From: Candidatus Micrarchaeota archaeon
Lineage (GTDB): Archaea; Micrarchaeota; Micrarchaeia; Anstonellales; J096
Length of the DNA: 64,000 nt
Direction: 5' to 3'
Assembly: GCA_015523325.1 (NCBI GenBank)
Contig: WAKO01000015.1
Coordinates: 9,812 to 73,811 of the forward strand
Shown here: piece by piece, positions 1-64,000 of the stretch
Position numbering within the stretch: position 1 is the first letter of the stretch
How the letters are laid out: every line of letters starts with the position of its first letter
The notes under the pieces: model-generated
Told to the model about the DNA's origin: nothing
The model's input: the letters and a program-made list of their open reading frames with translations, nothing else
Databases searched by the model: none
Position numbers and translations under genes: made by a program

Positions 1-99
1 GCAAAAATCCTAGGGGGGGAAGAGCTAGAAAAAGCAAAGAATGCTTTTGAGGAGGAAGAAGCTCAAGCAGAGAGTGGATTTGGAGAGATTTTTGGTTGA
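1..99 (+). CDS. 3' end of a ribosomal stalk protein gene (P1/L12e- or P0-type acidic tail), cut by the window edge
   Basis: Frame 1 reads AKILGGEELEKAKNAFEEEEAQAESGFGEIFG-stop (tga 97-99). An acidic run followed by GFGxxFG is the conserved C-terminal tail of archaeal/eukaryotic stalk proteins. Confidence 0.5.
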   Translation, partial: AKILGGEELEKAKNAFEEEEAQAESGFGEIFG

Positions 100-638
100 T
101 TAAACGGGAGAGTATGGAGAAGAGAGAAGAGAAAAAAGCTATAAGGAGTAGAGGGATTCCATCAAAGTTCTCTCTTTATTTGCCTCCTCACTACTCCAAA
201 GAGATTAGGGCTTTTGAAGCAAATGAAATAGCTACAAAAAATATATGGAGGGTTGAGGAGGTAATTAATTTTGTTTTTCCAAAAAAATACCAACCAACTT
301 ATCATGAGATTTCAGTAAAGTTCATAAAAGCGTTTGAAAGCAAGGGCTATTTCAGTGCAAAGGAAACTGCTGAATTCATAAAAAGAGAGGGAATTTCTAA
401 AGCAACATTCTATAATAGAGTTTTACCCCGCCTTAAAGCTGTAGGGATGGTCAAAGTTGAGAGAGAACCAACGCTTTCTGGCAAATCAAAAAAATATAAG
501 ATGAAAATAAGCTTAAGCAGGTCTTTTGGGAATTATATGAATAAGATAGGAGATAGTTGGTTAGCTTTTGTGGATGATGTTAGGAGTAGGGCTAAAGAAG
601 AAAATGAAGGGGTTAAAAGAGAGGTAGAAAGTGAATAA
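96..638 (+). CDS. Hypothetical protein with a probable winged-helix DNA-binding region
   Basis: 180 aa ORF whose track start is TTG; the first ATG is at 114. The segment SAKETAEFIKREGISKATFYNRVLPRLKAVGMVKVE looks like an HTH plus wing. No family recognised. Confidence 0.55.
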   Translation: MIKRESMEKREEKKAIRSRGIPSKFSLYLPPHYSKEIRAFEANEIATKNIWRVEEVINFVFPKKYQPTYHEISVKFIKAFESKGYFSAKETAEFIKREGISKATFYNRVLPRLKAVGMVKVEREPTLSGKSKKYKMKISLSRSFGNYMNKIGDSWLAFVDDVRSRAKEENEGVKREVESE

Positions 639-675
639 AAAATAAGGAAGAATAAGGAAAAGGATATCAAAAAAT

Positions 676-2130
676 TTACTTTGTTTTCTTTCTTATCTCT
701 TCCAACCTATTCAAGAACTCCTCCTTTTTATCCTCAAACCTCTCATTGTTTTTTTCCCTTAAGATCTTAACTAAGCTTCTACTCTCTCTAACAAGTAGTT
801 TTATTCTCTCTTTAGTTTCCTTTATTTTATTTTCAAGATCAGCCTCTTTAAGCTCAAACTCCTTTGCGCTTTCCTCTACTTCATTTGCCATCTTATCCAA
901 CTCATCAAGGTATTTGAGTAAAGCCTCTACTTCTGCAACCCTCCTCAATTCTAGAGCCTCTATCTCTGCCTTCTTTATTGATTCCTCCATCTCATCAACT
1001 AAGCTGTAGTATTTATCAATATATTGATCAACATAGGTTAATACTCCTTCTATTTCATTCAACTTTGCCTTTAGTTGCTCAATGTCCTTTTCCTTTCCTT
1101 CTATGTGTTCTTTAACTTTATTTACGCTCTCGCTTATTTTTGCTCTCTCCTTCCTTATCTCAACTATTCTTGCTTCATAATCTTCCAACAAAGAGGAGAG
1201 CTCTTTTAACTTTTCCTCTATCTCCTCCTTTCTTGAGATAAGCTCTTGTTCTTGCTTTTCAACTTCTTTTAGTTGTTCCTCCATATGCAGGAGGTCTTGC
1301 TTTTCTTTTTCTAGAGAGGATAAAGAAGAGGAGAGAACTTCTTCAATCTCTTTCTTATTTTTTAAAGACTCATTCCTAAACTTATCAAGCATTTCCTTTA
1401 GTTCTTCAACCAAAAAAGAAGATTCTTCTTTTACCTTTGCTATCTTCTCAAGTGTCTCTTCACTTAGCTCTCCGCTCTTCATTAAAGTCATTATCTGGTC
1501 TTTTAAAGAGAGAATATGCTCTTCTATTTCCAAAGTTTTATCAGTTATTTTATCAAAGGTAGTTGTTGCAATCCTATCCATCTTTTCCAATGTTTGGGAA
1601 TAAACCTTGCTCTTCTCTACCTCAAGCACTTCTAGCTTTGCCTTTAACTCATTTATCTCTTCCAATATTGATTCAAGCTTTTTCTTTGCCTCTAGAAGCT
1701 TAGCCTCTTTTTGAGAAGGTTTGCTTTTCTCTTTTTTCTTTGGTTTTTGAGGTTTTGTTAGAACAACTAATTTTTTCTTCTTTGTTTTCTTGTCAATCTC
1801 TCCTTTAGCAGCAATGATCTTCTCTTTCTTTTTTGCCTCTTTTTGTTCTTTTTCCTTTGGTTTCTCACTAACAACTGCTTTAGAGGTTGTAGGAGACTCA
1901 AGGGATTCAAGACCCTCTGGAACATCCAAAAGCCAAACAGCATAAACCTTGGTTAACCTATACTCAAGCTTTACATAGCCCTCTTCTTCCAAAGTATGAA
2001 GCCAACTTTTTAGAGTTTCTAGAGGAACCTTGCTCCTCTTTGCTAGCTCATTTATTTCCATTCTCTTTTCTTTTGAGAGTATTGAAATAACCCTATCTAT
2101 ATCAGTATTTATTAGTGCGTCCTCAACCAT
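676..2130 (-). CDS. wHTH-like N-terminal domain fused to a long Lys/Glu-rich coiled coil
   Basis: 484 aa. The N-terminus (RMEINELAKRSKVPLETLKSWLHTLEEEGYVKLEY) is wHTH-like, and the remaining ~380 aa is heptad-like and KE-rich. Confidence 0.7.
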   Translation of the reverse strand: MVEDALINTDIDRVISILSKEKRMEINELAKRSKVPLETLKSWLHTLEEEGYVKLEYRLTKVYAVWLLDVPEGLESLESPTTSKAVVSEKPKEKEQKEAKKKEKIIAAKGEIDKKTKKKKLVVLTKPQKPKKKEKSKPSQKEAKLLEAKKKLESILEEINELKAKLEVLEVEKSKVYSQTLEKMDRIATTTFDKITDKTLEIEEHILSLKDQIMTLMKSGELSEETLEKIAKVKEESSFLVEELKEMLDKFRNESLKNKKEIEEVLSSSLSSLEKEKQDLLHMEEQLKEVEKQEQELISRKEEIEEKLKELSSLLEDYEARIVEIRKERAKISESVNKVKEHIEGKEKDIEQLKAKLNEIEGVLTYVDQYIDKYYSLVDEMEESIKKAEIEALELRRVAEVEALLKYLDELDKMANEVEESAKEFELKEADLENKIKETKERIKLLVRESRSLVKILREKNNERFEDKKEEFLNRLEEIRKKTK

Positions 2131-2216
2131 ATTTTCAAACCCAATTTAAAACCTTGCTTATAGCAACCAACGTTAGGGAACACCTCCAATTCAACTTCAA
2201 ATTCAACTCTCTAATT

Positions 2217-2741
2217 TTACTTTAGCTCTTCTCTTACAACCTTAAAGCTTCCTGAGAGCTTTCTTGCAGCTCTTTTCATTGCTTCTCTAACCTCTTGCTC
2301 ATTTGAGGAGAAAGTGTAAACGCTAAACATTTTTTGGCCTTCCCTAACCAAAGCAGCGACATGAGTTGGTTTTCCAAAAGCCCTCCTCATCCCTTGTTGA
2401 ATTCTATCAGCTCCAGAACCAGCAACCATCCTGTTTTCTCTTATAACGTGATGGGGATAAACATTTATTACAAAATAATATTTTCCAGAAAGTCTTTTTT
2501 CCAAATAACCATTCATAGCCCTTCTTGCTGCTTCTAGAGCATTATCTCGATGGTAGAAAGTGTCTTGTGGTATTAGGTGGAAAACAGTATCAAAGTCCTC
2601 GCTCCATTTACCCATTCTGAAGTTTGTTAAATGCCTGTGAGGCATTGCTTTTATGAAGTTTTTGTTTTGCTTCTTCCTACTATACCTAGTCCAAGGAACC
2701 TTATCAGGATCTCTAAAGGTTCTAGCAGGTCTTATTCCCAT
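2217..2741 (-). CDS. rpl10e: 50S ribosomal protein L10e (uL16)
   Basis: 174 aa starting MGIRPARTFRD, with the motif GADRIQQGMRRAFGKP typical of L10e/uL16. Confidence 0.93.
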   Translation of the reverse strand: MGIRPARTFRDPDKVPWTRYSRKKQNKNFIKAMPHRHLTNFRMGKWSEDFDTVFHLIPQDTFYHRDNALEAARRAMNGYLEKRLSGKYYFVINVYPHHVIRENRMVAGSGADRIQQGMRRAFGKPTHVAALVREGQKMFSVYTFSSNEQEVREAMKRAARKLSGSFKVVREELK

Positions 2742-2933
2742 AAAATCAACCTCGTTTTACTTAATTTTTACCCTCTTATCTAATTAAAGCTAATTTTCTC
2801 TAGCTATTTGAGTATAAACATTTAAAAGACTTCTTTTTTTAAATGTTGCTAAAGAATTAGCTTGCTTCTTTGGAAAAATAAACTTCTATAAGCTTTAAAT
2901 AGGTTTTCAAACAGAAGTAAGAATTAAGCTAAA

Positions 2934-3006
2934 GCTCCTGTCGTCTAGTGGACAAGGATGCGGGCCTTTCGAGCCTGAGACCCGGGTTCGAATCCCGGCA
3001 GGAGCG
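2934..3006 (+). tRNA. tRNA-Glu (anticodon UUC), CCA not encoded
   Basis: Hand-folded cloverleaf: acceptor gctcctg/caggagc, anticodon stem cgggc/gcctg with loop cTTTCga (anticodon TTC), T arm ccggg-ttcgaat-cccgg. It is GC-rich in an AT-rich context. Confidence 0.9.
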
Positions 3007-3037
3007 CTTTTTGTGCTTTTTACCTTGGAGAGAAAAA

Positions 3038-3949
3038 ATGAGAGAAGAGGAAAAAGAAGAGAAGCTAGAGGATTTCAGGATTGCTGGAGAAATAGCCAGG
3101 AAAATAAAAAAAGAGCTTAAATCTGTTGTGGAGGGAGAAAAGCTAATAGTTGAGATTGCTGAATATATAGAGAGAAGAATAAGGGAAGAAGGCGCAAAGC
3201 CTGCTTTTCCTGTTAATATAAGTATTAATGAGATAGCTGCTCATTACACTCCTAAAGAAAATGATGAAATAAGGGCTAGAGAAGAGGATTTGATTAAGAT
3301 AGATTTTGGTGTGGCTTATGGAGAGGGAATTAGTGATACAGCAGTATCAATAAATATCTCAAAAAAGTATGAAGAATTAATAAAGGCTGGAGAGCTAGCT
3401 TTGGAAAATGCGCTAAAATCAATGAGAGCGGGAGTGGGAAATGGAGAAATAGCTAAGGTTATTGAGGAAACAATAAAAGAGGAAGGATTTAAGCCAATAG
3501 CAAACTTAAGTGGCCATAAAATTAAGAGTGGAGAATTGCATGCAGGAATTGATGTTCCAAATGTTGAGATAAAAAATACTTATTACTTTAAGGAAGGAGA
3601 TGTTTTTGCTATTGAGCCTTTTCTAACTACAAAGGAAGGAGCAGGATATGTTGTGGATAGGGAGGAGGTAGAGATTTATTCAATTAACAATAAAGGGAGC
3701 CTCCGCCTTAGAGAGGCTAGGAAAATATTTGAGTATGCTAAGAAAGAATTCTCTTCTCTCCCATTTGCCGAGAGATGGATAACTAAAAAGTTTGGAAATA
3801 GCCTAATGGTTAGAATGGCTTTGAAGGAGCTGTTAAAAACAAAGAGTTTCAAAGCCTATCCTGTGCTGGTTGAAAAAAATGGAGAGGTTGTTGCGCAAGC
3901 AGAACACACAGTAATAATTAAGGAGAATGGAGTGGAAGTAATAACTTAA
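3038..3949 (+). CDS. map: Methionine aminopeptidase, type 2 (archaeal)
   Basis: Motifs AAHYTP, DFGVAYGEGISDTA, SGHKI..GELHAG, FAIEPF and AQAEHTV. The track ORF starts at 2948 inside the tRNA; the ATG at 3038 (MREEEKEE) is the plausible start. Confidence 0.9.
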   Translation: MREEEKEEKLEDFRIAGEIARKIKKELKSVVEGEKLIVEIAEYIERRIREEGAKPAFPVNISINEIAAHYTPKENDEIRAREEDLIKIDFGVAYGEGISDTAVSINISKKYEELIKAGELALENALKSMRAGVGNGEIAKVIEETIKEEGFKPIANLSGHKIKSGELHAGIDVPNVEIKNTYYFKEGDVFAIEPFLTTKEGAGYVVDREEVEIYSINNKGSLRLREARKIFEYAKKEFSSLPFAERWITKKFGNSLMVRMALKELLKTKSFKAYPVLVEKNGEVVAQAEHTVIIKENGVEVIT

Positions 3950-4020
3950 TTCCTATACATACACAAACATTTTTAAACACTTTTATACATATAAATAACT
4001 AAAATCGGGGGTAAGGTAAA

Positions 4021-4709
4021 ATGAAAAATTTGTTTAAGAAATTAAAATTTAAAAAAAAAGAGAAGAAAAACCTAAGGAGCTAGAGAAGTTTAAATATAGG
4101 GAAGATGAAATTAGAGAAAAATTTCAGGAATTACCTAATTTTTATGAATCTGTAAGAGCTAGAATACTAAGCGATTATATGAAAGACATAGATGCTCTAA
4201 AACCTTCTATTTTAGAATTAGCAAGACGTGGAGGCCATCAAAAGATTGTGGCTCTTTTAGAATTTGCAAGAAAGGAAATGAGAATAAACCCTAGTTATTT
4301 ATTATACTTTGCCAGAGATGAAGAAGGAAGAAGTGCTCTTCACTTAGCTGTTCTCTATAATAATGTGAAAACATTGGAAAATTTGCTTAAGTACTTGAAT
4401 GAAGGAGAGCTAAGGATAATACAATTTAGGGACAATGAAGGGAAAACCCCTGTAGATTACTTAACTGCAACTAATTATATAAAATACAACATATCTCCAG
4501 AAATAATTGACATGCTAGCAAAATATGGTGAATTACATTACAGTAGTAATATGGAAAAAAGTGAGGAACTAATAGAAAATAACAGAAAGCCACAGATGGA
4601 AGTAGGGAGAAGAGAAAAAACAGCACAACAGGAATTATTAAATTACCATTTTAGAATTAAGAGTGAAATTACAATAAATGGAAAACTACCATCCCACTGG
4701 TATGTGTAG
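4021..4709 (+). CDS. Ankyrin-repeat protein; the uninterrupted ORF runs only from 4179, and an upstream ATG at 4021 joins it only through a -1 shift at the A9 run 4051-4059
   Basis: Ankyrin-like repeats (GRSALHLAVLYNNVKTLENLL; DNEGKTPVDYL). ATG 4021 has an SD-like gggggtaaggt and TATA-like boxes upstream. Its frame stops at 4081-4083. The downstream frame is open from 4053. Confidence 0.6.
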
Positions 4710-4821
4710 GATTATTAACCACTTTCACAATCTCTTTTAATTTTTCTCAATTTTCCTTATTTTACTTTCTATTTCCTCTTTTCAAAACCTTTTAGAGATT
4801 CTCTGAGAAGAAAAATAGAGA

Positions 4822-6249
4822 TTACCATCTAAACATAAAATCATGGGGTTTGCTTTCTTTTAGAGAGGCTTGGGTTATTTTTATGAAATCTCCATTCCCT
4901 ATTAGCTCTTCAACACTCATAAAACCAGCATAGGAAACTCCACTCCTTAAGCCATCTACAAGCATTTTTATTACTTCTCTAACACTTCCCTTATATTCAA
5001 CAACTCCTTCCACTCCTTCCTCATTATAATCAAAGTATTCTGAAACCTCTTTTCCTTCTTTAAGAGCTCTTTCTAAATTGGCTAGGGAGGAAGCCATTCC
5101 TCTATAAACTTTGTATTTTTTTGAGCCCTTCCTTATTATTGGGCCTGGGCTCTCTTCAGTTCCTGCAAAAAGAGATCCAAACATGCAAGTGCTAGCCCCT
5201 GCAGCAATTGCTTTAACAAAATCTCCAGAAGTTCTCAACCCTCCATCAGCCATTATTGGGATGTTATGTTGTTTTGCAACCTCAAAGCAATCAAGGATTG
5301 CGGTTAGTTGGGGCACTCCAAATCCAGTAACAATTCTAGTTGTGCAAGCAGCTCCCGGGCCAATTCCAACCTTAACACAATCTGCTCCAGCACTTATTAA
5401 ATCTTCTGTTCCCTCTTTAGTAGCAACATTGCCAGCAATAATCTCTATATCAAATTCTTTCTTTATCTCTTTTATTGCTTTTATGGCGTGATCGCTATGG
5501 CCATGGGCAATATCAACAACAATAACATCAACTCCAACTTCTATCAGTTTTTTTGTCCTCTCTAAGTGGTCTTTAACTCCAACAGCACAACCAACTAGGA
5601 GTTTTCCTTCTTTGTCTTTTGAGGAAGGATAGGAAAGTCTAGCTAAATCTTTAGCTGTTATTAATCCAATCAACTCGAAATCTTTGTTTACAAGAGGTAA
5701 CTTCTCCACTCCATTCTTTATCATTACTCTTTTAGCTTCCTCCAAATCAAGTTCTTTTAAACTCTCTAAGGAGAGAACTACCAACTCCTTTTTAGGAGTC
5801 ATGAGAGAAGAAACCCTTTCCTCTAAATCCTCAACAAATACAAAATCTCTCCTAGTTATTATTCCAACTAGCTTTTTTCCCTCTACAACAGGAAAGCTTT
5901 GAACATTGTGGGTCTTAACTAAACGAAGTAATTCTCTTAAAGTAGTTTCTGGAGAGACCACATATGGTTTTTCTATTACTATATTCTCAGCTCTTTTTAC
6001 TTTTTCAACCTCTTGTATTTGCCTTTCCAGAGGCATAAACCTATGAATTATTCCTATTCCTCCTTCTCTTGCAAGAGCTATTGCCATTTTGTGCTCTGTT
6101 ACAGTATCCATATTAGAAGAAACAACAGGAATGTTAAGCTTTATTTTTTTAGTTAACCTTGTTTCTGTTTTAACTTCTTTACGAGAAGAAACAACCCCTT
6201 TTTTTGGAACTAACAAAACATCATCAAATGTTAAAGCTTCCCTAAACAT
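4822..6249 (-). CDS. guaB: Inosine-5'-monophosphate dehydrogenase
   Basis: 475 aa. N-terminus [11 protein letters not shown], an inserted CBS pair, catalytic loop [12 protein letters not shown], and GGLRTSGD. Confidence 0.93.
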
Positions 6250-6250
6250 C

Positions 6251-6886
6251 CTAATCCTCCCTAGCCTTAGAATTATTTGAAATGTTTATGGAAATACTTG
6301 AATTTAAAGGTAAAGAAGTACTTTCTTCAATCAAAGGGTTTTGCTCCTCTTGAAGAGAGGAAATCCTACAATCATCCTCTCTAAGTGTTTCCCCTACTTT
6401 CATTACAAGCATATTATTGTAGGTTTCAATTCCCTTTCCATCATCTTTCTCTAAATAAAAGACAAAGCAACCCTTCTCCTTTATTTGATTAAGGCATTCT
6501 TTTAGAGAGGTGTTTCCTCCTTCATAATAACACAACTCTCCTTCTAAAGAATATGCAAACACTTCTTTCCCAAAAAGAGGGGCTGTAGATGCTAGATTAA
6601 CCCCACAATTAAATATATTTCTCCTATAAGGGTCTCTAACATTATCAACATTCTCAACAATACAAATTGAAGGAGAAACGCTTAACCTTTCAAAAGCCTC
6701 CACAAACCCTGCTTTTTCACTAGCTAAGTTTTCCTTAAAGTTTTCTATAGAAACTGTTTGGAAAAGATTTGTATAAATCAAAAATCCTGCTATAAATGTT
6801 AAAGAAATTGTGACCATCCATTTTATTGTTTCCTCATCAAACAAACTTTCTTTTTTTGATTGCTCCTCTTTTTTTTCATCCTGCAT
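6251..6886 (-). CDS. Membrane-anchored Cys-containing hypothetical protein
   Basis: 211 aa with a single N-terminal TM (WMVTISLTFIAGFLIYTNLF) and a Cys-containing extracytoplasmic part. Its stop lies 1 nt from the guaB start. Confidence 0.6.
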   Translation of the reverse strand: MQDEKKEEQSKKESLFDEETIKWMVTISLTFIAGFLIYTNLFQTVSIENFKENLASEKAGFVEAFERLSVSPSICIVENVDNVRDPYRRNIFNCGVNLASTAPLFGKEVFAYSLEGELCYYEGGNTSLKECLNQIKEKGCFVFYLEKDDGKGIETYNNMLVMKVGETLREDDCRISSLQEEQNPLIEESTSLPLNSSISINISNNSKARED

Positions 6887-6938
6887 ACTTATCCCTAGCT
6901 TTTATATTTATCCAAAATTTTAGGGAACTTAGTTTAAC

Positions 6939-8981
6939 CTATATAACTGATGAAACAACACATTTTTTAAAGTCTTCTTCAGAGCCAATGAAGTAAAACC
7001 TTAAGAATCCTAGTTCTTCTCCTTTAAAGGAAAGCTCAGTCCCACTCTTTAAAATTATGAGAGGGGTTGGCTCATTTAAGCAATAGGTTTCTTCCTCTTC
7101 ATTAACACAAAGACCATTAACCAAATCATAAAGCTTAACCACTTTACCCCTTCTCTCTAAGGAATCAGTAATTTCATTAGCACAAGCTATTCTTTCCTTC
7201 AAAAATGAGAGGGAGCTCTTATCTATTGCTATTCTAACTTCTCCATTTGAGATTATCTTTTGCAAAACAACTTCTGGATTTGAAGTAACAAGAGAGTTCT
7301 TTATTAGGAAATAGGAGAGCAATCCAGCCACTATAAATATTAATCCAATCATTAATACCAATCCAAAATAAACGAATTTGAAGTAGCCCTTGCTTAAGGA
7401 TATTCCAAGAATTTCTTTTTTCTTAGAGTAAACAAATAAAGCTAGGAAGAAAACAATGGAAAAGATGAATAGGCTTAGCAAAACTGAAGTTATTAATGGA
7501 ACAGTTTGAGGTTCTAAAGCTTCAATTCCAAAAGCTGAGAGGGTTGTTGTTATTCCATTAGAGAAAGGAATCATCCAGCCTTTTGTGAGTGATGTTAGAA
7601 TAGCTCCAATGCTTTGCTCTCTTCTAGCTTTTTCCCTCATCACCACTTCTAAAAAGCCAGAATAGGCCTCTCCAAATTCACTTAATTGGGAGAGAGGGAC
7701 TCCTTTTTCAAAAGCAACATCAACTTGCTTTTTATCAACAAGCAAATCCTCAAAACCATCTTCTCCTAAAACCTCTATATAGAATTCAACCCTCTCTTTT
7801 ATTTTTTCAACTTCTTTATATCTCTCATTGTTTTGTATTGCCAATTCATAGGAAGAAGTGAGAAGCTTATTGAATTCTGTGAGTCTTTCACTTATATTTG
7901 TGAAATTATAAGAGTAGAGAGTATCATTTAAGCTTAAGAACAACTCCTCCAGCCTTTCAATTGAGTTTGAAAGATTTGTTCCTTTTACTTTGTTATCAAC
8001 TTCTTTAATAAAATCTATTTTTTCATAATAGGAAGTTAGAGCTTTTTCTATGCTTGGGGCAAAAACCTTTTCTAGCTCTTTACCCTCTTTGAAATTTACT
8101 CTTCTTTGGGTTTCCTCTATAAGAGTTTCAATCTTTTGGTTCAAATTTCTTATTTGGTCAACCCTATTTAAGGCAGCATTAATTTTATCTGAAAGAGATT
8201 GTATTGCGGAGGAGTTGTAGAGGACAGGAGGGCAAATTCCAAAGCACTCTCCACATTCTCCTGAACCTCCAATTGGAACTCTAAACTTTGAGTTTTCTAG
8301 CACCTCCCTATTATCATCCAAATCATCTAGTAATTCAACCATCTCATTTAGCTTTTCTTCAGCATTTTCAAAAGAAAGCTCCTCCAAAGAAGAGAGGAGA
8401 GAATTAATTAAATCATCATTCTCATAGCTTGCAACAAAAAAGGATTTTATATCGTCATAAATATCTTCTGGAGCTCCACAACCAATAGCTTGACCAAATT
8501 TGGAGCAGGTTGCTACTGAGTAAAAGTAATAAAGATCATTGTTATAAACTTCTTGCCAATTTGAAGGTTTGTTATACCTTTCTCCTAAAATGCCTCTACA
8601 AGTAAGCTCTTCATATCCTTCAAATTTATCTCCATTGTTTCTACTTGCATTTATTTCCAAAATTAATTCCCTCATATCATTTATTTCCTCTTCAGTTAGG
8701 AAGTAAGTTTCCTTTAAATAAAAAGAGAGGGCTTCCCTAATTTGATTTGGATCTTCAACAACTTTTCCCCTTAATGTTAGTAAAATCCAGCTATCATTTA
8801 AAGTATAAACAGTGTAGTTATCAAATCCATACAAGAAGCTAAAGCTATCTGTATTAACAGCTTTCTCTCCCGGGAGGAGGTATTTATTAATAACAAAAGA
8901 GTTTAGAGGTTGGATTAGAAATAGAAATAATAGGATTAAAGCAAAGCTCTTGCTCGGAGAGGGAAACTTTTCCATATTCAA
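6939..8981 (-). CDS. Large membrane protein: signal peptide, ~470 aa ectodomain, TM bundle, C-terminal Cys-containing domain
   Basis: 680 aa. Signal peptide-like N-terminus (FALILLFLFLIQPLNS), Cys cluster GSGECGECFGICPP, and several hydrophobic helices around residues 470-570. Confidence 0.7.
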   Translation of the reverse strand: MNMEKFPSPSKSFALILLFLFLIQPLNSFVINKYLLPGEKAVNTDSFSFLYGFDNYTVYTLNDSWILLTLRGKVVEDPNQIREALSFYLKETYFLTEEEINDMRELILEINASRNNGDKFEGYEELTCRGILGERYNKPSNWQEVYNNDLYYFYSVATCSKFGQAIGCGAPEDIYDDIKSFFVASYENDDLINSLLSSLEELSFENAEEKLNEMVELLDDLDDNREVLENSKFRVPIGGSGECGECFGICPPVLYNSSAIQSLSDKINAALNRVDQIRNLNQKIETLIEETQRRVNFKEGKELEKVFAPSIEKALTSYYEKIDFIKEVDNKVKGTNLSNSIERLEELFLSLNDTLYSYNFTNISERLTEFNKLLTSSYELAIQNNERYKEVEKIKERVEFYIEVLGEDGFEDLLVDKKQVDVAFEKGVPLSQLSEFGEAYSGFLEVVMREKARREQSIGAILTSLTKGWMIPFSNGITTTLSAFGIEALEPQTVPLITSVLLSLFIFSIVFFLALFVYSKKKEILGISLSKGYFKFVYFGLVLMIGLIFIVAGLLSYFLIKNSLVTSNPEVVLQKIISNGEVRIAIDKSSLSFLKERIACANEITDSLERRGKVVKLYDLVNGLCVNEEEETYCLNEPTPLIILKSGTELSFKGEELGFLRFYFIGSEEDFKKCVVSSVI

Positions 8982-9047
8982 GTGTTGTAGCCAACATTTA
9001 AAAACTTTATTTGGTTGCTAAGAATAAAATTAAGGCATAAAAGCCAT

Positions 9048-9120
9048 GCCTCGGTAGCTCAGTAGGTAGAGCGCGTGCTTGGTAAGCACGAGGTCGCGGG
9101 TTCAAGTCCCGCCCGAGGCT
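9048..9120 (+). tRNA. tRNA-Thr (anticodon GGU), CCA not encoded
   Basis: Perfect hand-folded cloverleaf: gcctcgg-ta-gctc-agtaggta-gagc-g-cgtgc-ttGGTaa-gcacg-aggtc-gcggg-ttcaagt-cccgc-ccgaggc-t. Confidence 0.93.
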
Positions 9121-9157
9121 CTTCTAAATTCTTAACCTGTTATCCCATGTTTTTAAC

Positions 9158-12100
9158 TTAATTCACTTGAGGAAATGGATTGTAGGAGGAGCAAGCTTCT
9201 TGGGAAGGACAAGATGGATTTTGTCCCGGGCAATTTTGGCAAGGAAGCCTGTAAACATATCCAAAACAACAACTGTAGGTTTTTGTTTGTCCTCCAATAT
9301 TGAATGTCCAATACTTTGTGAATGAATACTTGCAAGTTAAAGTACAAGGTTGAACTTCATAGAGAGTGTTAACCAAATCAGCACATCCCTGAGGAGAAAG
9401 TGAAAATCCAGAAGCAACAACTTGCACTCCAGGGGTGGAGGTTATTGAAGAGAGTTCTGCATTACAATCAACAGGAGTTTCATCACAATAATCTCCTATT
9501 CCATCTCCATCCAAATCGCTTTGAGAAGGGTTTGGGATGTTAGGGCAATTATCTTGCTCATCTCCTATTCCATCTCCATCCAAATCATTTGGAAGAGGTT
9601 GGTCCCCTTGGCCATCTTGGCCATCTCCATCTCCTACTTGGTCTTTAGGGAAAACTTCTAATATATAGGAGCACTTTCCCTCTCCTTCATAAAAGCTTGC
9701 CTCATACATATCATTCTTGAACTTTATTTTTGACCTAACCTCTAAAATATCTGCAAAGTCCTTTGGTATAGAAGCGATAGGGTTTCCTTGGTTATCATTT
9801 ACATCAATAGCATCTCCAACTTGGCTTAAGTCAACTTTGACAGAAGAGGTAGAGGTAGGAGTTACCACATTTAATGTTATCTCTTTACATTCATCTTTAG
9901 GAGTTTCAGGAGTTTTTGGAACATTATCCTCTGGTATTGATTCATCCTCTATACAAGCATCTTTAATTCCCTTTTTCCAAGATTCAACTACTTTGGAAAG
10001 AGAATAAGAGCAAGGGAAGTTTCCAAGCTTATTCCTAATATAGTCTATGGACGCATCAGAAGGCTTTTTACAGAGCTCTTTTGGAATATACATCGTTCCT
10101 TTCAAATTAATATCGTATTGCCCAAGGAAAAACTTAATTAAATCAGAAGGAGAAAATCCAAGATCAATAGAAGGAGCCATCTTACTTATCAAATCCCTAA
10201 CTTCTTCTCTTCCCAATATTTCAAAAGCGCTCTCCAAAGTTTGCTCTAACTTACCAGAGGTCACAAATTCATACCCTTGTTTAATCTTTTCAACATCAAC
10301 CAAGGAAGCTGCCTTTGTTAGGAGATTTGCTGCAGTTACAGCAGTAAAGAATTTTCTTATTGCATTTATAGGGCTAGTCATTATCTTTATTACATTTAAG
10401 GAAAACCTCTCAAAATCAGCATAGGAAATTGTAAAATCAAAATCTATTTTATCAGCGACTATATAATAGGAGTAAATCCTAGTTATCTTTGGCTGAACTT
10501 CAAACCACTCACAACAATTCTCAAGGTCTGCTAAAGGAATTCCTTTCAAATACTTCTTGCCATAAGTGGTTTTTGTTTCTGTTTTTGAGGTTGGAATTGT
10601 TACTTCCTCAAGTGTTGCTCCTTCCCCCTTCAAAGCTCTCTCCTTGAGAGAAGAAGGAGATAAGCTCTTTAGTAAATACCACATAAAGTATTTTAACCCT
10701 CCCCCTCCTTGTGCTTTTATTTCATTCCACTTCTCTAGGTTTGATTTTTCCAAATCATCTAAAAATTCTTTTGCTTTTGTTCCTTCCAAAGCTGTTTCTG
10801 CTATAGGCTTTAGGGGAATACATTCTCCTTTCCCAGGATAGTCCTCAAGCCCATCCTCTACATCCTTACACTCATTTACAGCCTTTCTCCTACAATCTGC
10901 AACTGAACTCGCGTAGGAATTTTTTGCTTCCTCAAGAAGGTTTTTGTATTCATCATAAAGTTGTTGGTACTCTTTATAAACAGCATTCCATTCTTCAAGC
11001 AATTCTTGCTTTTTAGAGCCTTTTGCTTTGTTATAAGCCTCATAGAGATCATTGAGGCGGGTAGCTTTATTCAAGACATTGTCATTATAGAAGTTTGCTG
11101 CATCTCTGTCTTTTTTACAGTAATCACTTTGTTGCATACAACTCCTACAATTGCTTTCAGCACACCTACTCCACTTACTTGAACTTCCATAACCACAATT
11201 AACAACACATTTTGGAGTTAAGGCTCTTGCATCAACCTTTTTAGGAGTTAAAAGTCCTCCTTGGCCTTCTCCATCTCCTTGTCCTTCTCCATCAGGTTGT
11301 GGTGGCTGTGGAGGTTGAGGGGAAGGTGGGAAAGGTGGAAAAGGAGGTAATGGTTCTCCATCAGTAGGGGGATCAATTACAGGTGGAGGGAAAAACTCTT
11401 CATCAATTAAGGATGTTACTTCTTCCTTAAGATAATAATCTTCAGTCTCTCCTATATCAAATAAACCTCTTCCATCATAATTTTCAATAGGTTCTCCAGT
11501 TAAAGTAATTCTTATCCACCTTTCCTTTGGAAAATCTATAGGAGGGGCAAAGTAATAAACCTCTCCTTTAGGAATCTCTAATTCATAATTCCTGACAACC
11601 CAATCATCCTCTCCCCAAACTCTACAGCCATCGCTTTGGTTTAAATCAATTAATATGTTTAAGTAAAGCTTTCCATCCCAGTCCTTATTAGTTATTATTA
11701 TAATTCCATCTCTAAACCCATCATCCAAATCCCTATCAGTTATATTAGCGTCTTTCTCAACATCAACCGTATATCCAAGGAATGCTTTTGAAACATCCTT
11801 ATGCCTAGCTCCATTAGAAGAGAGTAGAGAAGGAAATCCACATTCCTCTTCAGAAGGAATCTCCAAAGCATCTCCAAAGTCAAGAAGGTTTTGAGGAATA
11901 GTTCCTTTCTTTAAATTAATCCTATAAAGCTTAACTTGCTTAGGAGGTTCTTCAAAAACCTCCCCTTCTTGTGCTTTTTCATAAAATGAGATTGCATACT
12001 GCCTTAAGTATTCTAAATCATTCTCCAAAAAGCAACCATAAAATGCTTTTGGAGTTACTCCAAATTTAGAAAGGTCTGAAAAGAGGGAACTTGCCCTTCT

Positions 12101-12505
12101 AATTCCTAACTCCTCCAAGGGATCATTTCTTTTGGAGTAAAGATCTTCTAAAAATAAAGAGAGAGAAACATTTAGAATTCCTTCATCATCATTTAAAGAG
12201 GTGAAGTAGAAGAGGTTTAAGAAGTTTTGGTAGAATTGCTTTGCTTGTTCTTCACTTTCTTGAGAAGTTCCTAAGCAATAATAAGAAGATAGTTCAGGAG
12301 GGACCACTCCTTCTTTATAAAAAACTGTCTTTTCCTCCAAATTTAATTCAATTACACTTAAGTTGGCTTCCCTCAATTTTTCTTCTATTTGAGCTTTATC
12401 AACTTGAGGCAAATTAAGCATTTCCATTAAATCTGGAGAAAGACAACCATAAGAGAATAAAAAGAAGGAAAAGGCTAGTAATAAGATTAGCCTTGCTTTA
12501 CCCAT
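9158..12505 (-). CDS. Large secreted or lipobox-like surface protein with a Pro-rich linker and thrombospondin type-3 Ca-binding repeats
   Basis: 1115 aa. N-terminus MGKARLILLLAFSFFLFSYGC, linker PPFPPFPPSPQPPQPPQPDGEGQGDGEGQGG, and C-terminal DLDGDGIGDEQDNCPNIPNPSQSDLDGDGIGDYCD (TSP3 consensus). Confidence 0.8.
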   Translation of the reverse strand: MGKARLILLLAFSFFLFSYGCLSPDLMEMLNLPQVDKAQIEEKLREANLSVIELNLEEKTVFYKEGVVPPELSSYYCLGTSQESEEQAKQFYQNFLNLFYFTSLNDDEGILNVSLSLFLEDLYSKRNDPLEELGIRRASSLFSDLSKFGVTPKAFYGCFLENDLEYLRQYAISFYEKAQEGEVFEEPPKQVKLYRINLKKGTIPQNLLDFGDALEIPSEEECGFPSLLSSNGARHKDVSKAFLGYTVDVEKDANITDRDLDDGFRDGIIIITNKDWDGKLYLNILIDLNQSDGCRVWGEDDWVVRNYELEIPKGEVYYFAPPIDFPKERWIRITLTGEPIENYDGRGLFDIGETEDYYLKEEVTSLIDEEFFPPPVIDPPTDGEPLPPFPPFPPSPQPPQPPQPDGEGQGDGEGQGGLLTPKKVDARALTPKCVVNCGYGSSSKWSRCAESNCRSCMQQSDYCKKDRDAANFYNDNVLNKATRLNDLYEAYNKAKGSKKQELLEEWNAVYKEYQQLYDEYKNLLEEAKNSYASSVADCRRKAVNECKDVEDGLEDYPGKGECIPLKPIAETALEGTKAKEFLDDLEKSNLEKWNEIKAQGGGGLKYFMWYLLKSLSPSSLKERALKGEGATLEEVTIPTSKTETKTTYGKKYLKGIPLADLENCCEWFEVQPKITRIYSYYIVADKIDFDFTISYADFERFSLNVIKIMTSPINAIRKFFTAVTAANLLTKAASLVDVEKIKQGYEFVTSGKLEQTLESAFEILGREEVRDLISKMAPSIDLGFSPSDLIKFFLGQYDINLKGTMYIPKELCKKPSDASIDYIRNKLGNFPCSYSLSKVVESWKKGIKDACIEDESIPEDNVPKTPETPKDECKEITLNVVTPTSTSSVKVDLSQVGDAIDVNDNQGNPIASIPKDFADILEVRSKIKFKNDMYEASFYEGEGKCSYILEVFPKDQVGDGDGQDGQGDQPLPNDLDGDGIGDEQDNCPNIPNPSQSDLDGDGIGDYCDETPVDCNAELSSITSTPGVQVVASGFSLSPQGCADLVNTLYEVQPCTLTCKYSFTKYWTFNIGGQTKTYSCCFGYVYRLPCQNCPGQNPSCPSQEACSSYNPFPQVN
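9492..9586 (-). repeat. Two perfect 26-nt direct repeats encoding DLDGDGIGD (TSP3 repeat cores)
   Basis: tctcctattccatctccatccaaatc occurs at 9492-9517 and again at 9561-9586. Confidence 0.9.
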
Positions 12506-12618
12506 GGTTTAATTAACACAAGAAAGTTTATAAAATTAAGTATTATTGAGCCGTGCTGGCTTTAAGTTGAGTAGGTTGAATAGGAAAAGTTAAATAATGT
12601 TTTGAAAAATAGAAAATT

Positions 12619-13386
12619 ATGGGTATGTTTAAGGATGGGAATAGAATAAAAGAGGAGAATAAAGAAAATGAAAGGATAAAAAGGATAAGAAAAATATTTA
12701 GAAGGGTTAATTCTTTTCTGCCCTTAATAAGCTATCCAAAAGAATCCATAAAAATAAGAAGGAAATTTGGCCTTGAAATAAAGCTTAAAGACCTTCTAAA
12801 ATATTCTGTTTATTTAAGCGTTTTTTCAGCTCTAATTGGGATAAAAACTAAAACGTTGAAAAGAATGTGTAAATGGTATGCTTTGGCAGATGCTTATGAC
12901 GATATTTTGGATGTTAAAGGAGAGGAAAACTTTCATAAAATATTTTTAGAAGAAATATTGAATGGAGAGGAGAATAAGAGAGTAAGAGAAGCTTTTATAG
13001 ATTTTATTAGAGAGGAAAGCAAAGATCAAAAAAATTATTATGAAGAAGTTGGGAGAGTTGTAAAGAGTACTTTTCCTTTGTGTAACGCTTTTTTAGAAGA
13101 GATTGGTAGGAAAGAGTTAAAAAGAGGGTTTTTTTATGGGGTCGTTTCAATAAACTTATGTGATTGCGTTGTTGATTATGAAGAGGATAAATTAAATAAT
13201 AGTAAAAACACAATTCTATTCCTTGAGGATAAAGGGTTGAGCAGAGAGAAGGCTTTGGATAAGGTTATGTTAACTATTGAGTCCTCAATAAATTTAATTA
13301 ATTACAGACCACTAAAAATTATGGCTTCTCTATATTATTTTAGAGCCTCTATAAAGGCAAAAAAGCTTAAAACGAATAAAGTGTAA
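12619..13386 (+). CDS. Hypothetical protein with Asp-rich motifs faintly reminiscent of class I isoprenoid synthases
   Basis: 255 aa containing YALADAYDDILD and later VVDYEEDKLNNS. The resemblance is weak and no family was recognised. Confidence 0.5.
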   Translation: MGMFKDGNRIKEENKENERIKRIRKIFRRVNSFLPLISYPKESIKIRRKFGLEIKLKDLLKYSVYLSVFSALIGIKTKTLKRMCKWYALADAYDDILDVKGEENFHKIFLEEILNGEENKRVREAFIDFIREESKDQKNYYEEVGRVVKSTFPLCNAFLEEIGRKELKRGFFYGVVSINLCDCVVDYEEDKLNNSKNTILFLEDKGLSREKALDKVMLTIESSINLINYRPLKIMASLYYFRASIKAKKLKTNKV

Positions 13387-13411
13387 TAACTAAAATAACA
13401 CAAAAAGAGGA

Positions 13412-15592
13412 ATGGGTGGGATGAGAGAAAAAGAAAAATTATTAAGAAAGATTAAACAAAAGAAAAATAATATCTTAAGCTTTGGTAAGTACTTGCTAAT
13501 CTCTCCTCTAATACTAAACCCTAGCTTAGCTAAAGAAAATTTAATGGATATTGGAGATGCTAACAGAGTGGAAATTAAGGAAATTAGTGGAGAAATTGAA
13601 ACTAAAAGAGATTCATTAAAAAAAGTTGATTTTTCAAACTCTTTGGAAAGGATTTATTTAGATTTAATAAAAAGAGAAACCATCAAGGAATTAATAGAGA
13701 GCGTTCCCCTTCCTTTATATTATACACTTACAATAAGACTTTATGAGTATTTTTATCCACATTTTGAAGATGTTATTTATAGGAGTATTCCGCATAGTGA
13801 AATTGACTCTTGGCCTGTTAGGGTTCCAGAATCAACAGGAGTTTTTGGAATGACAAAAAGGATTGTGAGAGCTGCAAAAAAGGAAAGGGAAAGGCCTAGG
13901 CATAGTGTGGAGGTTAAAAAAATAAGAAGAGAATGGATGTATGCAAAAGATAATGAGCAAGCAGCATTCAACCACCTTAAGAAAATTGCTAAAGTAAACG
14001 CAAAAGGAAACTATAAGAAGTTTGTAGATTACTTGCTTTATCTTTATTTGCACACAGGAGATATCTTAACTCCATGGGGGGCTGTTAAAAGAGCTAGGAC
14101 AGGGTTTGTATTGGGTAGTGGATTAACTCCTGTAGGAGGGAAGTTAGTTGATTTTGATAAGAGAATTGTTGGGTTGGTTGCATCTCTTTCTGATGATTTG
14201 AGCTTACTAGAGAATGGAGAAGCATATGTATCAAGAGAAATGGCAAGAGCAATAAGATCACACTATAAATACTATTTAGAGGATATTTATGATAGGGTTG
14301 AAGGAAGGAGATTTGAGGGTTACCTGACTAAATCACTAAATGAGGAAGAGTGGAATAGAGTTGTGGAAGCTTATAGGAGATGGGAGAAAGGAAAGATTTA
14401 TTATCTTGGTGGCCCAAGAGATTTAGAGTTAGACTATATTAGAAAAAACATGGGATTGGCTATTGCTTCTCAATTAACAGAAAGATTATCTTCAAAAAAA
14501 GGAAAAGAGCTTTTTGATTATTTTGTAAAAACAAAGAGGAAAGAGATATGGATAATGCCTCAAAAAGACATTACTTTAGATTTAGTTCCAAAAAGTTGGG
14601 TTTCTGGGCTTTATGTTGAATATGCTTTATCAAACACAGGAAGATGGAGAAAAGAGATGGGAGAGCATATACTAAATAATCTATTTGAAAAGTTTAAGAG
14701 AGCTCTTGAGAATAACTTGAAAAAAGAGGAGATAGAGGTTGAGGTTTATAGGAAAGGAAAGGAGTTTTTTGAAGAAAACGAAATAAGAAGTGAATTTGAA
14801 GTTAATGGAGAAAGGTTTGGAGCTCATATAAGGCAATGGTTAGAGTATTTTATAAGAAAAAGAAATGGAGAGAGCTTTAGTTTAGAAGAATACAAAAAAA
14901 TAATTGAGATAGCAACAGCAACAGAGGCTTATTTTATAACTACGCAATTTAAATTATCTGATAAAATAACTTTGTTTTATACAATAAACAAAAGCGATTT
15001 GGTAGACACAATAAATGTTCAAAATATCCCAAACCTTGGGAGAGTAAAAAAACCTAGAGTTAAAGACGTATACTATTTGGAACAAGAAGAGAAAAGAATG
15101 ATGTTAATGGTAATAGACCAACCAATACAAGGAATTATCCATGATTTTTCAATAAAAACAGAAAAAGGAGAGTATTATGGAATTATTAAATTTACAAGGT
15201 TTGGAGCTTTAAATCATGGAGTTTATCTCTTAATTTATAAGGATGGAAAACCTTTTGCAAGCTTTTCAAAAGAATTGCCATCAGACCTAATAATTTATGG
15301 TTGGACAGTATTGGATAAGAAAACTCCTGATATAGTTGGAGAAGTTATTAGTTCAACAGCTTCCTTTAAACCTTATCTTGAAATTGGGTATGATATTAGG
15401 GAGGAGGAAGGAGTTATCCTAGATTTATTTTTTGGAATAGATATTAAAGAGGAACCAACTAGAAGACGTGAAACAATTTTAAGGAGAGGAGAGGAAATAC
15501 CAAAGAGGGGGCTAGCTATTAGGTTTGAGATAGATAGGTTTGGAAATAAAATAAAGACGGAGGAGCCGTATTTATATGAATGGGAAGAATGA
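13412..15592 (+). CDS. Large hypothetical protein (726 aa), no recognisable domain
   Basis: Long ORF with coding-like composition, an N-terminal hydrophobic stretch (YLLISPLILNPSLA), and KE-rich sequence. Confidence 0.65.
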   Translation: MGGMREKEKLLRKIKQKKNNILSFGKYLLISPLILNPSLAKENLMDIGDANRVEIKEISGEIETKRDSLKKVDFSNSLERIYLDLIKRETIKELIESVPLPLYYTLTIRLYEYFYPHFEDVIYRSIPHSEIDSWPVRVPESTGVFGMTKRIVRAAKKERERPRHSVEVKKIRREWMYAKDNEQAAFNHLKKIAKVNAKGNYKKFVDYLLYLYLHTGDILTPWGAVKRARTGFVLGSGLTPVGGKLVDFDKRIVGLVASLSDDLSLLENGEAYVSREMARAIRSHYKYYLEDIYDRVEGRRFEGYLTKSLNEEEWNRVVEAYRRWEKGKIYYLGGPRDLELDYIRKNMGLAIASQLTERLSSKKGKELFDYFVKTKRKEIWIMPQKDITLDLVPKSWVSGLYVEYALSNTGRWRKEMGEHILNNLFEKFKRALENNLKKEEIEVEVYRKGKEFFEENEIRSEFEVNGERFGAHIRQWLEYFIRKRNGESFSLEEYKKIIEIATATEAYFITTQFKLSDKITLFYTINKSDLVDTINVQNIPNLGRVKKPRVKDVYYLEQEEKRMMLMVIDQPIQGIIHDFSIKTEKGEYYGIIKFTRFGALNHGVYLLIYKDGKPFASFSKELPSDLIIYGWTVLDKKTPDIVGEVISSTASFKPYLEIGYDIREEEGVILDLFFGIDIKEEPTRRRETILRRGEEIPKRGLAIRFEIDRFGNKIKTEEPYLYEWEE

Positions 15593-16010
15593 AGAAGAAA
15601 GGATAAAGTTTAAGGAAAAAATGCTAGAAGAGTTTGAGAGGTTTATTGATTTTTATTTAAAAGAAGAGGAATATTGTCCTTGGGTAAATGAAATAGGGAT
15701 AGAAGAGCTATTAGATAGGATAAAAGGAGAGTTGGAGGAAGTTAAAGAGGAAATTGAAAAGGGAGAGAAAGAGAAGCTTATTGAAGAAGTAGGGGATGTA
15801 TTTAGAGGTTCATTTTTGCTTTTAGTTAAATCCTCCTATAACATAGGGGAAAATCCACACATAGTAATAAAAAGAGTCTTAGAAAAAATAAAGAGGAGAA
15901 AACCTTGGGTTATTGAAGAGAGAAAAGTTTCCCTCAAAGAATCATTGGAGATATGGCAACAAAAAAAGGAGGAGGAAAAAAATTTTAGGGGAAATTCTAA
16001 GAAAGAATGA
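15576..16010 (+). CDS. MazG-like nucleoside triphosphate pyrophosphohydrolase
   Basis: 144 aa. LLDRIKGELEEVKEEIEKGEKEKLIEEVGDVF matches the MazG ExxE...ExxD helix pair. It overlaps the upstream gene by 17 nt. Confidence 0.55.
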   Translation: MNGKNEEERIKFKEKMLEEFERFIDFYLKEEEYCPWVNEIGIEELLDRIKGELEEVKEEIEKGEKEKLIEEVGDVFRGSFLLLVKSSYNIGENPHIVIKRVLEKIKRRKPWVIEERKVSLKESLEIWQQKKEEEKNFRGNSKKE

Positions 16011-17013
16011 GGTCTTTAGCTGCTTTAACAGAATTGAACCTATTAGCCCATTTAGAAAATGACTTTATGAAGTCTTCAAAAAAGTTTAACTCTTCAATAG
16101 CTCTCTCTATAATTAGAGGAGAAAGATGATCTCTTGGGAGGTACTTTCCAACCTTTAGTTTCTCTACTCCTTTTGCGTTGTTTATCCTCTCAACATGGTT
16201 TGGAGAAGGAGAAACTAAGAGAGGAACTCCTAAAAGAATTGCTTCCATTATTGTTGAATGTCCTCCATGAGTTAAAATCCAAGAGGAGTTTTTGTAGTAA
16301 TCTCTTATGTTTTTTTTCCTTACTAAGGAACCTTTAGAGATGTATTTGTTAACAACTTTATAGCTTAAATTTGAAAGATCCTCTAAGAAAGAGTAATCTT
16401 TATCCAAAGCTCCAAGAGACAAAACTCCATAACTCTCCTTTAATTTTTTTGAAGAAGTTGGTGGAGAAACTAGAGGACCTATGAATTCCATGTTCTCAAA
16501 ATCCCTCAAGTTTTCAAAAGAAACTGTATAGGGAGGAGGGAAATCACAAACTAAGATTTTATCAATGCCAGTAAGCAACTTCTCCACAAGTCTATCAACA
16601 ACCTTCTTATTATTTTTAAAGAATATGCTCAAATCAGTGTTATTTGTTATAAAAAAGCATTCTTTTTTATAAATCTTAGAGAGCAAAAGTCCTAATAAAG
16701 AGGAGTCAACAACAACTTTATTTGCTTCTTTGGTTAGAGAAGAGGTTAACTTAAAACTGGTTACATCAAACTGCTTTAATAAAGAAGAGATAGTGTCAAA
16801 AAAATCCAACTCTTTTTCATTAAACTTAAGGAGATAAGGTCTTTTAATCTCAATAAGTTTAGCTTCTTCATAAATCTTCTCTTCTCTCAAAAACTTTATT
16901 CCCTCTCCAAAGCTAACAACTACCAATTCCTCTTCCTTTGATAGCTCTTTTATCAATTTTATGCTCCTAGCGGCATGCCCAAACCCCGTTCCTTCAACAA
17001 AAAAAAGTATCAT
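15997..17013 (-). CDS. Glycosyltransferase, GT-B fold (GT1/GT28-like)
   Basis: 338 aa. N-terminus MILFFVEGTGFGHAARS and C-terminal THGGHSTIMEAILLGVPLLVSP, a typical UDP-sugar GT-B signature. Confidence 0.72.
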   Translation of the reverse strand: MILFFVEGTGFGHAARSIKLIKELSKEEELVVVSFGEGIKFLREEKIYEEAKLIEIKRPYLLKFNEKELDFFDTISSLLKQFDVTSFKLTSSLTKEANKVVVDSSLLGLLLSKIYKKECFFITNNTDLSIFFKNNKKVVDRLVEKLLTGIDKILVCDFPPPYTVSFENLRDFENMEFIGPLVSPPTSSKKLKESYGVLSLGALDKDYSFLEDLSNLSYKVVNKYISKGSLVRKKNIRDYYKNSSWILTHGGHSTIMEAILLGVPLLVSPSPNHVERINNAKGVEKLKVGKYLPRDHLSPLIIERAIEELNFFEDFIKSFSKWANRFNSVKAAKDLILS

Positions 17014-17066
17014 AGACTTTTAAGATCAACAAATTTTTAAAAATCTCCATACTCTCTAAGAAGATT

Positions 17067-17975
17067 ATGGTTTTAGTTAGAGAATCAAAAAACCCTATTT
17101 TTAAACCTAAGTTTGAATGGGAAAAGAGAGGGGTTTTCAATCCTTCCATTTTTTATGATGGAGAAGTAATTCACATGCTTTATAGAGGTGTTGATGAAAG
17201 AGGGGTTTCAAGGATAGGATATGCTTATAGCAAGGATGGAATACATTTCAATAGGCTAGAAAAACCAATATTAGAGCCTTCCACCAAATTTGATGCCTTT
17301 GGGTGTGAGGATCCAAGGCTAACTTATATTGAGGAGGAAAAATTATTTTACTTAACATATGTTGGGATAGATAATGAGAGGTTTGATGCTCCAAAAACAG
17401 CTTTGGCTAAAGGAAGGAGTTTTCTAGCTCTAAAAAAAGAAGGAATTATAAGTGGGGCTTACAACAAGGATGTAATAATATTTCCAAAGAAAATTAAAGA
17501 GAAATATGTTGTTTTGCATAGGCCTTATCACTACATAGAAAAGCCTAGCATAAGGATAAGCTTTCAGTCCTCTCTAAAAAAAATAGAAGAAGGGGAAGAA
17601 CTAATAAAAACAAAGGAAGAGAAAGTTGGGAGTGGATTTGTAGTAGAGCTAGAGGATTATTGGTTGTTAATTTATCATGAGGTTATAGGAGACTTTAATA
17701 AAAATAATCCAAGAGGGATAAAATATGTTGGAAAAGCTGCTTTACTTGAAAAAGACAATCCTAAGAAAGTTGTTGGAATTTCCCCTCCTATACTAACCCC
17801 AAAGGAAAAGTATGAGTTAGAAGGAATAATCCATAGCGTAGTTTTTCCTTCAGGAGGGTTCATAAAAAACAACATGTTACACGTTTATTATGGGGCTGCT
17901 GATTATTGTGTTGGACTTGCAAGGATTGAAGTGGATAAGCTTATAAAAGTAATTGAAGGAGATAAAAAAGAGTAA
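17067..17975 (+). CDS. GH130-family glycoside hydrolase/phosphorylase (DUF377-like beta-propeller)
   Basis: 302 aa with NPIFKP..WEKRGVFNPS..IHMLYRGVD..SRIGYAYSKDGIHF and FGCEDPRLTYIE. Confidence 0.75.
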   Translation: MVLVRESKNPIFKPKFEWEKRGVFNPSIFYDGEVIHMLYRGVDERGVSRIGYAYSKDGIHFNRLEKPILEPSTKFDAFGCEDPRLTYIEEEKLFYLTYVGIDNERFDAPKTALAKGRSFLALKKEGIISGAYNKDVIIFPKKIKEKYVVLHRPYHYIEKPSIRISFQSSLKKIEEGEELIKTKEEKVGSGFVVELEDYWLLIYHEVIGDFNKNNPRGIKYVGKAALLEKDNPKKVVGISPPILTPKEKYELEGIIHSVVFPSGGFIKNNMLHVYYGAADYCVGLARIEVDKLIKVIEGDKKE

Positions 17976-18001
17976 AAAACAAAAAGCTTAGAGGTATAAA
18001 A

Positions 18002-18580
18002 TTATTCAACCTTAATTTCTTTTCCTTTTTCTGTTTCTTTTTTCTTAACCTTTAACCTTACTTCTAAAACCCCGTTGTTGTAATTAGCCTTTATTTTATC
18101 CTCTTCAACCTCTGAAGGAAGGTTAATCTTTTTATAGTACTTTCTCTCTGGAGTATTGACTTTTATCTCTAGCTTATCCTTATAAGCTATTAATTTTATG
18201 TCCTCTTTTTTAACTCCGGGAACTTCTGCAATTATTAAGAGTTCATCTCCATGCTCTTGAACCTCTACCAATGGCTCTCTCACTCCAATTAGCTCTTCCT
18301 TTCCCTCTTCTATTGCCTCTATAGAAGGCTTTATGTTACCAAATTCCTTTATTATTGGCTTTCCATCTTTTCCAATCCTTATGCTTAATCCATAAACCTT
18401 TGCTTTTGGGTCTTTAACCAGCTTTTGAATATGCTCCTCATCAAAACTCATTAAATCTCTCATTAAATCCCTAAATATTTGCCTTATATCTCTAAAGTAA
18501 TCCTCAAAATAATCCTCCAACCCTAAGAAGAAATCATAATCATCATAATCCTTTTTCTTCCTATTTTTGTTTCCTTCCAT
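18002..18580 (-). CDS. hsp20: Small heat-shock protein (Hsp20/alpha-crystallin)
   Basis: 192 aa. The alpha-crystallin domain reads DELLIIAEVPGVKKEDIKL...INLPSEVEEDKIKANYNNGVLEVRL. Confidence 0.88.
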   Translation of the reverse strand: MEGNKNRKKKDYDDYDFFLGLEDYFEDYFRDIRQIFRDLMRDLMSFDEEHIQKLVKDPKAKVYGLSIRIGKDGKPIIKEFGNIKPSIEAIEEGKEELIGVREPLVEVQEHGDELLIIAEVPGVKKEDIKLIAYKDKLEIKVNTPERKYYKKINLPSEVEEDKIKANYNNGVLEVRLKVKKKETEKGKEIKVE

Positions 18581-18791
18581 AATTACACCTCCTTTCTTAA
18601 AACTTCAGAACTAAGTTTCTATAATATTTTGTTGTTTTAGGGGTTTTAATAACTTTCTTAAAATTTAAGGAGAATATAGGGATAAGTTTGGAATTTTTTA
18701 CCTAATAAACGCTATTTTTGTTGAAAAATTAATAAAAAATACGCTTTTTTCTGGATAAGAGTTAAATAAAAGGAAAAATGTAGCATTTTTT

Positions 18792-19946
18792 ATGAGTAGA
18801 GGAAGATACAAGAGAAGATGCTTAATAATAGCAGAAGGGAGAGGAGCCTGGTGTATAAGTAAGGGGGAAGGAATTTATTTAGACATAGCTCCTATAAACA
18901 TAATACAAGCTTGTATAAAGGCCAAGGAAGCTTTGGAAAGAGGAGAAAAGCCAATCCTTGTTTTTCAGATTGATAGAGGGAAAAGTACAGAAAGCTATTC
19001 ATTTCCAAAGAACTTTGAGGGAAGTTTAGAGATTTACAAAAGAGTTATGCCAATAGTTATTTTTCCAGAAAACCAAGCACACCTCAAGCAAAGGTTTTTA
19101 GGATTTAAGGATAGAGAGTTGGAAGAGTTCTTTGAAATAAAGGAAGAAATGAGCATGAAAGAATTTGAAGAGAAAACAACAAGAAAACTAGCATTATTCA
19201 CTTTGGAAAGATTAGGAATAAAGGATGATGTGCAAACTATCCTAATTAGATTTTCTCCTGATAAAAGAGGGCTTTGGGGAGAAAAAGTGAAAGAGCAGAT
19301 GGAATTTCTATTGGAGGGGGAGGCAAGAGAAGTTTATGAAAGAATTAAAAGGTTCAACACCTTTTTTATGATGAGAGGAAGAGATGCATATTCTATTCCA
19401 ATATTTTATGAATTTGATGGGAGGTTAATCTCCTTTCTCACCTATTCAATAAAAAGAGGAAGGAGAGTTAAAATATCAAAAGGGGGTGAATTAGGTAATG
19501 TAATATATGATCTAGAAGAATATATAGAGATCATAAAGAGTAGAGAGCTCTATATAAAATATCCTTTAGTTGTTCTAGATTATGTTCACCAATTTCTTGA
19601 AGTTTTTGGATTGAGTAAGAAGATAGAGCTAAGAAAGATAGTTGAGAGTACTGATGTTTCAGAATATTTGAAGAAAATTATTAAAGAAGAGGAAAAAAGG
19701 AAAGTTAGATTGGAAAGAGTTGTTTTTGTTGAGGGTGATGAAGGAGGAGTTAATGAACTAACTGGTGGAATTGCAGAGAAGTTTTTTGAGGAATTGGCAA
19801 AGGCTTTTTATGCAAGATATGAGAGGGTTATTTCCCTAGAGAGAAGCTCTATAGAAAGAGAAATGAAAAAACAAAGTCATAGGGAGCTAGTGGAATTAAT
19901 AATTAGATGGAATGGATTTATGAAAAGCTATTTGATTAATCCCTAG
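18792..19946 (+). CDS. Hypothetical protein (384 aa)
   Basis: Long ORF with no recognised motif. Confidence 0.6.
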   Translation: MSRGRYKRRCLIIAEGRGAWCISKGEGIYLDIAPINIIQACIKAKEALERGEKPILVFQIDRGKSTESYSFPKNFEGSLEIYKRVMPIVIFPENQAHLKQRFLGFKDRELEEFFEIKEEMSMKEFEEKTTRKLALFTLERLGIKDDVQTILIRFSPDKRGLWGEKVKEQMEFLLEGEAREVYERIKRFNTFFMMRGRDAYSIPIFYEFDGRLISFLTYSIKRGRRVKISKGGELGNVIYDLEEYIEIIKSRELYIKYPLVVLDYVHQFLEVFGLSKKIELRKIVESTDVSEYLKKIIKEEEKRKVRLERVVFVEGDEGGVNELTGGIAEKFFEELAKAFYARYERVISLERSSIEREMKKQSHRELVELIIRWNGFMKSYLINP

Positions 19947-20007
19947 AGAGTATTTAAATGCAAGAAAAGCAAGAGGTTTTTAAATTAAGAGAGAGAATAA
20001 AAATTAA

Positions 20008-21252
20008 ATGAAAAATGGAGGAAAAGAAAGCTATTATGTTGAATTAATAAAAGCAAAAAGAAGAAAATGGCTCGAGATATTTAGAGGACTTAAAGATAAT
20101 ATAAAAGCAAATGTGTTTAGGAAACTCCCTAAAAAAACTAAAAAAGAGATATTAGAGAGCATTCCTACAAATGAAGCGCTAAAGTTCATTCATTTTTTTG
20201 ATTATGATGAGATAGCAGATTACCTTCAATTAATAGGAGAAGAGAAAAGGCAAAAAATCCTTAAGGGATTGGAAAAAGAGATAAAGGAAAAGGTTAAATT
20301 CCTATTAAGATTTGACCCAAATACTGCTGGAGGGTTGATGGACTTAAATTATATAATTGTGGATGTTGAAGAAACTATTGGAGAAGTCCTAAAAAAAGTA
20401 AAAAACCATACTAAAAGAGTTGGAAAGTTTCCTGTGATTTTAGCAATAGAAAGAGGAAAGCTTAAAGGAGAGCTCCCTCCGTATTTACTTGGGTTTCTAA
20501 GGAAGAATCAAAAAGTTAAGAATAACATAAGGAGAGTCCCCCATGTTTATTACTATGAGGAAGAGGAAAAGATAATAAAAAAGTTTAGAAGCCACCCTCA
20601 CAATAAAGTAGTTGTTTTGGATGAAGATGGGAGTGTTTTAGGAGTTATTTTTTCTGAAGATATATTGAAGTTGATAGATAAGGATACGCTATCTGAATTT
20701 GCTGGAATAAAAGGAGAGGAAAGTCTTGCTAACTATGTGGAAAAGGTTAGGTTTAGGTATAGGTGGCTTATAATAAATCTTTTTACAGGTTTTTTGGCTG
20801 CTTTTGTTGTTAGCTTGTTTGAGGAAACGATAAAGAAAGCTGTTGTGCTAGCCTCTTATATGCCAATAATAGCTGGGATGGGAGGAAATGCGGCAACCCA
20901 AACCTTAGCTGTTGTTGTAAGAGGTTTGGCTTTAAATGAAATAAGCTTTGATAAAGTGAAGGATTTATTAGTTAATGAAGTATTAGCTGGAATAGTAAAT
21001 GGGGTAATAAATGGATTAATTATACTAGTCGTAGCTCTAATATTTAATCAAAATCCTATTATAGGAGCTATAGCTTTTGTGGCCATGGTTTCAAATTTAG
21101 TTGTGGCGGCTTTTTTTGGAACAATAATTCCATTGATATTGAAAAAATTGGGAAAAGATCCTGCTTCCTCAGCCTCTATTTTCATAACTACTGCTACTGA
21201 CGTTTTTGGATTCCTTACATTTTTAGGGCTGGCTAAGGTTTTTTTAGGATAA
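20008..21252 (+). CDS. mgtE: Magnesium transporter MgtE
   Basis: 414 aa with an MgtE N domain, a CBS pair, and a TM domain containing PIIAGMGGNAATQT and DPASSASIFITTATDVFGF. Confidence 0.9.
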   Translation: MKNGGKESYYVELIKAKRRKWLEIFRGLKDNIKANVFRKLPKKTKKEILESIPTNEALKFIHFFDYDEIADYLQLIGEEKRQKILKGLEKEIKEKVKFLLRFDPNTAGGLMDLNYIIVDVEETIGEVLKKVKNHTKRVGKFPVILAIERGKLKGELPPYLLGFLRKNQKVKNNIRRVPHVYYYEEEEKIIKKFRSHPHNKVVVLDEDGSVLGVIFSEDILKLIDKDTLSEFAGIKGEESLANYVEKVRFRYRWLIINLFTGFLAAFVVSLFEETIKKAVVLASYMPIIAGMGGNAATQTLAVVVRGLALNEISFDKVKDLLVNEVLAGIVNGVINGLIILVVALIFNQNPIIGAIAFVAMVSNLVVAAFFGTIIPLILKKLGKDPASSASIFITTATDVFGFLTFLGLAKVFLG

Positions 21253-21264
21253 GTTTTAAAGCTT

Positions 21265-21289
21265 GCTAAATGCGTTTAGCAGGGTTTTT
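21265..21289 (+). terminator. Hairpin plus T-run downstream of mgtE
   Basis: gctaaa-tgcg-tttagc is a perfect 6-bp stem at 21265-21280, followed by agggttttt. It lies 13 nt after the mgtE stop. Confidence 0.4.
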
Positions 21290-21390
21290 AAATGAGTTGA
21301 GGTGCTTCAGAAGTTGTTTTTCCTACAAGAACTCTTAATCTATGAGAATTTCTAATACAAGTACAAGAATTGAAAAAGTTAGAATACAGG

Positions 21391-21440
21391 TGGAGGCTTT
21401 AGTTTGGGCTAGGAGTTGGAAAGGCCCCTTGCACTTAAAC
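21391..21440 (-). promoter_or_regulatory. 3' trailer half of the 16S pre-rRNA processing stem
   Basis: In RNA sense, GUUUAAGUGCAAGGGGCCUUUCCAACUCCUAGCCCAAACUAAAGCCUCCA pairs with the leader at 22937-23013. Confidence 0.75.
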
Positions 21441-22936
<1,496 letters not shown>

Positions 22937-23013
22937 ATCCTGCAACTGGGAATTGGGGAGTTGTTTAAGGCGGGTACACCACTTCCAACTCCTGTTAGCC
23001 CCTAAAGCCTCCA
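22937..23013 (-). promoter_or_regulatory. 5' leader half of the 16S pre-rRNA processing stem (BHB-like)
   Basis: In RNA sense, UGGAGGCUUUAG-GGGCUA-ACA-GGAGUUGGA...UUAAAC pairs with the trailer: 12 bp, a 3-nt bulge, 6 bp, an opposed 3-nt bulge, then 9 bp. Confidence 0.75.
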
Positions 23014-23221
23014 TCCCATTTCCAGCAGGAAATGTTCATTAATTAATAAGCAATTCTTTCTTTAATTCACAAAGTATTTTTAAATGTTTCTCTAAGTAAA
23101 AACCATCCTTTTTTAGCTACTTTCCCCCTGCAAGGGGAATGTTTTTTAAATGAAAGAAAATAGAGGGAGAAATACCAAAAACAACTAATAAGCTTAAATA
23201 ATTAAATAGTAAAACTGGTTT

Positions 23222-23653
23222 ATGGATGAGCTTGATATTGAGATTGTGAAAGAGCTTGAGAGAGAGAAGAGGAGTTTGAGAGGGCTTAGCAGGTTTCTAA
23301 GAGTTCCTATTACAACACTACATAATAGGATAAAGAAGCTTGAAAAAAAGGGAGTAATAAAGAAGTATAAAGCTGAAGTGGATTGGGAAGCTTTAGGGTT
23401 TAAGGTTTTTGCGTACGTGTTGATTTATGTAGATGCTACTGAGCTAAAAAAGTTGAACAAAAGCCAACAGGATATTAAGAATGCCTTGCTATCTTTTGAA
23501 TTCGTAGAGGAATGTCACATAATTACTGGAGATGCTGATTTAATAGCTAAGCTAAAAGCAAAGAGCACAAAAGAGCTGGGAGAATTAATAACAAAGAATA
23601 TTCAAAGCATAATGGGAATATCTAAAACAAAAACATTAATATGTATAGACTGA
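23222..23653 (+). CDS. lrp: Lrp/AsnC family transcriptional regulator
   Basis: 143 aa with the N-terminal HTH LDIEIVKELEREKRSLRGLSRFLRVPITTLHNRIKKLEKKGVIKKY and a RAM-like C-terminal domain. Confidence 0.88.
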   Translation: MDELDIEIVKELEREKRSLRGLSRFLRVPITTLHNRIKKLEKKGVIKKYKAEVDWEALGFKVFAYVLIYVDATELKKLNKSQQDIKNALLSFEFVEECHIITGDADLIAKLKAKSTKELGELITKNIQSIMGISKTKTLICID

Positions 23654-23691
23654 ATACAAAACAAAAGTTAAATTAAGACAAGATACTAATT

Positions 23692-24003
23692 TTATTTTAA
23701 AGATTCCTTTACCCATTTTAAATAGGGTGGAAAAGCTTCGGCATCAAAAAATATTATTTCTGGACATTCATAATTATGGAGCTCTTTTATTCTACCCTCA
23801 ACAAGCTCCTTCTTAGTTTTCAAAGTTTTTATTATTAGCAAAAACTCCTCTGAGGTTTCCAAAGAATTCTTCCAAAAATAGGAAGAAGAAACCTTAAAAT
23901 AGCTTATACAAGCAGCCAACTTTTCTTTTAACAAATCATCCTTTATTGATTCTAAAACCTCCTTACTATTAGTTGTTGTTATGCAAATCACTATTTCTCC
24001 CAT
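23692..24003 (-). CDS. cutA: Divalent-cation tolerance protein CutA
   Basis: 103 aa. The pattern LAACISYFKVSSSYFWKNSLETSEEFLLIIKT...HNYECPEIIFFD is typical of CutA1. Confidence 0.8.
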   Translation of the reverse strand: MGEIVICITTTNSKEVLESIKDDLLKEKLAACISYFKVSSSYFWKNSLETSEEFLLIIKTLKTKKELVEGRIKELHNYECPEIIFFDAEAFPPYLKWVKESLK

Positions 24004-24053
24004 ATTATCCCTTCACAATAAACACTAATCTAGCCAAGCCTAAATAAGCACGG

Positions 24054-25013
24054 TTAATTTTTGCTTAATTTAATACTTTTTAAAATCTTTCTTATCTCTT
24101 TCTTATTCTCATTTTCTTGAACAAGGCCTTTATCATAAAGATATAAAAACAACTTCCCCCTCCTTTTCCTAACTTCAATAGGAACCTCAAAATCTTCTCC
24201 TTTGTATATCAAATCTATTGGAGTTTTTCCATCTTTATTCTCATAAAACCATGAACTATCTTTTCCCAGTACTTTAAAGGCATTTTCAACAAATCCCATA
24301 TTCCTCACAGCTATTGCAAAATGCAAAGGTAAATTTCCATAAATATCTGGAGAAGATAGCAAATGTGAAAATCCCTTCTCAATTAAAAAGTCAAACTTCT
24401 CCTTAATTTTTAAGAAAAAATTAAACTCAAAGGAAAGTAGGGCTATATTATGCATTATATTTTCCTCATTAAAAATATTTCTTTCTTCAAAAGCTGATCT
24501 TTTCTTTTCGTAAATAAAATCAAAAATATCCAAATCCTCTGAGGATAAAGCATAAACTACAAACTTATTACCACTTTTATCAACTAAAGAGAAAAGCTTA
24601 TCTCCAACTAATTCATAAAAAGAGCAGATAAAAGAAAGGTTATTGATACATCCAAAGATATGTGGATGCAAACCTCCTAATATATCATCTTCAGTTAAAG
24701 AAAACTTATGCTTATTTTCCCAAAAAAACCTCAACACTTCAATACTTGAAAATTGATATGAATTTCTTATTAAAAACTCTAAAAAAGCTTTAGTTGTTTT
24801 AACCCTTTCTAGGGAAAGAACTAGGTTTTCTACATCATCTTTCTCCAAACATTTTAGGAAAAGCTGTTCAAAATAGTCCCTTTTAGATAAGTATTCCTCT
24901 AAAGGCCCATAAGAGGGGGAGTAATTAAACATATCAAATTTTTTGTAGGGGTAAGAATTCTTTTTATTTTGCCCTTTTGGAGAGATATTTTTTGTTTTTC
25001 CCATCTCCTTCAT
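24054..25013 (-). CDS. Ankyrin-repeat-containing protein
   Basis: 319 aa. The C-terminal half has GNLPLHFAIAVRNMGFVENAF and NKDGKTPIDLIY, resembling the repeats of the 4179-4709 protein. Confidence 0.65.
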   Translation of the reverse strand: MKEMGKTKNISPKGQNKKNSYPYKKFDMFNYSPSYGPLEEYLSKRDYFEQLFLKCLEKDDVENLVLSLERVKTTKAFLEFLIRNSYQFSSIEVLRFFWENKHKFSLTEDDILGGLHPHIFGCINNLSFICSFYELVGDKLFSLVDKSGNKFVVYALSSEDLDIFDFIYEKKRSAFEERNIFNEENIMHNIALLSFEFNFFLKIKEKFDFLIEKGFSHLLSSPDIYGNLPLHFAIAVRNMGFVENAFKVLGKDSSWFYENKDGKTPIDLIYKGEDFEVPIEVRKRRGKLFLYLYDKGLVQENENKKEIRKILKSIKLSKN

Positions 25014-25019
25014 CAGCGC

Positions 25020-25068
25020 TCAGCGCTCCAGATATTCATCACTAATCAGGAAACCTGCGTTTCATCAC
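25020..25068 (-). ncRNA. C/D box sRNA (2'-O-methylation guide)
   Basis: Minus strand reads GTGATGA(C)-aacgcaggtttc(12 nt)-CTGA(D')-tta-GTGATGA(C')-atatctggagcg(12 nt)-CTGA(D). C is at 25062-25068, D' at 25046-25049, C' at 25036-25042 and D at 25020-25023. This is the canonical archaeal box order and spacing. Confidence 0.8.
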
Positions 25069-25119
25069 TACTCTTATTTCTCAGTTAAAATTTAAAAATA
25101 GAGTTCCATAATTATCTCT

Positions 25120-25791
25120 TTAATTTTTTATCAAGTCTAAGGCTTCTTCAACTCTTGAAAGCTCAAAACCAGTTGTTAAGGAATTAACAACACAGCCCTT
25201 ATCATTAGCAATAACTCCTAACTTTATGAATTGAGAACCAAGGCTTATGCTTCCCCTCAAAGGAGAGACCTTAAGAGCTTTCTTTATTATCTCTAACTCT
25301 TCATCACTTGCTTTATAAGAAACTAATGCCCCTCTGTTATTAACAACTAAAAGAGAGGCAATTGCTTTATAATTTGCTAAAGATGTTTGAAAGAACTCCA
25401 AACCAGTTTTATCCTCAAGCTCCCTTAAGGCTTCTTTTCCTAAATAAGGAGAGGCTATCCCTCCTTTATCATTAACAGCAATAAGATTACCTAAAGCTGT
25501 TAAAGGAAAGTTCTTTTTTGAAAGCACTATGACTTCCAAATACTCCTTAAAAATTTCTAGCTCTTGTTTTTCAGTAAAATAAGGAAGTAAAACAAACCCA
25601 GAATTTATTACTCCATAAATGCCTAAAAGAGGAGAGTCAAATATCGTTGTTTTTATTGGAAAAACATTTAAGTTATCCTCTATCTCCTCAATTATCTTTG
25701 TTGGAGAGGATGGGGGAAAAAACAAAAATTCATTATTTACAAGAAAAAAAGCACCAATGTTGGGATTTCCATTAAAGCTAAGCCTTCTCAT
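25120..25791 (-). CDS. eif6: Translation initiation factor 6 (aIF6)
   Basis: 223 aa starting FNGNPNIGAFFLVNNEFLFFP, with the pentein-repeat pattern and the conserved neighbourhood with L31e and L39e. Confidence 0.85.
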   Translation of the reverse strand: MRRLSFNGNPNIGAFFLVNNEFLFFPPSSPTKIIEEIEDNLNVFPIKTTIFDSPLLGIYGVINSGFVLLPYFTEKQELEIFKEYLEVIVLSKKNFPLTALGNLIAVNDKGGIASPYLGKEALRELEDKTGLEFFQTSLANYKAIASLLVVNNRGALVSYKASDEELEIIKKALKVSPLRGSISLGSQFIKLGVIANDKGCVVNSLTTGFELSRVEEALDLIKN

Positions 25792-26237
25792 TTTTTATCT
25801 TTTTCCTTTTTGTTTTGGGTTTTAGTTTCCTTATGTTCTGACTTTTCTTCTTCTTTCTCCTTTTCATTTTGCCTATTTTCTTTTTTCCCCTCTTTTTTAC
25901 CTTCTCCCTTCACATCCCCAACTTTTTTCTGTTTATTTTTCTCTTCCTTTTTCTCCATTTCCTTATTTTCCTCTAGCTTCTCCTCTGGAAGTAAAACAAA
26001 AGCAATTTCCTCTTTTTTTAGAATCTTTACTCTAATTTTTCTTGGAGGTTTTTCAATACTACTTTTCCAAACAAGAGAATTCACTCTTTCGCTTATTTTA
26101 ATGCTTGAAGGGGAAACCTTTGCATGCCTAACTACAAATGCTCTTATTTCTTTAATTGCTCTAGGAGCTCTTTTCTTTCTTGGCTTCTCATAAACATTTC
26201 CCAAAGAAATAGTGTAGATTGCCTCCTCACCTTTCAT
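25788..26237 (-). CDS. rpl31e: 50S ribosomal protein L31e with a long KE-rich C-terminal extension
   Basis: The L31e core is YTISLGNVYEKPRKKRAPRAIKEIRAFVVRHAK...IEKPPRKIRVKI. About 60 additional K/E-rich residues follow. Confidence 0.85.
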   Translation of the reverse strand: MKGEEAIYTISLGNVYEKPRKKRAPRAIKEIRAFVVRHAKVSPSSIKISERVNSLVWKSSIEKPPRKIRVKILKKEEIAFVLLPEEKLEENKEMEKKEEKNKQKKVGDVKGEGKKEGKKENRQNEKEKEEEKSEHKETKTQNKKEKDKK

Positions 26238-26255
26238 AAGACCCCTCTTTATTTT

Positions 26256-26441
26256 CTAGTTTTTATTTTTTAAATTCCTTCTTAGATTTCTAGTTAAAAG
26301 TTTATCTCTCCTCCAATTTCTCCTAAATTTGTTTCTAACTACTTTTCTCCCGCTCTTTGCTACAACAAAGAGAGGGATTCTCCTATTTCTCTTATTTCTC
26401 TTTATTAACCAAAGTTTTATCTCTAAATTATTCTTTGCCAT
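26256..26441 (-). CDS. rpl39e: 50S ribosomal protein L39e
   Basis: MAKNNLEIKLWLIKRNKRNRRIPLFVVAKSGRKVVRNKFRRNWRRDKL. The track ORF begins 12 nt further upstream at 26453. Confidence 0.85.
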   Translation of the reverse strand: MAKNNLEIKLWLIKRNKRNRRIPLFVVAKSGRKVVRNKFRRNWRRDKLLTRNLRRNLKNKN

Positions 26442-26522
26442 AAAACCCACCAACTACCAAATATGGCTAGCTTTCTGACTTTAAAGATATATTATGCAAG
26501 CCTTTAAAAACTTATTGAAAAA

Positions 26523-26846
26523 CTAAAGCTTCCCCCTTCTCCCTTTATTTTTTTCTTTTCTTTTTAGTTTTTCCTTCTTTAGTTGTTCCCCTCTAAGTTG
26601 TTCTTGTTCTTCTTTTTCTTTAAAGTATTTCCAAACCTTATAAGCTAAGTAAATAGTGCTCAACGCTATCAAAAGTAGTAAAGCAATCTCTAAATAAGTG
26701 AAGAGAGGGTCTTGAGAAACAACAACCTTTAATGTAGTAGTTTCATTTGCAACTACTTCCACGTTATCAACGAAAATGCTTTCATTGTTTAGGATTACTA
26801 TGCTTTGAGCTGTTAAATTCCTAAATAAATTCCTCACTATTTTCAT
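26523..26846 (-). CDS. Small membrane protein with a C-terminal TM anchor and basic tail
   Basis: 107 aa with TM LEIALLLLIALSTIYLAY followed by a KE/KR tail. It starts 8 nt downstream of the 489-aa gene. Confidence 0.6.
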   Translation of the reverse strand: MKIVRNLFRNLTAQSIVILNNESIFVDNVEVVANETTTLKVVVSQDPLFTYLEIALLLLIALSTIYLAYKVWKYFKEKEEQEQLRGEQLKKEKLKRKEKNKGRRGKL

Positions 26847-26854
26847 TCTTCCAC

Positions 26855-28324
26855 CTAGTTAACTTTACATATGAAAAAGCTTGTGAAAGCTTCTTCCTTA
26901 ATATTGGAAATTGATGATGGTTTTCCATTAGAATATGAGAAAAGCATCTGTAATTTATCTCCTTTCCTTAAATAGAGTAGTTCTGAGATTGTAACAGCAT
27001 GAGTGTATGGAACAATTTTATTGGAAGGAATTTGAATAGGATAGGATTTAACAATTTTTCCATTAACTAAAAAATCCACCTTTCCAACAAAATCAACAGA
27101 TACTGACTCAAAGAATAAAACAAATGTCAAAGTCATATCATAATAACCATCTTTTCCTATTATTAGGGTTTCCTTTAAAACATCAGGAGGAGAGCTCTCC
27201 AAATCAGCTGTTTGGAATAGGGAAGAGGTTAAAGGATCTCTAACAGAATTACTTCCCTCTAGCTCAATAAAAACTTTGCTAGAAGGAATTTTATAGCTTG
27301 TTGTGTAAGAATATTTTGCACATATAGGAACTGCATTTATATGTCCCCCAACATCCAATGCATATTCATTCTCATAAGAAGTTTTGTTAACTACTAAAGT
27401 TTCTTTATTCCAAGTCAAGGAAACATCGCTATCTAAAGTTCCTCCATCTGAAAAAATAATGGAGTTGTTATTAAATGGCATATTTGAAACTAAATTGAAG
27501 TATTCCAAATAGCTCAAATGATATCTCTCATTGGAGTTTCCTCCTTGAAGTCCTGCTAATTGGTTATGAGGGGGAATTGAAGAGCTTATGGACCTAAAAG
27601 TTAAACCTGTCTCATCATTTTTCACCATAACAAACTTTCCACCTTCTCCAGCATAAGAGGAAGGGGTGTCACTCAAATTCAAGAAAGAATAATTAGAAGG
27701 AAAGCCTGAAGAAAAATTGTTAATTAGGTTTTCTATCTCTCTCTGCGATGTGAAAATAAGAGAATCAACATATTTTTTGGTAACCAAAGTTCTTTGAGGA
27801 TCTACAGGTTGAGGATAGGAGATTATGTTATCAACAACTTCCCCTTTTTGAAGAGATATTGGTTTAGAAAAGGTTGCTTTTTCTCCTTCAACAACAATAA
27901 AAGAAAGCTCATTAAGTCTACTCTCTAAAGCATCAACTACAAGTTGTAACTCCCACACCCACTCCCCTACTTTCTTTAAGAGAGGATTTAAAGTAGAAAA
28001 AATTGGTTTTCTCTCTCTTTTTTTAACCCCCCAATCAACTTCAACATTATTAATAACATACTCCTTCCAATATAATTCCTCAACTTTCATGTTTGAGTTT
28101 TCCTCAATTCTCCAAGAATTAAACTCATCAGTAGTTGTATAAAACTTTTCTAACATTCTTCCTCCAACTTCTGAGTCAAATATCATTATTTCCAAAGAGG
28201 AGTTAGAATAATTCCCAAAGATTCTTCCTTCCTCTTTATAAATTATGGCTCCAGAGCTTAAGGCCAGAATAATTAAAGAAAGAGAAAACACGTAAAAAAG
28301 CCCTCTCGAATGGAGCAGGTTCAC
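26855..28324 (-). CDS. Secreted or anchored protein with tail-fibre-like motifs and a C1q/TNF-like C-terminal jelly-roll
   Basis: 489 aa. N-terminal hydrophobic signal, LNLSDTPSSYAGEGGKFVMVKNDETGLTF, HNQLAGLQGGNSNERYHL, and the C-terminal pattern GYYDMTLTF...LRKGDKLQMLFS...FTSFFICKV. Confidence 0.7.
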   Translation of the reverse strand: MNLLHSRGLFYVFSLSLIILALSSGAIIYKEEGRIFGNYSNSSLEIMIFDSEVGGRMLEKFYTTTDEFNSWRIEENSNMKVEELYWKEYVINNVEVDWGVKKRERKPIFSTLNPLLKKVGEWVWELQLVVDALESRLNELSFIVVEGEKATFSKPISLQKGEVVDNIISYPQPVDPQRTLVTKKYVDSLIFTSQREIENLINNFSSGFPSNYSFLNLSDTPSSYAGEGGKFVMVKNDETGLTFRSISSSIPPHNQLAGLQGGNSNERYHLSYLEYFNLVSNMPFNNNSIIFSDGGTLDSDVSLTWNKETLVVNKTSYENEYALDVGGHINAVPICAKYSYTTSYKIPSSKVFIELEGSNSVRDPLTSSLFQTADLESSPPDVLKETLIIGKDGYYDMTLTFVLFFESVSVDFVGKVDFLVNGKIVKSYPIQIPSNKIVPYTHAVTISELLYLRKGDKLQMLFSYSNGKPSSISNIKEEAFTSFFICKVN

Positions 28325-28441
28325 AAAGATAACTTTTAAGGCAAAGGTTTAAAAACAATTAAGAGAGGGATGGGGTTATAAATCTTTGATAATAGAGCAT
28401 ATAAAAAAGTTTTTAATAAGTTGCAAACTTATAGGAAAAGT

Positions 28442-28852
28442 ATGTCAATCAAAATGGAAAGTTATGAAGAGATGTTAAAAGAACTTTACTCTAAACTTCC
28501 TTCAAAAATAAAGAGGAAAGAAAGGTTTGAGATGCCAGAGGTTGTGAGCTATATTGAAGGAAAAAAGACGATATTCAAAAACTTTTCCAGCATAGCACAA
28601 AAGATTAGGAGAAGGGAAGAGATGTTTGCAAAATTCCTAAGTAAAGAGCTCGGAGTCCCTGTAAAAAAAGAAGGAAGTGTTTTAGTACTTCAAAGAAAAA
28701 TAAATAATAGACTTCTTCAACAAAAAGTAAACATCTTTATAAAAGAGTATGTTATATGTCTTGAATGTAATAGGCCTGATACAAATATTAGGGGAGAAGG
28801 AGTAAAGATGCTTGTATGTGAAGCATGTGGAGCTAGGAGGCCGATAAAGTGA
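28442..28852 (+). CDS. eif2b: Translation initiation factor 2 beta subunit (aIF2-beta)
   Basis: YEEMLKELYSKLP..RFEMPEV..EGKKTIFKNF with the C-terminal zinc ribbon CLECNRPDT...CEACGA. The track start is TTG 28421; ATG 28442 is preferred. Confidence 0.88.
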   Translation: MSIKMESYEEMLKELYSKLPSKIKRKERFEMPEVVSYIEGKKTIFKNFSSIAQKIRRREEMFAKFLSKELGVPVKKEGSVLVLQRKINNRLLQQKVNIFIKEYVICLECNRPDTNIRGEGVKMLVCEACGARRPIK

Positions 28853-29163
28853 AGGGAAGAGAAGAACAACCAATAGACATTGGAAAATCCATTAGGCTTC
28901 CTAAAAAAGAAGAGAATGAGCTATTGGCTTTTGTTATCGCAGAGCTAGGAGGAGCTAGAATGCAATGTTTTTGTGAAGATGGGAAGGAAAGAATATGCAG
29001 AGTTCCAGGAAGGTTAAAGAGGAAAATTTGGGTAAAGGAGGGAGATGTGGTTATAGTAAAACCTTGGGAAGTTGAAGGGGAGAAGAGAGGAGATATAATT
29101 TGGAGGTACAAGAAGCTAGAAGTAGAATGGCTTAGGAAAAAAGGAATGTTGAACTTCTACTGA
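28849..29163 (+). CDS. eif1a: Translation initiation factor 1A (aIF1A)
   Basis: 104 aa with the S1-like OB fold ELLAFVIAELGGARMQCFCEDGKERICRVPGRLKRKIWVKEGDVVIV. A GTG start overlaps the eif2b stop. Confidence 0.88.
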   Translation: MKGREEQPIDIGKSIRLPKKEENELLAFVIAELGGARMQCFCEDGKERICRVPGRLKRKIWVKEGDVVIVKPWEVEGEKRGDIIWRYKKLEVEWLRKKGMLNFY

Positions 29164-29229
29164 ATTATTGAATTGGGCTCTGTTTGTTTCAGATTTTAGA
29201 AAGTTTTCAAGGAGTTTGAGGAGAAAAGA

Positions 29230-30201
29230 ATGAGCAAAGGATTTTATATAAGCCTCACTATAGGTGTTTTGCTTATCTTGCTAATAATTTTTCATATTGG
29301 AATTGAGAAAGTAGTAGATTCCTTTAAAGGAATTGACTTTTTTCTTTTATTTCTTTCAACTTTATTTTTACTTGCGATGCACTTTGTAATGGCTGTTAGA
29401 GTAAAATATCTCGGAAAAATTTTGGGGGTTGAGATAAGCTTAAAGGAAAGCTTTAACGCACATATGTTAGGGATGTTTTTGAGTGAAATAACTCCTGGGA
29501 GGAGTGGTTATTTTGGAGCAAGCGCCTATTTGAGGAAAAAAGGTATTGAGTCCTCAAAAGCATTAGCAATGCTAATGAGTGCTCAACCATTTGACTTTTT
29601 TTCAAAGGTTATGGGAGCTCTAGTTGGTTTTATGTTGTTTTTAGAGGTTGGGATTGAGCTAATAGTTGTGTTAACAATAGCTTCTTTGGGTTTAATATTT
29701 ATAGTTTTCTCAAGAAGATTTGTGAAAGCCATAGAAAGGGTACTTTCAAGAACATTGTTTACATTTCCAATTTTTGGAGAGCTTTTGAAAAAAGCATTTA
29801 ACTATTTAAAAGCAATGAACCACACCTCAAAAAAGCTCATCCCTAAACTTCCTGTAATACTTTGCTTTATTGTTGTTAGCTACACCCTAAGAGTTTTGAA
29901 TTGGTATTTTCTATTCCTAGCCCTAGGAGGAAATTATTTAGGATTTGTTTATGACTTCTTTTTATTCTATGTTCTTCAACCTCTGATAAATATAGTAGAA
30001 TTTATTCCTCTCCCAACTCCTGCAGGAAGTGGTTTGAGTGAAATAGCTTCTGTAATCGTTTTAACCAAGTTTGGGTTTGAGGAGGGAAAGGCTTTAGCAT
30101 TTGGAATTTTGGCAAGGGTGCAAAGTTTAATTCTAAGCTCTATAGGAATAGTTTCTCTAAATGAGGCAGGAGTTTATATAAAGAAAAGGTTTTTTAACTA
30201 A
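29230..30201 (+). CDS. Polytopic membrane protein, flippase-like/LPG-synthase-TM family (UPF0104-like)
   Basis: 323 aa with about 8 TMs. The N-terminal pattern ...HIGIEKVVDSFKGIDFFLLFLSTLFLLAMHFVMAVRVKYL is typical of that family. Confidence 0.5.
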   Translation: MSKGFYISLTIGVLLILLIIFHIGIEKVVDSFKGIDFFLLFLSTLFLLAMHFVMAVRVKYLGKILGVEISLKESFNAHMLGMFLSEITPGRSGYFGASAYLRKKGIESSKALAMLMSAQPFDFFSKVMGALVGFMLFLEVGIELIVVLTIASLGLIFIVFSRRFVKAIERVLSRTLFTFPIFGELLKKAFNYLKAMNHTSKKLIPKLPVILCFIVVSYTLRVLNWYFLFLALGGNYLGFVYDFFLFYVLQPLINIVEFIPLPTPAGSGLSEIASVIVLTKFGFEEGKALAFGILARVQSLILSSIGIVSLNEAGVYIKKRFFN

Positions 30202-30208
30202 AATACTA

Positions 30209-30685
30209 ATGGATAAGATGGGGAAAAGAATGGAAGAGAAAACAGAGAAAAAAAGCGAAAAAAGTGATGAGTTCATTAAATACTTGGAAAGGAGGTTTGG
30301 AATAACTCTTCCTGAAAATTTAAGAATAAGGAAAGGAGGAAAGTTTAGGATTTATAATAAGGAGCTAGAGGAGTTGGAAGAGGAGTGTGGAATTAAAGGG
30401 GTTGAAAGGTTTGGAGTTAATGCTGGAAGTGAATTAAAGCCAAGTAGTGATTTCTTACAATTATTTGGATTTATGTGCACTAGAAATATAGTTTTTTTAG
30501 AAAAAGAAGAGCTCTCTTCATTTTTGGAGGGAAAAAAACTAGAGCTTAAAGAGGAACAAATATTTGGAGAGGATGGATATGTTGTTGTGTTTTTTAAAGG
30601 AAAGGTAATTGGTTGTGGGCTGCTTAGAGGAAAAACTCTAGAGAGCGTTATTCCAAAATATAAAAGAGGAAAAATAATAATTTAA
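30209..30685 (+). CDS. Small protein with a PUA-like C-terminal domain (as in RsmF/NSUN C-termini)
   Basis: 158 aa. GYVVVFFKGKVIGCGLLRGKTLESVIPKYKR resembles the methyltransferase-associated PUA-like domain. Confidence 0.35.
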   Translation: MDKMGKRMEEKTEKKSEKSDEFIKYLERRFGITLPENLRIRKGGKFRIYNKELEELEEECGIKGVERFGVNAGSELKPSSDFLQLFGFMCTRNIVFLEKEELSSFLEGKKLELKEEQIFGEDGYVVVFFKGKVIGCGLLRGKTLESVIPKYKRGKIII

Positions 30686-30713
30686 GAAAATATTTGGAAA
30701 AAAATGCAATTCA

Positions 30714-31775
30714 TTAAGACCTTCTTTTTACTATAACTTCTTCATCAACCGTAATGAGTTTAACTCTCCTTCTATCAAAATAAATAGGAACACTTAAAAT
30801 TAGCTTTTTTGTTGAAAGGTTAAGCTCAAATTTATAAAGACTAAAGTTTTTATCAACTAAAGAAAAATCCAAAGTATAAGATCCTTTTTTTATTGAGTTT
30901 AAAAGCTCTTCATACTCCTCATTTGAGAGAACAAATCTAGCCTCTCTAAAAACTTTTCCTGTTGTACTTCTTGGGTCAAAATCTACATTAAAGATTACTT
31001 TTGAGTGTCCTAAGGAGGGAGGGATTAATTCAATAACTACTCTTGTAGGGTTTGCAAGTAAGTGAAAGTTGGAGTTTAGCTTTTCAGAATCTATGTAAAT
31101 TGCTTTATCCAAATACTCTTTTATTGAAGATAGCTCATTTTTTGCATTCTCATCAACAATCCCTAAAATCTCTTCATTATCTAAGACATTTTCTCTCAAA
31201 AATCTTATTGTGGTTAAATAGGAAAGCTTTTTTGTTAAATCAAGAACATCTTTAGTTAAAAAGTAAGGAACCTCAACTTTTACCTCAGGAACTAAAGGAT
31301 TTGTAAAATGAATAGTTGCATAGATTCCATAAACTTCTAGCTCTTTTTTTAGCTTATTCTCATAATCTTTCATGAGCTTCTCTAAATAAGAAGGATTATT
31401 AATTTGGAGAGATTGAAAAGTTAGGAAAGGTAACCAACTAACTACAACTGCCTTTGAAGAGCCTTGAAGAATAGAGAGATATTTTATAGGGAATCTTCTC
31501 TCAAAAAAAGGATAGTTGTTTTTTGATAAGAATAAAGCATATTCTTCAAAAGCTTTTTTTGCTGGAACATAGTGCTCTTTTCTATAAAAATTGTAGTTTA
31601 TTTTGCTCATAGAAGGAGTAGAGTTTAAAGGAGCTTGTGAATAAGAAGGGGAGAAGGCTAAAGATGATGCTAGTAATGCTGGGGCTAGTTTGAAAGCTAA
31701 AAATTTTTTGAACCTCTTTTTAGCTTTTGAAACCTCTCTTTTTCCAAAATCCATATATTTAAACTTTTTCCACAT
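30714..31775 (-). CDS. Secreted hypothetical protein, last gene of the minus-strand surface locus
   Basis: 353 aa with signal-like N-terminus KKFLAFKLAPALLASSLAFSPSYSQAP. It starts 93 nt downstream of the 1549-aa gene. Confidence 0.6.
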   Translation of the reverse strand: MWKKFKYMDFGKREVSKAKKRFKKFLAFKLAPALLASSLAFSPSYSQAPLNSTPSMSKINYNFYRKEHYVPAKKAFEEYALFLSKNNYPFFERRFPIKYLSILQGSSKAVVVSWLPFLTFQSLQINNPSYLEKLMKDYENKLKKELEVYGIYATIHFTNPLVPEVKVEVPYFLTKDVLDLTKKLSYLTTIRFLRENVLDNEEILGIVDENAKNELSSIKEYLDKAIYIDSEKLNSNFHLLANPTRVVIELIPPSLGHSKVIFNVDFDPRSTTGKVFREARFVLSNEEYEELLNSIKKGSYTLDFSLVDKNFSLYKFELNLSTKKLILSVPIYFDRRRVKLITVDEEVIVKRRS

Positions 31776-31868
31776 AATAACATTTATTGGGCAAGAAAAA
31801 TTTATAAATGGTTTTACAAATCCTTTTAACTCTTTGGTTAAAAATGAGAACTTATGTTTGTAGGGTCT

Positions 31869-34800
31869 TTAACTTGCTTTATTCTCTTTATTTTCCCCAC
31901 TTATGCTTGAACCATTATTTGAATCATTTGATCTAAGAGAAGCTACACCTATTCCCAAGGAAGAAACAACCCCATACAAGTCTGGCCCAAATAAATAACC
32001 TCTCCTAAATCCTGGTTTTTGAACTTCTTTAGGAGAATAAACAGGAGAAAGAACACTATAGAGAGTTGTTCTTTCTAATGGAGAGGATTCCTTCCTAAAT
32101 ATGTTTATAGCTTCTAAAGTATCTCCAAAATAGAGCATATCCATAGCAAATAATGAGTAGGAAAGCAAATAATTAGAAGGCTTATCATGTTCTAAAACAA
32201 TAGCCTCTCCTCCAAGCACTTCTTTAGGAAGTTCATTTTTATAGAGCATTCTATTGTACTCATAAAAAGAATTAAGCCTTTTATTTTGCTCTCCTTGCTC
32301 TCTTTGTCCCTCTGCTCCCCAATTAAAGTAGCTTCTAACCCCTCTGATAGATGTTTCTAAAGTTGATTCCCTAAATGGTTGGAGAGGGGAAATTGAGGCT
32401 TGTGAAGGATAGGTTTCTATTTTCTCAACTTCTCTATAAAGACCTTTCCCAAATAAAAGTTCTTCAAAACCAAACCTTCCTTCTTCTGTTTTTAAATCAT
32501 ATCTAGAATCTATTATTTTTATTGCTCCTTTTTCTCCAAAGATCTCTCTTTGGGCTTTTTCAAACTCTGTCTTTGGAACAATTTTATTCAATTCCTCAAA
32601 AAACTTGTCTCTATTAAAGGTATTTCCCTCTGTTGAAGCTTGGATCGCTTGAGAGAATCTCTTTCTAGCCTTTAAAGAAAGCTCCTCATCATTTCCATGT
32701 AGAACTCTATTTAATGCAACCAAATAAGTTAAGGATTTCCTTGCAAAATCAGGGTCTCTCATTTGTTCTTCAAACTTAGAGTAATCTATGTTTTTATCCC
32801 TCCTAACTTTCTTGAACTCAGTCTTTGCTACTTCTTTAATAAATCGTGGTTGGTTACCATATAAGAAGGATAGTCCTCTCAAAACTTGGGAAGCCAAATA
32901 ACCTTTAATAGGGCTTCTCTCATCTTCAAGAATAACCTCAACTCTTTCTATAGGAGTTGTTATTTTTTCTCTCCTTAAGAGCAAAGCTGGTTTTTCTGGA
33001 CTTGGAGGAGAAGGAGTAGTTAGGGAAATCTTTAGAGTAGGTTGAGGAATAGGAGTAGATTGTTGTTCTTGGGTTTCTAACGAAGCCCTAAGCTTTGAAA
33101 GAACTTTCAAAGATCTTAAATTAATAAAGGAAGTTGCAGCTTGCTCAAGGTTTGCTTCTTTTATATTATAGAGAATTCCAGCCTGAAGAGAAGAGAGGTT
33201 TTCATCAGCATAATCAACATTAAACTTATCCAAAACATCTCTAGAGAATTCCCATATACTTAGTTGTCCTTTATAAAAGTCGTTTATCCTTCTCTCCATT
33301 CCATTTATTAAATTAAATATTTGCTTTGACTCTTTATTCAGAGAAACTTGAGAAGGTTTTTCCTTATCTTTTTCTTCCTTTTCCTCTTTAGCAGTGCCAG
33401 AAGTCCCAACAGCCTCAACACCCTTATCCTTAGAAGGCTTAGGAGGTTTTACTATAGCTGCTTGTTTTAATGACGTTATTAAAGCTCTTCTTTGATTTTC
33501 ATCCAAATCATAAAATGAAAGTAGGTTATTAATTGTTTCTTCATCTCTAAAAATAGCTCTAAGTTTAGCTTTTGCCTCCTCTCTACTTGATTTTTCAAGG
33601 ATATTTGCTACAACAAAAGCTAAAGAAAAGATTTGGGCTTCATTAACGGAAAGGGGTTTTCCTCTCTTTTGTGCTTCTTTAAAGTACTCATAAACATCAC
33701 CATAGTTTCCTAAGGTGGAATCTAATCCAAAGGATTTTCTCTCGTTTTCAACAATTTCTTTATAGAATTCTCTAGCCTTTTCTCTCCTAACTATAAACTC
33801 TCTAACTTGGTCCAACCTCTCAATGTTTCCAGTTTTTCCTGCAATATGAAGGTGTAAACCAAATAAAGAAATTTGGCTAGCTAAAAACGCCTTTTCTTCT
33901 CCATTACTAGAAAAGAATTTACTTATCATTGTCCTCAAATTATTTTCCTCATCAATAACAAACTCTCCCCCCAGCAAAGTATAGAGCATAGAAGAGAAAA
34001 ATCCATGTAAAGTGTGATAATTGGAATTAACTCCTAGAACATCTCTTATCGCTTGACTTCCTCCAAGGAACGCATAAGCCTCTAAAACTGCAAGGTTATA
34101 GGAAATCTTTTCTAGTTCATTCGGAGATCTTACATTAAGGTTTAAACTACCATTCCATGCATTCATATCCACCAAATTCTTTTCAGCTTTTTTAGATTCA
34201 CTAGCTAAAATACTTAAAGCTGTAGAAGTGGAATAGTGTTCATGCAACATTCTTAGCTCTCCTAAAGAGAAATCATTAGCCTTTACTCCAAAAATTTTGT
34301 TTAAAGAATAAAGAAGGAGGGAATTGAGAACTTTTCCATACAAATTTATTATGTTTGCTAGGGCTTTTGCTTTTGTTGCTATTAGTTTTGAGCTCTCAGC
34401 TATTAATTGTTCCTTTTCTTTTTTGGTTTTAGTTTCACTTCCTTCAAATGCCTCCTCCTTTTTTAGAGCTTCTTTTGGAATTATAGAGTGAATCGCTTTG
34501 GAGAGGATGTTTGAAACTGCTGAGCTCGCAACGGTTAGGAGAGGAACAGATAATTCCATTGCAACTTGGGTTGTGGTTAGAGGGTGGGTTATGGATCTCT
34601 TTGCTGCTTTTGCCGCTTGTTTTACTGTTTTTAGAGAAGGTTTAACAGTAGGTTTTAGCACTCCTTTCTTACTTCCTAACCCATACATTAGCGCTCCTGT
34701 GAGGGTTGTAGCAACCCTAACCGCTGTGGTTTGGAGAACTCTTAATCCAGAAGTAACTAAACTTCTCTTAAGAGGTGAAACCTTGTTCCCTCCTAATAAT

Positions 34801-36518
34801 TTTTTTGTTATTTTTTGGCTTGCTAAAGTAGTTACCTTTTCTGTTCCTTTTTTAGCTAAAGACATTGCTGTTGTGGCGGCTTTTGCTGTTTTTGTATCAA
34901 CATACCTTTTTGCAAGCCCTCCTGAATAATTAACTCTCAAAGCTCTGGCTGTTCCTACTCTACTCATATCAAAGAAGAAGAAGGGATTGTTTCCACTCTC
35001 ATACATTGAAACAAATAATAGGCCAAACAAAAGAACTATGGGAAGGCAAATAGCTATATTGTAGAGTAAATTATCAACCCTCTCTGGAGAGATGGGGGTG
35101 AAAACAGAATAGCGGGAAATACTAATTATGGTTGGGTAATCTACTTGCTCTTCAGTACTGTAAGGGAGAGTGTAATTTATGTAGGCATCTCTTGAAATAC
35201 ATTGAGGTTGTGGGAGAGGTTCAATTATAGCTTCCCCACAAGTAGGGATATCAAAATAGTTTTCATAATTATCTATTCCAAACTCATCAATACATTTTTT
35301 TAAAGCACACGCATTCCCAAGCTTTGAAAAGCAAACAACAGCATTTGTTCTTGTATAGTATTTTTCCTCTATACCATTATCAACTAACAACTTACTCACA
35401 TTTATTGTTGCTCTTCCAAGCTCTTTTGTGTTTACCCTGCAAGCATATTTTTTATCAACAAAGTCTTTGTTAACCTTTTGCTTATATTCAACTATGAAGA
35501 GGAGGGAAGCATTTCTTAAAGGATAAAAACCAGGGTTTTCATAATTAAAAACTAGAGGAGTTGCATTAACAATTATGTTGTTCTTCTCATTTTTTTCAAT
35601 AACAGAAACCCTTCCATAAGAAAGGTCTTTCAGGTCTTGGTATCTAAATTCTCCAAATAAATAAGGGGAGCTAACAGTACAGGTTGGAATTGTTGATGGT
35701 TGATAAGGGTTTATGCATGGTCCTTTTCCAGGAGAGGTTATGCAGTTAAGGGAAAATTGAGAAGATTGTCTTACTCCAGTAGAAGAGTCTTCAATATCAA
35801 TTGCTTGACCGAAATTATATTCATAGGAAAAGTTTGCAATAAAATCTGAAATAATAGCATAGCTTGAAAGTAAAGGAGTAGCAATTTCAGAGTTACAAAC
35901 AAATTCAAAACCCTCCTCCAAATATTCATAACCTGGAGGTTTGCTTATAGGAGAGCTGCTTCCTAAAACATTAAAATAGGAAGAAGTTATTGTGTTTAGG
36001 TCAAAGCCTCCATTATTTTTTTCAAATTCACATCCAACCTTAATTGTATCTCCTGTGTTCATATCAATTAAAGTGAAATTCAAAAATACATCTGTTATAT
36101 CAGAATCTAGGGAAAAAGTATTGTCTACTATACCATTACCATCTTGTTGTAAACCAAGCATCAAAGGGCCAACTCCTCCACCCCCTCCATCGCCTCCTCC
36201 ATTTCCTCCATCGCCTCCATTACCTCCATTACCTCCTCCATTTCCTTGCCCTTGATTAATAACAGCATTTATAGAGTAAACCTTGCCCGTTATTACAAGC
36301 TCATCATTTAAACATGAATTCGGATATTGAAAAGAAACATCACAAATACAACCTGCTATCGCATTAACATCAGGAGCACCAGGATCATTTTGAGGAGAGC
36401 TTATAAATATAGGGGCTTCTATACAATTAGTAGGACAAGTTATAACAATGGAATGTTGGGAGGAAAAAGAGAAAGTTATTAGGAAAAGAAAAATCAAAAA
36501 GGGAAAAGCTCTCATCAA
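31869..36518 (-). CDS. Giant bitopic envelope protein: signal peptide, ~460 aa Cys-containing ectodomain with a Gly/Asn tract, one TM, and a ~1040 aa basic predicted cytoplasmic region
   Basis: 1549 aa. N-terminus MMRAFPFLIFLFLITFSFSS, a G/N/D tract at residues 90-117, a TM LLYNIAICLPIVLLFGLLFVSMY at residues ~483-505 (nt 35004-35072), followed by K/R/T/A-rich sequence consistent with the positive-inside rule. Confidence 0.8.
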   Translation of the reverse strand: MMRAFPFLIFLFLITFSFSSQHSIVITCPTNCIEAPIFISSPQNDPGAPDVNAIAGCICDVSFQYPNSCLNDELVITGKVYSINAVINQGQGNGGGNGGNGGDGGNGGGDGGGGGVGPLMLGLQQDGNGIVDNTFSLDSDITDVFLNFTLIDMNTGDTIKVGCEFEKNNGGFDLNTITSSYFNVLGSSSPISKPPGYEYLEEGFEFVCNSEIATPLLSSYAIISDFIANFSYEYNFGQAIDIEDSSTGVRQSSQFSLNCITSPGKGPCINPYQPSTIPTCTVSSPYLFGEFRYQDLKDLSYGRVSVIEKNEKNNIIVNATPLVFNYENPGFYPLRNASLLFIVEYKQKVNKDFVDKKYACRVNTKELGRATINVSKLLVDNGIEEKYYTRTNAVVCFSKLGNACALKKCIDEFGIDNYENYFDIPTCGEAIIEPLPQPQCISRDAYINYTLPYSTEEQVDYPTIISISRYSVFTPISPERVDNLLYNIAICLPIVLLFGLLFVSMYESGNNPFFFFDMSRVGTARALRVNYSGGLAKRYVDTKTAKAATTAMSLAKKGTEKVTTLASQKITKKLLGGNKVSPLKRSLVTSGLRVLQTTAVRVATTLTGALMYGLGSKKGVLKPTVKPSLKTVKQAAKAAKRSITHPLTTTQVAMELSVPLLTVASSAVSNILSKAIHSIIPKEALKKEEAFEGSETKTKKEKEQLIAESSKLIATKAKALANIINLYGKVLNSLLLYSLNKIFGVKANDFSLGELRMLHEHYSTSTALSILASESKKAEKNLVDMNAWNGSLNLNVRSPNELEKISYNLAVLEAYAFLGGSQAIRDVLGVNSNYHTLHGFFSSMLYTLLGGEFVIDEENNLRTMISKFFSSNGEEKAFLASQISLFGLHLHIAGKTGNIERLDQVREFIVRREKAREFYKEIVENERKSFGLDSTLGNYGDVYEYFKEAQKRGKPLSVNEAQIFSLAFVVANILEKSSREEAKAKLRAIFRDEETINNLLSFYDLDENQRRALITSLKQAAIVKPPKPSKDKGVEAVGTSGTAKEEKEEKDKEKPSQVSLNKESKQIFNLINGMERRINDFYKGQLSIWEFSRDVLDKFNVDYADENLSSLQAGILYNIKEANLEQAATSFINLRSLKVLSKLRASLETQEQQSTPIPQPTLKISLTTPSPPSPEKPALLLRREKITTPIERVEVILEDERSPIKGYLASQVLRGLSFLYGNQPRFIKEVAKTEFKKVRRDKNIDYSKFEEQMRDPDFARKSLTYLVALNRVLHGNDEELSLKARKRFSQAIQASTEGNTFNRDKFFEELNKIVPKTEFEKAQREIFGEKGAIKIIDSRYDLKTEEGRFGFEELLFGKGLYREVEKIETYPSQASISPLQPFRESTLETSIRGVRSYFNWGAEGQREQGEQNKRLNSFYEYNRMLYKNELPKEVLGGEAIVLEHDKPSNYLLSYSLFAMDMLYFGDTLEAINIFRKESSPLERTTLYSVLSPVYSPKEVQKPGFRRGYLFGPDLYGVVSSLGIGVASLRSNDSNNGSSISGENKENKAS
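36168..36251 (-). repeat. Imperfect short tandem repeats encoding GQGNGGGNGGNGGDGGNGGGDGGGGG
   Basis: The plus strand shows reiterated cctccat/tacctcc units (36181-36240). It is low-complexity coding sequence. Confidence 0.8.
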
Positions 36519-36572
36519 ATCTAATAGGAAAGGATTATTTAAAAATTTTAGAGTTTTAATGGGTTTTTGTTG

Positions 36573-39500
36573 TTATTCAACTGGATAGCAGGTTGCATAC
36601 TTTATTCCTTGAGTAAATATTTCAGAGAGCTCTTGAGGGGATAAAGCTGTTGGATAGCAGTAGTTTTCCTCATTAAACCCTGGTGGAGGAATGTTAAAGG
36701 TTATAGGAGCTACATATTGAGAGGCAATAGCTACTGTTTTTGAGGTTTCATTATCACACAAAGAAAATCCAGTTTGGGAAAGAGAGAGGCCTATGAAATC
36801 TGATAGTTCTTCACTATACTCAGATATTTCAAACTCAGCTATTTCATCCTTCTTTATCTCACACCTTATTTTGCTTACACATTGTTTTTTAGGAATGCAA
36901 TCTGGAGTTTCACAATCATCAGCAACATCATAAGGCTGAGAAGACTTTAAGTTAACAAATCCTCCTAAACTCATAAGGTTCCTGCTAAATTGACAAATTC
37001 CTTCTGGAGAAGGGAGGAGGTAAAACCTCTTTCCAGGAATATTATTTTTGTTTAAAACATCCTCAAATTGAATTCCAATATTTCCATTGCTTATTAATGC
37101 GGATTTTCTATAATTTAAGTAAGAGAAGAAGAGCTCTAATTCACTCTCATTAGCATAAACAATATCATTTATGTAGAAGATTGTAGGAAGCCCAAGAGTA
37201 GAAAGGCTTAGCCTCGATATCTCTACAAGCTTGTCAACTTCACTCCTAGCTCTTAGCTCATCAAGCCCAATAATATTAAATCCTACTCTAAAAATAACTA
37301 CATCATATTTATCCTCTCTTTGGTCTTTAAATGGAGATAACTTGCTTAATCCCCTAGCATTATCCTCAAAGATTTCTTGTAAATCAGAAGTTTCCAAAGA
37401 GGAAAGAGGTTTATCAAAAGCAATTGAAATTCCTACCAAGCAATCTTTACAGCTAGCTTTTACAGCTTTTATTCTAGAGATAGTGTTTTGATTATTTACT
37501 GAATAACCTCTTTCAGAATAAAGGGCTTTATTATCAGAATCAAGGATTAATTTATTAGTTACTATTATTGCTGTTCCAGTATCTGCTTTTGAAAAGAAGG
37601 AGAAACCTCTTTCATTGTAAGGATCTCTTATAGCTAATTGCACATCTTGGAGAAGCTTTAGGAGAGGGAGGGAAAGAGAAAGTTCTTCAACACTAGGCTT
37701 AAAGAAAGGATCATATCCTTTATCAAGGTTTGTGTATTTAACCTCATAAAGGCTAGGATCATCAACAATCAAAACAGGAAGAATTCCTCTCCCCATATAG
37801 CTTATAAGCCTATCTTTAAGATAATAGTTGGAAGGATAGAAGTTTGGAGGGTTAAAAGATTCATTTGAATAAAACGTTACTCTAGGAGCAACCACAAACT
37901 CCTCTGATTTTGGGGCTTTTGTAAATACTCCATAAAAAGAAAAATTGGCTTCATCAGGAAGGTCTTGTAAGTCAAACCTATACCTTCCTTCTTCATAATC
38001 TTCCTCACTTCCTCCACTTACTTTTTCATAATTAATTGAAAACTTCTCTAAAGGAGGATCAGCATCAACTAAAGAAAGGAAATATAAATAAGCTTTAGAA
38101 GGGAGAGTATAGGAATAAAGGAATGTATTTGCTATTGGGTCAAGAAACTCATACTCCCAAAGCCTCTCCACTCTTATATACCTAGTCTCAACAGCTCCAG
38201 CATACCTCTTATCACAACCTATTCCATATGCTAAACATCCTTCCTTTCCCAAATATTTTCTATGAAGTTCCCAATCTACAGGGTTCCATTCCCAATAATC
38301 AATAAATCTAGAAGGAGGCTCCAATTTATCACAATCCTTATCTATCATGCAAGTGTATAGAACATCATACCATAAACTACGCAAACTACTTTCTTCAGGG
38401 TAATTTAAAATTATGGTTTCAATGAAAGGAGGAGTTGGAGAGAGTATTCTTCCAACCTCCTTTATTAACTCAGTCCCATCTATATTCTTTGAGAGGGCAA
38501 TTAGGTTTAGTGTTCCTCTAAAAGAGCTCTTTTCATCAAAAAAGGAAGTGAAATTAATAACATCTGGGATGTATTGGGAGGTTTTTGAAGAAATTTCTAT
38601 TGAGCTCTCTATTTCCTCAAAAGCAAGGTTTAGAGGGGAAGAGCCTTCACAATATCCAAACTCATTAACCCTCAAACCTGTTAGAGTGTCATTAGCAATA
38701 CATTTTCCAAACTTTCCATCAGAGATTTCATCTTTAAACACAAAAGCAGAAACAGCCATATCTCCAAAGCAAGTTCCTTCATACTCATCTCCAACCCAGC
38801 TTCCTAAGCAAAAGTATTTAGGAGGCAACTCAGCGCATAACTCTGGATTTATTGAATAAGGAGAATTACTAAGATTAAGCATTAAAGAATCTCCTTGATA
38901 AAGAGAGTTAGGGTATTTTGTTATATAAGGATTAAAGCAAAACGCATACTCTATTTCTTGGTTTTCATTGCAATTATCATAAACTGGAAAATCATTTTGG
39001 GATGTTCCTGAATAAGAGAGATAGTTTAAGTAGGTTGAATCTGTTTCATAATTTGAAGGAGAGGTTGAGGAAGGCCAAGCCTTTGGAGCTAAAAATAAGT
39101 AGTCCCTCAAATCTGATAGTCTGGCTAGAGATAGATCTTGGCCCTTTGCCCCATAAGATATTACAGGGATCCCACTCTCTATAACAGCACATCTCTTTCC
39201 ATCTTGAAAACCAAGATCTGTTTGCTTTTCAAAACCTATAGGAAGCATAGGAGAAACATCACTTGCTAAATCAAAGAATAAAAGAGAGTAGTTTACATCA
39301 ACCCAAGGGCCAACCTCTCCATAAGAGGCTAGGAAAAGTCTTTCCTTCTCATATTGCTCTACCAATTGCTCAAAGAACTCTGGATTTCCAGTAAAGTAGT
39401 TCATTATATACATTTCTTGAGTGTTCTCTTTTACAAAGGTTTTTGAAGGAGCAGGAATAGCTTCTCTTTCCAAAATAACTCCCCTAAGGAACGGTCCTCT

Positions 39501-41849
39501 TCCATCATCAAAGTATTTAACTCCTTTAAAGCTTCCTATGTTTGAAGGAAATAATGGAGAGTTAAAATCAGTTATTCTTCCATTATCATCCACTATTGAG
39601 ATTGGACCATTTTCTCCTAACTCCTCTGGGAAAAGCCAAGCGTCTTCCCTTTCCTTAATATTATAACCTCCTCCAGATGTATTAACCAAAGTGAATATAT
39701 CGTCTCCTCTTAAGTTAGTATAACACCTATAATCGCTTGGAGATAAATCTTCATTAAGTATTGGATAAGATTTATCAAACAGATTGGTTCCTACAAATAT
39801 AACTTCAGTTTGTGGACCTACAGATGCAAAAGCTATAGAAAATGTAGAGGAGTAATATGAATCAGAAATACTAGGTATTAATGAATTTCCTGTTTGATCT
39901 TTACACCCTCCAAATATATTTAAGTTTCCGCACACGTCTTCCAAAAACCCTCCAGGATCTGCATCAAGAGTTAGATTTACATCATTGTTTGGATATCTTT
40001 GGTCTATGTTTCTACACACATCTTCCAAATTAATATCCTTTATATAATTTCTTCCATCAAATATTATTCCAACATATTTATCAGATATTTCTTTTCTTAT
40101 ATCTTGAGCGCTACAGTAGTAAGGATCTGTACTATTAATGTTTTGGTTCTCTCTTGCAGTTATATTATAGTCAACATAAACAAAAATACTTCCTCCCAAA
40201 TGAGCAAGATAAATAAACCTATCGCTTCCTTCTCCATAATAATAAGGTTTCATTACAAGAACTTTTGGATGTTTTTCAACCAAATCTTTTTCTGAGAGAT
40301 AGGGTTTGTTTGGGGAGGATTGGCTAATTGGAGTTCCATCAAATAAATTATAGGAGTCAGGATATAAATAGTTGCAATCACCTCCTGTACAGCCACAAGG
40401 AACTTCTACAAGCTCTCCATTTTCAATTGCTGTGCAAGAGCTCCTATAATAATCTTTTTTATTGCAAAAAGAGGAAAGGCAATCTTGCCCACTCCTACAT
40501 TCATATTCAGCCCCAATCCTTTCCCTTCCCTCCTTATCCATACTTCCAAATTTAAACTGTTCATAATAAGTAGGAACTCTCCTTAATAATTCTGGATAGG
40601 AGTTGAGAGGGGCTCCTTCTAAAATTGTTATTGTTGAGTTCTCATAAATGCCTTGGGTTATGTTTCTAATTTTTCCAAGAGAACTTGATTTAGCTTTAGA
40701 AAAAGTAGGAAGGTAGTACTCATCTCCCTTTCTTTCAGAAGAAAATTCAAAACTCCCTAAATCTTGAGAAGAGCTAACCAAGCTTTGAAGAATTTCTTTA
40801 TCAAAAGATAAGCCAAATAAATAAGGAGTTACATAAACCTCATATCCCTTTTCATTAAACAACTCTCCATTATTTAAGAAAGGTATTTGCTTACTTTTGT
40901 ATTCTTGAGAATAGCAAAAAGAAAGAGAAGAGAAAGGTTTTTTCTCATTAGGAGAGAAGAGAAAATCTTGCTTTGCATTTAACATACATTCCGCAAAAGT
41001 AGTGAAGTTATTTATCCTCTCAGAACTTGAAGGAGAATAACCATTCAACACCCAATAATCTCCTTTCTTAACACAAAGTTGCTGATTATTTATCATTTCC
41101 TCAGTTAAATAAGTATAATAATCATCCACAAACCCAGAAGGGTTTAAGGCTAACATGTAGGAGGAGAAAGGAACTAAAGTTCTTGCTATCTCAAAGTCCT
41201 CAAAACTCCTTCCAGCCCCTATCCTATAGGTTACGAATAAAGCTCTTTGTGACTTAAGCTTTTCTAATGAGGAAGGAGTTAGTTCTCTAAACTCACACCT
41301 CGCATAAAGGAAATTAGATTGAGTTGAAACTAAATATTGGAAGTTATAATTAGGCAATCTATAGGTTAAGGAAACTCCTTCTCCAAAAACTCTTCTATTC
41401 TCTTCAGCATCAGCTATGGAAAAGGATTCTTTTTGAGGAGAATAATACATAGAAGGATAACATACTAGGTAAGTGCAACCAAATTCACACTTCTCTCCTG
41501 CCAAAAAGGTTCCAGGACAAGGAGAAACTTCTAAAGGAGAGGGAAACTCAACTATCTCATTATTAACTTTATCCCTTAAAGCACATATCTTACAAAATCC
41601 TGTTTCTTGAAATTCACTACAATCATACCAGTTTCCTCCACACCCTCCACAATCAATTCCAGAAGGACATTGTTTTTGGGAAAGTCCAACATAATCATCT
41701 GAAAATACTTGAGGAAGTGCATTGTTTTCCAAAACATCCTCCATGTTTGTTATACAAAGCTCTCCAACCTCTCTTAAACATCCTTGCAAAAATAATAGAG
41801 AGAGGAAAAGGATTATAAGGAAAGGCTTAAGGCCAAGTTTTATTCTCAT
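36573..41849 (-). CDS. Giant Cys-rich secreted or lipobox-like surface protein
   Basis: 1758 aa. N-terminus MRIKLGLKPFLIILFLSLLFLQGC, many Cys clusters (CPSGIDCGGCGGNWYDC; CRSGQDCLSSFC; CGCTGGDC), and no C-terminal TM. Confidence 0.8.
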   Translation of the reverse strand: MRIKLGLKPFLIILFLSLLFLQGCLREVGELCITNMEDVLENNALPQVFSDDYVGLSQKQCPSGIDCGGCGGNWYDCSEFQETGFCKICALRDKVNNEIVEFPSPLEVSPCPGTFLAGEKCEFGCTYLVCYPSMYYSPQKESFSIADAEENRRVFGEGVSLTYRLPNYNFQYLVSTQSNFLYARCEFRELTPSSLEKLKSQRALFVTYRIGAGRSFEDFEIARTLVPFSSYMLALNPSGFVDDYYTYLTEEMINNQQLCVKKGDYWVLNGYSPSSSERINNFTTFAECMLNAKQDFLFSPNEKKPFSSLSFCYSQEYKSKQIPFLNNGELFNEKGYEVYVTPYLFGLSFDKEILQSLVSSSQDLGSFEFSSERKGDEYYLPTFSKAKSSSLGKIRNITQGIYENSTITILEGAPLNSYPELLRRVPTYYEQFKFGSMDKEGRERIGAEYECRSGQDCLSSFCNKKDYYRSSCTAIENGELVEVPCGCTGGDCNYLYPDSYNLFDGTPISQSSPNKPYLSEKDLVEKHPKVLVMKPYYYGEGSDRFIYLAHLGGSIFVYVDYNITARENQNINSTDPYYCSAQDIRKEISDKYVGIIFDGRNYIKDINLEDVCRNIDQRYPNNDVNLTLDADPGGFLEDVCGNLNIFGGCKDQTGNSLIPSISDSYYSSTFSIAFASVGPQTEVIFVGTNLFDKSYPILNEDLSPSDYRCYTNLRGDDIFTLVNTSGGGYNIKEREDAWLFPEELGENGPISIVDDNGRITDFNSPLFPSNIGSFKGVKYFDDGRGPFLRGVILEREAIPAPSKTFVKENTQEMYIMNYFTGNPEFFEQLVEQYEKERLFLASYGEVGPWVDVNYSLLFFDLASDVSPMLPIGFEKQTDLGFQDGKRCAVIESGIPVISYGAKGQDLSLARLSDLRDYLFLAPKAWPSSTSPSNYETDSTYLNYLSYSGTSQNDFPVYDNCNENQEIEYAFCFNPYITKYPNSLYQGDSLMLNLSNSPYSINPELCAELPPKYFCLGSWVGDEYEGTCFGDMAVSAFVFKDEISDGKFGKCIANDTLTGLRVNEFGYCEGSSPLNLAFEEIESSIEISSKTSQYIPDVINFTSFFDEKSSFRGTLNLIALSKNIDGTELIKEVGRILSPTPPFIETIILNYPEESSLRSLWYDVLYTCMIDKDCDKLEPPSRFIDYWEWNPVDWELHRKYLGKEGCLAYGIGCDKRYAGAVETRYIRVERLWEYEFLDPIANTFLYSYTLPSKAYLYFLSLVDADPPLEKFSINYEKVSGGSEEDYEEGRYRFDLQDLPDEANFSFYGVFTKAPKSEEFVVAPRVTFYSNESFNPPNFYPSNYYLKDRLISYMGRGILPVLIVDDPSLYEVKYTNLDKGYDPFFKPSVEELSLSLPLLKLLQDVQLAIRDPYNERGFSFFSKADTGTAIIVTNKLILDSDNKALYSERGYSVNNQNTISRIKAVKASCKDCLVGISIAFDKPLSSLETSDLQEIFEDNARGLSKLSPFKDQREDKYDVVIFRVGFNIIGLDELRARSEVDKLVEISRLSLSTLGLPTIFYINDIVYANESELELFFSYLNYRKSALISNGNIGIQFEDVLNKNNIPGKRFYLLPSPEGICQFSRNLMSLGGFVNLKSSQPYDVADDCETPDCIPKKQCVSKIRCEIKKDEIAEFEISEYSEELSDFIGLSLSQTGFSLCDNETSKTVAIASQYVAPITFNIPPPGFNEENYCYPTALSPQELSEIFTQGIKYATCYPVE

Positions 41850-41858
41850 GATCTCCTC

Positions 41859-42896
41859 CTAAATAAGCCTGTTTAATAAAGACCCTATGTCTGCTCCTGT
41901 ATAGATTCCTTTGCTTAAAATAAGAGAGAAGTTGTTTATAAATATTGCAGTCAACGAGAGCGAAACAATTTGAGAAATTAAGAACTCAGTAGAAAGAATT
42001 AATCCTAAATCTTCCTCTATAGATTGTGGTTCTCCTAACGTTGGGTTGAATCCTCTAACCAATTGTTGTTCTGGGAGGATTAGGGCACTAGTGGCTACTA
42101 ACTTACAAAATGCTTGGTCAGCTTCAACAAAAAACTCTTCCTTATCTTCTAATATTAATTTTGGAACTCCAAAAAAGAACATTGCAGTTGTTATTGGATA
42201 AACATAATAAAACCCTATGGAAAGAGCTATAAGGAAGCTTCCTGCTGCTCTAAAGAAAGGAATTACTCTTAAAATTAAACCAAAGATCAGGAAATAGCCC
42301 ATGCTATCCTTTATATATCCTAAAGCTGAGTAAGCAACTGATAATCCAACAGCTATTGAGGTATCAATACTAGCCCTAATTATTAATTCATTTCCTCTCT
42401 TTATTGAAGAGAAAGAAGGATCTCCAAGGATTGGGTAGGAAAAGATAGAGAAGGTGGTACCTCCTTCTTTCAAATAATTAGAGGCTAACCTAGCATTTTT
42501 CATAGCTAATAAAAAGGCAGAGTTCATATTGTCAAATACAAGTGGTCTCAAATAGGACTCAATAAACCCTATTGTTCCTTCTGTTGGAGTGAAGATGAAA
42601 GGATAGAAGATTGTAGCAAGCCATTCAATTATTTTAAAGAGGAGAAAAAGTCCTGCCCAGAGAAGGGCAACTGCAATACTATCCAATATCTCAGCCTTTG
42701 CTTTAACAACTCCTTGTTCATCACTAAATATTTTAGCAAACATATACCTCAAAACTGCTACTGCAAAAAATATTATTACTCCAATCAAGAATAGCTTTTC
42801 AAAGGATGCTATTTCATTAGGAGAGAGAAAAGCTGTTATTGTTGGCTCTTGGGAGAGATAAGGAAGATGGGAATTTAAAAGAACTAACTCAAGCAT
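41859..42896 (-). CDS. Polytopic membrane protein, paralog 6 of a six-member tandem family
   Basis: 345 aa. Carries the signature RVIPFFRAAGSFLIALSIGFYYVYP (nt 42195-42269), a TM1-charged loop-TM2 N-terminus, and a C-terminal TGAD tail. Confidence 0.8.
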   Translation of the reverse strand: MLELVLLNSHLPYLSQEPTITAFLSPNEIASFEKLFLIGVIIFFAVAVLRYMFAKIFSDEQGVVKAKAEILDSIAVALLWAGLFLLFKIIEWLATIFYPFIFTPTEGTIGFIESYLRPLVFDNMNSAFLLAMKNARLASNYLKEGGTTFSIFSYPILGDPSFSSIKRGNELIIRASIDTSIAVGLSVAYSALGYIKDSMGYFLIFGLILRVIPFFRAAGSFLIALSIGFYYVYPITTAMFFFGVPKLILEDKEEFFVEADQAFCKLVATSALILPEQQLVRGFNPTLGEPQSIEEDLGLILSTEFLISQIVSLSLTAIFINNFSLILSKGIYTGADIGSLLNRLI

Positions 42897-42939
42897 ATTA
42901 CCCCTTTCTCAGAGCAAATATAAAATTTTAATGGAAAAA

Positions 42940-44031
42940 TTACCAAGTAATTATTCCGCTCATTCTTATAAACATCTCCATAAGATTATTGCTTTCCCCT
43001 AAAAGCCTTAGTAAAGATCTAACAACAACAGCCATTATTATCAAATTTATAGAGCCAAACAAAACTACCCTAAATATTAATCCCGCATAGGCCTCAATTA
43101 TATTTGAAACATTTATAACAACTCCTGATTTATCTTCAATAATAACATTTGTTCCACTTCCCTTAATCTTCCATTCATCAGTTAAAGTTCCCAAAGAGAG
43201 TTGAAGAAAAGATTGGCTTATGGAAGGAATTCTATCATTAGTTAGCTTAGAAGCTGAGGAGAAATCGGTTGCAATCAAATCATTTGAATTCAAATTTGGT
43301 AAGCCAAGAACATACGCTTCTAAAACTATTAAAAGAGGGTAAAAAACATAAAAAGAGAGGATTAAGGCAAATAGCACATTAGCAAAGGTTCTAGTGAATG
43401 GAATTAATCTCATAACTATCATTATTGAGAGAACAGCTACAATGTTTTGAGAGAGAAAGAACTTTATAAGAACTAGCTGGGAAAATGCAAAAAGAAAAAC
43501 AGTTGTGAAAAGCAAAGAGGAGATTTGGAATAAAAAGCGAGTAGCCCACTCTAAATCAGAAAAAGGATAAATAAAGGTTTGGGGAGCTCCTAGCAAACAA
43601 ATTAAAAAACTATTTGAAGCACATTTTGAGATGCTTATTCTTGTTAAATAAAGCAAGTGCATTAAAGCCCAATTATTTGCTGCTGAGAGTTCTAAGGAGG
43701 AAGCAGTGAGGGAAAGTGAATAATCATAAGCAGCCTCATAAAAACAATCTCCTTGGAGTATTCCTTGCTTTCCTGTAATGCTCTCCATAAAATCATTCAG
43801 CAAAGATGAGGAGGTGTCTTTGAAAAAAGAAACTATTATTATTAGAAAAACTATTATGAAACCATCTGCAATAACATTCCATATTTCTTCTCTTGCCCAA
43901 AAGGATACTTTTTCATCCCCTATTATGCGTGAGGCTATGAAAGCTATTGCTATTATTCCGAATGAAACAAGAACACTTAAAGAGAGTAAAGAAACATCAA
44001 TTGAAAATGCTGTGGAACATAAATCTGCCAT
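42940..44031 (-). CDS. Polytopic membrane protein, paralog 5
   Basis: 363 aa. Signature RLIPFTRTFANVLFALILSFYVFYP (nt 43336-43410) and C-terminal RLLGESNN. Confidence 0.8.
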   Translation of the reverse strand: MADLCSTAFSIDVSLLSLSVLVSFGIIAIAFIASRIIGDEKVSFWAREEIWNVIADGFIIVFLIIIVSFFKDTSSSLLNDFMESITGKQGILQGDCFYEAAYDYSLSLTASSLELSAANNWALMHLLYLTRISISKCASNSFLICLLGAPQTFIYPFSDLEWATRFLFQISSLLFTTVFLFAFSQLVLIKFFLSQNIVAVLSIMIVMRLIPFTRTFANVLFALILSFYVFYPLLIVLEAYVLGLPNLNSNDLIATDFSSASKLTNDRIPSISQSFLQLSLGTLTDEWKIKGSGTNVIIEDKSGVVINVSNIIEAYAGLIFRVVLFGSINLIIMAVVVRSLLRLLGESNNLMEMFIRMSGIITW

Positions 44032-44038
44032 CTTATCC

Positions 44039-45148
44039 TCATCCTCCTGAAATGTAGTAGGTTAACCTTCCTATTATGAATGGGCTTATCTCAGCTCCAA
44101 GTATCTTCGCTATTCCTCCAACAATAGAAACAAAAGTTAGTAATGTTATTCCCTGCGCCAATATTACAAAAAACACAAAGGAAGAAATAACACTACCTGA
44201 AGAGGTTATTGCATTCTTAACCTTAGATAAGTAAGAAGTTAGTTTTGAGTTAGGGCAAGGAAAGACTAAAGCTTCTACTCCTGAAAGCTCAACTTTTATA
44301 GAGTTATAGAAGGAATTTATTTGGTTTTGTATTGCTGCTTGGCCAGTAAAGTAAGTGTTAACAACAGCATTTGAAACTAAGATGGAGAAGGGCATTATTG
44401 AATACAAACCTATTGCTAATGCTAAGAAAAATGCTCCTCCACCTCTAGTTATTGGATTAGCTCTAAGTATTATTCCAATTGCAAGCAAAACAGTTATTGC
44501 TTCTTGGGAAGAGAGTTGTTCTATTAAAAACCTCTGAAACTCTAAAGCCATATAAGCAATTCCCAAAAAATAAGAAAATCCAGACATTGGTCTTATCACC
44601 GCATTATAAGCAGTGCATGGACTTAGAGAGGCTCCAGCATCTGCAGCAGGGTTTGATAAAAAACCTCTAATTCCACTACTTTCAGGATCACTACTTCTTG
44701 GAAATTCTATGGAAGTGGAGGAAAGGAAAGAAACCTGAGAAGTTAGAGAGGCCATAGCACTAGCATCTCTTAAAAAGGAAGAATGAGCATTTAGAATATC
44801 GCTCAAAACTCCTGCATTATAATCAAGAACTAAAAGGGAAGAGCTAATCAATGCATTTCTAGAAGCATTTGCCCCTGTAGTGTAGGAGTATATTGTTGCT
44901 CCTCCTATCTTCTTATTTATATAATCTGCCAACAAACCAAATAAATTATTGGCTACATCAGAAAATAGGAAAGACGTTAAAGCAACAAACAAAGCTAGGA
45001 AAAGAACATATTCAAAGAACTCGTTTCTTGAAATTATTATTAGGGAGGAGTTTTGGAGAGCCTTGCCTATCATAAACATTAAACTATAGAAGAGGACTGG
45101 AAAAACGATGATAGGGGCTAAAGGGGAGAGCTCAACCATATAACTCAA
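44039..45148 (-). CDS. Polytopic membrane protein, paralog 4
   Basis: 369 aa. Signature RANPITRGGGAFFLALAIGLYSIMP (nt 44390-44464), preceded by QRFLIEQLSSQEAI, with C-terminal KILGAEIS. Confidence 0.8.
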   Translation of the reverse strand: MSYMVELSPLAPIIVFPVLFYSLMFMIGKALQNSSLIIISRNEFFEYVLFLALFVALTSFLFSDVANNLFGLLADYINKKIGGATIYSYTTGANASRNALISSSLLVLDYNAGVLSDILNAHSSFLRDASAMASLTSQVSFLSSTSIEFPRSSDPESSGIRGFLSNPAADAGASLSPCTAYNAVIRPMSGFSYFLGIAYMALEFQRFLIEQLSSQEAITVLLAIGIILRANPITRGGGAFFLALAIGLYSIMPFSILVSNAVVNTYFTGQAAIQNQINSFYNSIKVELSGVEALVFPCPNSKLTSYLSKVKNAITSSGSVISSFVFFVILAQGITLLTFVSIVGGIAKILGAEISPFIIGRLTYYISGG

Positions 45149-45224
45149 CCTACATTCTTTAACAATCTTTTCTATTTCTTTTCTATTTTTTCAAATTTAT
45201 TTTTTTCCCTTAATCCCAAGATTC

Positions 45225-47207
45225 TTACCTAAAGAGCTTGTTTATTGCTGGAAGGAACATATCTCCCTCCATAAATGAAGAGAATCCCGCAACACTATAA
45301 ATTGTTGCAATTAGAGCTAGTAAAGGAATTCCATAAGTAGCAAATATTACCTTTCCTAAATCCAATAGCTGAGATTGTTCATTTGCAAACAAAACAGTTA
45401 CAAGAGGGGCCCTATTAGCACAAAGACTACAATCCACATAAGTTGGATAATATCTTAGGTTGGTTGGGTAGTTTTCACATCCAGAACAAGTTCCATAAGC
45501 GCTTGGCAAAGGTTCCACAACAACCTCAAAATAATTTTTAAGATTTTGTCTATTAATGAGGAGGGTTGACCAATCCTCATAATTAAATATTCCTTTTGAT
45601 TGCTCATACCATCCATTTCCTCCAAAACAATTGTATTCAGCAAAGCAAACGTCCTCTGTATAATTATCAAATTTTAAAATGTAGTTGCTGCCTGTGTAAT
45701 AAGCATCAATACTCCTACATTGAGTAGGGCAAAAAACATTAAAGCTATCTTTTGTTCCAGGAACTATATTTGGAAGGCTCCTACAATCAGTTGGGCACTC
45801 AATCTCATACTTTTGAATGTCATCAGAAGGAGAAGAGAGCTCAAATATCTCATTATAAAGTTGCTCATTCTCATATGCATACATCTTCTTAAAACATTGA
45901 GGATAATTATCATACAAAACTTTGCAAGCTCTCTCTGCATCTCTACATTGAATTGAATCATCTGGGTATGGGAGGGTTCTACACTCCTCAAAACAATAAA
46001 GCCCTGTTGTGTCTTGAGGAGTAGCGTTAGGGGAAAGAGGGGTTAAGGTTAATCTACTCCCTCTCCTTATCTCGTAAAGTTGCTCAAAACCTGCTTCTTC
46101 AGAATATCCTTTCAATGTTGCTAAGGAAACAACATCATTAGCATAATCTAAAGCACCTAGCTCTCTTGCATAATACTCACAAGAGTAGAATGTTGTAGAA
46201 GTTTGAGGATCAACAAATGTTTCTGTTTCCCCTCTAATAAATTCAGGAGCAAATTGGTAGAGGGCTATTTCATTACTAAAAACTTGCTTTGGATTTGTTT
46301 TATCATAAAAAGCTATTACATTGTTAAAGCAAACTGAAGGGCAAACTTCATAAGAAGATTCTTGCAATTGAGAGATTGGTTGGAAGAAAGGAAAGTAGAA
46401 GAGAAACATAAATGTGGGGTAAAATAGCATTATCCCTAAACCAACAGCAATTAGAGTAGAACCTATTCTCCTACTAAATATAAAAATTCTTAATAGAATT
46501 CCTACAGCCAATATAGCCGGGCCAAATAAGGAGGTGGAAAGCTTAAGAGTAAAGAAGGATACTACAACTCCAATATAAGCAAACTCAAAGAAATCTCTTA
46601 GTATTAACTTTGGATAAGAAGAAGCTCCTTTATCATACTCATATCCAAAACTAGAATAAGCTGCAATTAGGTTTTCTATTCCAATATGAAAACCCAAAGT
46701 TACTTGGGATTTGGCTATTTCCTTGTTTATCTCAATAACTTTATTTTCCATTGGTTCTAAATAGGAGTTCTTTAAGTAGTTAAACACAAAGTTATCCAAA
46801 CAAAATCCATAACTGTTTTGAGGATCACAAGCAATAGCATAATCTTTTTCAAGGCTAACTAAGCCAACCAAAAAATCAACAAATGCTAGAGCAATTATTA
46901 GGAACATCACTATAGCTGTATTTGCTAGGAGTTCCTTTACTTCTATTCTGAAATAATACTTAAGGATTTGTAAATTAAAGAGATCTCCAAGCATATAAAG
47001 CAAAGCTGTTATAAAAACAGCAATAGCTAAAGAAAGGATTGCTAAAGCCTGCCAATTCTTCAAAATATCAAACAATATGCCAGAAGGAGCATTTTGGAGG
47101 TCTTGAAACCTTTGTTCTAGAGAAGTGGAAAAAGTTATAGCTAAAATAAAGGCAAGGAAGAAAATAAAAAGAAAATATCTGGATCTCTCTTCTTTCATAC
47201 TATTCAC
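45225..47207 (-). CDS. Polytopic membrane protein, paralog 3, with a ~330 aa Cys-rich extracytoplasmic insertion
   Basis: 660 aa. Signature RIFIFSRRIGSTLIAVGLGIMLFYP (nt 46416-46490). A Cys-rich domain follows (CFEECRTLPYPDDSIQCRDAERAC; CPTDCRS; CPTQCRS; CSGCENY), then a final TM. Confidence 0.8.
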   Translation of the reverse strand: MNSMKEERSRYFLFIFFLAFILAITFSTSLEQRFQDLQNAPSGILFDILKNWQALAILSLAIAVFITALLYMLGDLFNLQILKYYFRIEVKELLANTAIVMFLIIALAFVDFLVGLVSLEKDYAIACDPQNSYGFCLDNFVFNYLKNSYLEPMENKVIEINKEIAKSQVTLGFHIGIENLIAAYSSFGYEYDKGASSYPKLILRDFFEFAYIGVVVSFFTLKLSTSLFGPAILAVGILLRIFIFSRRIGSTLIAVGLGIMLFYPTFMFLFYFPFFQPISQLQESSYEVCPSVCFNNVIAFYDKTNPKQVFSNEIALYQFAPEFIRGETETFVDPQTSTTFYSCEYYARELGALDYANDVVSLATLKGYSEEAGFEQLYEIRRGSRLTLTPLSPNATPQDTTGLYCFEECRTLPYPDDSIQCRDAERACKVLYDNYPQCFKKMYAYENEQLYNEIFELSSPSDDIQKYEIECPTDCRSLPNIVPGTKDSFNVFCPTQCRSIDAYYTGSNYILKFDNYTEDVCFAEYNCFGGNGWYEQSKGIFNYEDWSTLLINRQNLKNYFEVVVEPLPSAYGTCSGCENYPTNLRYYPTYVDCSLCANRAPLVTVLFANEQSQLLDLGKVIFATYGIPLLALIATIYSVAGFSSFMEGDMFLPAINKLFR

Positions 47208-48138
47208 TTCCTAATGAGAATACATCAAAAATTTTCTTAAAGTTTGAGATAAAGCTGAAAACCAATCCAAGTATTAGATTTGGAATAAATACAGAGGTTA
47301 AAGTATAGATTTGCAAAAACGCTAAATCCTCACAAGTTATTGGAGTTAGAAAATAAAAAGAAAAACCAGAAGGAAGCTTTCCCTCCAACTCATCACAAAG
47401 GTCTAAATAAAGGCTTGCTATTGGATTGGAGAAGTCAATAAAAGGATAGAGAAAAACTGAATAAAGAGAAGGAAGTAGGAAAAATATTCCTATGAATAAG
47501 GAATACATGAAATCTCCTACAGAAGTAAAGCCTGGAATAATCCTTATTATTAAAGCTAAGAGAAGGAGGATAAAAATAGCATTGCTACTTACTAATAATT
47601 CTAAAATAAATCTTTGAATGGAGAGAGTAGCCAGGATTGCGTTTAAAGCTCCTATTCCCATATTAGCATTTTCCACAAATATAATATTTTTTGGAGCTGA
47701 TCTAGAAGGGAAAAAAGCAATCCCAGAGCCAAAGCTACTTATTTGCCTATAAACTATTGAATTAGGGCCAAACTCAGTAATTATTTGGTCTCTATAATAC
47801 TTTATCTTTCTTATTATTTGAAGTTGCATTATTTTTATTGACTCTCCTCCAGCTGTAACCAAAAACTCATAATCATCTCCTGCTGGAAGTAAATAGGAGA
47901 AAGTAAAGCAAAATAAAGAGAGCAAAGGTCCTGTTATTGCAAAAAATAAGGCAGAAATTGCAAAGTTTCTCATGAGATCTTGAAAAAGCAAAACTGCTCT
48001 TCTATCGTTTGGATTAGCTCTTGTATAAACAAAGAGAGCTATTGAGGAAAAAGCTAGGATTAAGATTAAAACTGCAATAGTTCCTTGATTTTTTAGCAAT
48101 TCATTAACCAAAGCTGTTGAAATGTCAAGGCACTTCAT
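47200..48138 (-). CDS. Polytopic membrane protein, paralog 2
   Basis: 312 aa. Signature RIIPGFTSVGDFMYSLFIGIFFLLP (nt 47470-47544), preceded by QRFILELLVSSNAI. It overlaps the next gene by 8 nt. Confidence 0.8.
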   Translation of the reverse strand: MKCLDISTALVNELLKNQGTIAVLILILAFSSIALFVYTRANPNDRRAVLLFQDLMRNFAISALFFAITGPLLSLFCFTFSYLLPAGDDYEFLVTAGGESIKIMQLQIIRKIKYYRDQIITEFGPNSIVYRQISSFGSGIAFFPSRSAPKNIIFVENANMGIGALNAILATLSIQRFILELLVSSNAIFILLLLALIIRIIPGFTSVGDFMYSLFIGIFFLLPSLYSVFLYPFIDFSNPIASLYLDLCDELEGKLPSGFSFYFLTPITCEDLAFLQIYTLTSVFIPNLILGLVFSFISNFKKIFDVFSLGSE

Positions 48139-48145
48139 GCTATCC

Positions 48146-49327
48146 CTAAATTAATCTTTCCACCCCATATAGGAAGAACTCTCCTCCTAGAATTATTGAT
48201 AAAGATCTTATAAAGGAAATCACTACTAAAGCAACCACAAAATAAAACATAAAGATGCCTACTGTAAAACCAATAAGAGCTTGTGAAAAAAGAGGGAAAA
48301 ACCTGCTTGAAAAAGCGCTATCAACCAAAAAGATTTGGTTTCCTGTAATATAAGACATTAACCCCCCATATGAAACTGCTTTTACCCCATTAATTAAAGA
48401 TGTTAGAGCTATTGAAGCAACATCAGAAATTATTGGAATCCCAATTAAAGCTGTTATGTTTAAAGTGTAAGCTGTTAAGGTTAAAGCCCTTGAGAAATAA
48501 GCAAAAGTTCTAAAAAATCCATTTATGAAATTTCCGTAGGAGAGGAGGGAATTTAAAGCTCCTGCCTCAGCCTTAGCATTATCAATTAGAGCAGTTATTC
48601 CAAGCAAAGAGTTGTCATCAAGTAATGAGTTCGTTATGTCTGAAGCCAAAACAACTGTCATAGGTAAAACTAAACCCGCCCCTATTCCAATAGCAACCAT
48701 TGTAGAGCCAAGCTTTCTGGTTAAAGAAAATGTCCTAAAAAATATTCCCAAAGGAATAAAGAACTTTATTGAAAAAAACTCAAAAATTAGCATTAACTGC
48801 TTAAGGCCAGACAAATAAGTTAAGTGGTCAAAAATGCTTGAATAAAATATTAATAATTTATCCAAAAGGATAGAGAAAGAAGAGGTCTGAAAGCTCCCTC
48901 CTACCTTAAACCCAATAGCTCTAAAAACAAAGCTTACAGAGTTTGAAACTGAGATGCTAGAAACAGTAGCTGCAGGAGGAATGTATTGGGAAACCAAATC
49001 ATACATTCTAAATAAAAAAGGGTTTATTATATTATCATCTATTTTAGAGATTGCTAGATCCACAAAAGAACTCTTAGGCTTTTGTAAAAAGTTTGAAGCT
49101 AAGCTATCAAAATAGTCCCAACCAACTGCAATAACTAGTAGTAAAACCAAGTTTAGGATTATGGTCTTAACTTCCTCTCTATAAGTTATTATCCCCCTTT
49201 CATTTCTTGAGACTAAATTAAAGTAATAGAGAGCTGTTGCAAAGGAGAGAGAGGCTACTGAAGCAACTAAGATTAAATCTGAATATTGGAGCATATCAAA
49301 AGGAGAGAGATTTGTCAAATGAGACAT
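48146..49327 (-). CDS. Polytopic membrane protein, paralog 1 (first gene of the locus)
   Basis: 393 aa. Signature RTFSLTRKLGSTMVAIGIGAGLVLP (nt 48662-48736) and C-terminal IILGGEFF. Confidence 0.8.
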   Translation of the reverse strand: MSHLTNLSPFDMLQYSDLILVASVASLSFATALYYFNLVSRNERGIITYREEVKTIILNLVLLLVIAVGWDYFDSLASNFLQKPKSSFVDLAISKIDDNIINPFLFRMYDLVSQYIPPAATVSSISVSNSVSFVFRAIGFKVGGSFQTSSFSILLDKLLIFYSSIFDHLTYLSGLKQLMLIFEFFSIKFFIPLGIFFRTFSLTRKLGSTMVAIGIGAGLVLPMTVVLASDITNSLLDDNSLLGITALIDNAKAEAGALNSLLSYGNFINGFFRTFAYFSRALTLTAYTLNITALIGIPIISDVASIALTSLINGVKAVSYGGLMSYITGNQIFLVDSAFSSRFFPLFSQALIGFTVGIFMFYFVVALVVISFIRSLSIILGGEFFLYGVERLI

Positions 49328-49402
49328 TAATTTAATTTCTAAGTTATTGTTTAAAAGCTCTATGTTTTAGCTTTGTTTTTTCTCTTCTCAAAAAAGAAAA
49401 CA

Positions 49403-50716
49403 TTAGAGATACATTATGGAGTTAGTTTCCTTATTTCCAGCTGGATAACCAAACACAAATAAAGCCTTCTTCAGCCCAACAGCTTTTTTTATTTCCTCTG
49501 CCCTCTCAAGCACTGGTTCATATTCCCTAACAACAGCCTCACAACCAAAGGTTAGGGAGAGGTGTTTTGCTGTCTTTTTGTTAGGAGTAACAACCATTAT
49601 AGGATTTTTTGGCCTGTATTTTGCTAGCTTTAGAGGGGTCGTTCCATGCATTGTTGGAGCTATTATGTTTACTCCTAAATCATTTGAGATGTTGGAGGCA
49701 TGTAAAGCAAACACATCCTTATAATCAAAAGTTTTTGGAGAAAAGCTTTCAAAGTGTTGCTCGTTCTCCTCTATAATCCTTGCCATAACTTTAACACTCT
49801 CTATTGGAAACTTTCCAACTGAGGTTTCTTCACTAAGCATTAAAGCATCAGCTCCATGGAATACTGCATTAGCAACATCACTAACCTCAGCCCTTGTTGG
49901 AAAAGGAGAATCAACCATGCTCTTTAACATGTGAGTTGCAACAATACTTATTTTTCCATAAGAATTAGTAAGCCTTATTATGTTTCTTTGAATGTTAGGG
50001 ACTTTTTCAAAAGGAATCTCCACTCCCAAATCTCCTCTAGCCACCATAACTCCAAAGCTATTTTCAACAATTTCCTTAAGCTTATCCACACTCAATTGAT
50101 TTTCAACCTTTGAAATTACTTTGAGAGGATAACCATCAATTATTCTCTTTACTTCTTCAATATCTTCTCTAGAGCTAACAAAAGAAACAGCTATAAAATC
50201 AAAATCATACTTTTTCATAACCTCAATATCCTCAATATCCTTTTTGCTCATGAATGAGATTTCCAACTCCCTTCCAGGAACATTTACTTTTCTCCTAGGA
50301 GTTATAACTCCATCCTCTAAGGCTTCAATAACTATTCCTTTAGTGTTTTCAACTACAACAAACTCCAATTTTCCATCATTTATTAATACTTTATCTCCCA
50401 ATTGAAGAGAATTTAGAGCTTCAGGATTTGTTACTCCTATATCCTCAATTAAGTTAAGCCTCTCTCCTTTCTTAAACACAACATCCTCCTTATTTGTTGT
50501 CCTTATTTCAGGCCCTCTAGTATCTCCAAGAAGGGATATCGTTTTCTTTAATTCCTCCTCCACCTCATCAATCATCTTCCTTACTTTTCTTGCTATTCTC
50601 TCATCAGCATGAGAGAAATTTATCCTTATTCCATTAGCATATTCACAAATTCCTAAGAATTTTTCAAAGTCCTCAATACTAGGCCCAAACGTTGCCAAAA
50701 TCTTAGTTTTTCTCAT
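49403..50716 (-). CDS. pyk: Pyruvate kinase
   Basis: 437 aa with MRKTKILATFGPS, NFSHA, GDTRGPEIRT, MVARGDLGVEIP and MLSEETSVGKFP. Confidence 0.92.
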   Translation of the reverse strand: MRKTKILATFGPSIEDFEKFLGICEYANGIRINFSHADERIARKVRKMIDEVEEELKKTISLLGDTRGPEIRTTNKEDVVFKKGERLNLIEDIGVTNPEALNSLQLGDKVLINDGKLEFVVVENTKGIVIEALEDGVITPRRKVNVPGRELEISFMSKKDIEDIEVMKKYDFDFIAVSFVSSREDIEEVKRIIDGYPLKVISKVENQLSVDKLKEIVENSFGVMVARGDLGVEIPFEKVPNIQRNIIRLTNSYGKISIVATHMLKSMVDSPFPTRAEVSDVANAVFHGADALMLSEETSVGKFPIESVKVMARIIEENEQHFESFSPKTFDYKDVFALHASNISNDLGVNIIAPTMHGTTPLKLAKYRPKNPIMVVTPNKKTAKHLSLTFGCEAVVREYEPVLERAEEIKKAVGLKKALFVFGYPAGNKETNSIMYL

Positions 50717-50802
50717 AGCTTAAGAAAGCTAGATAAAAGGTATTAAAATGCTTTCGCTTTTTTTGGATAAATGTCTAAAAAGGAGGAGTGGAGAAAGGGA
50801 AT

Positions 50803-51192
50803 TCAGTCTATTCTAAACTCAAACCATCTAACTTTCTTGTTTTTAATTGCTTGTTTAAGAGAACTTTGATTTGGATTTAGCTTGGAGGAAGAGGTTTTTA
50901 CCTCTATAAATACAACTTCTCTAACCTTGTTTTCATCCAATCCCACAAAAGCAATAAAATCAACAGGTTTCCCAAGAAATTTTAGCTCCCCTGGTTTAAA
51001 AGGAAAGTCTTTGAAAAAAGGAGAGAGTTGCTCATAAATACTTCCCTTTAAAACCGCCCTACTTAACTTCAAAGACTCCTTTAGCTTTTTGTTAAACCTT
51101 CTCAAAAGAAAAAAATAAGTGAGGAAAGCTGAAAATAAGGAAAAAAATAAAATTAAGAGAAAAACCTCAAATAGAGAAAATACTATTGCCAT
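50803..51192 (-). CDS. TM-anchored PD-(D/E)xK nuclease-like protein (COG4741-type, distantly Hjc-related)
   Basis: 129 aa with an N-terminal TM, then GKPVDFIAFVGLDENKVREVVFIEVKTSSSKLNPNQ (D...E-x-K arrangement). Confidence 0.55.
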   Translation of the reverse strand: MAIVFSLFEVFLLILFFSLFSAFLTYFFLLRRFNKKLKESLKLSRAVLKGSIYEQLSPFFKDFPFKPGELKFLGKPVDFIAFVGLDENKVREVVFIEVKTSSSKLNPNQSSLKQAIKNKKVRWFEFRID

Positions 51193-51206
51193 AATTTTCC
51201 TCCAAC

Positions 51207-52847
51207 CTAAGAGCTGAGGATGAATATTTTTTCTTTCTTATTATCTAACCTAGCAAACCCTATTCTTTCCAAGTGAACTATCTCTCCCTCTCTTATTTCC
51301 TTAATTGATTCCTCAACAAACCCTTTCTCTTGCTTTAAAGGATTTAGCTCTCCTTTTTCATTCAAAAGCTCTTCCACAATAAATAGAGTTGCCTCATTTA
51401 GAGAGGAAACCCATGGGATTGTTTTTAGAGAGCTAGAGCTTTCCCTACACCTCTTTCCAGAGCTTAAATCAAAGCAACCAATTCCTTTTAGATTTACTTT
51501 TCCTAGATTCAAATCTTCTTTTTCAATAAAAACAAAGCCCTTAACTCTCAAAGTTTTATTCCCTAAATGGGAGGAAGGGTGGAATGGAAGGGTTACTTCC
51601 CCATTAAAATCAATCTCAACTTTGACAGGGTTTCTTATGAACATTATCCTCTTAGCTATTGGATCTAGAACCTTTCTATTCTCTTTTAATAGAAAGGAGA
51701 GGTCCACAACCTTTTCTTGCTTTCCAATTCCAAACCTTAAAGCAAAGTTCTTAATTGCTAGCTTATGAATTCCTCTCCTCCTAAGCCCTCTTATAGTTAA
51801 AAGCCTAGGGTCATCCCAACCACTAACTTTGGAGGACTCAACCAAAGGTTTTAGCAATCTCTTACTAACAACAGCTCCTTTAACTTTAAGCCTAGAAAAA
51901 TGAATTAGCTTTGGCTTCTTCATCCCCAACTTCTCCAATATATCATAATAAAGCTTTTCTCTAAGCTCATACTCTTTGCTCCTCATCGCTAAAGTGACAT
52001 GGAGGCTGTCTAAAATTGGAGTTACAAAATCATAGCTAGGCCAAACCAAATACTTTGTTGATTGTCTGTAGTGGGGGGTTGTTATAACCCTAAACATTGT
52101 TGGATCTCTTAAAGCTGTGTTTTCACTGCTTAACTCTCCCTTCCAAAGCACAACAGCCTCTCCTTCCTCAAAATAACCTTCCAACATTTTATCAAATAAC
52201 TCAAGGTTTTTTTCAGGAGGGGAGCTTCTTTCAGGGAGAGGAATGCTTTTAGCTCTACTCTCCCTTATTTTTTCCAAAGGAGAGGTTGAAACATACATAA
52301 ACCCTTTTTCAATCAAATACCTTGCCCTTTCATAAAAGAACTCCATAAAATCTGAAGTGAAATACTCCTTATCCCACCTAATTTCCAACCACTCTAAATC
52401 CTCTCTTATTGCTTTTACAAATTCCTCTTTCTCATTTTTAGGGTTTGTGTCATCAAACCTAAGCAAAAACTTCCCATTATTTTGCTTTGCAATCTCATAG
52501 CTTAAAAAAGCTGCTTTAGCATGGCCAATATGCAAATACCCAGAAGGTTCAGGAGCAAACCTTGTTATTGCATTCTCAAACTCAAGTATTTTTTCCTTTT
52601 CCTTTCTTTTTCTAAACTCATAGGAGGAGAGAAGCTCCCCTATTTTTTCTTTTCCTTGCTCTTTTGCAATGGTATTAACTTCTTCAACAACTCCCCTAAC
52701 AATTTCAACAACTTCCTTTGGAGAGAAGGGGAGGGATTTCTCCTTTAACTCCCCAATAACTTTTGGAACAACAAACTTTGGATTTGCTTCTCCATAATCA
52801 TAGCAGTTCTTTAGAGCATACTTCTTAGCTATTTCCTCAATCTTCAT
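51207..52847 (-). CDS. gltX: Glutamyl-tRNA synthetase (archaeal/eukaryotic type)
   Basis: 546 aa with RFAPEPSGYLHIGHAKAA (HIGH), LRFDDTNP and VVSKR (KMSKS-like). Confidence 0.9.
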   Translation of the reverse strand: MKIEEIAKKYALKNCYDYGEANPKFVVPKVIGELKEKSLPFSPKEVVEIVRGVVEEVNTIAKEQGKEKIGELLSSYEFRKRKEKEKILEFENAITRFAPEPSGYLHIGHAKAAFLSYEIAKQNNGKFLLRFDDTNPKNEKEEFVKAIREDLEWLEIRWDKEYFTSDFMEFFYERARYLIEKGFMYVSTSPLEKIRESRAKSIPLPERSSPPEKNLELFDKMLEGYFEEGEAVVLWKGELSSENTALRDPTMFRVITTPHYRQSTKYLVWPSYDFVTPILDSLHVTLAMRSKEYELREKLYYDILEKLGMKKPKLIHFSRLKVKGAVVSKRLLKPLVESSKVSGWDDPRLLTIRGLRRRGIHKLAIKNFALRFGIGKQEKVVDLSFLLKENRKVLDPIAKRIMFIRNPVKVEIDFNGEVTLPFHPSSHLGNKTLRVKGFVFIEKEDLNLGKVNLKGIGCFDLSSGKRCRESSSSLKTIPWVSSLNEATLFIVEELLNEKGELNPLKQEKGFVEESIKEIREGEIVHLERIGFARLDNKKEKIFILSS

Positions 52848-53305
52848 TCCAATACCTCCTCTAAGAGCTTTGAATATCTCTTAGCTAAATTAAAGGGAAC
52901 TCCTAAAAATATTAATGAATAAACTTTCTCTCTATAACTCCTAACCTCATCAACAGACCTTGATAAGCTTGCTGGAAAGAAAGGAAGTCCATATTTAAGC
53001 AGCAAAGAAATGTAAATTCTTAACCTTTCAATAGCTTTGCTTTTCTCTATTCCTCTTTTATAATAAATAAAATCCAAACCAATTAAAATTAGAGCTCTCC
53101 TCCTTTCAGCGACTTTTTTTAGAATTCCTCTATCTAAGGAGTAAGAGGGATCATAAAGAAAAGCTCTCCTAGAGGAAAACCTCAAAAAATCTTTCGTTTT
53201 TGTTTCAATAACCTTTTTCTTCTTCTTTAACTCCTCTAGAGATAAAAAGTACGGGCTAGAGCTCTCAAACCTCACAATATCCTTTATCATATAGCTAATA
53301 AGCAA
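52844..53305 (-). CDS. rnp3: RNase P protein component 3 (Rpp30-like), shortened
   Basis: 153 aa. From memory, the C-terminal two-thirds aligns with Pyrococcus Rpp30 (ALILIGLDF...LLLKYGLPFFPASLSRSVDEVRSYREKVYSLIFLGVPFNLAK). It sits next to rpl15e, as in other archaea. Confidence 0.5.
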   Translation of the reverse strand: MLISYMIKDIVRFESSSPYFLSLEELKKKKKVIETKTKDFLRFSSRRAFLYDPSYSLDRGILKKVAERRRALILIGLDFIYYKRGIEKSKAIERLRIYISLLLKYGLPFFPASLSRSVDEVRSYREKVYSLIFLGVPFNLAKRYSKLLEEVLE

Positions 53306-53362
53306 ATAAAAAGTTAAAAAAGAAAGCTTGAATAAGATTTAAGCTTTTATTCTTTAGGAGGC

Positions 53363-53935
53363 TTACTTCTTTTTATGCATTAACTTCTTTTCCTTCTTTT
53401 TGCTTCCTTTTCTTTGCTTTCTTCTTCCTTTTGCAAGCAATCCTCTAGCTTTTCTTCCTGCAGAGGTTAAGCCCCTAAAAGCCCTTCCTACTCTTGAAAC
53501 AATCTTCTTTAAGTACTCTCCCAAATCAGGGCTCTTTCTATCTGCTAGAATAACTTCAAAGTATTTGTATTGGCCATCCTCTCCAACCCAATAGCTATTT
53601 ATTACTTCAGCATTTCTATGCTTTCTTGCTGCTCTTTGCTCAGCAATTGCTTGAAGAGAGAGTTTTTGTTGAGTGTAGAGATAAGCGTGCCTTGCTTTTC
53701 TTCCCCCTCTTGGTTTTTTCCTTTTTCTCAAACCCTTTCCAATCCTAACCCTAACTATGAAAACTCCTTTTTTTGGTTTCCATCCTAAAGAGCGTGCTCT
53801 TGCTAAATTTGTAGGTCTTTCAACTCTCACAATACTTCCTTCTTTTCTCCATTTTATTAGTCTTGCCCTATACTCAGGGCTTCTCTCTTTATATTCTTGT
53901 TGAAGAGTCTCTCTAATATATTTATAAGCTCCCAT
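53363..53935 (-). CDS. rpl15e: 50S ribosomal protein L15e
   Basis: MGAYKYIRETLQQEYKERSPEYRARLIKWRKEGSIVRVERPTNLARARSLGWKPKKG. Confidence 0.93.
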   Translation of the reverse strand: MGAYKYIRETLQQEYKERSPEYRARLIKWRKEGSIVRVERPTNLARARSLGWKPKKGVFIVRVRIGKGLRKRKKPRGGRKARHAYLYTQQKLSLQAIAEQRAARKHRNAEVINSYWVGEDGQYKYFEVILADRKSPDLGEYLKKIVSRVGRAFRGLTSAGRKARGLLAKGRRKQRKGSKKKEKKLMHKKK

Positions 53936-53953
53936 AAAATCCCTCCTTAGCTT

Positions 53954-54286
53954 TTAGCTTTCTCCTTCTTTTTCCTCCATAATGCTTAAAATAGCATCTG
54001 CTACTCTTCCTTCAGCCTTCTTTAAGGCTTCTACAGCCTTTTCTCTACTCACATTGGTTTCTTTCATTATTAAGGAGATGTCCTCCTCATTAAGGCTTTC
54101 TTCAAACCTCTCCTCCCCAACAATTTGGTAGGAGGTTTTTCCCTTAACCTTTAATGCCACAACAACTGGCTTTTCAATAACTATTTTCCCTTCCTCAAGC
54201 TCAATAACCACTTTTTTTGCATTGAGCTCTTCTTGCTTTATGTTCATCTTTTTCATTAGCTCTTGCATTTGCTTAGGATTTAGCAT
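53954..54286 (-). CDS. nac: Nascent polypeptide-associated complex protein (NAC alpha, with UBA)
   Basis: 110 aa. NAC domain KVVIELEEGKIVIEKPVVVALKVKGKTSYQIVGE and C-terminal UBA EEDISLIMKETNVSREKAVEALKKAEG. Confidence 0.85.
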   Translation of the reverse strand: MLNPKQMQELMKKMNIKQEELNAKKVVIELEEGKIVIEKPVVVALKVKGKTSYQIVGEERFEESLNEEDISLIMKETNVSREKAVEALKKAEGRVADAILSIMEEKEGES

Positions 54287-54875
54287 TATTAAAAACCTCC
54301 TTTAACTCACTTTTCTTAACTTCTATGCTCTCAACAGGGTTTATTATGTTTGTTGCCTTAAAGATTTCATTTGCAACTCTCCTATCAAATATAGCTTTCA
54401 ACAAATCATAATAATTTCTGGAAGAAGCTGATTTTATTACTTGTTCAACCAAAGCTTTTCTAAGGTTTTTCTTAACAACAGCACTAACCTTTGCTTTTGT
54501 TACTAGCAAAAGCTTAAGCCTAACTTGCCTTCCATCTTTTGTTGTTACATCCACAACCTCATGGATAACGCTTCTCCTCCTTCTTGCTAAGGACTTTAAG
54601 TATGCAAAGCTCATATAATGCCCTATCATCTCAGAGTAAGCTTTCTCTCCCTTAACATCCACAACTCTAAGCCTAACATTTGTGTAAAGAGCATACCTAT
54701 TCATTTTGCCTGTTAAATCCGAAAGAGGGATGTTTACAACTCTATTTATTAAATTAGATGGATTTGAAGAAATTATTTGAGCTAGCTCTTTTCTTTCAAA
54801 AGCTTCAGGAGCTAAAACTGAATACCATTTCTTTAACTTCCATTTATCCACCACTTTCCTTCTTTTCTTAACCAT
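54273..54875 (-). CDS. rps3ae: 30S ribosomal protein S3Ae (eS1)
   Basis: 200 aa with VVDKWKLKKWYSVLAPEAF... in the typical eS1 pattern. Confidence 0.88.
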   Translation of the reverse strand: MVKKRRKVVDKWKLKKWYSVLAPEAFERKELAQIISSNPSNLINRVVNIPLSDLTGKMNRYALYTNVRLRVVDVKGEKAYSEMIGHYMSFAYLKSLARRRRSVIHEVVDVTTKDGRQVRLKLLLVTKAKVSAVVKKNLRKALVEQVIKSASSRNYYDLLKAIFDRRVANEIFKATNIINPVESIEVKKSELKEVFNNAKS

Positions 54876-54915
54876 TAAACCACTCTCCTAAAACCTCCTA
54901 AAACTTAACTAAAAT

Positions 54916-55371
54916 TTATCTTACTAAAAGCATAACTCTTTCAATACTGTAGTTCCAATCCTTTGGAACCTTTCCAACCCTCTTATAATACCTTAAAAGC
55001 CTATGTATTTTGCTCTCAATGTGGGAAAACTTAACCCTATTATGAATATCTTTTTTGTGTTGCTTTAAGTGCTCATACATCCTAACAGCTTTTGAAAAGA
55101 GGTTTAACAAATCCTCAGGAAATGTTTTATAGAGGTTCTCCTCCTCCAAGTACTGAACAAGCTTTTTTCCTGTTTGTGCTTTAAAGCTAGGAACCCCATA
55201 CTCATCTCTTAAAATAAGCCCTATTTGAGAAGGAGGAACACCTTTTTGATAGAGGTTTCTAACTATTTCCTTAATTTTTTCCTCCCCTAATTCAACAAAC
55301 TCTGCTTTTTCCTTCCTCTTTGCTCTTTTTCTCTTGCTTTTTCCTTTCTTCTTTGAATGCAATCTAGCCAT
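54916..55371 (-). CDS. rps15: 30S ribosomal protein S15 (uS15/S13e)
   Basis: 151 aa starting MARLHSKKKGKSKRKR, with PPSQIGLILRDEYGVP and HRLLRYYK. Confidence 0.9.
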   Translation of the reverse strand: MARLHSKKKGKSKRKRAKRKEKAEFVELGEEKIKEIVRNLYQKGVPPSQIGLILRDEYGVPSFKAQTGKKLVQYLEEENLYKTFPEDLLNLFSKAVRMYEHLKQHKKDIHNRVKFSHIESKIHRLLRYYKRVGKVPKDWNYSIERVMLLVR

Positions 55372-55522
55372 GAATATCCCTCAATAGCAAAATATGAAAC
55401 TGACTTAAATAGAATACCCCTAGGTTTTTTAAAGCTTTATGATTAAGAGTAGAGCAAATTCAACCTTCTTAAAACCAATTCCCTTAAAAAGGAAAAAAGG
55501 AAAATGGAAAAGGAGGGGAAAA

Positions 55523-56188
55523 ATGAAAGTAGAAATAAAGGAAACTTCTTGTGGAAAGTTTATGGAGGTTTTTTTAAAAGAAGGGGAAGAATTTCACACA
55601 CAACCAGGCTCTATAATATCTTATGAAGGAAACCTTGAAATAGAAGCTAATATACAAGGAGGTCTTATAGGAGGGGTTTTAAGAAGCTTTGGAGGAGAGA
55701 GCATATTCATAACAACTCTAAAAGCACTAGGAGATTCATTAGTTAAAATTTCTCCCTCAATTCCCTCAGAAATAGTAGAGATAAACCTAAATGGAGGGCT
55801 TATTATAGGAGATGGCTCCTACCTAGCCCATTCTGGAGATATAGAGGTTAGTGGAAAGTTTGGAGGGATAACTGCTTTATCAGCAGGTAGTGGAGTTATA
55901 TTTTTACATGCACAAGGAGAGGGAAAGCTCTATTTAAACGCTCCAGAGAGCTTAATTGAGAGAGAGCTCTCAGAAGGAGAAGTCATTTATGTTGACAACT
56001 CCTCTTTTATAGCTTGTGAAGATGGAATGGAGATTGAAAAGGTGTTGATAGGAAAGGGGATAATTGGAAAGTTGTTTAGTGGAGAAGGGGTGTTCTTTAA
56101 AATTTCAGGGCCTGGAAAGCTATATTACTCAACAAAAAGTCCAAGAGGGCTTGCTTCAGCAATATCCCGTTATTTGCCAAAGCCATAA
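55523..56188 (+). CDS. AIM24/DUF124 family protein (TIGR00266-like)
   Basis: MKVEIKETSCGKFMEVFLKEGEEFHTQPGSIISYEGNLEIEA.... ATG 55523 is preceded by aggagggg. The track start 55439 adds an implausible basic leader. Confidence 0.7.
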   Translation: MKVEIKETSCGKFMEVFLKEGEEFHTQPGSIISYEGNLEIEANIQGGLIGGVLRSFGGESIFITTLKALGDSLVKISPSIPSEIVEINLNGGLIIGDGSYLAHSGDIEVSGKFGGITALSAGSGVIFLHAQGEGKLYLNAPESLIERELSEGEVIYVDNSSFIACEDGMEIEKVLIGKGIIGKLFSGEGVFFKISGPGKLYYSTKSPRGLASAISRYLPKP

Positions 56189-56278
56189 AAGCCAAAAAAA
56201 GAGTTAGGACCATAAGAGGCCTTAAAAACCTTAAAAAATTTAAAACAATTTTTAAAACAATTTTGGAGAAAATTAATT

Positions 56279-56824
56279 ATGGTAGTATTAATTATAATAG
56301 GAATAATTCTAGTGCTAGTTGTATATGGAATTTGGGAATACAACAACTTAGTTAGGCTTAAAGAAGAAGCAAAAAATGCTTGGGCTCAAATAGATGTTCA
56401 ATTAAAGAGGAGAGCTGATTTAATTCCAAGCTTAGTTAATACTGTTAAAGGTTATGTAAAGCATGAGAAAAATCTTCTAACAAAGATTACTGAATTGAGG
56501 TCCAAAATAATTAGTGGGACTCCTCAAGAAAGAGTTAAGGCAAATAACATACTAAGCGATACTTTAAAGAGTTTGTTTGCTGTTGTTGAGAATTATCCTG
56601 ATTTAAAAGCAAACCAAAACTTCTTAGCATTACAGGAAGAACTTGTAAATACAGAGAATAAAGTAGCTTATGCAAGACAAGCTTACAATGATGCAATTTA
56701 TAGCTATAATGTTAAAGTAAAATACTTTCCCTCTAGGCTTATCGCATCTCTGGCAGGATTTAAAGAGATGGAGTATTTGGAAGTAGAGGAGAGTGCAAAA
56801 GCTCCTCCAAAGATTGAGTTCTAA
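56279..56824 (+). CDS. lemA: LemA family protein
   Basis: 181 aa with an N-terminal TM, YNNLVRLKEEAKNAWAQIDVQLKRRADLIP and ENYPDLKANQNF. Confidence 0.9.
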   Translation: MVVLIIIGIILVLVVYGIWEYNNLVRLKEEAKNAWAQIDVQLKRRADLIPSLVNTVKGYVKHEKNLLTKITELRSKIISGTPQERVKANNILSDTLKSLFAVVENYPDLKANQNFLALQEELVNTENKVAYARQAYNDAIYSYNVKVKYFPSRLIASLAGFKEMEYLEVEESAKAPPKIEF

Positions 56825-56913
56825 GCCTTAAAAGCACTAAAAGCACTTAAGTTTTATTAGTGTGACATTGGTGTGAGATAACCTAAAGGAAAGCAAAGAA
56901 CAAAGGGATCCTC

Positions 56914-57783
56914 ATGTCTTCCCTTTTTACAGAGAGGAGGAAGAACCTCATTAAATCAGATTTAATACTCTATGGAATGATAACACTTGCACTAATCTTT
57001 CCTTTTATAGTTCTAAACCTAACAGATAATATTCTATTAACCCTATTTTTAGCAGGAATGGCGGCTCTTTACCTTTTATCATTAAACAACAGTATAGACA
57101 TAACTTTCTCCTCAGTAGGGGCTGAAAAGATAACAAATAAAATGAAGAAAAATATTAAGATAAGGCAATTCCTAAATCTTTTGGAAGAGCTAAAAATAGC
57201 TGCAAATTATAAAGGAGAGATAACTCCTTATTTAATAAAACATGACAGTATAAATGCGATGGCAATCTCAAGAAAAAATAAGGCTGCTGTTGCAATAACT
57301 ACAGGAGCCTTAAAGAAATTGAATAGAGAAGAGCTTAGTGGGGTGGTTGCACACGAAATAGCACACATAATTAATGCTGACAGCGATGTTAAGTTAAGTG
57401 CATTCATTGCAGTTGGAGTTTTAGGAACTTATCTAGAATATATAAGCAGAATTGGAGGAAATTCTAGAAAAAAGGGGTCTAACATACTCCTACTAATAAT
57501 TGCTCTAATCTTTTATGCCCTCTCCATACTCATGTTCTTTGCAATAAGTAGGAGGAGAGAAACGTTGGCGGATGTGGATGCAGTTAGGTTAACAAGAAAT
57601 AAGTACGCTCTCATAAAAGCTTTAGAAAAGATAGCTGAAAATGAGAAGATGGAAGTTCCTGAAAGTGCAGCAAGCTTATTTTTTGCAAATCCTCTCTCCC
57701 CACAACTAAGCACTGCTTTTTTTGGTTTGTTCAGAACCCATCCTCCTCTAAAAGAAAGAATTGAGTATTTGAAAAGGCTTTAG
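56914..57783 (+). CDS. htpX: M48-family zinc metalloprotease (HtpX-like)
   Basis: 289 aa with TM helices, GVVAHEIAHIIN (HExxH) and THPPLKERIEYL. Confidence 0.85.
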   Translation: MSSLFTERRKNLIKSDLILYGMITLALIFPFIVLNLTDNILLTLFLAGMAALYLLSLNNSIDITFSSVGAEKITNKMKKNIKIRQFLNLLEELKIAANYKGEITPYLIKHDSINAMAISRKNKAAVAITTGALKKLNREELSGVVAHEIAHIINADSDVKLSAFIAVGVLGTYLEYISRIGGNSRKKGSNILLLIIALIFYALSILMFFAISRRRETLADVDAVRLTRNKYALIKALEKIAENEKMEVPESAASLFFANPLSPQLSTAFFGLFRTHPPLKERIEYLKRL

Positions 57784-57846
57784 ATAAAGAGACAAAAACT
57801 AGGAATTAAACAACATTTAAAACATATTAAGTGAATTAAAGGTGTT

Positions 57847-58806
57847 ATGGAAAAGGAAGAGTTGATAAGAGTTGAGAATGTCTCCAAATACTTTAATGTA
57901 CCTAAAGGAAAATTCTTAATGTTTCCTCTATGGGAAAAGAGGGAAGTTCTAAAAGGAATCTCATTTAAAATTAAGGAAGGAGAATTTGTTGGTTTGCTAG
58001 GACCAAACGGAAGTGGAAAAACAACAACAATAAAGATAATGGCAGGAATACTTGTTCCTGAAAAAGGAAAAGTAGATGTTTTGGGCTATGTTCCTTGGAA
58101 AAAGGAAGAAGAATACTTGAAGAAGATTGGAGTTTTGTTTGGAAATAGAAGTAACTTAATGTTTGATGTGCCTGTTATTGATTCTCTTCTTTTATTTAAA
58201 GAGATATATGAGCTTGATAAAGAGTTTTTTGATAAAAGGGTTGAAGAACTAGCTAGGATGCTTGAAATAAAAGATATCCTTCAAACCCCTGTTAGGAAAC
58301 TAAGCTTTGGGCAGAGAATGAGGGCTGAGATCTTAGCTTGCTTTCTTCATAAGCCAAAAGTGGTATTTTTGGATGAACCAACAATTGGATTGGATGTTAT
58401 AGCTAGTAAAAAGGTTAGAGAGTTTCTAAAGAAAATAAACAGAAATGAGAAAACAACTATAATACTAACAACTCACAACATGAGGGATGTGGAAAGGCTT
58501 TGTAAGAGAACTCTCCTAATAAAGGATGGAAAAATAATATTTGATGGAAGCACAAATAAGCTAATAAAAAAGCTAATAAAATACAAGTATGCAAAGGTTG
58601 AGTTCAATTCAATAAGAAACAAAAGCTATGAGAAAAAAATACTTGAGAGTTATGAGGTTGAGAAATGCAATAACTCTTTAGTTGGGAGAATTCCTTATAA
58701 AGAGCAAGTAAAATTTACAGAACTTATCTTCAAGGCTTATGATGTTAAGGCATTCTCCCTAGAAGATCAAAGCTTAGAGGAGTTAATAGAGGAGGTATTT
58801 GAATGA
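57847..58806 (+). CDS. ABC transporter ATP-binding protein (ABC-2 type, COG4586-like)
   Basis: Walker A GPNGSGKTT, signature LSFGQRMR and Walker B VVFLDEPTIGLD. Confidence 0.9.
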   Translation: MEKEELIRVENVSKYFNVPKGKFLMFPLWEKREVLKGISFKIKEGEFVGLLGPNGSGKTTTIKIMAGILVPEKGKVDVLGYVPWKKEEEYLKKIGVLFGNRSNLMFDVPVIDSLLLFKEIYELDKEFFDKRVEELARMLEIKDILQTPVRKLSFGQRMRAEILACFLHKPKVVFLDEPTIGLDVIASKKVREFLKKINRNEKTTIILTTHNMRDVERLCKRTLLIKDGKIIFDGSTNKLIKKLIKYKYAKVEFNSIRNKSYEKKILESYEVEKCNNSLVGRIPYKEQVKFTELIFKAYDVKAFSLEDQSLEELIEEVFE

Positions 58807-59534
58807 AATATTTTGAATCATTCTTAATTGGGGTAAAAGAAACATTAAACTTTAAGCTAACCCTAGCCCTTCATGTAGTTTCTCCATTAATAATGGTTAG
58901 TCTTCTCTCCTTTATTTGGGGAAATATTTATGATAAAGATTTCCTAACTTATTTCGTAGGGGTAAGCTTATTGCTTCCTTCCTTTACCTTCTACTCCTCA
59001 AGCTCAACAAAGTTTATGCTAGCAATAAGAAATGGTTGGGAAGTTTCATTTGCAAAGCCAATAAACCTATTCCTATTCATTTCAAGCTATAATTTAGGGA
59101 GACACTTTATCCCTTATTTAATAAACTTAACCATTGCTTTCTCCTACTTATTACTTAACGGAGTAGAAATAAACTTAGCTGTTTTAGGCTTTTCCCTTCC
59201 ATTCATAGTTCTGTTTGATACTTCTATGGCATACTTCATATCTTTATTTGCACACTACTTTTATTCAATTTGGGGAGTTAGAGTTATAATAAAGCTTATT
59301 GATGTTTTGCTTAGTGGGTTGGCTTTTCCATTTAATTTAATAAACCTAAAGGAAACCGGAATTTATTACCTTCCTTTTGCTCACAAGGTTTATTATATAT
59401 TTGAAGCCTCTATAAAAGGCGTTCTTCCAGTTGACTCATACTTAATCCTTTTAGCTTACTCTTTATTTTTAGTTTTAATTGCTCTTCCATTTCATAAACT
59501 AGGATGGAAAAAATTTGAGGCTCAAGGGGGATGA
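58803..59534 (+). CDS. ABC-2 type transporter permease
   Basis: 243 aa, polytopic, and overlaps the ATPase gene by 4 nt. Confidence 0.7.
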   Translation: MKYFESFLIGVKETLNFKLTLALHVVSPLIMVSLLSFIWGNIYDKDFLTYFVGVSLLLPSFTFYSSSSTKFMLAIRNGWEVSFAKPINLFLFISSYNLGRHFIPYLINLTIAFSYLLLNGVEINLAVLGFSLPFIVLFDTSMAYFISLFAHYFYSIWGVRVIIKLIDVLLSGLAFPFNLINLKETGIYYLPFAHKVYYIFEASIKGVLPVDSYLILLAYSLFLVLIALPFHKLGWKKFEAQGG

Positions 59535-60334
59535 AATTGAAAGGGCTTGAAATAATAAGGAAGAGCTTTAAAAAGATAAAAAAGTATGTAAAGGTTTTAG
59601 CAAGCTTTTTTAGAGCCTCTATAATTAGATATAACAACTATAAAATAGAATACATATACTCACTCTCTACAATTATTCCTTTTTTAATAACCCTATTCTT
59701 TTGGAAGATATTGGAAGATAGTATTGAGGGATGGAGCTTTAATGATTTGGCTTTACTCACTCTAATGGGGGCAATACTCTCAACATTAATTGAGCTAGGA
59801 GGGTTTTGGGGGGTTATGCTTTGGTTTGATAGAAATGATAGAGGAAACTTAGCTCTAATGATTACAAAGCCAATAAACCCATTAATTTATCTCCATGGAA
59901 TCAACTTTTTTCCAGGCTCTATTCCAAAGTTAATTTTTTACCTTATGCTTCTCATCACATTTATAATTCAAAACAACATAAGCATTTCTATTCTAAGCGT
60001 TGTAGGGGTTGTTTTTAGCTATATTGTTTTCTTTTTGTTTTTAGGAATCATAGAGTGCATAATAATAGCTTTTGACAAAGCAGCAATCCCTCTCTTTTAC
60101 ACAATAATTGACATCTTCAAAATAGCCGATAAGCCAATTGATTTATCTAGCGTTCTAGGAGTTGTTTTAACATTCTTTGTTCCACTAACCTTTGCAGCAC
60201 TAATACCATCAAAAATACTTTATGAAGGAAGAGAATTAGCTTTGTTCTCATTTATAATGACAGTTGTTATGTTAATTATGTTTAGCCTCTCCTACAGATT
60301 TGCAATGAAAAGGTTTGAAGCTGTTGGAGGTTAG
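59531..60334 (+). CDS. ABC-2 type transporter permease (second subunit)
   Basis: 267 aa, polytopic, with a 4-nt overlap. Both permeases end in a similar ...FEAxGG tail (KKFEAQGG / KRFEAVGG). Confidence 0.7.
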   Translation: MKLKGLEIIRKSFKKIKKYVKVLASFFRASIIRYNNYKIEYIYSLSTIIPFLITLFFWKILEDSIEGWSFNDLALLTLMGAILSTLIELGGFWGVMLWFDRNDRGNLALMITKPINPLIYLHGINFFPGSIPKLIFYLMLLITFIIQNNISISILSVVGVVFSYIVFFLFLGIIECIIIAFDKAAIPLFYTIIDIFKIADKPIDLSSVLGVVLTFFVPLTFAALIPSKILYEGRELALFSFIMTVVMLIMFSLSYRFAMKRFEAVGG

Positions 60335-60396
60335 GGTTTTTAAAAAGAGGAAAAAGGAGAAAAAGCTCTTTAATTTTTATCCTATAAAAAATAAGT

Positions 60397-61056
60397 GTGG
60401 ATTACGAAAGGTTAGTGGAAATTATAAAAAAGGAAAAAGAAGCTACCACTCTCTCTAAAGTGGAGGAGGATTTCTATATAAAGTTAAGGGAGTTGGTTGA
60501 AAAAAAGGAAAAAGAGAAAGAGAAGAGTCCTCTCTTTATGATTGAGTATGAGAATATAAGGAGATTGGCTAGAAAGGTTGTTGAGATTAGGACAAAAAAG
60601 ATAATGTTTTTAGCTCTTAATGAAATAGAAGCTCCAAACTCCATAAATGTTGAGAAAGAGTTTTATGAAGAGATTAGAAGAGCTCTCAAAAAGTTTGAGG
60701 AAAAGGTATGGAGAGGAGTTGGAGAAAAAAGAGAGAGAGAAGAAAAAAATAAGGAAGAGGGTAAAGAGGAAGCTGATCTAAATAATTTAAAGGAGGATAT
60801 AGAGAGAAGGGGAGAAATTAGGGGGGAAGAGCAAAAGAAGGAGGAAGAAAGAGAAGAAATTGAAGAGATAAAAGAAAAAATAGAGGAAGAAGCTAAAGAT
60901 GGGCAGGAGAGAAGGATAAAAATAAGGAGCTATGTTGAGGCTTATAGAGGGATAGATGGAATAATTTATGGTCCTTACTCTCCTGGAGAGATTATTAAAA
61001 TTAATAAGGAAGAAGCCAAATGGTTGGTTGAGAATGGGTATGCTGAGTTTGTTTAG
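60397..61056 (+). CDS. GINS subunit (Gins51-like) with a KE-rich insertion between the A and B domains
   Basis: GTG start. The A domain has LSKVEEDFYIKLRELV and IRTKKIMFLAL. The B domain has YVEAYRGIDGIIYGPYSPGEIIKINKEEAKWLVENGYAE. From memory these parallel Thermococcus Gins51. Confidence 0.65.
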   Translation: MDYERLVEIIKKEKEATTLSKVEEDFYIKLRELVEKKEKEKEKSPLFMIEYENIRRLARKVVEIRTKKIMFLALNEIEAPNSINVEKEFYEEIRRALKKFEEKVWRGVGEKREREEKNKEEGKEEADLNNLKEDIERRGEIRGEEQKKEEEREEIEEIKEKIEEEAKDGQERRIKIRSYVEAYRGIDGIIYGPYSPGEIIKINKEEAKWLVENGYAEFV

Positions 61057-61154
61057 GTGTTTAGGGAAGAGAAGGCTAAAGAAAGGTAAAAAAGGTAAGC
61101 TTTAAATAACATTTTCTTAATAAAAAAGAGAGTTAAGAAAAAGGAGGTATTGGA

Positions 61155-61436
61155 ATGAAGATTCCATTGGAAATAAAGGCTTATTGCAAATACTGTAATA
61201 GCTACACAATGCACAAAGTAAAGCAACAAAGTAAAGGAAAACCTAGGACACTCGCAAAAGGAAACAGAAAGCACAATGAAAAGTTAAAGGGACATGGAGG
61301 TAAAAGAGCTGGAAAAGTACCTGTAAAAAAACAAGGAAAAAGAGTTGTTGCAGTTTTAACCTGTGAGCAATGCAAAAAAAAGCAACAAAAAACAATAGGT
61401 AGTAGAACAAGAAAAAGGCTTGAGGTGAAGAAATGA
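61155..61436 (+). CDS. rpl44e: 50S ribosomal protein L44e (eL42)
   Basis: MKIPLEIKAYCKYCNSYTMHKV...LTCEQCKKK zinc ribbon, with aaggagg 6 nt upstream. Confidence 0.9.
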   Translation: MKIPLEIKAYCKYCNSYTMHKVKQQSKGKPRTLAKGNRKHNEKLKGHGGKRAGKVPVKKQGKRVVAVLTCEQCKKKQQKTIGSRTRKRLEVKK

Positions 61437-61597
61437 GCGAATTCATAAAGATTAAATGTAAGGAATGTGGAAAAGAAAAAATAAGCTTTTCCCATGCTAC
61501 AAGAGAAGTTAAGTGCGAGTGTGGAAATGTATTACTTTACCCAATGGGTGGAAAAGCAAAGCTAGGAAAGGCAGAGGTAGTGGAAAGCTATGGTTAA
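61433..61597 (+). CDS. rps27e: 30S ribosomal protein S27e (absent from the ORF track because it is under 60 aa)
   Basis: Hand translation gives MSEFIKIKCKECGKEKISFSHATREVKCECGNVLLYPMGGKAKLGKAEVVESYG-stop. It has the CxxC...CxC zinc ribbon, an ATGA overlap with rpl44e, and the conserved L44e-S27e-aIF2alpha order. Confidence 0.85.
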   Translation: MSEFIKIKCKECGKEKISFSHATREVKCECGNVLLYPMGGKAKLGKAEVVESYG

Positions 61598-62423
61598 GGT
61601 TAAAGAAAAAGAGAAAAAAGATAGAAAAAGCAAAAAAAAGAGAGCAGAAACAATAAAGGAGTTGTTCTATACTGATTCTGGAACTCCGAAAAAAGGAGAG
61701 TTAGTAATAATAAAAGTAAACAAAATAATGCCTTATGGGGCTTTTGTTTCCCTTGAAGAATATCCTAATTATGAAGGATTTCTTCATATAAGGGAGGTTG
61801 CAAGCAAATGGATAAAGAATATAGGAGATTATATTAAGGTTAACATGACCACTGTTGGAAAAGTTCTTAATGTTGAGGAAGACAAGAAAATAGCTGAAAT
61901 TTCCTTAAGAGCTGTTGGAGAGGATACAAAAAGAAAGAGGATGGAAGAATACCAAAATGAGAAAAAAGCCCTAAAGATAATTGAAATTGCCTATAAAAAA
62001 GCAAAAGCTAAACCTACAAAATCAATGGCTGAGAAAATAAAGAAGGATTATGAGATGGTTTATGATTTGCTTGAAGACATTAAGGAAAAGGAGGTTTCTC
62101 CAGAGCATTATTTTCCAAAAAAGGTTGCAAAAATAATTGAGGAAATAGTGGAGAGCTTAATAAAGAGGAGGAAGCTTGAGCTAAAAGCAATTGCCCACAT
62201 AACAACAACAGAAGAGAATGGAATAGAAATAATAAGGAATGCATTAAAAAAGATAAAGGAAGGAGAAGTTAGCTATTTGGGAGCTCCTAAATACTTAATA
62301 AGAGTGGAAGGAGAGGAGTTCAAGGAAATAAGCAAAAAGATTAAGAAAATAGAGAATCAACTCTCCAAAGAGCTTGGGAAAAGTTTGGTTGAGTTTGAAG
62401 TAAAAAGAGGAAATAAAGAATAA
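61590..62423 (+). CDS. eif2a: Translation initiation factor 2 alpha subunit (aIF2-alpha) with a K-rich N-terminal extension
   Basis: 277 aa with the S1 domain GELVIIKVNKIMPYGAFVSLEEYPNYEGFLHIREVASKWIKNI. It overlaps rps27e by 8 nt. Confidence 0.88.
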   Translation: MVKVKEKEKKDRKSKKKRAETIKELFYTDSGTPKKGELVIIKVNKIMPYGAFVSLEEYPNYEGFLHIREVASKWIKNIGDYIKVNMTTVGKVLNVEEDKKIAEISLRAVGEDTKRKRMEEYQNEKKALKIIEIAYKKAKAKPTKSMAEKIKKDYEMVYDLLEDIKEKEVSPEHYFPKKVAKIIEEIVESLIKRRKLELKAIAHITTTEENGIEIIRNALKKIKEGEVSYLGAPKYLIRVEGEEFKEISKKIKKIENQLSKELGKSLVEFEVKRGNKE

Positions 62424-62430
62424 GGATAAA

Positions 62431-62625
62431 ATGATGAGAAAGCTAATAAGAAAATGCTTAATTTGTAATATTTACACACTAAAAGAAAATCATTGTGGGA
62501 AAAAAACAGTTAGTGCTCATCCTATTGATTTTAAACCTTTTTTTAAGTATATTAATCAAAGGATAAAGGTGATTTATCCATGGATACAATTGCATGGAGA
62601 AAAGGATTCAAAAAAAGAGAGCTAA
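62431..62625 (+). CDS. nop10: H/ACA RNP protein Nop10
   Basis: KCLICNIYTLKENHCGKKTVSAHPIDFKP matches the Nop10 ribbon (KC..C..YTL....C....T....P..F), and it follows aIF2-alpha in the conserved position. Confidence 0.75.
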   Translation: MMRKLIRKCLICNIYTLKENHCGKKTVSAHPIDFKPFFKYINQRIKVIYPWIQLHGEKDSKKES

Positions 62626-63332
62626 ATGGCTCTTCTCTCATCGTTGGATTGCCAGGAATAGGGTTAGTTGGGAGGATAACGGTTAGGTATATAATAGATA
62701 AGTTGGGGGCAAAAAGAGTAGCAAACATCTACTCCCCTCATTTTCCTTCTCAAGCTTTAATGACAAAAAAAGGAACTTTAAGGTTGCTAAAGCAATCCAT
62801 TTATTTTTACAAAGAAGGAAAACTAAAGCTAAGCTTCCTTACTGGGGATGTACAACCTCTAACTCCTGAAGGGCAATTTATGCTCTCTAAAAAAATAGTT
62901 AACCTATTCTCAAAACATAAAGTAAGGGAAATAATAACTGTTGGAGGTTATAGTACAGGAGTGTTTAAAGAAAAAAAGAGGGTTTTTGGAGCCTCAAATA
63001 GCCTAGAATATCAAGAGAGGTTTAAAGAGCTAGGGGTTATATTTGGAGAGGCAAAAGGCTCTATAGTTGGAATGGCTGGAGTTATTCCTGCTTATGCTAA
63101 AGTAAAAGGAATAAACTCAATATGCTTGATGGGGGAAACACATGGGGCTTTTGTTGATGCCAGTGCTGCAAAGAAGATTGTCCAACTCCTTTCCTCCTAT
63201 TTTGGATTTAAGATAAGCTTAAAAGAGTTGAATGAAGCTGCAAAAGCAGGGGAAGCTGTTATAAAGAAGATTGAGAAGGAAATTGAGAAGGCAACAAAAA
63301 CACCTCCAAAGGATTTAAGCTATATAAGGTAG
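62580..63332 (+). CDS. PAC2-family proteasome assembly chaperone-like protein (COG1938)
   Basis: 250 aa starting SSLIVGLPGIGLVGRITVRYIIDKLGAKRVANIYSPHFP, in the conserved neighbourhood after nop10. Confidence 0.7.
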   Translation: MDTIAWRKGFKKRELNGSSLIVGLPGIGLVGRITVRYIIDKLGAKRVANIYSPHFPSQALMTKKGTLRLLKQSIYFYKEGKLKLSFLTGDVQPLTPEGQFMLSKKIVNLFSKHKVREIITVGGYSTGVFKEKKRVFGASNSLEYQERFKELGVIFGEAKGSIVGMAGVIPAYAKVKGINSICLMGETHGAFVDASAAKKIVQLLSSYFGFKISLKELNEAAKAGEAVIKKIEKEIEKATKTPPKDLSYIR

Positions 63333-63472
63333 TAAAGGTAAGGTGGTAAAGGGCTAACAAAAACCTAAAATTAGAAAAAAGATCTCATAAGAAATCACTT
63401 AGAAAATCCTAAAAGCAAAAAACAGAATAGAAAAAGCTCATTTTTAAAATTTTTTTCATATAAAGTTAAATC

Positions 63473-63694
63473 ATGAGGTTGCAAATTTCTGCTGAAATGA
63501 TATTGTTATTAGTTGTTATACTTGCTATAGTCGCTCTTGTAGCCCAAAATTTAATGAGTACAAGCCAACAGGCTGGAGAGGCATTCACAAATTCTTCAGA
63601 AAAAATAATTGAAGGGGCTTCAAACACTTGTATAACAGATAATCAATGTCCCGAAGGGCAATACTGTATTAATGGGCTTTGCCAAGAGGGCTAA
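63473..63694 (+). CDS. Small pilin-like protein with a class III (type IV prepilin-like) signal peptide and a Cys-knot-like tail
   Basis: MRLQISAEMILLLVVILAIVALVAQNL follows the QxSxEhhLLL pattern. The C-terminus is CITDNQCPEGQYCINGLCQ. Confidence 0.65.
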   Translation: MRLQISAEMILLLVVILAIVALVAQNLMSTSQQAGEAFTNSSEKIIEGASNTCITDNQCPEGQYCINGLCQEG

Positions 63695-63747
63695 TTCCCT
63701 CAAAAAGCTTTTATAGAGCTTTTATTTTTTATTTTTGGAGGGAAAAC

Positions 63748-64000
63748 ATAAAGCTACAACTCTCTATAGAGTTTATCCTTCTCCTAGCAGTTTCAACAAT
63801 AGTTTTAGGAATAACTGTTTATTCTTTTCAAGCAGTAGGAGAGAGTGCCTCCTTATTAGGGGAAAGAGCTTCATTTCTAAGAGAAAGCCAATTCTTTTAT
63901 GAGTTGGTTAAAGAACTCTGCATTACAGGGGATGGGAATAGTAGAGAGGTGTTTTTCTCTTATGGATTTGATGTTTCCTCCCAAGGAGAAGTAACTCTAA
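63748..64000 (+). CDS. Second pilin-like protein (partial; start codon unclear, runs off the window)
   Basis: The frame reads (I)KLQLSIEFILLLAVSTIVLGITVYSFQAVGES.... It has the same class III signal-peptide pattern but no in-frame ATG/GTG/TTG close upstream. Confidence 0.45.
   Translation, partial: MKLQLSIEFILLLAVSTIVLGITVYSFQAVGESASLLGERASFLRESQFFYELVKELCITGDGNSREVFFSYGFDVSSQGEVTL

Follow-up and report, generated by a model that had tools for sequence, protein, structure and literature searches.

Both guides of a stand-alone box C/D sRNA from this Micrarchaeota genome appear to be aimed at one and the same substrate, pre-tRNA-Trp: the wobble nucleotide C34 would be the target of one guide and C39 that of the other, and the sRNA would be transcribed from a box A promoter of its own. 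This reading, to which a probability of roughly 87% is assigned, is drawn from DNA letters and their comparison: from the boxes and guides themselves, from their pairing with an intron-containing tRNA gene on another contig, and from changes in guide and target that go together in related genomes.

The guide RNA gene and its orthologues

The gene lies on the minus strand of the window, that is, the whole 64,000-nt stretch of contig C15 that was analysed. It occupies a 106-nt gap with the aIF6 gene on one side and a 319-aa ORF on the other. Its parts are as follows, with the kind of evidence in brackets:

25020..25068, minus strand: box C/D sRNA body, 49 nt, from the G of the C box to the A of the D box (sequence, Rfam, genome pattern search, orthologues)
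25062..25068, minus strand: C box GTGATGA (sequence)
25050..25061, minus strand: D' guide AACGCAGGTTTC (= AACGCAGGUUUC), 12 nt (sequence, tRNA pairing, covariation)
25046..25049, minus strand: D' box CTGA (sequence)
25043-25045, minus strand: D'-C' linker TTA, 3 nt (sequence)
25036..25042, minus strand: C' box GTGATGA (sequence)
25024..25035, minus strand: D guide ATATCTGGAGCG (= AUAUCUGGAGCG), 12 nt (sequence, tRNA pairing, covariation)
25020..25023, minus strand: D box CTGA, in 12-nt register with C', as in all orthologues (sequence, orthologues)
25013..25026, minus strand: tandem 7-nt duplication GCGCTGA-GCGCTGA (read from the sequence; the orthologues are without it)

Read from 25068 to 25020 on that strand, the parts run GTGATGA-AACGCAGGTTTC-CTGA-TTA-GTGATGA-ATATCTGGAGCG-CTGA, followed by GCGCTG and an ATG at 25013. 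The letters agree exactly with the architecture laid out in the original prediction, and they hold what characterizes an archaeal box C/D sRNA: terminal RUGAUGA and CUGA boxes, and an internal D'/C' pair with a short linker, both spacers being exactly 12 nt long. No terminal stem was found between the 5' and 3' flanks of the sRNA; N. equitans sRNAs are likewise without one (PMC3491384). The 6-nt gap between D box and ATG and the C-box-like junction CTGATGA (25016-25010), both pointed out earlier, are present. Junction and ATG alike are products of the GCGCTGA duplication, which also yields a second CTGA. As this CTGA is out of register with C', and as the duplication is missing from the orthologues, it and the junction are treated as an accident with no box function.

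Could such an array be a chance match of box motifs, or the decayed remains of an sRNA that no longer functions? A relaxed pattern for the whole C/D'/C'/D array finds seven genes in the 701-kb, 34% G+C genome and none in 20 shuffled genomes; all seven have 12-13-nt spacers and a 3-nt linker, the six others sharing the design of the gene described here. When the covariance-model check proposed at the outset was run, many Rfam C/D families matched the region at permissive thresholds; the best of them, sR3 (RF01133), matches over its full length with 38.7 bits (E 3.4e-8), slightly below its gathering score of 41, and the orthologue in G030 scores 43.1 bits, above it. The empty shuffles uphold the call of a canonical C/D box sRNA. 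The small shortfall against the gathering score is one of two points in favour of chance or decay; the other concerns the proteins of the RNP. Fibrillarin (267 bits) and L7Ae (93.6 bits) are encoded in the genome, and Nop5 (PF01798) was not found in the assembly, which is 86.6% complete. Assembly incompleteness is the most likely reason, and 39 of 40 relatives do have Nop5, among them 18 of 18 members of the family. Against a chance match or a pseudogene stand these relatives, the lack of any match in shuffled genomes, four perfect boxes with exact 12-nt spacers, a conserved promoter, and conservation across the order with compensatory changes in the guides; either is exceedingly improbable.

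The half of the gene made up of C box, D' guide and D' box (with up to three mismatches) recurs in 20 of 41 relatives, a reversed control pattern giving none. The other half (C' box, D guide, D box), searched for as TGATGA-N4-CTGGAGC-N-CTGA with one mismatch permitted, recurs in 66 of the 151 genomes sampled from the order and in 16 of 18 from the family, against one for the control. The exact pattern is nearly limited to this order, with 34 of 110 genomes inside it and 1 of 190 outside in a phylum-wide sample. The conserved guide cores are xCAGGUUU for D' and CUGGAGC for D.

The orthologues vary in ways of their own. Some genomes of the order (G042, G104, G038, G050 and G035) carry the D half of the Trp guide two to four times over, on different contigs. 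In G022, G024, G027, G038, G004, G009 and G013, the 3-nt linker between D' and C' gives way to one of 20 to about 85 nt that holds GC-rich hairpins, and the C'/D' boxes of these genes are often degenerate (TGAAGA, TGACGA, CCGA). Linkers of such length are unusual among archaeal C/D sRNAs. In G023 a stretch of 33 nt, with the guide's own TATA box in it, separates the tRNA-Trp gene from the Trp-guide gene downstream of it, and the Trp-guide gene of G029 lies 0.77 kb downstream of a tRNA-Trp gene whose 114-nt intron is without C/D boxes. Proximity of this kind hints at a former linkage of the guide to the tRNA gene.

Pairing with unspliced tRNA-Trp

A search for complements of both guide cores lying close together led to a pair of sites 16 nt apart, on contig C24 of the genome (G000):

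G000:C24:29454-29537, plus strand: unannotated tRNA-Trp(CCA) gene with an 11-nt intron after G37 (pattern search; a different contig from that of the sRNA, C15)

In the order exon, intron, exon, the letters of the gene are GGGGCCGTGGTGTAACCAGGTAGCACAGCAGGCTCCAG, AGAAAGAAGAA and ACCTGCTGGTCGGGGTTCAAATCCCTGCGGCCCCA. ARAGORN did not call a tRNA-Trp(CCA), either in a default run on the whole genome or in a tRNA search at the level of the locus. Eight contiguous Watson-Crick pairs join the D guide to G31-C32-U33-C34-C35-A36-G37 and the first base of the intron, which puts wobble C34 at N+5; nine such pairs join the D' guide to the intron's final three bases (G, A, A), to A38 and to C39-C43, which puts C39 at N+5. 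Both duplexes thus span exon-intron junctions of the pre-tRNA, and for both guides there is a complement in a stable RNA, with the target nucleotide opposite the fifth base upstream of D or D'.

The nucleotides at N+5 are the C of GAAAC*CUG and the C of CGCUC*CAG, as had been predicted from the letters of the guides. That prediction had looked for the targets in 23S rRNA or in other tRNAs. A tRNA outside the window, on another contig, is what was found; 23S rRNA falls away, and the pairing runs over nine and eight contiguous pairs instead of 12. Its statement that neither the 16S copy nor the two tRNAs of the window hold a perfect 12-nt complement is correct, and genome-wide the only such complement is the antisense strand of the sRNA gene itself. 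Complements with two mismatches were rejected as candidates: genome-wide they are scattered matches in coding sequence and, again, the gene's own antisense strand. A 23S rRNA gene was found neither in the window nor elsewhere in the assembly; in the 23S loci of 20 relatives the cores AAACCTG and GCTCCAG match no conserved position, and this candidate too was dropped.

Matches as long as these duplexes (8-9 bp) arise by chance at 41 and 49 sites across the whole genome for the two guides. Since such sites are common, the assignment to tRNA-Trp rests on the co-occurrence of both in one stable RNA, on a register that falls on known methylated positions, and on covariation.

A second stable RNA also offers a double site, and would make the sRNA an rRNA guide:

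21440-22934: 16S rRNA gene, stand-alone
21667-21684, minus strand: 3' strand of 16S helix 41, CAAACCUGCUCUAGGUUC, 16S positions 1251-1268

Both guides would then act on this strand, methylating C1255 and C1261, either as the main job of the sRNA or as a second, clade-specific one. In G000 the D' guide forms eight Watson-Crick pairs there and the D guide ten pairs (three of them G-U), 6 nt apart; the D guide of G001 pairs over 12 of 12 positions with one G-U; G004, G009 and G013 have near-identical 16S sequence; and, by a rough reckoning, the odds that 1.5 kb would hold such a double site by accident are a few in 10,000. In other genera, however, the segment varies freely (g3, g4, g6, G019, G023 and others), while the guide cores are conserved and track tRNA-Trp. 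The two sites also overlap, so that both guides cannot bind together, and the duplexes include several G-U pairs. As a conserved target, helix 41 was rejected: it is complementary in G000, G001, G004, G009 and G013, and not in other genera that keep the sRNA. An rRNA role is therefore unlikely; the match may be a clade-specific second target, or a coincidence.

For the assignment to pre-tRNA-Trp, guide and target can be compared genome by genome. The sRNA and the tRNA-Trp gene were taken from 16 genomes of the order, and 24 intermolecular pairs were counted on the concatenated alignment. Positions 2-9 of both guides are paired in essentially all 16, and compensatory changes occur at three guide-target pairs. 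D' position 9 and tRNA nucleotide 43 form A-U in nine genomes, G-C in six and G-U in one, and are nowhere unpaired; nucleotide 43 covaries in turn with nucleotide 27 of the anticodon stem. D position 9 and intron base +1 form C-G in seven genomes, U-A in six and A-U in three, again with none unpaired (a 17th genome, G029, has C-G), and D position 10 is paired with intron base +2 in 13 of the 16. In G019 a change of D' position 3 from U to A is matched by a change of intron base -2 from A to U. The covariation score is 0.164, as against 0.083 +/- 0.010 in shuffles, none of 500 of which reaches it, and 0.03-0.075 when the partners are slid along one another.

Genus g9 (G020 and G030) has changes of another kind: D' position 7 is G and D position 10 is C, a coordinated pair of changes that leaves the guides complementary to each other. 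Each guide there has one internal mismatch (G-A and C-U) to the tRNA-Trp found in these genomes, which may hold a second, unassembled tRNA-Trp copy.

Is the precursor or the spliced tRNA the substrate? In G000 pairing is nearly equal for the two (D, 8 pairs with the precursor and 8 with the mature tRNA; D', 9 and 8). In the spliced tRNA, A38 follows G37, and could pair only with the six guides that have U at position 9; on this ground the D guide would seem to be built to read the unspliced precursor. In G001, G012 and G019, for example, guide position 9 has a partner in the intron alone. The comparison points to unspliced pre-tRNA-Trp as the likely substrate.

Promoter and neighbouring reading frame

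The surroundings of the sRNA gene, and the other sRNA genes of the genome that lie next to ORFs, comprise:

25091..25098, minus strand: box A/TATA-like element TTTTTAAA, its TTTAAA starting 28 nt upstream of the C-box purine (sequence, orthologous loci)
25120..25791, minus strand: upstream gene aIF6 (eIF-6 family, E 8e-46), its stop codon 21 nt before the TATA element
24054..25013, minus strand: orphan 319-aa ORF with a weak ankyrin-like match, starting 6 nt after the D box
G000:C3:32460-32508, minus strand: C/D sRNA 4 nt before the ATG of a rhomboid protease gene
G000:C16:20289-20337, plus strand: C/D sRNA 9 nt before the ATG of a D-aminoacyl-tRNA deacylase gene
G000:C18:16037-16086, plus strand: C/D sRNA 9 nt before the ATG of an Hsp20 gene

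Counted back from the C box, positions -30 to -25 hold 89-100% A/T across 19 orthologous loci, 17 of which have a TTTAAA-like motif beginning at -32 to -27. The box A of N. equitans, TTTAAA, precedes the transcription start by 26-27 nt (PMC3491384). Because the spacing of TTTAAA fits this archaeal box A distance, the element is read as the sRNA's own promoter, with a predicted transcription start at about the C box; the sRNA would therefore be independent of the mRNA.

The downstream ORF had been described as an ankyrin-repeat gene, a name that its best evidence does not sustain: the Pfam match to Ank_5 is 22.5 bits, below the cut-off of 27. No homologue of it was found in 40 relatives. It has other in-frame ATGs, at 25004 and 24935; an A/T-rich stretch, AAAATAAAAA, lies upstream of the latter, and the true start might be there. 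The genes flanking the sRNA differ among relatives; given this, and an ORF without homologues in those 40 genomes, the juxtaposition of sRNA and ORF is taken as specific to this genome. The sRNA is thus not conserved upstream of orthologous genes, the pattern that had been suggested as a check. Of the unusual coupling between the two that the original prediction proposed, a good part goes: the arrangement is not conserved, the sRNA has a promoter of its own by the reading above, and the layout is one already known in archaea. A shared promoter or read-through is still plausible. There is no T-run between the D box and the ORF in G000, whereas many orthologues have one downstream, and read-through into the ORF is on that account likely. 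The odds are about even that the sRNA promoter also drives the orphan ORF, the sRNA being released by cutting or trimming of the transcript's 5' end.

The layout recurs within the genome. Of its seven sRNAs, four end 4-9 nt short of a gene and are themselves preceded by a TATA-like element; for those on C3, C16 and C18 this element is about 25-30 nt ahead of the C box. The C3 sRNA has a possible pairing of its own: its D' guide forms 9 bp with the 16S 3' end AGAUCACCUCC (16S 1484-1492, window about 21443-21451), and its N+5 is 16S position 1488, adjoining the anti-Shine-Dalgarno sequence.

This repetition, the 6 nt between D box and ATG with no T-run in them, and two orthologues in genus g6 whose D box is likewise followed by an ORF, 4-5 nt away, would suit an element whose main work is done in cis, as the 5' leader of the ankyrin-like mRNA (for example, an RNP-bound 5' end that stabilizes or regulates it), with guiding secondary. 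The ORF, however, is an orphan absent from 40 relatives, and may truly start at 24935 with an A/T-rich stretch of its own upstream, while the sRNA is conserved beside unrelated neighbours, often with downstream T-runs, and its guides covary with tRNA-Trp. In model archaea, moreover, passages of PMC7994747 report that a 5' sRNA decreases downstream expression. A mainly cis-acting role is very unlikely.

Relation to known guides, and what the pairing implies

Guiding to these two nucleotides is already known from other archaea; it is the adjacency to the next gene that is peculiar to this genome. In Haloferax and Pyrococcus, a box C/D guide makes Cm34 and Um39/Cm39 of tRNA-Trp (PMC7994747, PMC6313347). 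The likeness to the Haloferax volcanii intron and to Pyrococcus sR50 lies in a dual guide for C34 and nucleotide 39 of tRNA-Trp, an intron-containing precursor, and L7Ae, Nop5 and fibrillarin, all of which is here predicted from sequence. The defining pairing is found in the letters, one guide having C34 at N+5 and the other nucleotide 39. The differences are in where the guide resides: there it is borne in the intron, whereas here it has a gene and a promoter to itself, on a contig other than that of the tRNA, and the 11-nt intron AGAAAGAAGAA has no C/D boxes, the guide lying outside it. Position 39, too, is C here and U there. Among the 16 genomes tabulated, tRNA-Trp introns are 11-46 nt long (114 nt in G029), and none holds C/D boxes. 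The sRNA is accordingly classed, as a prediction, with the Haloferax/Pyrococcus tRNA-Trp guide in the way it works, though not in being borne in an intron.

Another known C/D sRNA, Pyrobaculum sR26 (Lui et al. 2018, PMC6009581), by its description resembles the present gene in two respects: it is free-standing, and its predicted target is the wobble C34 of tRNA-Trp. Here, unlike there, both guides fall on the same tRNA and covary with intron bases, and the host is a DPANN-type archaeon and not a member of the Thermoproteales. The Pyrobaculum scan was run on mature tRNA sequences, and by its report two guides of one sRNA seldom share a single tRNA (PMC6009581). Rfam sR3 (RF01133), the nearest model, has the same layout at 55 nt. 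By our own reading of its consensus, the D guide ends in UGGAGC, for a target GCUCCA, which again is in the tRNA-Trp anticodon loop; the remaining guide bases differ, and the G000 copy scores below the gathering score. No published target of Rfam sR3 was found in the literature searched.

As for the neighbouring ORF, passages of PMC7994747, citing Tripp 2017, already describe archaeal sRNA genes within 25 nt of ORFs, and co-transcription. As given there, a 5' overlap is rare (7%) in six model archaea and lowers downstream expression (Tripp et al. 2017). The present gene resembles the ORF-adjoining sRNAs of those passages and of N. equitans (PMC3491384) in having a start codon fewer than 25 nt downstream on its own strand, with co-transcription inferred; it differs from the six model archaea, on the figure quoted in those passages, in that 4 of 7 sRNAs of the genome are just upstream of a gene.

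A course of events can be proposed. The sRNA would be transcribed from a box A of its own and is expected to begin at the C box or a few nucleotides before it. With L7Ae, Nop5 and fibrillarin it would form a methyltransferase RNP, and both guides would bind intron-containing pre-tRNA-Trp(CCA): the D guide would place wobble C34 at N+5 to give Cm34, and the D' guide C39 at N+5 to give Cm39. Methylation of C34 and C39 in the precursor is proposed by extension from the Haloferax and Pyrococcus biochemistry (PMC7994747, PMC6313347). By standard bulge-helix-bulge geometry, the central helix would pair C32-C35 (CUCC) with GAAG of the intron, with one C34-A mismatch, and the bulges would be A36-G37/A(+1) and A-A/A38; the structure is a relaxed one, without an outer helix, and RNAfold leaves an open 18-nt loop. 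Since the splice junctions, with the strands of the bulge-helix-bulge, lie within the two duplexes, a bound guide would exclude splicing, and methylation would precede it. Expression, RNP assembly, the methylations and their order relative to splicing are all inferred.

What this adds is modest: the pairing of a trans-acting guide with the intron at both splice junctions, and the unusual frequency in one genome of the sRNA-then-ORF layout. It gives a concrete predicted function and target to an RNA gene that had no annotation, in tiny symbiotic archaea that have barely been studied, and it locates a tRNA-Trp gene that standard tRNA finders miss owing to the short intron. The covariation of guide and intron is comparative evidence that a guide encoded in trans pairs with intron bases at both splice junctions and reads the unspliced precursor; it offers a reason for the small tRNA-Trp intron being retained. 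According to PMC7668247, Cm34 is thought to keep C34 from pairing with any base but G, so that the tRNA reads UGG but not UGA. The predicted Cm34 and Cm39 of tRNA-Trp, thought to stop CCA from reading UGA (PMC7668247), would then be kept even in a 0.7-Mb genome.

A broader proposal has two separate parts: that the short intron is kept since the trans-acting guide needs its bases (intron-dependent methylation), and that C/D sRNA genes in this reduced genome double as promoter-proximal 5' modules of mRNAs. It is speculative, and unlikely to hold. If the second part is true, the sRNP could be a protective 5' end of the mRNA, or could tie expression to the supply of sRNP, as an archaeal analogue of the snoRNP-capped transcripts of eukaryotes. 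The repeated sRNA-then-ORF layout is in any event a lead on promoter sharing by RNA and protein genes in compact archaeal genomes.

Follow-up and report, generated by a model that had tools for sequence, protein, structure and literature searches.

The window (the whole 64,000-nucleotide stretch of DNA analyzed here) contains eight consecutive minus-strand genes that we interpret, with moderate confidence, as a conserved DPANN-type, T4SS-related heteromeric envelope channel or platform, here teamed with giant surface proteins. Below, we show the paralogy, conservation, synteny, and topology of its six membrane proteins, together with the T4SS-type genes that neighbor their relatives. To our knowledge, how DPANN archaea attach to their hosts and take up lipids, nucleotides, and metabolites from them is a long-standing question for which no conserved machinery has been pinned down. 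The module is found in many tiny symbiotic archaea of the DPANN type and in some relatives lies within a conjugation-like gene cluster, which makes it a strong candidate for such cell-to-cell contact machinery. It is also a concrete one, sharply marked by six paralogs in order and the motif LR.F..TR..GG.LIA.AIG.Y..YP; it occurs in Micrarchaeota and Iainarchaeota as well as in the window's lineage, and some of the genera involved have relatives in culture.

An initial annotation had described the eight genes and a further gene for a 353-aa protein downstream. Their coordinates and spacings proved exactly as claimed and are as follows, in the order of transcription.
49328-49402, minus strand: intergenic region 5' of M1, 75 nt, with an oligo-T tract and a TATA-like TTTTAAA
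48146-49327, minus strand: M1, 393 aa (382 aa in the database gene call), hexad position 1, polytopic, no Cys
47200-48138, minus strand: M2, 312 aa, hexad position 2, here without pilin modules
45225-47207, minus strand: M3, 660 aa, hexad position 3, with a Cys-rich insert
44039-45148, minus strand: M4, 369 aa, hexad position 4, for which the cross-locus position mapping is ambiguous
42940-44031, minus strand: M5, 363 aa, hexad position 5
41859-42896, minus strand: M6, 345 aa, hexad position 6, the paralog modeled with AlphaFold2
36573-41849, minus strand: G1, 1758 aa, giant secreted Cys-rich protein with a lipobox-like N-terminus
31869-36518, minus strand: G2, 1549 aa, giant bitopic protein (1548 aa with the database start, one codon later)
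30714-31775, minus strand: 353-aa basic protein with a signal-like N-terminus, downstream of G2

From M1 through the 353-aa gene, the junctions measure 7 nt, an 8-nt overlap, then 76, 7, 43, 9, 54, and 93 nt. Inspection of the sequence 5' of M1 revealed the oligo-T tract that follows the pyruvate kinase gene upstream and, in agreement with the TATA-like region proposed there earlier, TTTTAAA at 20-26 nt ahead of the M1 ATG, a spacing that suggests M1 is a leaderless first gene. SD-like GGAGG/GGGGT sequences precede M2, M5, M6, and G1, and a separate TATA-like box lies ahead of each of G2 and the 353-aa gene. Given these boxes, a single transcript is plausible for M1-G1, whereas for G2 and the 353-aa gene it would be conjectural; co-transcription of all eight genes is something we infer. 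All ORFs of the locus are intact and, at 312-1758 aa in DNA of 34% G+C and with orthologs elsewhere, they are far beyond chance. The G+C content is even along the locus, and the hexad is surrounded by core genes (aminoacyl-tRNA synthetases, FtsZ, ribosomal proteins, and pyruvate kinase).

Pairwise similarity among M1-M6 is weak (BLASTP E 1e-6 to 1e-2), and all six carry a common signature, hhhR.hP..R..G..h.A...G.....P, in the TM3-TM4 hairpin. This signature and the profile searches uphold the relatedness noted initially: M1-M6 are true paralogs of one unannotated family. M1 is 43% identical to its ortholog P0003, and M6 is 44-54% identical to its orthologs. The AlphaFold2 model of M6, built from a 118-sequence alignment (pLDDT 80, pTM 0.76), is all-helical with five TM helices. 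TM2 and TM3 are separated by a long helical hairpin on the extracellular side, TM3 and TM4 by the conserved, cytoplasmic R..P..R..G turn. Together with hydropathy, positive-inside charges, and the Cys-rich TM4-TM5 insert of M3, the AlphaFold helices predict a family topology that is N-out with five TM segments, a big extracellular TM2-TM3 loop, and the C-terminus inside. The M3 insert, about 320 aa with 20 Cys, is read as an extracellular domain, and Cys-rich inserts occur at hexad position 3 also in L096, L099, L100, L055, L059, L077, and other loci. Extracellular loops of the family evolve fast and are often Cys-rich. Conservation is concentrated in the TM-cytoplasmic segment: every subunit shows, on its cytoplasmic face, the WAK.E loop, the turn LR.F..TR..GG, and the tail LGGE...RLI at the C-terminus. 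Two Arg and one Glu at the boundary between membrane and cytoplasm are likewise conserved, and on the extracellular side every subunit has a long helical hairpin.

None of the nine proteins (M1-M6, G1, G2, and the 353-aa protein) matched Pfam, NCBIfam, or the PDB, and the M6 model had no significant fold match in Foldseek searches; as initially noted, the locus therefore contains nothing that matches a known family of transporters, pilus platforms, secretins, or S-layer proteins. We rejected a T2SSF (PilC/FlaJ) platform as the identity of the hexad, as neither T2SSF nor a related Pfam or NCBIfam family matched. A Walker A motif is absent from all nine proteins, in line with the earlier description of the locus as devoid of an ATPase, and the sole Walker A protein in the window is an ABC ATPase.

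An exhaustive profile search recovered 2979 representative clusters at E<=1e-3. This large, unannotated family of about 3000 clusters (at 50% identity) is an addition to Pfam and NCBIfam, neither of which contains it. Each of the 69 complete, non-redundant loci among those fetched is made up of six members, neither more nor fewer, in tandem and in one direction; these loci come mainly from MAGs of Micrarchaeota and Iainarchaeota and from the window's relatives. Most arrays with fewer than six members come from contigs that are short or cut, and those counted as seven have one member split into two ORFs. For positions 1-6, the best cross-locus match fell at the same position in 64, 87, 92, 67, 75, and 89% of cases, respectively; the six paralogs are ancient, and their orthology is position-specific. 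Because there are six position-specific orthologous paralogs, a hetero-oligomeric platform is the natural reading, and the six most likely assemble as one heteromeric, possibly ring-shaped, membrane complex. The literature searched holds no description of a six-paralog module of this kind.

The two giants were as described earlier when their sequences were read directly: G1 is lipobox-like and secreted, G2 is bitopic, and the Cys residues are distributed as claimed. G1 contains 50 Cys and has an N-terminal hydrophobic segment that ends L-Q-G-C (LFLQGC). Where G1 reads LLFLQGC, its homologs have LMGC, MPGC, LSGC, or LQGC, so that Gly is often preceded by Q, M, or P, off the consensus [LVI][ASTVI][GAS]C. 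The G1 counterpart in L014 (1988 aa, 34% identity across the full length) lies directly downstream of the hexad, and orthologs or homologs are likewise found directly 3' of hexads in L011, L012, L055, L059, L077, L082, L095, L096, and L099-L102; M6 orthologs are followed by G1 orthologs in three relatives. G1 itself has no Pfam or PDB match. G2 consists of a signal-like N-terminus, a Cys-rich ectodomain of about 480 aa, a TM segment (about residues 481-509) next to which lies a conserved juxtamembrane motif, and a cytoplasmic part of about 1040 aa. All 17 Cys are N-terminal of the TM segment and none is found in the 1040 residues that follow it, a region in which no recognizable domain or Walker A motif was detected. 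Sixteen giants whose genes lie upstream of Micrarchaeota hexads in divergent orientation belong to one family, and the profile of these hexad-adjacent giants matched G2 at residues 486-566 (TM and juxtamembrane; E 2e-10), its sole match outside the family's own members among 8425 ORFs. Four unrelated metagenome contigs (L096, L099, L100, and L101) repeat the arrangement of hexad, G1-like gene, and G2-like gene in that order. With the hexad-plus-giants order recurring this widely, the proposal of a conserved lineage-specific apparatus is supported. The 353-aa gene, whose product had no homolog in any fetched locus, probably lies outside the module.

The initial annotation had set aside a link to T4SSs, and here the relatives of the hexad point to one. 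In about a dozen Micrarchaeota loci, a pair of VirB2-like pilin genes comes first, followed by the hexad, genes for two bitopic proteins, and last an ATPase gene. The hexad-linked free pilins score 26.9 bits on PF18895, above the gathering score, and 1e-4 on TrbC; the best NCBIfam matches of the ATPase are CedB (6e-19), CedD, the Mycoplasma ICE VirB4, and the CD1110 VirB4-like family. An HMM of the free pilins, used without iteration, matched N-terminal extensions of hexad paralogs in 21 of the 69 hexads (E 1e-8 to 3e-18), mostly as two modules in tandem on hexad position 2, and free pilins adjoin nine more. In L008, the family occurs in single copy. This member is flanked by a pilin-like gene on one side and two CedB/VirB4-like ATPases on the other, in an ICE-like island that also has a restriction-modification gene and, nearby, an integrase. 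The pilin profile aligned with the TM1-loop-TM2 hairpin of the family (hhalign probability 46%, E 2e-4), and its sole PDB match was TrwL/VirB2 (E 0.15). Similar pilin resemblance has been reported for CedA versus CedA1 and VirB6 versus VirB2 (PMC9905601). The best lead from these comparisons is that the family is evolutionarily tied to archaeal Ced/Ted/conjugation-type machinery and would take the place of the VirB6/CedA/TedA channel protein.

The association with T4SS genes may be secondary because few hexads have an ATPase (within 10 kb in only 7-12 of about 70) and 20 of about 70 have no marker neighbor at all. A FlaI/VirB11-type ATPase lies 3' of the hexad only in L021 and L022. Across 84 kb, comprising the window and its 10-kb flanks, an HMM built from the CedB-like ATPases of hexad loci found no match at E<=0.1, pilin-like ORFs (>=40 aa) were absent at E<=1, and the accessory proteins known from pilin-plus-ATPase loci were all missing; M1-M6 themselves contain no pilin module.

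These absences bear on a rival explanation that we consider rather unlikely: an independent complex for envelope biogenesis or anchoring, mechanistically separate from T4SSs, that inserts, anchors, or matures the disulfide-rich giants G1 and G2 and the Cys-rich inserts. These might then form an S-layer-like or adhesin coat, and the pilin and ATPase neighbors would be a later, lineage-specific association. Such a complex would fit the 84 kb around the window-type module that hold neither pilin nor ATPase, the G1- or G2-like giants found near 19 of the 69 hexads versus an ATPase near 7, the Cys-rich ectodomains repeatedly fused into hexad paralogs, and the lack of sequence or fold homology to VirB6. 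It is hard to reconcile, however, with pilin modules fused at 21 loci and free pilins at nine more, which are difficult to explain without a functional tie, and the single-copy member in ICE-like L008 points to a conjugation-type origin; moreover, among the known archaeal systems for assembling surface proteins, none employs proteins of this type.

A multi-subunit transporter or uptake channel for host metabolites or lipids, with the giants as unrelated neighbors, is improbable. Polytopic proteins in a metabolically reduced, symbiont-type genome, their charged residues at the membrane-cytoplasm boundary, and the position of the locus amid housekeeping genes would suit this idea, but no transporter family in Pfam, NCBIfam, or the PDB matched by sequence or fold, five TM helices with 50-residue extracellular helices correspond to no known transporter architecture, the giants are syntenic across great evolutionary distance, and pilins are fused to the paralogs. 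Far less probable still is a remnant of an integrated conjugative element carried by chance in the genome, for although the L008 island contains an integrase, a restriction-modification gene, and VirB4-like ATPases next to a single-copy member, the hexad keeps its order and position-specific orthology even between distant lineages, is embedded in core genes and matches its surroundings in G+C, has every ORF intact, and has no integrase, relaxase, or repeats noted beside it in the window.

Under the favored T4SS-related channel or platform, the hexad would be the membrane platform or conduit, and G2 would dock to it via its TM segment, linking the platform to the cytoplasm. G1, the Cys-rich ectodomain of M3, and the ectodomain of G2 would form an exposed distal structure that touches the host cell. 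In the window's lineage, pilin and ATPase genes are not linked to the hexad, which is co-encoded instead with G1 and with G2, a giant conserved in its TM and juxtamembrane segment. Assembly of the complex, what passes through it, and its role in host contact are inferred, as are the export or anchoring of the giants proposed initially. A bolder version, which is possible but doubtful, would have the locus encode an undescribed DPANN-wide nanomachine, a pseudo-six-fold heterohexameric channel derived from a conjugation-type VirB6 analogue that serves, together with the giants, as a host conduit or attachment organelle. If true, the hexad and giants would underlie, at the molecular level, the bridges between cells that electron tomography has shown. 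The module, tied as it is to conjugation-type pilins and ATPases through gene neighborhood and domain fusion, would widen the archaeal type IV secretion-derived systems beyond Ced and Ted, and it supplies targets for proteomics, antibodies, subtomogram averaging, and multimer modeling.

Among known systems, VirB6/TrbL, CedA (Ced, Sulfolobales), and TedA (Ted, Thermoproteales) are, like the family in the Micrarchaeota pilin-plus-ATPase loci and L008, polytopic components encoded beside a VirB2-like pilin and a VirB4-like ATPase; for CedA and TedA, the comparison is by description. VirB6 has a large extracellular loop, and its conservation is confined to the TM-cytoplasmic segment (PMC2653234). 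The family likewise combines a large extracellular loop and variable extracellular parts with conservation in the TM-cytoplasmic segment, and its first helical hairpin weakly resembles the cognate pilin, as reported for VirB6 and CedA. Like VirB6, it is polytopic, with its C-terminus in the cytoplasm and a large extracytoplasmic loop, a topology that is not specific to that family. Membership in TrbL/VirB6 was rejected since every direct sequence, profile, and fold test was negative. PF04610 (TrbL/VirB6) did not match M1-M6 (E up to 1) or 118 family members, while the positive control, TrwI of R388, gave 4.9e-50. With hhalign, the 118-sequence family alignment reached a probability of 0.13% against TrwI and 0.24% against an eight-sequence MPF_T VirB6 alignment that is shallow and proteobacterial only. 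In Foldseek, TrwI/VirB6 (8rt9_F) ranked 11th against a model of pLDDT 69 (E 2.5, TM-score 0.23-0.27) and was not among the top 50 matches of the pLDDT 80 model, and in BFVD a TrbL-annotated phage protein ranked second at a nonsignificant E of 0.6. The family also differs from VirB6/TrbL in having six fixed paralogs rather than one gene and another signature motif, and the window's hexad differs from VirB6, Ced, and Ted loci in having no linked pilin or ATPase.

The SPEARE-type giants of Nanohaloarchaeota, re-interpreted as T4SS-linked (PMC10266531), resemble G2 as giant bitopic DPANN proteins with a big extracellular part, one TM segment, and a big cytoplasmic part, and they share the proposed host-contact role and genes near T4SS-type genes. 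Their ectodomains consist of Ig-like repeats and their cytoplasmic part is a VirB4/TraG-like ATPase, whereas G2 has a Cys-rich ectodomain without recognizable repeats and a cytoplasmic part without a Walker A motif or known domain. Despite the similar layout, we therefore did not class G2, in which no ATPase or other domain matched, as a SPEARE-type giant.

The T4SS of Patescibacteria (CPR) is related to monoderm conjugation machinery, is reported to be essential for epibiotic growth of a Saccharibacterium, and lacks a relaxase in most clusters (PMC12102498). Six-paralog arrays and Cys-rich giant partners are not described there, and this system differs in being bacterial, with a single VirB6 and a VirB4 that is nearly universal and linked. 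It is similar as a chromosomal, conjugation-derived apparatus of ultra-small episymbionts, with PF18895/PF04956-type VirB2-like pilins in the cluster and VirB6-type components that are extremely divergent.

The rvh T4SS of Rickettsiales has tandem enlarged VirB6 paralogs, five in Rickettsia (PMC2653234), and Anaplasma has a giant VirB6-4 (PMC7648143). As in the window, tandem paralogous polytopic channel-type proteins are encoded by a reduced-genome, host-dependent organism, some paralogs are hugely extended by non-conserved domains, and only the TM-cytoplasmic core is conserved. The Rickettsiales proteins are true PF04610 members that belong to a complete VirB/D system of diderm bacteria, whereas the hexad family is archaeal, unrelated to them by sequence, and keeps a fixed set of six in conserved order across phylum-level distances.

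The ORF table of the window reproduced exactly the coordinates and spacings that the initial annotation had given for the locus, which comprises the following genes.

41859-49327, minus strand: the hexad, six tandem paralogous five-TM membrane proteins, in gene order M1 (393 aa), M2 (312 aa), M3 (660 aa), M4 (369 aa), M5 (363 aa), and M6 (345 aa)
36573-41849, minus strand: G1, a Cys-rich, lipobox-like secreted giant (1758 aa)
31869-36518, minus strand: G2, a bitopic giant (1549 aa)
30714-31775, 93 nt downstream of G2: a basic 353-aa protein with a signal-like N-terminus

The pairwise similarity among M1-M6 is weak (BLASTP E 1e-6 to 1e-2). The six are nonetheless built alike and carry a common signature in their TM3-TM4 hairpin, and a profile made from them retrieves all six with E values of 1e-73 or better, corroborating the proposal that they are related multi-TM proteins. 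M3 carries an inserted Cys-rich ectodomain with 20 Cys. G1 contains 50 Cys, and its N-terminal hydrophobic segment ends in LQGC, while G2 has a signal-like start and a single internal TM at about residues 481 to 509, with all 17 of its Cys ahead of the TM and none beyond it. The Walker A motif was found in none of the nine proteins, as expected from the claim that the locus lacks an ATPase.

Co-transcription of all eight genes from M1 to G2 had been proposed. The region upstream of M1 contains an oligo-T tract past the pyruvate kinase gene and a TTTTAAA 20 to 26 nt ahead of the ATG, and SD-like sequences precede M2, M5, M6, and G1. Because G2 and the 353-aa gene have TATA-like boxes of their own, the proposed operon is best drawn from M1 through G1. 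For G2, the TATA-like TTTTTAAATA is located 17 to 26 nt upstream, so this gene may have its own promoter. The G2 ORF starts with a TTG directly followed by an ATG (window 36513-36518), and the database call P0163 (1548 aa) starts at the ATG.

None of the nine proteins scored above noise against Pfam or NCBIfam, a Pfam scan of 118 hexad-family members and nine enlarged members revealed no domain, and PDB sequence searches with the hexad-family profiles, G1, and the G2-family profile were empty or returned noise. The AlphaFold2 model of M6 (pLDDT 80, pTM 0.76, from a 118-sequence alignment) is all-helical: TM1 (helix 26-56) and TM2 (helix 60-97) are accompanied by a long hairpin of two helices of 38 to 51 residues, which we read as extracellular in the model, and past this hairpin, TM3 and TM4 form a tight hairpin of their own, and a disordered loop leads to the last TM helix. 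When two models were compared with the PDB and BFVD by Foldseek, no match had an E value below 0.4. The initial annotation had recognized no known family, and no meaningful match emerged from Pfam, NCBIfam, PDB sequence, or Foldseek searches.

Word-indexed homolog searches were insensitive for the hexad family and G2 (6, 7, and 2 matches only). When 1.84 billion representatives were searched exhaustively with HMMER, the family comprised 2979 clusters at E≤1e-3, of which 2234 reached E≤1e-10. As orthologs exist, the reading of the locus as chance ORFs was rejected. In GCA_053992915.1, the closest relative, the six genes recur in unchanged order (390/314/714/378/375/355 aa). When GTDB representative genomes were scanned with one sub-family, 80 loci were identified, nearly all from Candidatus Micrarchaeota/Micrarchaeia MAGs, with a few labelled Candidatus Iainarchaeum and one from the complete genome of Ca. 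Fermentimicrarchaeum limneticum. A genome-collection scan with M6 orthologs gave no match; therefore, the window's lineage is absent from the scanned collection. When the family HMM was run against six-frame ORFs of the fetched loci, exactly six tandem co-directional members were found in 73 of 95 sources. Counts below six were mostly on short or cut contigs, a count of seven arose where one member was broken into two ORFs, and a single-copy case accounted for one source.

We then compared the members of 69 non-redundant complete hexads by position. The best cross-locus BLAST match fell on the same position in 64, 87, 92, 67, 75, and 89% of the comparisons for positions 1 to 6, respectively. 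These position-specific matches indicate that the six-fold duplication and the gene order are older than the divergence of these lineages, and the simplest reading is that the six paralogs would form one obligate heteromeric complex. Many hexads are found among housekeeping genes, for example those for LeuRS, AspRS, two FtsZ proteins, and a DUF2070 protein. On the basis of this core-gene context and the position-specific orthology, we rejected the reading of the hexad as an ICE remnant. In GCA_053992915.1, an SLT_2 lytic transglycosylase gene (4.8e-35) directly upstream of the hexad (fetched loci L002, 2750-3853, and L003, 1455-2558) holds the place of the window's pyruvate kinase. A murein-type hydrolase beside the hexad in an archaeon is notable, as VirB1-type hydrolases are T4SS companions.

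The giants recur with the hexad. In three related genomes, the gene immediately after the M6 ortholog is a G1 ortholog; one of these G1 orthologs is a 1988-aa protein with 34% identity over its full length, 62 Cys, and the same LQGC start. In an iterative search, five Micrarchaeota hexads were seen to have a G1 homolog directly downstream, and a metagenome scan that used a G1 alignment as the query identified seven loci. The order hexad, G1-like gene, G2-like gene recurs as in the window in four fetched loci (L096, L099, L100, and L101), answering the check on gene order that the initial annotation had proposed. In these four, the G1-like proteins begin with a lipobox-like sequence and contain 57 to 98 Cys, and the G2-like proteins combine a signal with a Cys-rich ectodomain and a TM. 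Divergently oriented genes upstream of Micrarchaeota hexads encode sixteen further giants, the complete ones reaching up to 1958 aa. They make up one family, in which an N-terminal TM and another TM near residue 200 are combined with a huge cytoplasmic part. The HMM of these upstream giants matches G2 at residues 486 to 566, covering the TM and juxtamembrane segment (E 2e-10), the sole non-member match among 8425 ORFs. These comparisons argue that G1 and G2 belong to the hexad module. No homolog of the 353-aa protein was found in any of the related hexad loci, and this protein is not counted in the module.

Cys-rich inserts also enlarge hexad members elsewhere, and the position that carries the insert varies between lineages: it is position 1 in locus L038 (5181-9113; 1310 aa, 158 Cys) and position 3 in locus L077 (9224-13972; 1582 aa, 106 Cys). 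The window itself contains three other features.

6251-12505, minus strand: second Cys-rich envelope run, encoding proteins of 211 aa (6 Cys), 680 aa (10 Cys, 3 TM), and 1115 aa (signal peptide, 33 Cys, thrombospondin type 3 repeat at 3e-5)
21440-22934, minus strand: complete archaeal 16S rRNA gene, standing alone with no 23S rRNA in the 64 kb; G+C of 0.41-0.44 versus about 0.34 elsewhere in the window
24054-25013, minus strand: 319-aa protein with a weak ankyrin-repeat match (Ank_5, 1.5e-4), unusual for an archaeon

A homolog of the 680-aa protein (705 aa) is encoded 3.8 kb downstream of a Micrarchaeota hexad (L033).

In relatives, the hexad has type IV secretion-like neighbors. In about a dozen Micrarchaeota loci, the hexad is preceded, in this order, by genes for a 6-TM protein, a PMT_2 glycosyltransferase, and two small VirB2-like pilins, and it is followed by genes for two bitopic paralogs (each about 270 aa), a Walker A ATPase of about 510 aa, and three small proteins. 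The bitopic and small accessory proteins show no relation to G1 or G2. The free pilins match PF18895 at 26.9 bits, above the gathering score, and TrbC/VirB2 at 1e-4 to 6e-4; in the PDB, their profile matches only TrwL, the pilin of R388, and does so weakly (E 0.15; hhalign probability 31%). For the ATPase, the best NCBIfam matches are CedB (6e-19), CedD, Mycoplasma ICE VirB4, and the CD1110 VirB4-like family, and its PDB matches include a VirB4-like protein and HerA helicases. With an HMM built from the free pilins only and no iteration, pilin modules were detected on N-terminal extensions of hexad paralogs in 21 of the 69 hexads (E 1e-8 to 3e-18), mostly as two in tandem on the position-2 paralog. 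At locus L008 (699-13177), a single-copy family member (350 aa) has a 137-aa pilin-like gene on one side and a CedB/VirB4-like ATPase on the other; nearby, another ATPase of this type, a 251-aa gene, a type IIG restriction-modification enzyme, and an integrase complete a layout that, judged by gene content, is that of an integrated conjugative element (ICE-like island). Moreover, the free-pilin profile aligns with the hexad family's own first helical hairpin (probability 46%, E 2e-4), and similarity of the same kind has been published for CedA-CedA1 and VirB6-VirB2 (PMC9905601). Together, the pilin and ATPase neighbors, the pilin fusions, L008, and the hairpin alignment place the hexad family where VirB6/CedA/TedA stands in such systems.

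The ATPases linked to the hexad vary. In one Micrarchaeia MAG (L031, 15798-18941), the CedB-like ATPase is 1047 aa long due to an intein (N-terminal splicing region at 1.2e-14), and in two others (L021, 14641-15951, and its L022 equivalent), a FlaI/VirB11-type (T2SSE) ATPase directly downstream of the hexad stands in place of the CedB-like ATPase.

We do not claim that the hexad proteins are VirB6 itself. PF04610 (VirB6) matched none of the window proteins or the 118 members, while the positive control, TrwI of R388, scored 4.9e-50; hhalign of the hexad family with TrwI and with an 8-sequence VirB6 alignment gave probabilities of 0.13 to 0.24%; and Foldseek found no significant fold match for the two models. 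The window and the 10 kb beyond each end contain no pilin, no VirB4/CedB-like ATPase, and no accessory proteins of the pilin-plus-ATPase loci, and both flanks hold housekeeping genes only. Among the 69 hexads, pilin modules accompany 30, an ATPase lies within 10 kb of 7, G1/G2-type giants accompany 19, and 20 have none of these.

In the hexad paralogs, the cytoplasmic face is conserved, and the extracellular parts are variable and often Cys-rich. We infer that M1-M6 would assemble into one ring-like complex, whose six-fold order would be well matched to a docked hexameric VirB4-type ATPase in cases where such an enzyme is present, and that the long helical hairpins would form an outward stalk or tube. 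G2 would enter the complex via its conserved TM and juxtamembrane segment and provide a large cytoplasmic scaffold, while G1 and the Cys-rich ectodomains could form a distal, fast-evolving host-contact structure.

Full-text searches of the literature, covering DPANN with VirB6/VirB4/VirB2/Ced, paralogous membrane clusters, and Micrarchaeota, found no description of the module. We rate it as a candidate conjugation-derived envelope machine, and there is a real possibility that it is a new kind of system. Its nearest analogies would be the following. VirB6, CedA, and TedA of the T4SS, Ced, and Ted systems are single proteins (PMC9905601), whereas the module has six fixed paralogs and the G1/G2 partners; its hexad is likened to CedA/TedA by gene neighborhood and by the published hairpin similarity. 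Rickettsiales have tandem, enlarged VirB6 paralogs (PMC2653234, PMC7648143) but neither the six fixed paralogs of the hexad family nor the G1/G2 partners. Nanohaloarchaea have T4SS-linked giant proteins (PMC10266531) without a hexad or G1/G2 partners, and the domesticated T4SS of Patescibacteria (PMC12102498) likewise differs from the module in having neither six fixed hexad-family paralogs nor G1/G2 partners.

Follow-up and report, generated by a model that had tools for sequence, protein, structure and literature searches.

The window (the whole 64,000-nt stretch of DNA analyzed here) carries a block of co-directional genes on the reverse strand, among which are a 1549-codon ORF, a giant gene for a secreted protein and an array of six genes for polytopic membrane proteins (Table 1). 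The 1549-residue product, referred to below as the query, is a real single-pass membrane protein of a tiny symbiont, a member of the Micrarchaeota. The database gene call for the same ORF begins one codon later, at an ATG at 36515, and gives a product of 1548 residues.

Table 1. Features of the query and its neighboring genes (nucleotide positions are those of the window)
Feature	Residues	Nucleotides	Strand	Basis or remark
Complete ORF	1-1549	31869..36518	(-)	1549 aa from TTG start
Signal sequence, MMRAFPFLIFLFLITFSFSS	1-20	36459..36518	(-)	Hydropathy peak 1.8-1.9; Hessa sum +1.7
Distal ectodomain, lineage-unique, acidic, Cys-rich	21-290	35649..36458	(-)	Cys positions
G/N/D tract, inside distal ectodomain	88-115	36174..36257	(-)	Composition
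Membrane-proximal ecto-module, conserved	~293-482	35073..35642	(-)	Alignments A1, A2, A5
Single TM helix, core IAICLPIVLLFGLLFVSMY	483-505	35004..35072	(-)	
Juxtamembrane signature ESGNNPFFFFDMSRVG	506-521	34956..35003	(-)	G509, P512 invariant family-wide
Basic T/A/K/S-rich segment, aromatic-poor	522-700	34419..34955	(-)	pI ~10.5
Cys-free all-alpha cytoplasmic region	701-1500	32019..34418	(-)	Low-confidence AF2 model, pLDDT 36.5
K/E/P-rich linker	1026-1060	33339..33443	(-)	Composition
P/T/S-rich linker	1151-1200	32919..33068	(-)	Composition
G/S/N-rich C-terminal tail	1501-1549	31872..32018	(-)	Weak hydrophobic patch YLFGPDLYGVVSSLGIGVASL, not TM grade
Upstream neighbor, 1758-aa secreted protein		36573..41849	(-)	50 Cys, no known domains
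Array of six paralogous polytopic membrane-protein genes		41859..49327	(-)	345, 363, 369, 660, 312, 393 aa
Downstream 353-aa gene		30714..31775	(-)	Signal-like N-terminus; last of co-directional block

Integrity and Layout of the Giant ORF

An ORF of this length might arise from an assembly fusion or a frameshift that joins the gene of a secreted protein to that of a cytoplasmic one. The DNA encoding the G/N/D tract would offer an opportunity for such an error, as it consists of imperfect 9/21-nt tandem repeats (36173-36246), and short repeats of this kind are prone to slippage. The tract is far from the TM junction, however, and a second, independent NCBI assembly has an identical product (1548 residues), with the same neighbors, on a contig of 105,994 bp. 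In addition, homologs with the same arrangement of ectodomain, TM helix and giant tail occur as single open frames of 1000-2400 residues in about 128 (>100) genomes, with 0 internal stops. The identical ORF in the second assembly and the shared architecture in more than 100 genomes rule out a fusion artefact, whose probability we consider negligible, and the frameshift or fusion named as a risk in the original prediction was not found.

The main elements of that prediction were recovered. It had proposed an N-terminal signal peptide followed by an ectodomain of ~460 residues, and we find a hydrophobic N-terminus, probably cleaved as a signal sequence, and an ectodomain (~460 residues, 50.3 kDa, pI 4.4) that extends to the TM helix. 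The G/N/D tract, earlier placed at residues 90-117, is shifted only slightly, and the single TM segment given at residues 483-505 proved right to within a few residues, the best 19-residue window being 488-506 (Hessa-scale sum of -1.44, Kyte-Doolittle peak of 2.56). The strongly basic segment predicted to follow the TM helix is also present, with a net charge of +24 and a pI of 10.5 over residues 506-700. The suggested examination of this segment for amphipathic helices identified several basic ones, the mean hydrophobic moment lying z = 2.4 above that of shuffled sequences; the top window, residues 626-643, has a muH of 0.63 and a net charge of +6.

The part of the protein assigned to the cytoplasm comprises ~1040 residues (117.2 kDa, pI 9.4). 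Based on the secondary structure of the low-confidence AF2 model, residues 701-1500 may form three helical blocks (701-1025, 1061-1150, and 1201-1500). The cysteines are distributed very unevenly, with 16 in residues 21-482, one in the TM helix and none in residues 506-1549. No internal repeats and no Walker A, HExxH or CxxC motifs were found in the protein or its cytoplasmic part.

Membrane Topology

The topology of the query as a type-I, N-out/C-in, single-pass protein is well supported by several independent lines of sequence evidence. The N side has 3.3% Cys and 1.24 N-x-S/T sequons per 100 residues and the C side 0% and 0.48, respectively. These densities match those of the secreted and cytoplasmic classes of the same genome, as ORFs with a signal peptide only have 1.64% Cys and 1.58 sequons per 100 residues and ORFs without a TM segment, which are mostly cytoplasmic, have 0.67% and 0.43. 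Pooled over seven family members, the N side has 106 Cys and 66 sequons in 2747 residues and the C side 14 and 45 in 9147. Further support for the N-out/C-in orientation is provided by the positive-inside bias, which is seen in all 17 of the family members (K+R of 18/340 before the TM helix vs. 84/510 after it), by the Pfam domains NosD, Beta_helix and Big_13 (Ig-like) on the N side of some relatives, and by the zinc ribbon (CxxC...CxxC) in which P0006, P0008 and the own-genome paralog (C13:13810-20358) end. The large ectodomain, single TM helix and cytoplasmic part of ~1040 residues that were originally proposed therefore hold, as does the expectation of no further TM segments: the hydrophobic patches of the query at residues 650-676, 837-855, 955-975 and 1508-1528 are not TM grade (Hessa sums of at least +5.7), and each of the seven homologs examined has exactly one TM-grade segment.

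The alternative is that a second, weak hydrophobic segment ~150-200 residues past the TM helix crosses or re-enters the membrane, leaving the C-terminal ~1000 residues outside the cell. A hydrophobic patch rich in G/A does occur 170-210 residues past the TM helix in several homologs (for example P0003 451-469, Hessa sum of +3.6, and P0005 1270-1288, Hessa sum of +3.8). We judge this arrangement very improbable, since P0006 and P0007 have no such patch, no post-TM window of the query falls below +5.7, the Cys and sequon densities of the C side are at the cytoplasmic level over its entire length, and it is at the C-terminus that the paralogs carry their zinc ribbons.

A Family of Giant Bitopic Proteins in Micrarchaeota

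Homologs of the query were identified in 128 of the 301 sampled genomes of Ca. Micrarchaeota, nearly all of them from its own order and mostly with exactly two matches each. All of these proteins are named [quoted passage not shown] in the database (examples are N3G80_00725, QXN37_03020, QXT25_02095, and NTX79_05350). The family, as defined by alignments A2 and A5, is conserved only in the membrane-proximal ecto-module, the TM helix (C-x-P...G) and the G-x-N-P-F-x-x-F motif that follows it. Within the ecto-module there are a T-x-x-x-G-x-A motif and two family-invariant cysteines (C396 and C409), and in the TM helix C491 is invariant and P493, A503 and M505 are nearly so.

The query shares with these proteins the ecto-module, the C-x-P...G helix and the juxtamembrane motif, G-x-[ND]-P-[FL]-x-x-[FL]-[DS] in its general form. 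It also has their layout of signal peptide, ectodomain, exactly one TM helix and a giant C-terminal region (at least 500 residues) that is poor in Cys and sequons, as well as their linkage to six-paralog arrays. The query scores 228 bits against the A2 HMM, and BLASTP aligns it to its G004 ortholog with E = 8e-15 over residues 293-521. Matches to the query were found in 26 of 41 relatives, only around residues 330-600, and hhalign of the family profile against the query (P0001) aligned only residues 482-519, with a probability of 92.8%. A search with the A5 profile, built from 13 family members, added one new member, P0017 (3102 residues). A word-indexed search of 5.8 billion clusters with the whole protein returned only the query itself. 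Residues 21-290 and 506-1549 align with no other family member, and sequence searches, including the relatives' genomes, gave no homolog of the distal ectodomain.

Two paralogous types can be distinguished. The query belongs to the "NPFF" type, together with its orthologs P0003, P0004, P0018 and P0019, while the second type has a conserved MRDPR/GYQTGQ block and a C-terminal zinc ribbon, both absent from the query. As judged from these alignments, most genomes in the query's Ca. Micrarchaeota order (DPANN) encode a pair of paralogous giant bitopic proteins, and the query represents one of the pair; we consider its family membership and the unannotated status of the family to be well supported.

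The Cytoplasmic Domain

The cytoplasmic domain has no recognizable fold or family. A phmmer search with the C-terminal 1044 residues against 1.84 billion representatives returned the query alone, and the query, eight neighbors and five homologs gave nothing above noise in Pfam, NCBIfam, PHROGs and PDB sequences. Using BLASTP and hhalign, we detected no similarity between cytoplasmic domains from different genera, even among orthologs of the same taxonomic family, the exceptions being the within-genus pair P0003/P0004 and weak matches between P0006 and P0007. The domain ranges in length from ~500 to ~1,950 residues, about 4-fold, but its composition (Cys-free, basic and then K/E-helical) is kept across genera.

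The structure prediction recommended for this region was only partly informative. AlphaFold2, run on residues 506-1549 without an alignment, had a pLDDT of 36.5, so that helical secondary structure was obtained but no usable fold. For residues 1000-1800 of P0007, the best-conserved cytoplasmic block of the second paralog type, the pLDDT with nine sequences was 47.6, and a Foldseek search of that model against the PDB gave nothing at E <= 0.001.

Gene Neighborhood

The six-gene array is co-directional with the query gene and ~5.3 kb upstream of it, and its pattern of gene sizes is repeated in G001. Relatives of the array genes and matches to the bitopic family are on the same contig, within ~15 kb of each other, at 10 loci in 7 of 10 genomes; this linkage recurs in several taxonomic families and involves both bitopic copies in G002, G025 and G037. 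The giant secreted protein also has counterparts in position, as a giant ORF lies beside the bitopic homolog in G002, G004, G009 and G034. We expect that a family that usually adjoins such an array is probably part of an undescribed cell-envelope complex, and the synteny with both the array and the giant secreted Cys-rich protein supports membership in a multi-protein complex of this kind.

The association has exceptions. In the other 3 of the 10 genomes the bitopic gene and the array are on different contigs, and in the own genome the second giant (C13) is not beside the second array (C15:79809-86900). Strict phyletic co-occurrence was rejected, because the array family is present in 13 of 20 genomes with no detected bitopic module. 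Either the partnership is not obligate, or it is masked by sequence divergence and fragmented assemblies.

A search of the own genome and 10 relatives gave no ATPase of the VirB4/CedB type (AAA_10/HerA-DUF87) within the cluster or close to it. The own-genome matches to AAA_10/DUF87 are confined to C3 and C18, plus a weak one in an unrelated 319-aa ORF in the window (57847-58806), and in the 10 relatives every AAA_10 match is away from the bitopic and array loci. The lack of an NTPase in or beside the cluster makes a static or passive envelope structure more likely than a secretion motor. The sole match of the downstream 353-aa gene is a weak, sub-threshold one to DUF7398, and this gene shares no homology with the 336-aa gene that occupies the corresponding position in G004. 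In G031 an SLT-domain (VirB1-like) protein is encoded directly 3' of the bitopic homolog; no SLT domain was found in the own genome.

Putative Role of the Query

We favor a reading, with a probability of about 0.55, in which the query is a type-I giant bitopic protein that acts, anchored in the membrane, as the connector subunit of an envelope complex not yet described. In addition to the synteny, the restriction of strong conservation to the TM helix and the juxtamembrane motif points to such a complex. The conserved TM helix would dock the protein firmly into a membrane complex built by the six adjacent polytopic paralogs and the neighboring giant secreted Cys-rich protein. The variable ectodomain may contribute to a surface or host-facing structure, the basic amphipathic segment may lie on the inner leaflet or bind a polyanion, and the fast-evolving helical remainder could be a cytoplasmic scaffold or tether. 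The original description of the protein as a trans-envelope connector that links the surface to cytoplasmic partners is thus plausible in part: the synteny and the conserved TM helix are in favor of complex membership, but the intracellular link fared less well, as the domain that would make it has no recognizable fold and diverges too fast between genera to resemble a conserved docking domain. Likewise, the wide spread in length of the cytoplasmic domain and its lack of a detectable homolog count against the connector reading itself, the latter being odd for a domain that would bind conserved partners.

The same features would be expected of a stand-alone surface adhesin or envelope anchor in which the ectodomain is the functional part, the TM helix is kept for insertion or stability, the tail is poorly constrained and partly disordered, and the synteny with the array reflects nothing beyond co-regulation of envelope genes. 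We consider this possible, if clearly less probable than a connector. It would account for cytoplasmic regions that cannot be aligned between genera and vary ~4-fold in length, for two low-complexity linkers in a region without enzymatic motifs or repeats, for the 13 of 20 genomes that have an array and no detectable bitopic gene, and for the own-genome C13 paralog, which is not array-linked. It is harder to reconcile with a reduced genome of 0.7 Mb that devotes 3.1 kb to the tail of the query and ~5.9 kb to that of its paralog, with a tail whose frame stays open and whose composition is kept across genera, and with the recurrence of array linkage in several taxonomic families. Moreover, the TM helix is the most conserved part of the protein, and its invariant C, G and P residues are typical of helix-helix packing rather than of a passive anchor. 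Much less probable, in our opinion, is a C-terminal domain that acts as cargo or an effector, cleaved near the membrane or passed to the host through a cytoplasmic bridge, with its divergence a product of an arms race between host and symbiont. The extreme turnover of C-terminal sequence beside a conserved TM module would fit such a role, as would the facts that Micrarchaeota are obligate symbionts and that nanotubes connect the cytoplasms in cryo-ET of a cultured member (PMC11329633). Those nanotubes, though, were interpreted as host-derived (PMC11329633), there is no recognizable protease site, toxin, enzyme or targeting motif, the cluster has no linked secretion ATPase, and the proposal is entirely speculative.

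Returning to the connector reading, its possible significance lies in the dependence of Micrarchaeota and other DPANN archaea on physical contact with a host, for which the proteins that build the contact or exchange structures are unidentified. In the cultured Micrarchaeon ARM-1, cryo-ET revealed a ~21-nm barrel-shaped envelope docking platform of unknown composition where the host nanotubes connect (PMC11329633), and in PMC8975820 the mode of S-layer anchoring in Micrarchaeota is given as unknown. The family described here is lineage-wide and unannotated and occupies about 1-2% of a 0.7-Mb genome. With ~50 kDa outside the cell, ~117 kDa inside it and linkage to the array, it would be a concrete, testable candidate for the contact machinery. 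A bolder version, which we think unlikely, would place the invariant TM/juxtamembrane helix at the core of a hetero-oligomeric ring of the six fixed-order paralogs, forming with the giant secreted protein an NTPase-free, Micrarchaeota-specific structure that spans the envelope. One candidate for that structure would be the ~21-nm platform, with the 117-kDa domain as a scaffold on its inner face. Should the family merely be a surface anchor with a floppy tail, it would be of modest interest. In addition, the family cleanly illustrates how the domains on both flanks of a protein can turn over around a conserved core made of one TM helix.

Comparison with Known Systems

Like the query, archaeal S-layer stalk or anchor proteins (SlaB type) and archaeosortase substrates (PGF-CTERM) have exported beta-rich domains anchored by a single TM helix that lies close to a short conserved motif. 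In those proteins, however, only a few basic residues come after the TM helix, which lies at the very C-terminus, in contrast to the 1040 residues that follow it in the query. An identity as an archaeosortase/PGF-CTERM protein was rejected, as the TM helix is internal and there is no match to PGF-CTERM or a related NCBIfam model.

The cluster has a genomic theme similar to that of the Rickettsiales type IV secretion systems, in which tandem VirB6 paralogs have giant extensions (PMC7648143, PMC2653234), and of the archaeal Ced system: a genome that is reduced and host-dependent encodes tandem polytopic paralogs alongside membrane-associated proteins of very large size. Unlike those systems, the cluster has no VirB4/CedB/HerA-type ATPase in or near it, and the query is single-pass, unlike the polytopic VirB6. 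Searches of the nine cluster proteins against Pfam and NCBIfam, which cover sequence families only, gave no match to VirB6/TrbL, VirB8, VirB3 or pilin at E <= 0.01-0.05. Membership of the cluster in a T4SS or Ced system was rejected as unsupported because no ATPase is linked to it in the own genome or in the 10 relatives.

The bitopic hubs FimV and HubP of Gram-negative bacteria combine an exported N-terminal domain and a single TM helix with a cytoplasmic scaffold of very large size that is of low complexity or helical. The query, by contrast, matches no Pfam or NCBIfam model whatsoever and lacks LysM, TPR and the FimV C-terminal motif. The likeness is one of architecture only and consists in the same general plan, which is found here in an archaeon and with a basic cytoplasmic part (pI 9.4).

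The 1549-aa protein and its gene

The ORF at window 31869..36518 (-) has 1549 open codons from a TTG start, while the public gene call begins one codon further on, with an ATG, to give a protein of 1548 aa. Hydropathy places an N-terminal signal sequence at residues 1-20, and the protein has one strong transmembrane (TM) segment (best window 488-506, Hessa-scale sum -1.44), no other segment being better than +5.7. The scale values are those of Hessa et al. (2005). Residues 21-482 contain sixteen Cys and the TM one, and residues 506-1549 lack Cys. The ectodomain (50 kDa, pI 4.4) has a Gly/Asn/Asp tract at residues 88-115, and the DNA coding for it (window 36173-36246) contains imperfect tandem repeats of 9 and 21 nt, at which length is likely to vary. 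The C-terminal part is larger and basic (117 kDa, pI 9.4), its first ~200 residues having a pI of 10.5. A second NCBI assembly has an identical protein call with the same neighbors, on a contig that differs in length, and this confirms the original prediction's description of the protein to within a few residues. We regard the feature as real and robust.

The genome has a GC content of about 34% in an assembly of 701 kb and 24 contigs; the window carries a complete archaeal 16S rRNA gene at 21440-22934 (-), with no 23S or 5S gene adjoining within the window. The gene for the 1549-aa protein is the eighth of nine co-directional unannotated genes, a block bordered by housekeeping genes at both ends. 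Another large surface protein (1115 aa, signal peptide, ~3% Cys) is encoded at window 9158-12505 (-) and has a thrombospondin type 3 repeat match just under the cut-off (Pfam E = 3e-5).

Features of the gene neighborhood, of the organism's own genome (G000, contigs C13 and C15) and of the cytoplasmic domain
Feature	Location	Strand	Description
Six paralogous polytopic membrane proteins	window 41859-49327	-	first in transcription order
Secreted protein	window 36573-41849		1758 aa, 50 Cys; directly before the gene for the 1549-aa protein in transcription order
Signal-bearing protein	window 30714-31775		353 aa; last of the nine genes, after the gene for the 1549-aa protein
Second family member	G000:C13:13810-20358	+	2182 aa; outside the window
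Second six-gene polytopic array	G000:C15:79809-86900	+	about 6 kb past the window's right end
Predicted linker 1	residues 1026-1060		K/E/P-rich
Predicted linker 2	residues 1151-1200		P/T/S-rich

The second family member has an ectodomain of ~150 aa, a TM (LMLLFGLLVASLYTRGTAFF) and then ~1950 R/E-rich helical residues, with G/A-rich hydrophobic patches close to its C-terminus and a terminal CxxC...CxxC zinc ribbon. Its neighbors are housekeeping genes (SAM synthetase, ArgRS, GatD and Rad50) and an 812-aa helical ORF. The second array encodes proteins of 404, 333, 432, 402, 432, and 319 aa. Three of these proteins have BLASTP matches to members of the window array. The second array lies beside an Lhr-like helicase gene and an Orc1/Cdc6 gene, with no giant bitopic gene adjoining.

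Topology

The original prediction of an external N-terminal domain, a single TM and an internal C-terminal part is well supported by four independent lines of evidence: composition, the positive-inside rule, the domains found on the N side and C-terminal zinc ribbons. Among ORFs of the same genome, those lacking a TM have Cys at 0.67% and N-x-S/T sequons at 0.43 per 100 aa, and the values for ORFs that have a signal peptide only are 1.64% and 1.58, respectively. The corresponding values for the 1549-aa protein are 3.3% and 1.24 on the N side and 0% and 0.48 on the C side. When seven family members were pooled, the N-side counts were 106/2747 for Cys and 66/2747 for sequons, against C-side counts of 14/9147 and 45/9147. 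Across 17 members, K and R make up 18/340 positions in the 20-residue stretch ahead of the TM vs. 84/510 in the 30-residue stretch after it. The N sides of two homologs carry recognizable domains: NosD, right-handed beta-helix and Big_13 in P0005, all typical extracellular modules, and a beta-helix in P0017 (3102 aa). A CxxC...CxxC zinc ribbon forms the extreme C-terminus of three paralogs (P0006, P0008, and the own-genome protein of 2182 aa). The strongest statement that the data allow is that the 1549-aa protein is a type-I bitopic membrane protein belonging to an undescribed Micrarchaeota-specific family.

A family with a conserved membrane module

Across most of its length the protein is a sequence orphan: a word-indexed search of 5.8 billion clusters and an exhaustive phmmer search of its C-terminal 1044 residues against 1.84 billion representatives each returned only the protein itself. 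Six-frame genome searches identified homologs in 26 of 41 relatives, with similarity limited to residues ~330-600 and peaking at 486-525. Each homologous ORF is a single open frame of about 770-2400 aa, and all share one plan: a signal peptide, an ectodomain of 150-1650 aa, one TM and then 500-1950 Cys-poor residues. The conserved module comprises a membrane-proximal ecto-domain, in which two Cys are invariant and a T-x-x-x-G-x-A motif occurs, a TM helix with C-x-P at its beginning and Gly in its center, and, facing the cytoplasm, the motif G-x-[ND]-P-[FL]-x-x-[FL]-[DS]. A ten-member profile aligned with the 1549-aa protein at residues 482-519 only (hhalign probability 92.8%). The conserved core of the family is the TM helix with its immediate flanks.

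The module profile detects the family in 128 of the 301 genomes sampled from the phylum, including nearly all genomes of the same order and several other families of the class, and most positive genomes have exactly two matches. Two paralog types could be distinguished. The 'NPFF' type includes the 1549-aa protein and its orthologs P0003, P0004, P0018, and P0019. In the 'RNPLSLFD' type the cytoplasmic domain is better conserved and includes the motifs MRDPR and GYQTGQ, and a terminal zinc ribbon is present in two members, P0006 and P0008; the own-genome 2182-aa protein matches the profile of this type in the ecto/TM module only, despite its own terminal zinc ribbon. In P0017, a JGI metagenome protein, a ~1650-aa beta-helix/NosD ectodomain is followed by the conserved TM (ICVPIALLGGFMLASLYYSGRNPF) and ~1400 further residues, which shows that the ectodomain is freely exchanged within the family. 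All members are publicly named 'hypothetical protein' and full-text literature searches found no description of the family, which is of a general 'bitopic hub/anchor' kind, unannotated and outside every known family.

The cytoplasmic domain

Neither the 1549-aa protein nor its homologs outside their ectodomains matched Pfam, NCBIfam, PHROG or PDB sequences. The domain has no Walker A, HExxH or CxxC motif and no internal repeats. Single-sequence AlphaFold2 modeling of the cytoplasmic domain gave a pLDDT of 36.5, at which secondary structure alone is usable, and predicts an all-alpha domain of three blocks separated by two linkers. In the basic segment 515-700, amphipathic-helix character is above that of shuffled controls (z = 2.4); residues 626-643, for example, have a muH of 0.63 and a net charge of +6. 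These properties are compatible with a putative role in binding the inner leaflet or a polyanion. A model of the best-conserved cytoplasmic block of the 'RNPLSLFD' type, built from nine sequences, had a pLDDT of 47.6 and no Foldseek match in the PDB at E <= 0.001.

Association with the six-paralog arrays

In seven of ten relatives the distance between a bitopic homolog and members of the six-paralog family is about 15 kb or less, and in three genomes (G002, G025, and G037) both bitopic copies adjoin an array. The size pattern of the six genes is repeated in G001 (397-331-653-381-405-318 aa), divergent from a 1322-aa ortholog, and a giant ORF adjoins the bitopic homolog in G002, G004, G009, and G034. 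The linkage is not absolute: the two kinds of gene are on separate contigs in the other three relatives, the second own-genome array does not adjoin the second family member, and members of the six-paralog family are also present in 13 of the 20 genomes with no detectable bitopic module. No VirB4/HerA-type ATPase was found in or adjoining the clusters of the own genome and ten relatives.

Three small genomes of the same taxonomic family (G003, G012, and G015; genus g4, 0.5-0.6 Mb) have kept several six-paralog genes and have no bitopic-module match at E <= 0.001. Some of their six-paralog matches fall in ORFs of 880-900 aa, possibly fusion genes. At one locus [L014 (G031:C1), 14939-17146 (+)] the gene directly downstream of the homolog has a 735-aa product in which an SLT lytic-transglycosylase domain was recognized (Pfam E = 2e-5). 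In G006 an ORF of 731 aa without a Pfam match occupies the same position (L015 3422-5617), and the SLT domain was not detected in the own genome.

Interpretation

The conserved TM core and the recurrent synteny with six-paralog arrays lead us to infer that the protein best fits a subunit whose TM module would pack into a multi-subunit membrane complex, with the ectodomain and inner domain as putative lineage-tuned parts of that subunit. For the same two reasons the proposal of a trans-envelope connector is reasonable for the membrane-spanning part; the cytoplasmic partners that it invoked are still hypothetical.

Four alternatives were weighed, the leading one being a stand-alone anchor whose tail is under little constraint. 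BLASTP detected no mutual similarity among cytoplasmic regions of different genera, even for orthologs of the same taxonomic family. An effector-like C-terminal domain ranks next. A C-terminal domain facing outside is essentially excluded. Some members do have a weak G/A-rich hydrophobic patch 170-210 residues past the TM, which is below TM grade, is not conserved and leaves the composition beyond it unchanged. An assembly artifact ranks last and is likewise essentially excluded, the same protein having been called from two assemblies.

The protein is of moderate to good interest for the cell biology of DPANN archaea, to which Micrarchaeota belong, and would be of high interest if a link to an envelope-spanning contact structure proves true. 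In the cultured Micrarchaeon ARM-1, cryo-ET has shown the symbiont envelope to contain a barrel-shaped docking platform of ~21 nm whose composition is unknown (PMC11329633), and S-layer anchoring in Micrarchaeota is marked as unknown (PMC8975820). It is these two gaps, the make-up of the docking platform and the anchoring of the S-layer, that make the family worth testing.

Follow-up and report, generated by a model that had tools for sequence, protein, structure and literature searches.

Directly behind an array of six membrane-protein genes, the DNA analysed here (the window, 64,000 nucleotides from a Candidatus Micrarchaeota archaeon) encodes a giant secreted protein, which raises the question of what this protein is and whether it works together with the array. 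The gene occupies positions 36573..41849 on the minus strand, and its ORF and translation give a precursor of 1758 aa with the N-terminus MRIKLGLKPFLIILFLSLLFLQGC. The initial annotation had reported a 1758-aa ORF at these positions, which stands after correction of the strand to minus. A plus-strand reading of the same interval was rejected because its translation is riddled with stops, and all features described below lie on the minus strand. With the predicted cleavage before Cys24, the mature protein is computed to have 1734 aa, a mass of 196.6 kDa and a pI of 4.5.

The N-terminus gives the first part of the answer. Residues 1-23 (41781..41849) show the features of an SPII-type signal peptide, in which a charged n-region, MRIKLGLK, precedes the hydrophobic core PFLIILFLSLLFL, and the same architecture is found in all homologs. 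It runs into a lipobox, L21-Q22-G23-C24 (41778..41789), whose Cys24 is the predicted lipidated residue 1 of the mature protein. Compared with the lipobox [L/V/I]-3 [A/S/T/V/I]-2 [G/A/S]-1 C+1, positions -3, -1 and +1 fit, and the Gln at -2 is non-canonical, lying outside the bacterial consensus. This Gln recurs in two relatives of the giant (P0003 and P0004) and in two other lipobox ORFs of the genome, where 14 ORFs (the giant and 13 others) carry an [L][AFQV]GC signal, three of the 14 as LQGC. G23-C24 is invariant in all 21 sequences of alignment A1 and also in every complete sequence, about 30, of a second set. Because the Gly-Cys pair is invariant and 13 further proteins of the genome carry the same signal, the lipobox-like character noticed at first is strongly borne out, and the predicted lipid anchoring of the giant via Cys24 is well supported.

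Residues 1-29 are the only hydrophobic segment of the protein, so that it has no C-terminal transmembrane segment, as had been stated. The description as Cys-rich is also correct, since the protein contains 50 Cys (2.84%, near the 95th percentile of the genome, whose median is 0.51%), about 23 of which occupy invariant or near-invariant alignment columns. The signal peptide, the 50 Cys and the absence of further transmembrane segments support the proposal that the protein is extracellular and disulfide-rich. N-x-S/T sequons are not enriched in it (15 observed against about 14 predicted from composition), and no internal repeats were found in the 1758 aa.

The giant had been regarded as an orphan, and this status had to be rejected, since profiles and synteny reveal a divergent, fast-evolving family with strict synteny in related archaea. 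Single-sequence searches of protein libraries of 5.8 billion and 1.84 billion entries returned only three to four relatives (P0003-P0006), and a profile query of a word-indexed protein library added only P0004. Weak but collinear matches to the giant were present in 30 of 61 relatives. A search that started from six closer sequences and used the motif [KV]DRYMNYL gathered 36 loci from GTDB genomes, every one of which bears the title Micrarchaeota, Micrarchaeia or Anstonellales. Members of the family measure 1130-2050 aa and contain 43-105 Cys. By profile scan, the family occurs in 61 of the 65 genomes of f9 and in 20 of the 23 genomes of f6, which belong to the same order, and was not found in the largest two of the remaining families of the class (0 of 75 and 0 of 54 genomes); within the order, the gene cluster is near-universal and single-copy. 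A profile search for a paralog of the giant within its own genome found none. Identity to the nearest homolog is 34% for the giant, whereas the membrane proteins beside it reach 48-53%, a difference in keeping with surface exposure of the giant. No description of this family turned up in a search of the literature. The family thus counts as undescribed and fast-evolving, and the genomes in which it occurs represent one order of Micrarchaeia, which their record titles give as Anstonellales.

The giant carries the collinear blocks of its family, namely the lipobox, FRxGxG...DRY, the FEC Cys-knot, GWCEPC, the CxxC barrel and the Cys tail. Family HMM matches on it span residues 63-927 and 936-1738, with several motifs degenerate there. 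The N-terminal Cys-rich region (residues 25-135; 41445..41777) holds 11 Cys, among them the near-invariant C32, C111, C121, C125 and C130, and the part around residues 25-115 is the sole confidently modelled portion of the N-terminal half (pLDDT 64-91). The conserved N-module (residues 181-250; 41100..41309) has an occupancy of 1.0 and the highest conservation in the family; the family motif, FRFGVGxSFxDFExARxYFPxSDxxCxxNPxGxxDRYMNYL, is degenerate in the giant, which reads YRIGAGRSFEDFEIARTLVPFSS...NPSGFVDDYYTYL. A small Cys-knot module follows at residues 447-492 (40374..40511), with the pattern (F/Y)EC-x4-DC-xS-xC-x(6-7)-R-xxC...CGC, in which E450, C451, C457 and C462 are invariant and R469, C472 and C485 near-invariant. 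The middle region (residues 500-930; 39060..40352) is variable, with low conservation and many insertions, and gave no usable model. Beyond it lies the block FGxC...(F/Y)GWCEPC(T/S)xxTxA (residues 1040-1080; 38610..38732), with G1048, C1050, G1065 and C1067 invariant, which reads FGKC...FGYCEGSSPLNLA in the giant. An insertion at residues ~1100-1330 (37860..38552) is shared only with the closest relatives P0003 and P0004, its occupancy being 0.0-0.4 elsewhere. At the other end of the protein, the C-terminal Cys-rich tail (residues 1626-1758; 36576..36974) has most of its seven Cys at invariant columns (C1646, C1657, C1663, C1698 and C1754 invariant, C1731 near-invariant).

With regard to the array, the six paralogous polytopic membrane-protein genes lie directly upstream (41859..49327), and the third of them has a Cys-rich ectodomain. 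The start of the giant is 9 nt past the stop of the last, sixth gene, in agreement with the earlier statement that it directly follows the array. A single-pass giant of 1549 aa is encoded 54 nt downstream (31869..36518); members of its family remain part of the cluster in other genomes, where they either follow the lipoprotein gene or lie upstream of the array in divergent orientation. The lipoprotein giant comes after the sixth array gene in more than 50 loci, the order TM1-TM6-then-giant holds in all 20 of one locus set and in the loci of further comparisons, so that the family is always co-encoded with the array, and the TM6 stop and the giant's start overlap or are at most 15 nt apart in about 45 of 50 loci. 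Because this strict synteny and start/stop coupling hold across several families, we argue for co-function of giant and array, and the functional link that had been suspected is supported. Two extra six-gene arrays stand without a giant, and their paralog 3 is also without the Cys-rich ectodomain, which again links the giant to the array. The best match of the array to VirB6/TrbL (PF04610), the polytopic subunits of type IV secretion or Ced-like systems, was that of paralog 5, whose 14.9 bits are below the cut-off of 25.9 bits, and 6 of 14 control genomes yield sub-threshold matches of comparable strength. The conserved downstream neighbours in other genomes, namely a protein of about 190 aa and the Lon_C protease-domain, ELP3-like radical SAM and PP-loop genes, were excluded from the cluster, because they have homologs elsewhere in the genome or are ordinary housekeeping genes.

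Co-function could in principle mean that the giant is cargo, a secreted substrate whose export or assembly would be the task of the six-protein array, and its gene is indeed immediately downstream of the array. However, its signal is an ordinary Sec-type lipobox signal, shared with 13 unrelated proteins encoded at scattered sites of the genome, so that no dedicated exporter is needed, and two arrays have no giant beside them. The substrate role, which the initial annotation had offered, thus gained no specific support, and we consider it very unlikely. The two other roles offered there, adhesin and envelope scaffold, may still apply.

The function of the giant itself may be approached through its fold. 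The earlier statement that it has no recognisable domains is true at the sequence level, where searches of Pfam, NCBIfam and PDB sequences with the giant and the family profiles gave no match, but probably not at the fold level, where the AlphaFold and Foldseek analysis that had been proposed yielded a putative TIM-barrel-like module at residues ~1340-1620. This domain of alternating beta and alpha elements (residues ~1335-1625; 36975..37847) is indicated by the AF2 model (pLDDT 70-91 over residues ~1340-1600), by Foldseek and by homology to the barrel of shorter lipoprotein paralogs (hhalign, 98.6%). The top 50 Foldseek matches of the barrel model in the PDB were almost all TIM-barrel glycoside hydrolases (GH5/GH10/GH53/GH26), with E values of 2.8e-5 to 1e-3 but TM scores of only 0.37-0.46 and rmsd of 8-13 Å. 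The mean pLDDT of the giant's AlphaFold models is low (51 and 43, the latter for residues 25-930), and Foldseek found no match for the model of residues 25-930 and none among viral structures. The likeness of residues ~1340-1620 to the (beta/alpha)8 hydrolases of clan GH-A (PDB 5hnn, 1i1x, 2gft, 6q78) is one of fold, as seen in the AlphaFold model. The barrel differs from this clan in showing no sequence similarity to it, in the number of visible beta/alpha units, which is only six, in a conserved CxxC (C1467, C1470) at the start of one strand, and in being embedded in a giant disulfide-rich lipoprotein.

Moreover, the pair of catalytic Glu of clan GH-A, the acid/base after strand 4 and the nucleophile after strand 7, is not conserved in the giant's family: no conserved Glu was found among the barrel columns conserved at ≥60%, and N, D or G stands where the nucleophile would be expected. 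In the models, the barrel resembles the fold of a glycosidase whose catalytic Glu pair has been lost or was never present, and because no such pair is conserved we read it as a glycan-binding or structural domain and not as an enzyme. If it were active after all, the giant could be a stand-alone, lipid-anchored surface hydrolase that degrades wall or polysaccharide and with which the cell feeds on the envelope of a host or bacterium or breaks through it, and its position behind the array would be a conserved but functionally loose neighbourhood. The glycoside hydrolase-like fold from Foldseek of the model would suit this, as would the several Asp, Trp, Tyr, Arg and Lys that typical family members keep at the barrel strand ends. 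The N-module and barrel are common to the shorter lipoproteins, one of which is fused C-terminally to an M23 peptidoglycan metallopeptidase domain (PF01551, E 2.4e-25), and in other DPANN lineages large extracellular proteins with murein-transglycosylase domains have been proposed as weapons against bacterial walls (PMC8204110). On the other hand, the M23 fusion is one case only, and of the polar barrel residues conserved in the family about half are replaced in the giant (I1361, R1521, L1554, K1582, L1599). No glycoside hydrolase family was matched by sequence in Pfam (the giant, 21 family members and, even at E≤10, the barrel segments), nor by NCBIfam or by profile searches of PDB sequences. 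Together with the missing Glu pair and with the synteny and start/stop coupling, which point to co-function with the array, this makes the hydrolase unlikely in our view.

Another possibility raised by a large, acidic, secreted and membrane-anchored protein is that the giant is the S-layer protein itself, and Pfam S_layer_N was not detected in the genome and in only 4 of 61 in the order. However, SLP_Mh, the described S-layer protein of Micrarchaeota, is about 101 kDa, belongs to PF05123 and contains hardly any sulfur-containing residues, with almost no Cys (bioRxiv 10.1101/2021.04.28.441871), whereas the giant has 50 Cys and no S-layer domain. A 919-aa protein of a relative that matches PF05123 (4 Cys) has a homolog elsewhere in the genome (C18:17346-20045; E 2.5e-120; 6 Cys). 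The S-layer identity of the giant is thus largely refuted, and we give it next to no credence. No well-known enzymatic or S-layer domain that would explain the giant without reference to its locus was found, because the barrel lacks conserved catalytic residues and a sequence family and the S-layer homolog lies elsewhere.

Because related archaea keep a divergent copy behind the same six genes, an undescribed cell-envelope complex probably exists of which the giant forms the outer part. As the best explanation, to which we give about an even chance, it would be the lipid-anchored extracellular subunit of this complex, equipped with a glycan-binding pseudo-enzyme domain. The prolipoprotein would be exported by Sec, its signal peptide probably cut before Cys24, and Cys24 probably thioether-linked to archaeol. 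The product would be a 197-kDa acidic multidomain protein, presumably heavily disulfide-bonded and anchored on the outer side of the cytoplasmic membrane, beneath the S-layer. Gene order suggests that it is the partner of the six polytopic paralogs and the single-pass giant in one complex, which the barrel may dock to glycans of the cell's own S-layer or of a host cell surface.

More tentatively, the lipoprotein could be the extracellular arm of an undescribed trans-envelope machine, specific to one order of Micrarchaeia, that makes a contact or conduit between symbiont and host, with the barrel reading host glycans. The parts of such a machine would be the six polytopic paralogs, none of them interchangeable with another, the single-pass giant with a large cytoplasmic domain and the lipid-anchored giant, and the rapid divergence of the latter would track host specificity. 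A near-universal, single-copy cluster could equally do housekeeping envelope work and not host contact. Stated fully, the giant would then act with the array and the single-pass giant as a pseudoperiplasmic scaffold for S-layer spacing or anchoring, or for envelope growth or division, with no interaction with a host. Besides the distribution of the cluster in the order, a large, acidic (pI 4.5), membrane-tethered protein would be well suited to this role in Micrarchaeota, whose single membrane is covered by an S-layer (bioRxiv 10.1101/2021.04.28.441871). However, a general S-layer role might be expected also in the two large families of the class in which the protein family was not found, and divergence faster than that of its neighbours is more typical of proteins that face a partner or the environment. 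We regard a purely housekeeping scaffold as rather improbable. This proposal overlaps the envelope complex that we favor and differs from it solely in the complex's purpose.

Attachment of DPANN to hosts and the exchange of material between them are poorly understood molecularly, and most lineage-specific surface proteins are unannotated. Here an apparent orphan becomes a defined family, with a lipid-anchor signal, mapped modules and a candidate glycan-recognition domain, whose gene always occupies the same position within a cluster of eight envelope genes that is near-universal in one order. The predicted lipidation of Cys24, the barrel domain and the array partners are testable targets for further studies.

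Finally, the giant may be compared with known systems. It resembles the SPEARE proteins of Nanohaloarchaeota, reportedly described by Hamm et al. in 2019, in being a giant surface protein of a DPANN symbiont. SPEARE proteins may mediate host contact, and the domains that define them are of the serine protease, adhesion and restriction-endonuclease types; Pfam detected no domains of these types in the giant or in 21 family members. With SLP_Mh it shares the phylum and the nature of a secreted envelope protein, but not PF05123 or the scarcity of Cys. Like the murein-transglycosylase proteins of Pacearchaeota and Woesearchaeota, for which a site of action on the surface of the partner cell has been proposed (PMC8204110), it is a very large, lineage-specific extracellular protein of a small-genome DPANN archaeon with a domain of glycan-processing type; unlike them, it belongs to another phylum, shows no lytic transglycosylase domain, is predicted to be lipid-anchored and is locked in a membrane-protein cluster. 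Lipobox proteins are prevalent in DPANN, archaeal lipoproteins bear thioether-linked archaeol, and the lipidating enzyme AliA (arCOG02177) has been reported across DPANN "with some gaps" (PMC12462473). As in the archaeal lipoproteins of the AliA/AliB pathway of Haloferax volcanii (PMC12462473), a charged n-region and a hydrophobic core lead to [hydrophobic]-x-Gly-Cys, and the lipobox is common to the family and to other secreted proteins of the genome. The giant departs from typical lipoproteins in its Gln at -2 and in its far greater size (197 kDa) and Cys content, and with about 200 kDa and about 50 cysteines it makes a striking example for research on archaeal lipoproteins, a field that has only recently opened up.

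The giant Cys-rich protein studied here, P0001, is encoded by an uninterrupted 1758-aa ORF at positions 36573-41849 on the minus strand; a plus-strand reading of these coordinates was rejected because the translation was full of stops. The initial annotation had recognized a Cys-rich ORF of this length with a lipobox-like N-terminus and no C-terminal transmembrane segment, all of which is confirmed, with the strand now given as minus. P0001 begins with MRIKLGLKPFLIILFLSLLFLQGC, and residues 1-29 form its only hydrophobic segment, leaving no hydrophobic C-terminal anchor. It contains 50 Cys (2.84%; genome median 0.51%, 95th percentile 2.86%) and only 3 His. The mature chain (1734 aa, 196.6 kDa, pI 4.5) has no internal repeats, and the 15 N-x-S/T sequons in P0001 are close to the number expected from composition.

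Gly23 and Cys24 are invariant across a family alignment of 21 sequences (17-23% identity; closest homolog, 41%). The hydrophobic core ends in x-Gly-Cys at position 14-28 in each complete homolog inspected, and a conserved LGCC lies about nine residues past the lipobox in most of them. A crude census of the genome gave 14 ORFs with a lipobox signal (consensus L-[A/F/Q/V]-G-C), and the variant LQGC occurs in three of them. Lipobox proteins are prevalent in DPANN, and archaeal lipoproteins carry thioether-linked archaeol put on by AliA/AliB, of which AliA is found in DPANN with some gaps (PMC12462473). P0001 is thus very likely a lipoprotein, and its predicted tethering to the membrane via Cys24 is well supported by the sequence.

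The P0001 gene lies, as annotated, directly after an array of six polytopic membrane-protein genes (41859-49327, minus strand), the last of which ends 9 nt before the P0001 start. A 1549-aa single-pass protein (31869-36518, minus strand) follows 54 nt beyond its end, and a lysylphosphatidylglycerol-synthase-type transmembrane-region protein (29230-30201, plus strand; PF03706, E 4.8e-30) is encoded on the opposite strand just past this eight-gene cluster. The window is archaeal, with a complete archaeal 16S rRNA gene (21440-22934, minus strand) and a GC content of about 34%; the source genome is 701 kb and 86.6% complete. The 16S rRNA gene stands alone: neither a 23S nor a 5S rRNA was detected in the whole 64-kb window, and linkage of the rRNA genes thus seems to be absent. 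A further large Cys-rich ORF (9158-12505, minus strand; 1115 aa, 33 Cys), whose sole Pfam match is a thrombospondin type 3 repeat slightly below the cut-off (24 bits), may be another surface protein.

P0001 had been regarded as an orphan, but it belongs to a divergent family with conserved synteny to the array in related genomes. In a single-sequence search of 5.8 billion clusters, its sole match was P0003 (1988 aa, 34% identity), and among 1.84 billion representatives it matched only P0003, P0004 (1762 aa), one fragment and P0006. A six-frame search found weak collinear matches within 1200-1950-aa ORFs in 30 of 61 related genomes. In all 20 of the match places fetched for inspection, six membrane-protein genes, of which the third encodes a Cys-rich ectodomain, precede a Cys-rich giant (1160-1990 aa, 44-105 Cys, a single N-terminal hydrophobic segment), and a protein of 1000-2000 aa with two hydrophobic segments usually comes next. 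The P0004 contig shows the same arrangement of array and giant, and a motif-based scan of GTDB genomes added 36 loci with unchanged gene order, all in records titled Candidatus Micrarchaeota, Micrarchaeia or Anstonellales. One subclade instead has the single-pass giant divergently upstream of the array. In a genome of the same taxonomic family as the source genome (L052:5291-7491, G006:C3), the giant is followed by two proteins whose N-termini, MKKGFIFSLDAF... and NKKGFFFIVLAF..., resemble type IV pilin-type (class III) signal peptides of archaea; homologs of the two proteins in the source genome lie on a different contig (C24:6314-8318).

A profile of the C-terminal half detected the family in most genomes of the order (61/65 in f9, 20/23 in f6, and all smaller families), and in no genome (0/75, 0/54) of the two largest families elsewhere in the class, though it under-detects giants within the window's own taxonomic family; in one profile-negative genome, a lipobox giant of 2047 aa and 66 Cys lies behind the array. 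A housekeeping pseudoperiplasmic scaffold, another role that might be considered for P0001, seems rather improbable. In about 45 of 50 loci, the stop codon of membrane gene six overlaps the start codon of the giant gene or is at most about 15 nt away from it, and these genes are hence very probably transcribed together, often with coupled translation. The giants of the two closest genomes are 34% identical against 48-53% for the adjacent membrane proteins, making the giant the fastest-evolving member of the cluster.

Along P0001, a Cys-rich region (residues 25-135) is followed by a strongly conserved block (~181-250; family motif FRFGVGxSFxDFExARxYFPxSDxxCxxNPxGxxDRYMNYL, degenerate in P0001), a small Cys-knot (447-492), a block FGxC...GWCEPCT (~1040-1080; FGYCEGS in P0001), a TIM-barrel-like domain (~1335-1625) and a C-terminal Cys-rich tail. 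About 23 of the 50 Cys fall in invariant or near-invariant columns. Large insertions at ~330-420, 510-780, 840-930 and 1100-1330, shared with the two nearest relatives, are missing from typical 1300-aa members. Structure models of both halves were built from 35-sequence alignments. The N-terminal model was not useful (mean pLDDT 43) and gave no structural matches. The C-terminal model (931-1758) was poor overall (mean pLDDT 51), with six alternating strand-helix units at ~1340-1600 (pLDDT 70-91). The initial annotation had named TIM barrels among the modules to be sought by AlphaFold and Foldseek, and the PDB matches of this half were indeed nearly all TIM-barrel glycoside hydrolases: GH5 5hnn (E 2.8e-5), GH10 1i1x, GH53 2gft, GH26 6q78 and, more weakly, GH18, with modest target-normalised TM-scores (just 0.37-0.46) and large rmsd. 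A viral structure library gave no matches. The annotation's statement that P0001 has no recognisable domains stands for family models, none existing in Pfam or NCBIfam, but probably not for the predicted fold.

The family-conserved barrel residues include an Asp after the first strand, Trp/Tyr, Arg1459, Asp1516, Asp1562, a CxxC (C1467, C1470) heading one strand and a Lys-Pro preceding another. Family column statistics revealed no conserved Glu pair, and about half of the conserved residues are replaced in P0001 (I1361, R1521, L1554, K1582, L1599), and we therefore treat the TIM-barrel-like module as lying outside clan GH-A. The barrel of P0001 is probably non-catalytic, judging from these residues, and a stand-alone surface hydrolase, as the glycoside hydrolase matches might suggest, is unlikely.

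The profile scan also matched 630-980-aa ORFs. The four fetched (L080, L082, L083, and L084:2253-5018 in G199:C31, of a 630-1000-aa family) are lipobox proteins with a related N-module, the block around residues 181-250, and the giants' barrel (hhalign probability 98.6%, E 1.3e-15). Members of this shorter family occur almost throughout the order and in several sister families, which have the barrel in additional giant ORFs too; none was found in the source genome. One of the four carries at its C-terminus an M23 peptidoglycan metallopeptidase domain (PF01551, E 2.4e-25), a hint, from a single fusion, that the barrel belongs in a cell-wall or glycan setting. Sister orders lacking the P0001 family have the barrel in other giant ORFs of 1744-2891 aa (G190:C4, G124:C1, G096:C17, G199:C1, G081:C1).

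The S-layer protein described from Micrarchaeota has a mass of about 101 kDa, carries PF05123 and is nearly free of sulfur-containing residues. PF05123 is hard to detect in the order (4/61 genomes), and a Pfam search did not detect it in the source genome. The PF05123-matching protein of a relative (919 aa, 4 Cys) has a clear homolog there outside the window (C18:17346-20045, ~875 aa, 6 Cys, E 2.5e-120), likely the S-layer protein of this organism. Since another gene probably fills this role, it is extremely improbable that P0001 is the S-layer protein itself. The proposal that P0001 is a substrate of the array gained no specific support: its lipobox signal is ordinary and common to unrelated proteins, making a cargo role unnecessary, and second six-gene arrays of the same membrane-protein family in two relatives (L097:3387-10710, G010:C19; L100:1561-8646, G005:C4) have no giant lipoprotein after them, so that we consider such a role very unlikely. 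The array matched VirB6/TrbL only below threshold (14.9 bits), with similar matches in 6 of 14 control genomes; a link to type IV secretion was not confirmed. None of the paralogs in the second arrays, paralog 3 included, has a Cys-rich ectodomain, a small observation from two giant-less arrays that fits a physical partnership between this ectodomain and the giant.

We propose that P0001 would be exported via Sec, anchored by archaeol and stabilised by disulfides on the outside of the membrane, where it may be the extracellular subunit of a complex whose components the eight-gene cluster encodes, with a degenerate glycosidase-type barrel serving as a glycan-binding or structural module. The chances of this whole reading are about even, and glycan binding by P0001 is a tentative suggestion. 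A literature search found no published description of the giant family, and its architecture and genomic setting are undescribed. The family combines known elements, namely the archaeal lipobox, the TIM-barrel fold and the giant lineage-specific surface proteins of DPANN, to which the murein-transglycosylase proteins of Pacearchaeota and Woesearchaeota also belong (PMC8204110).
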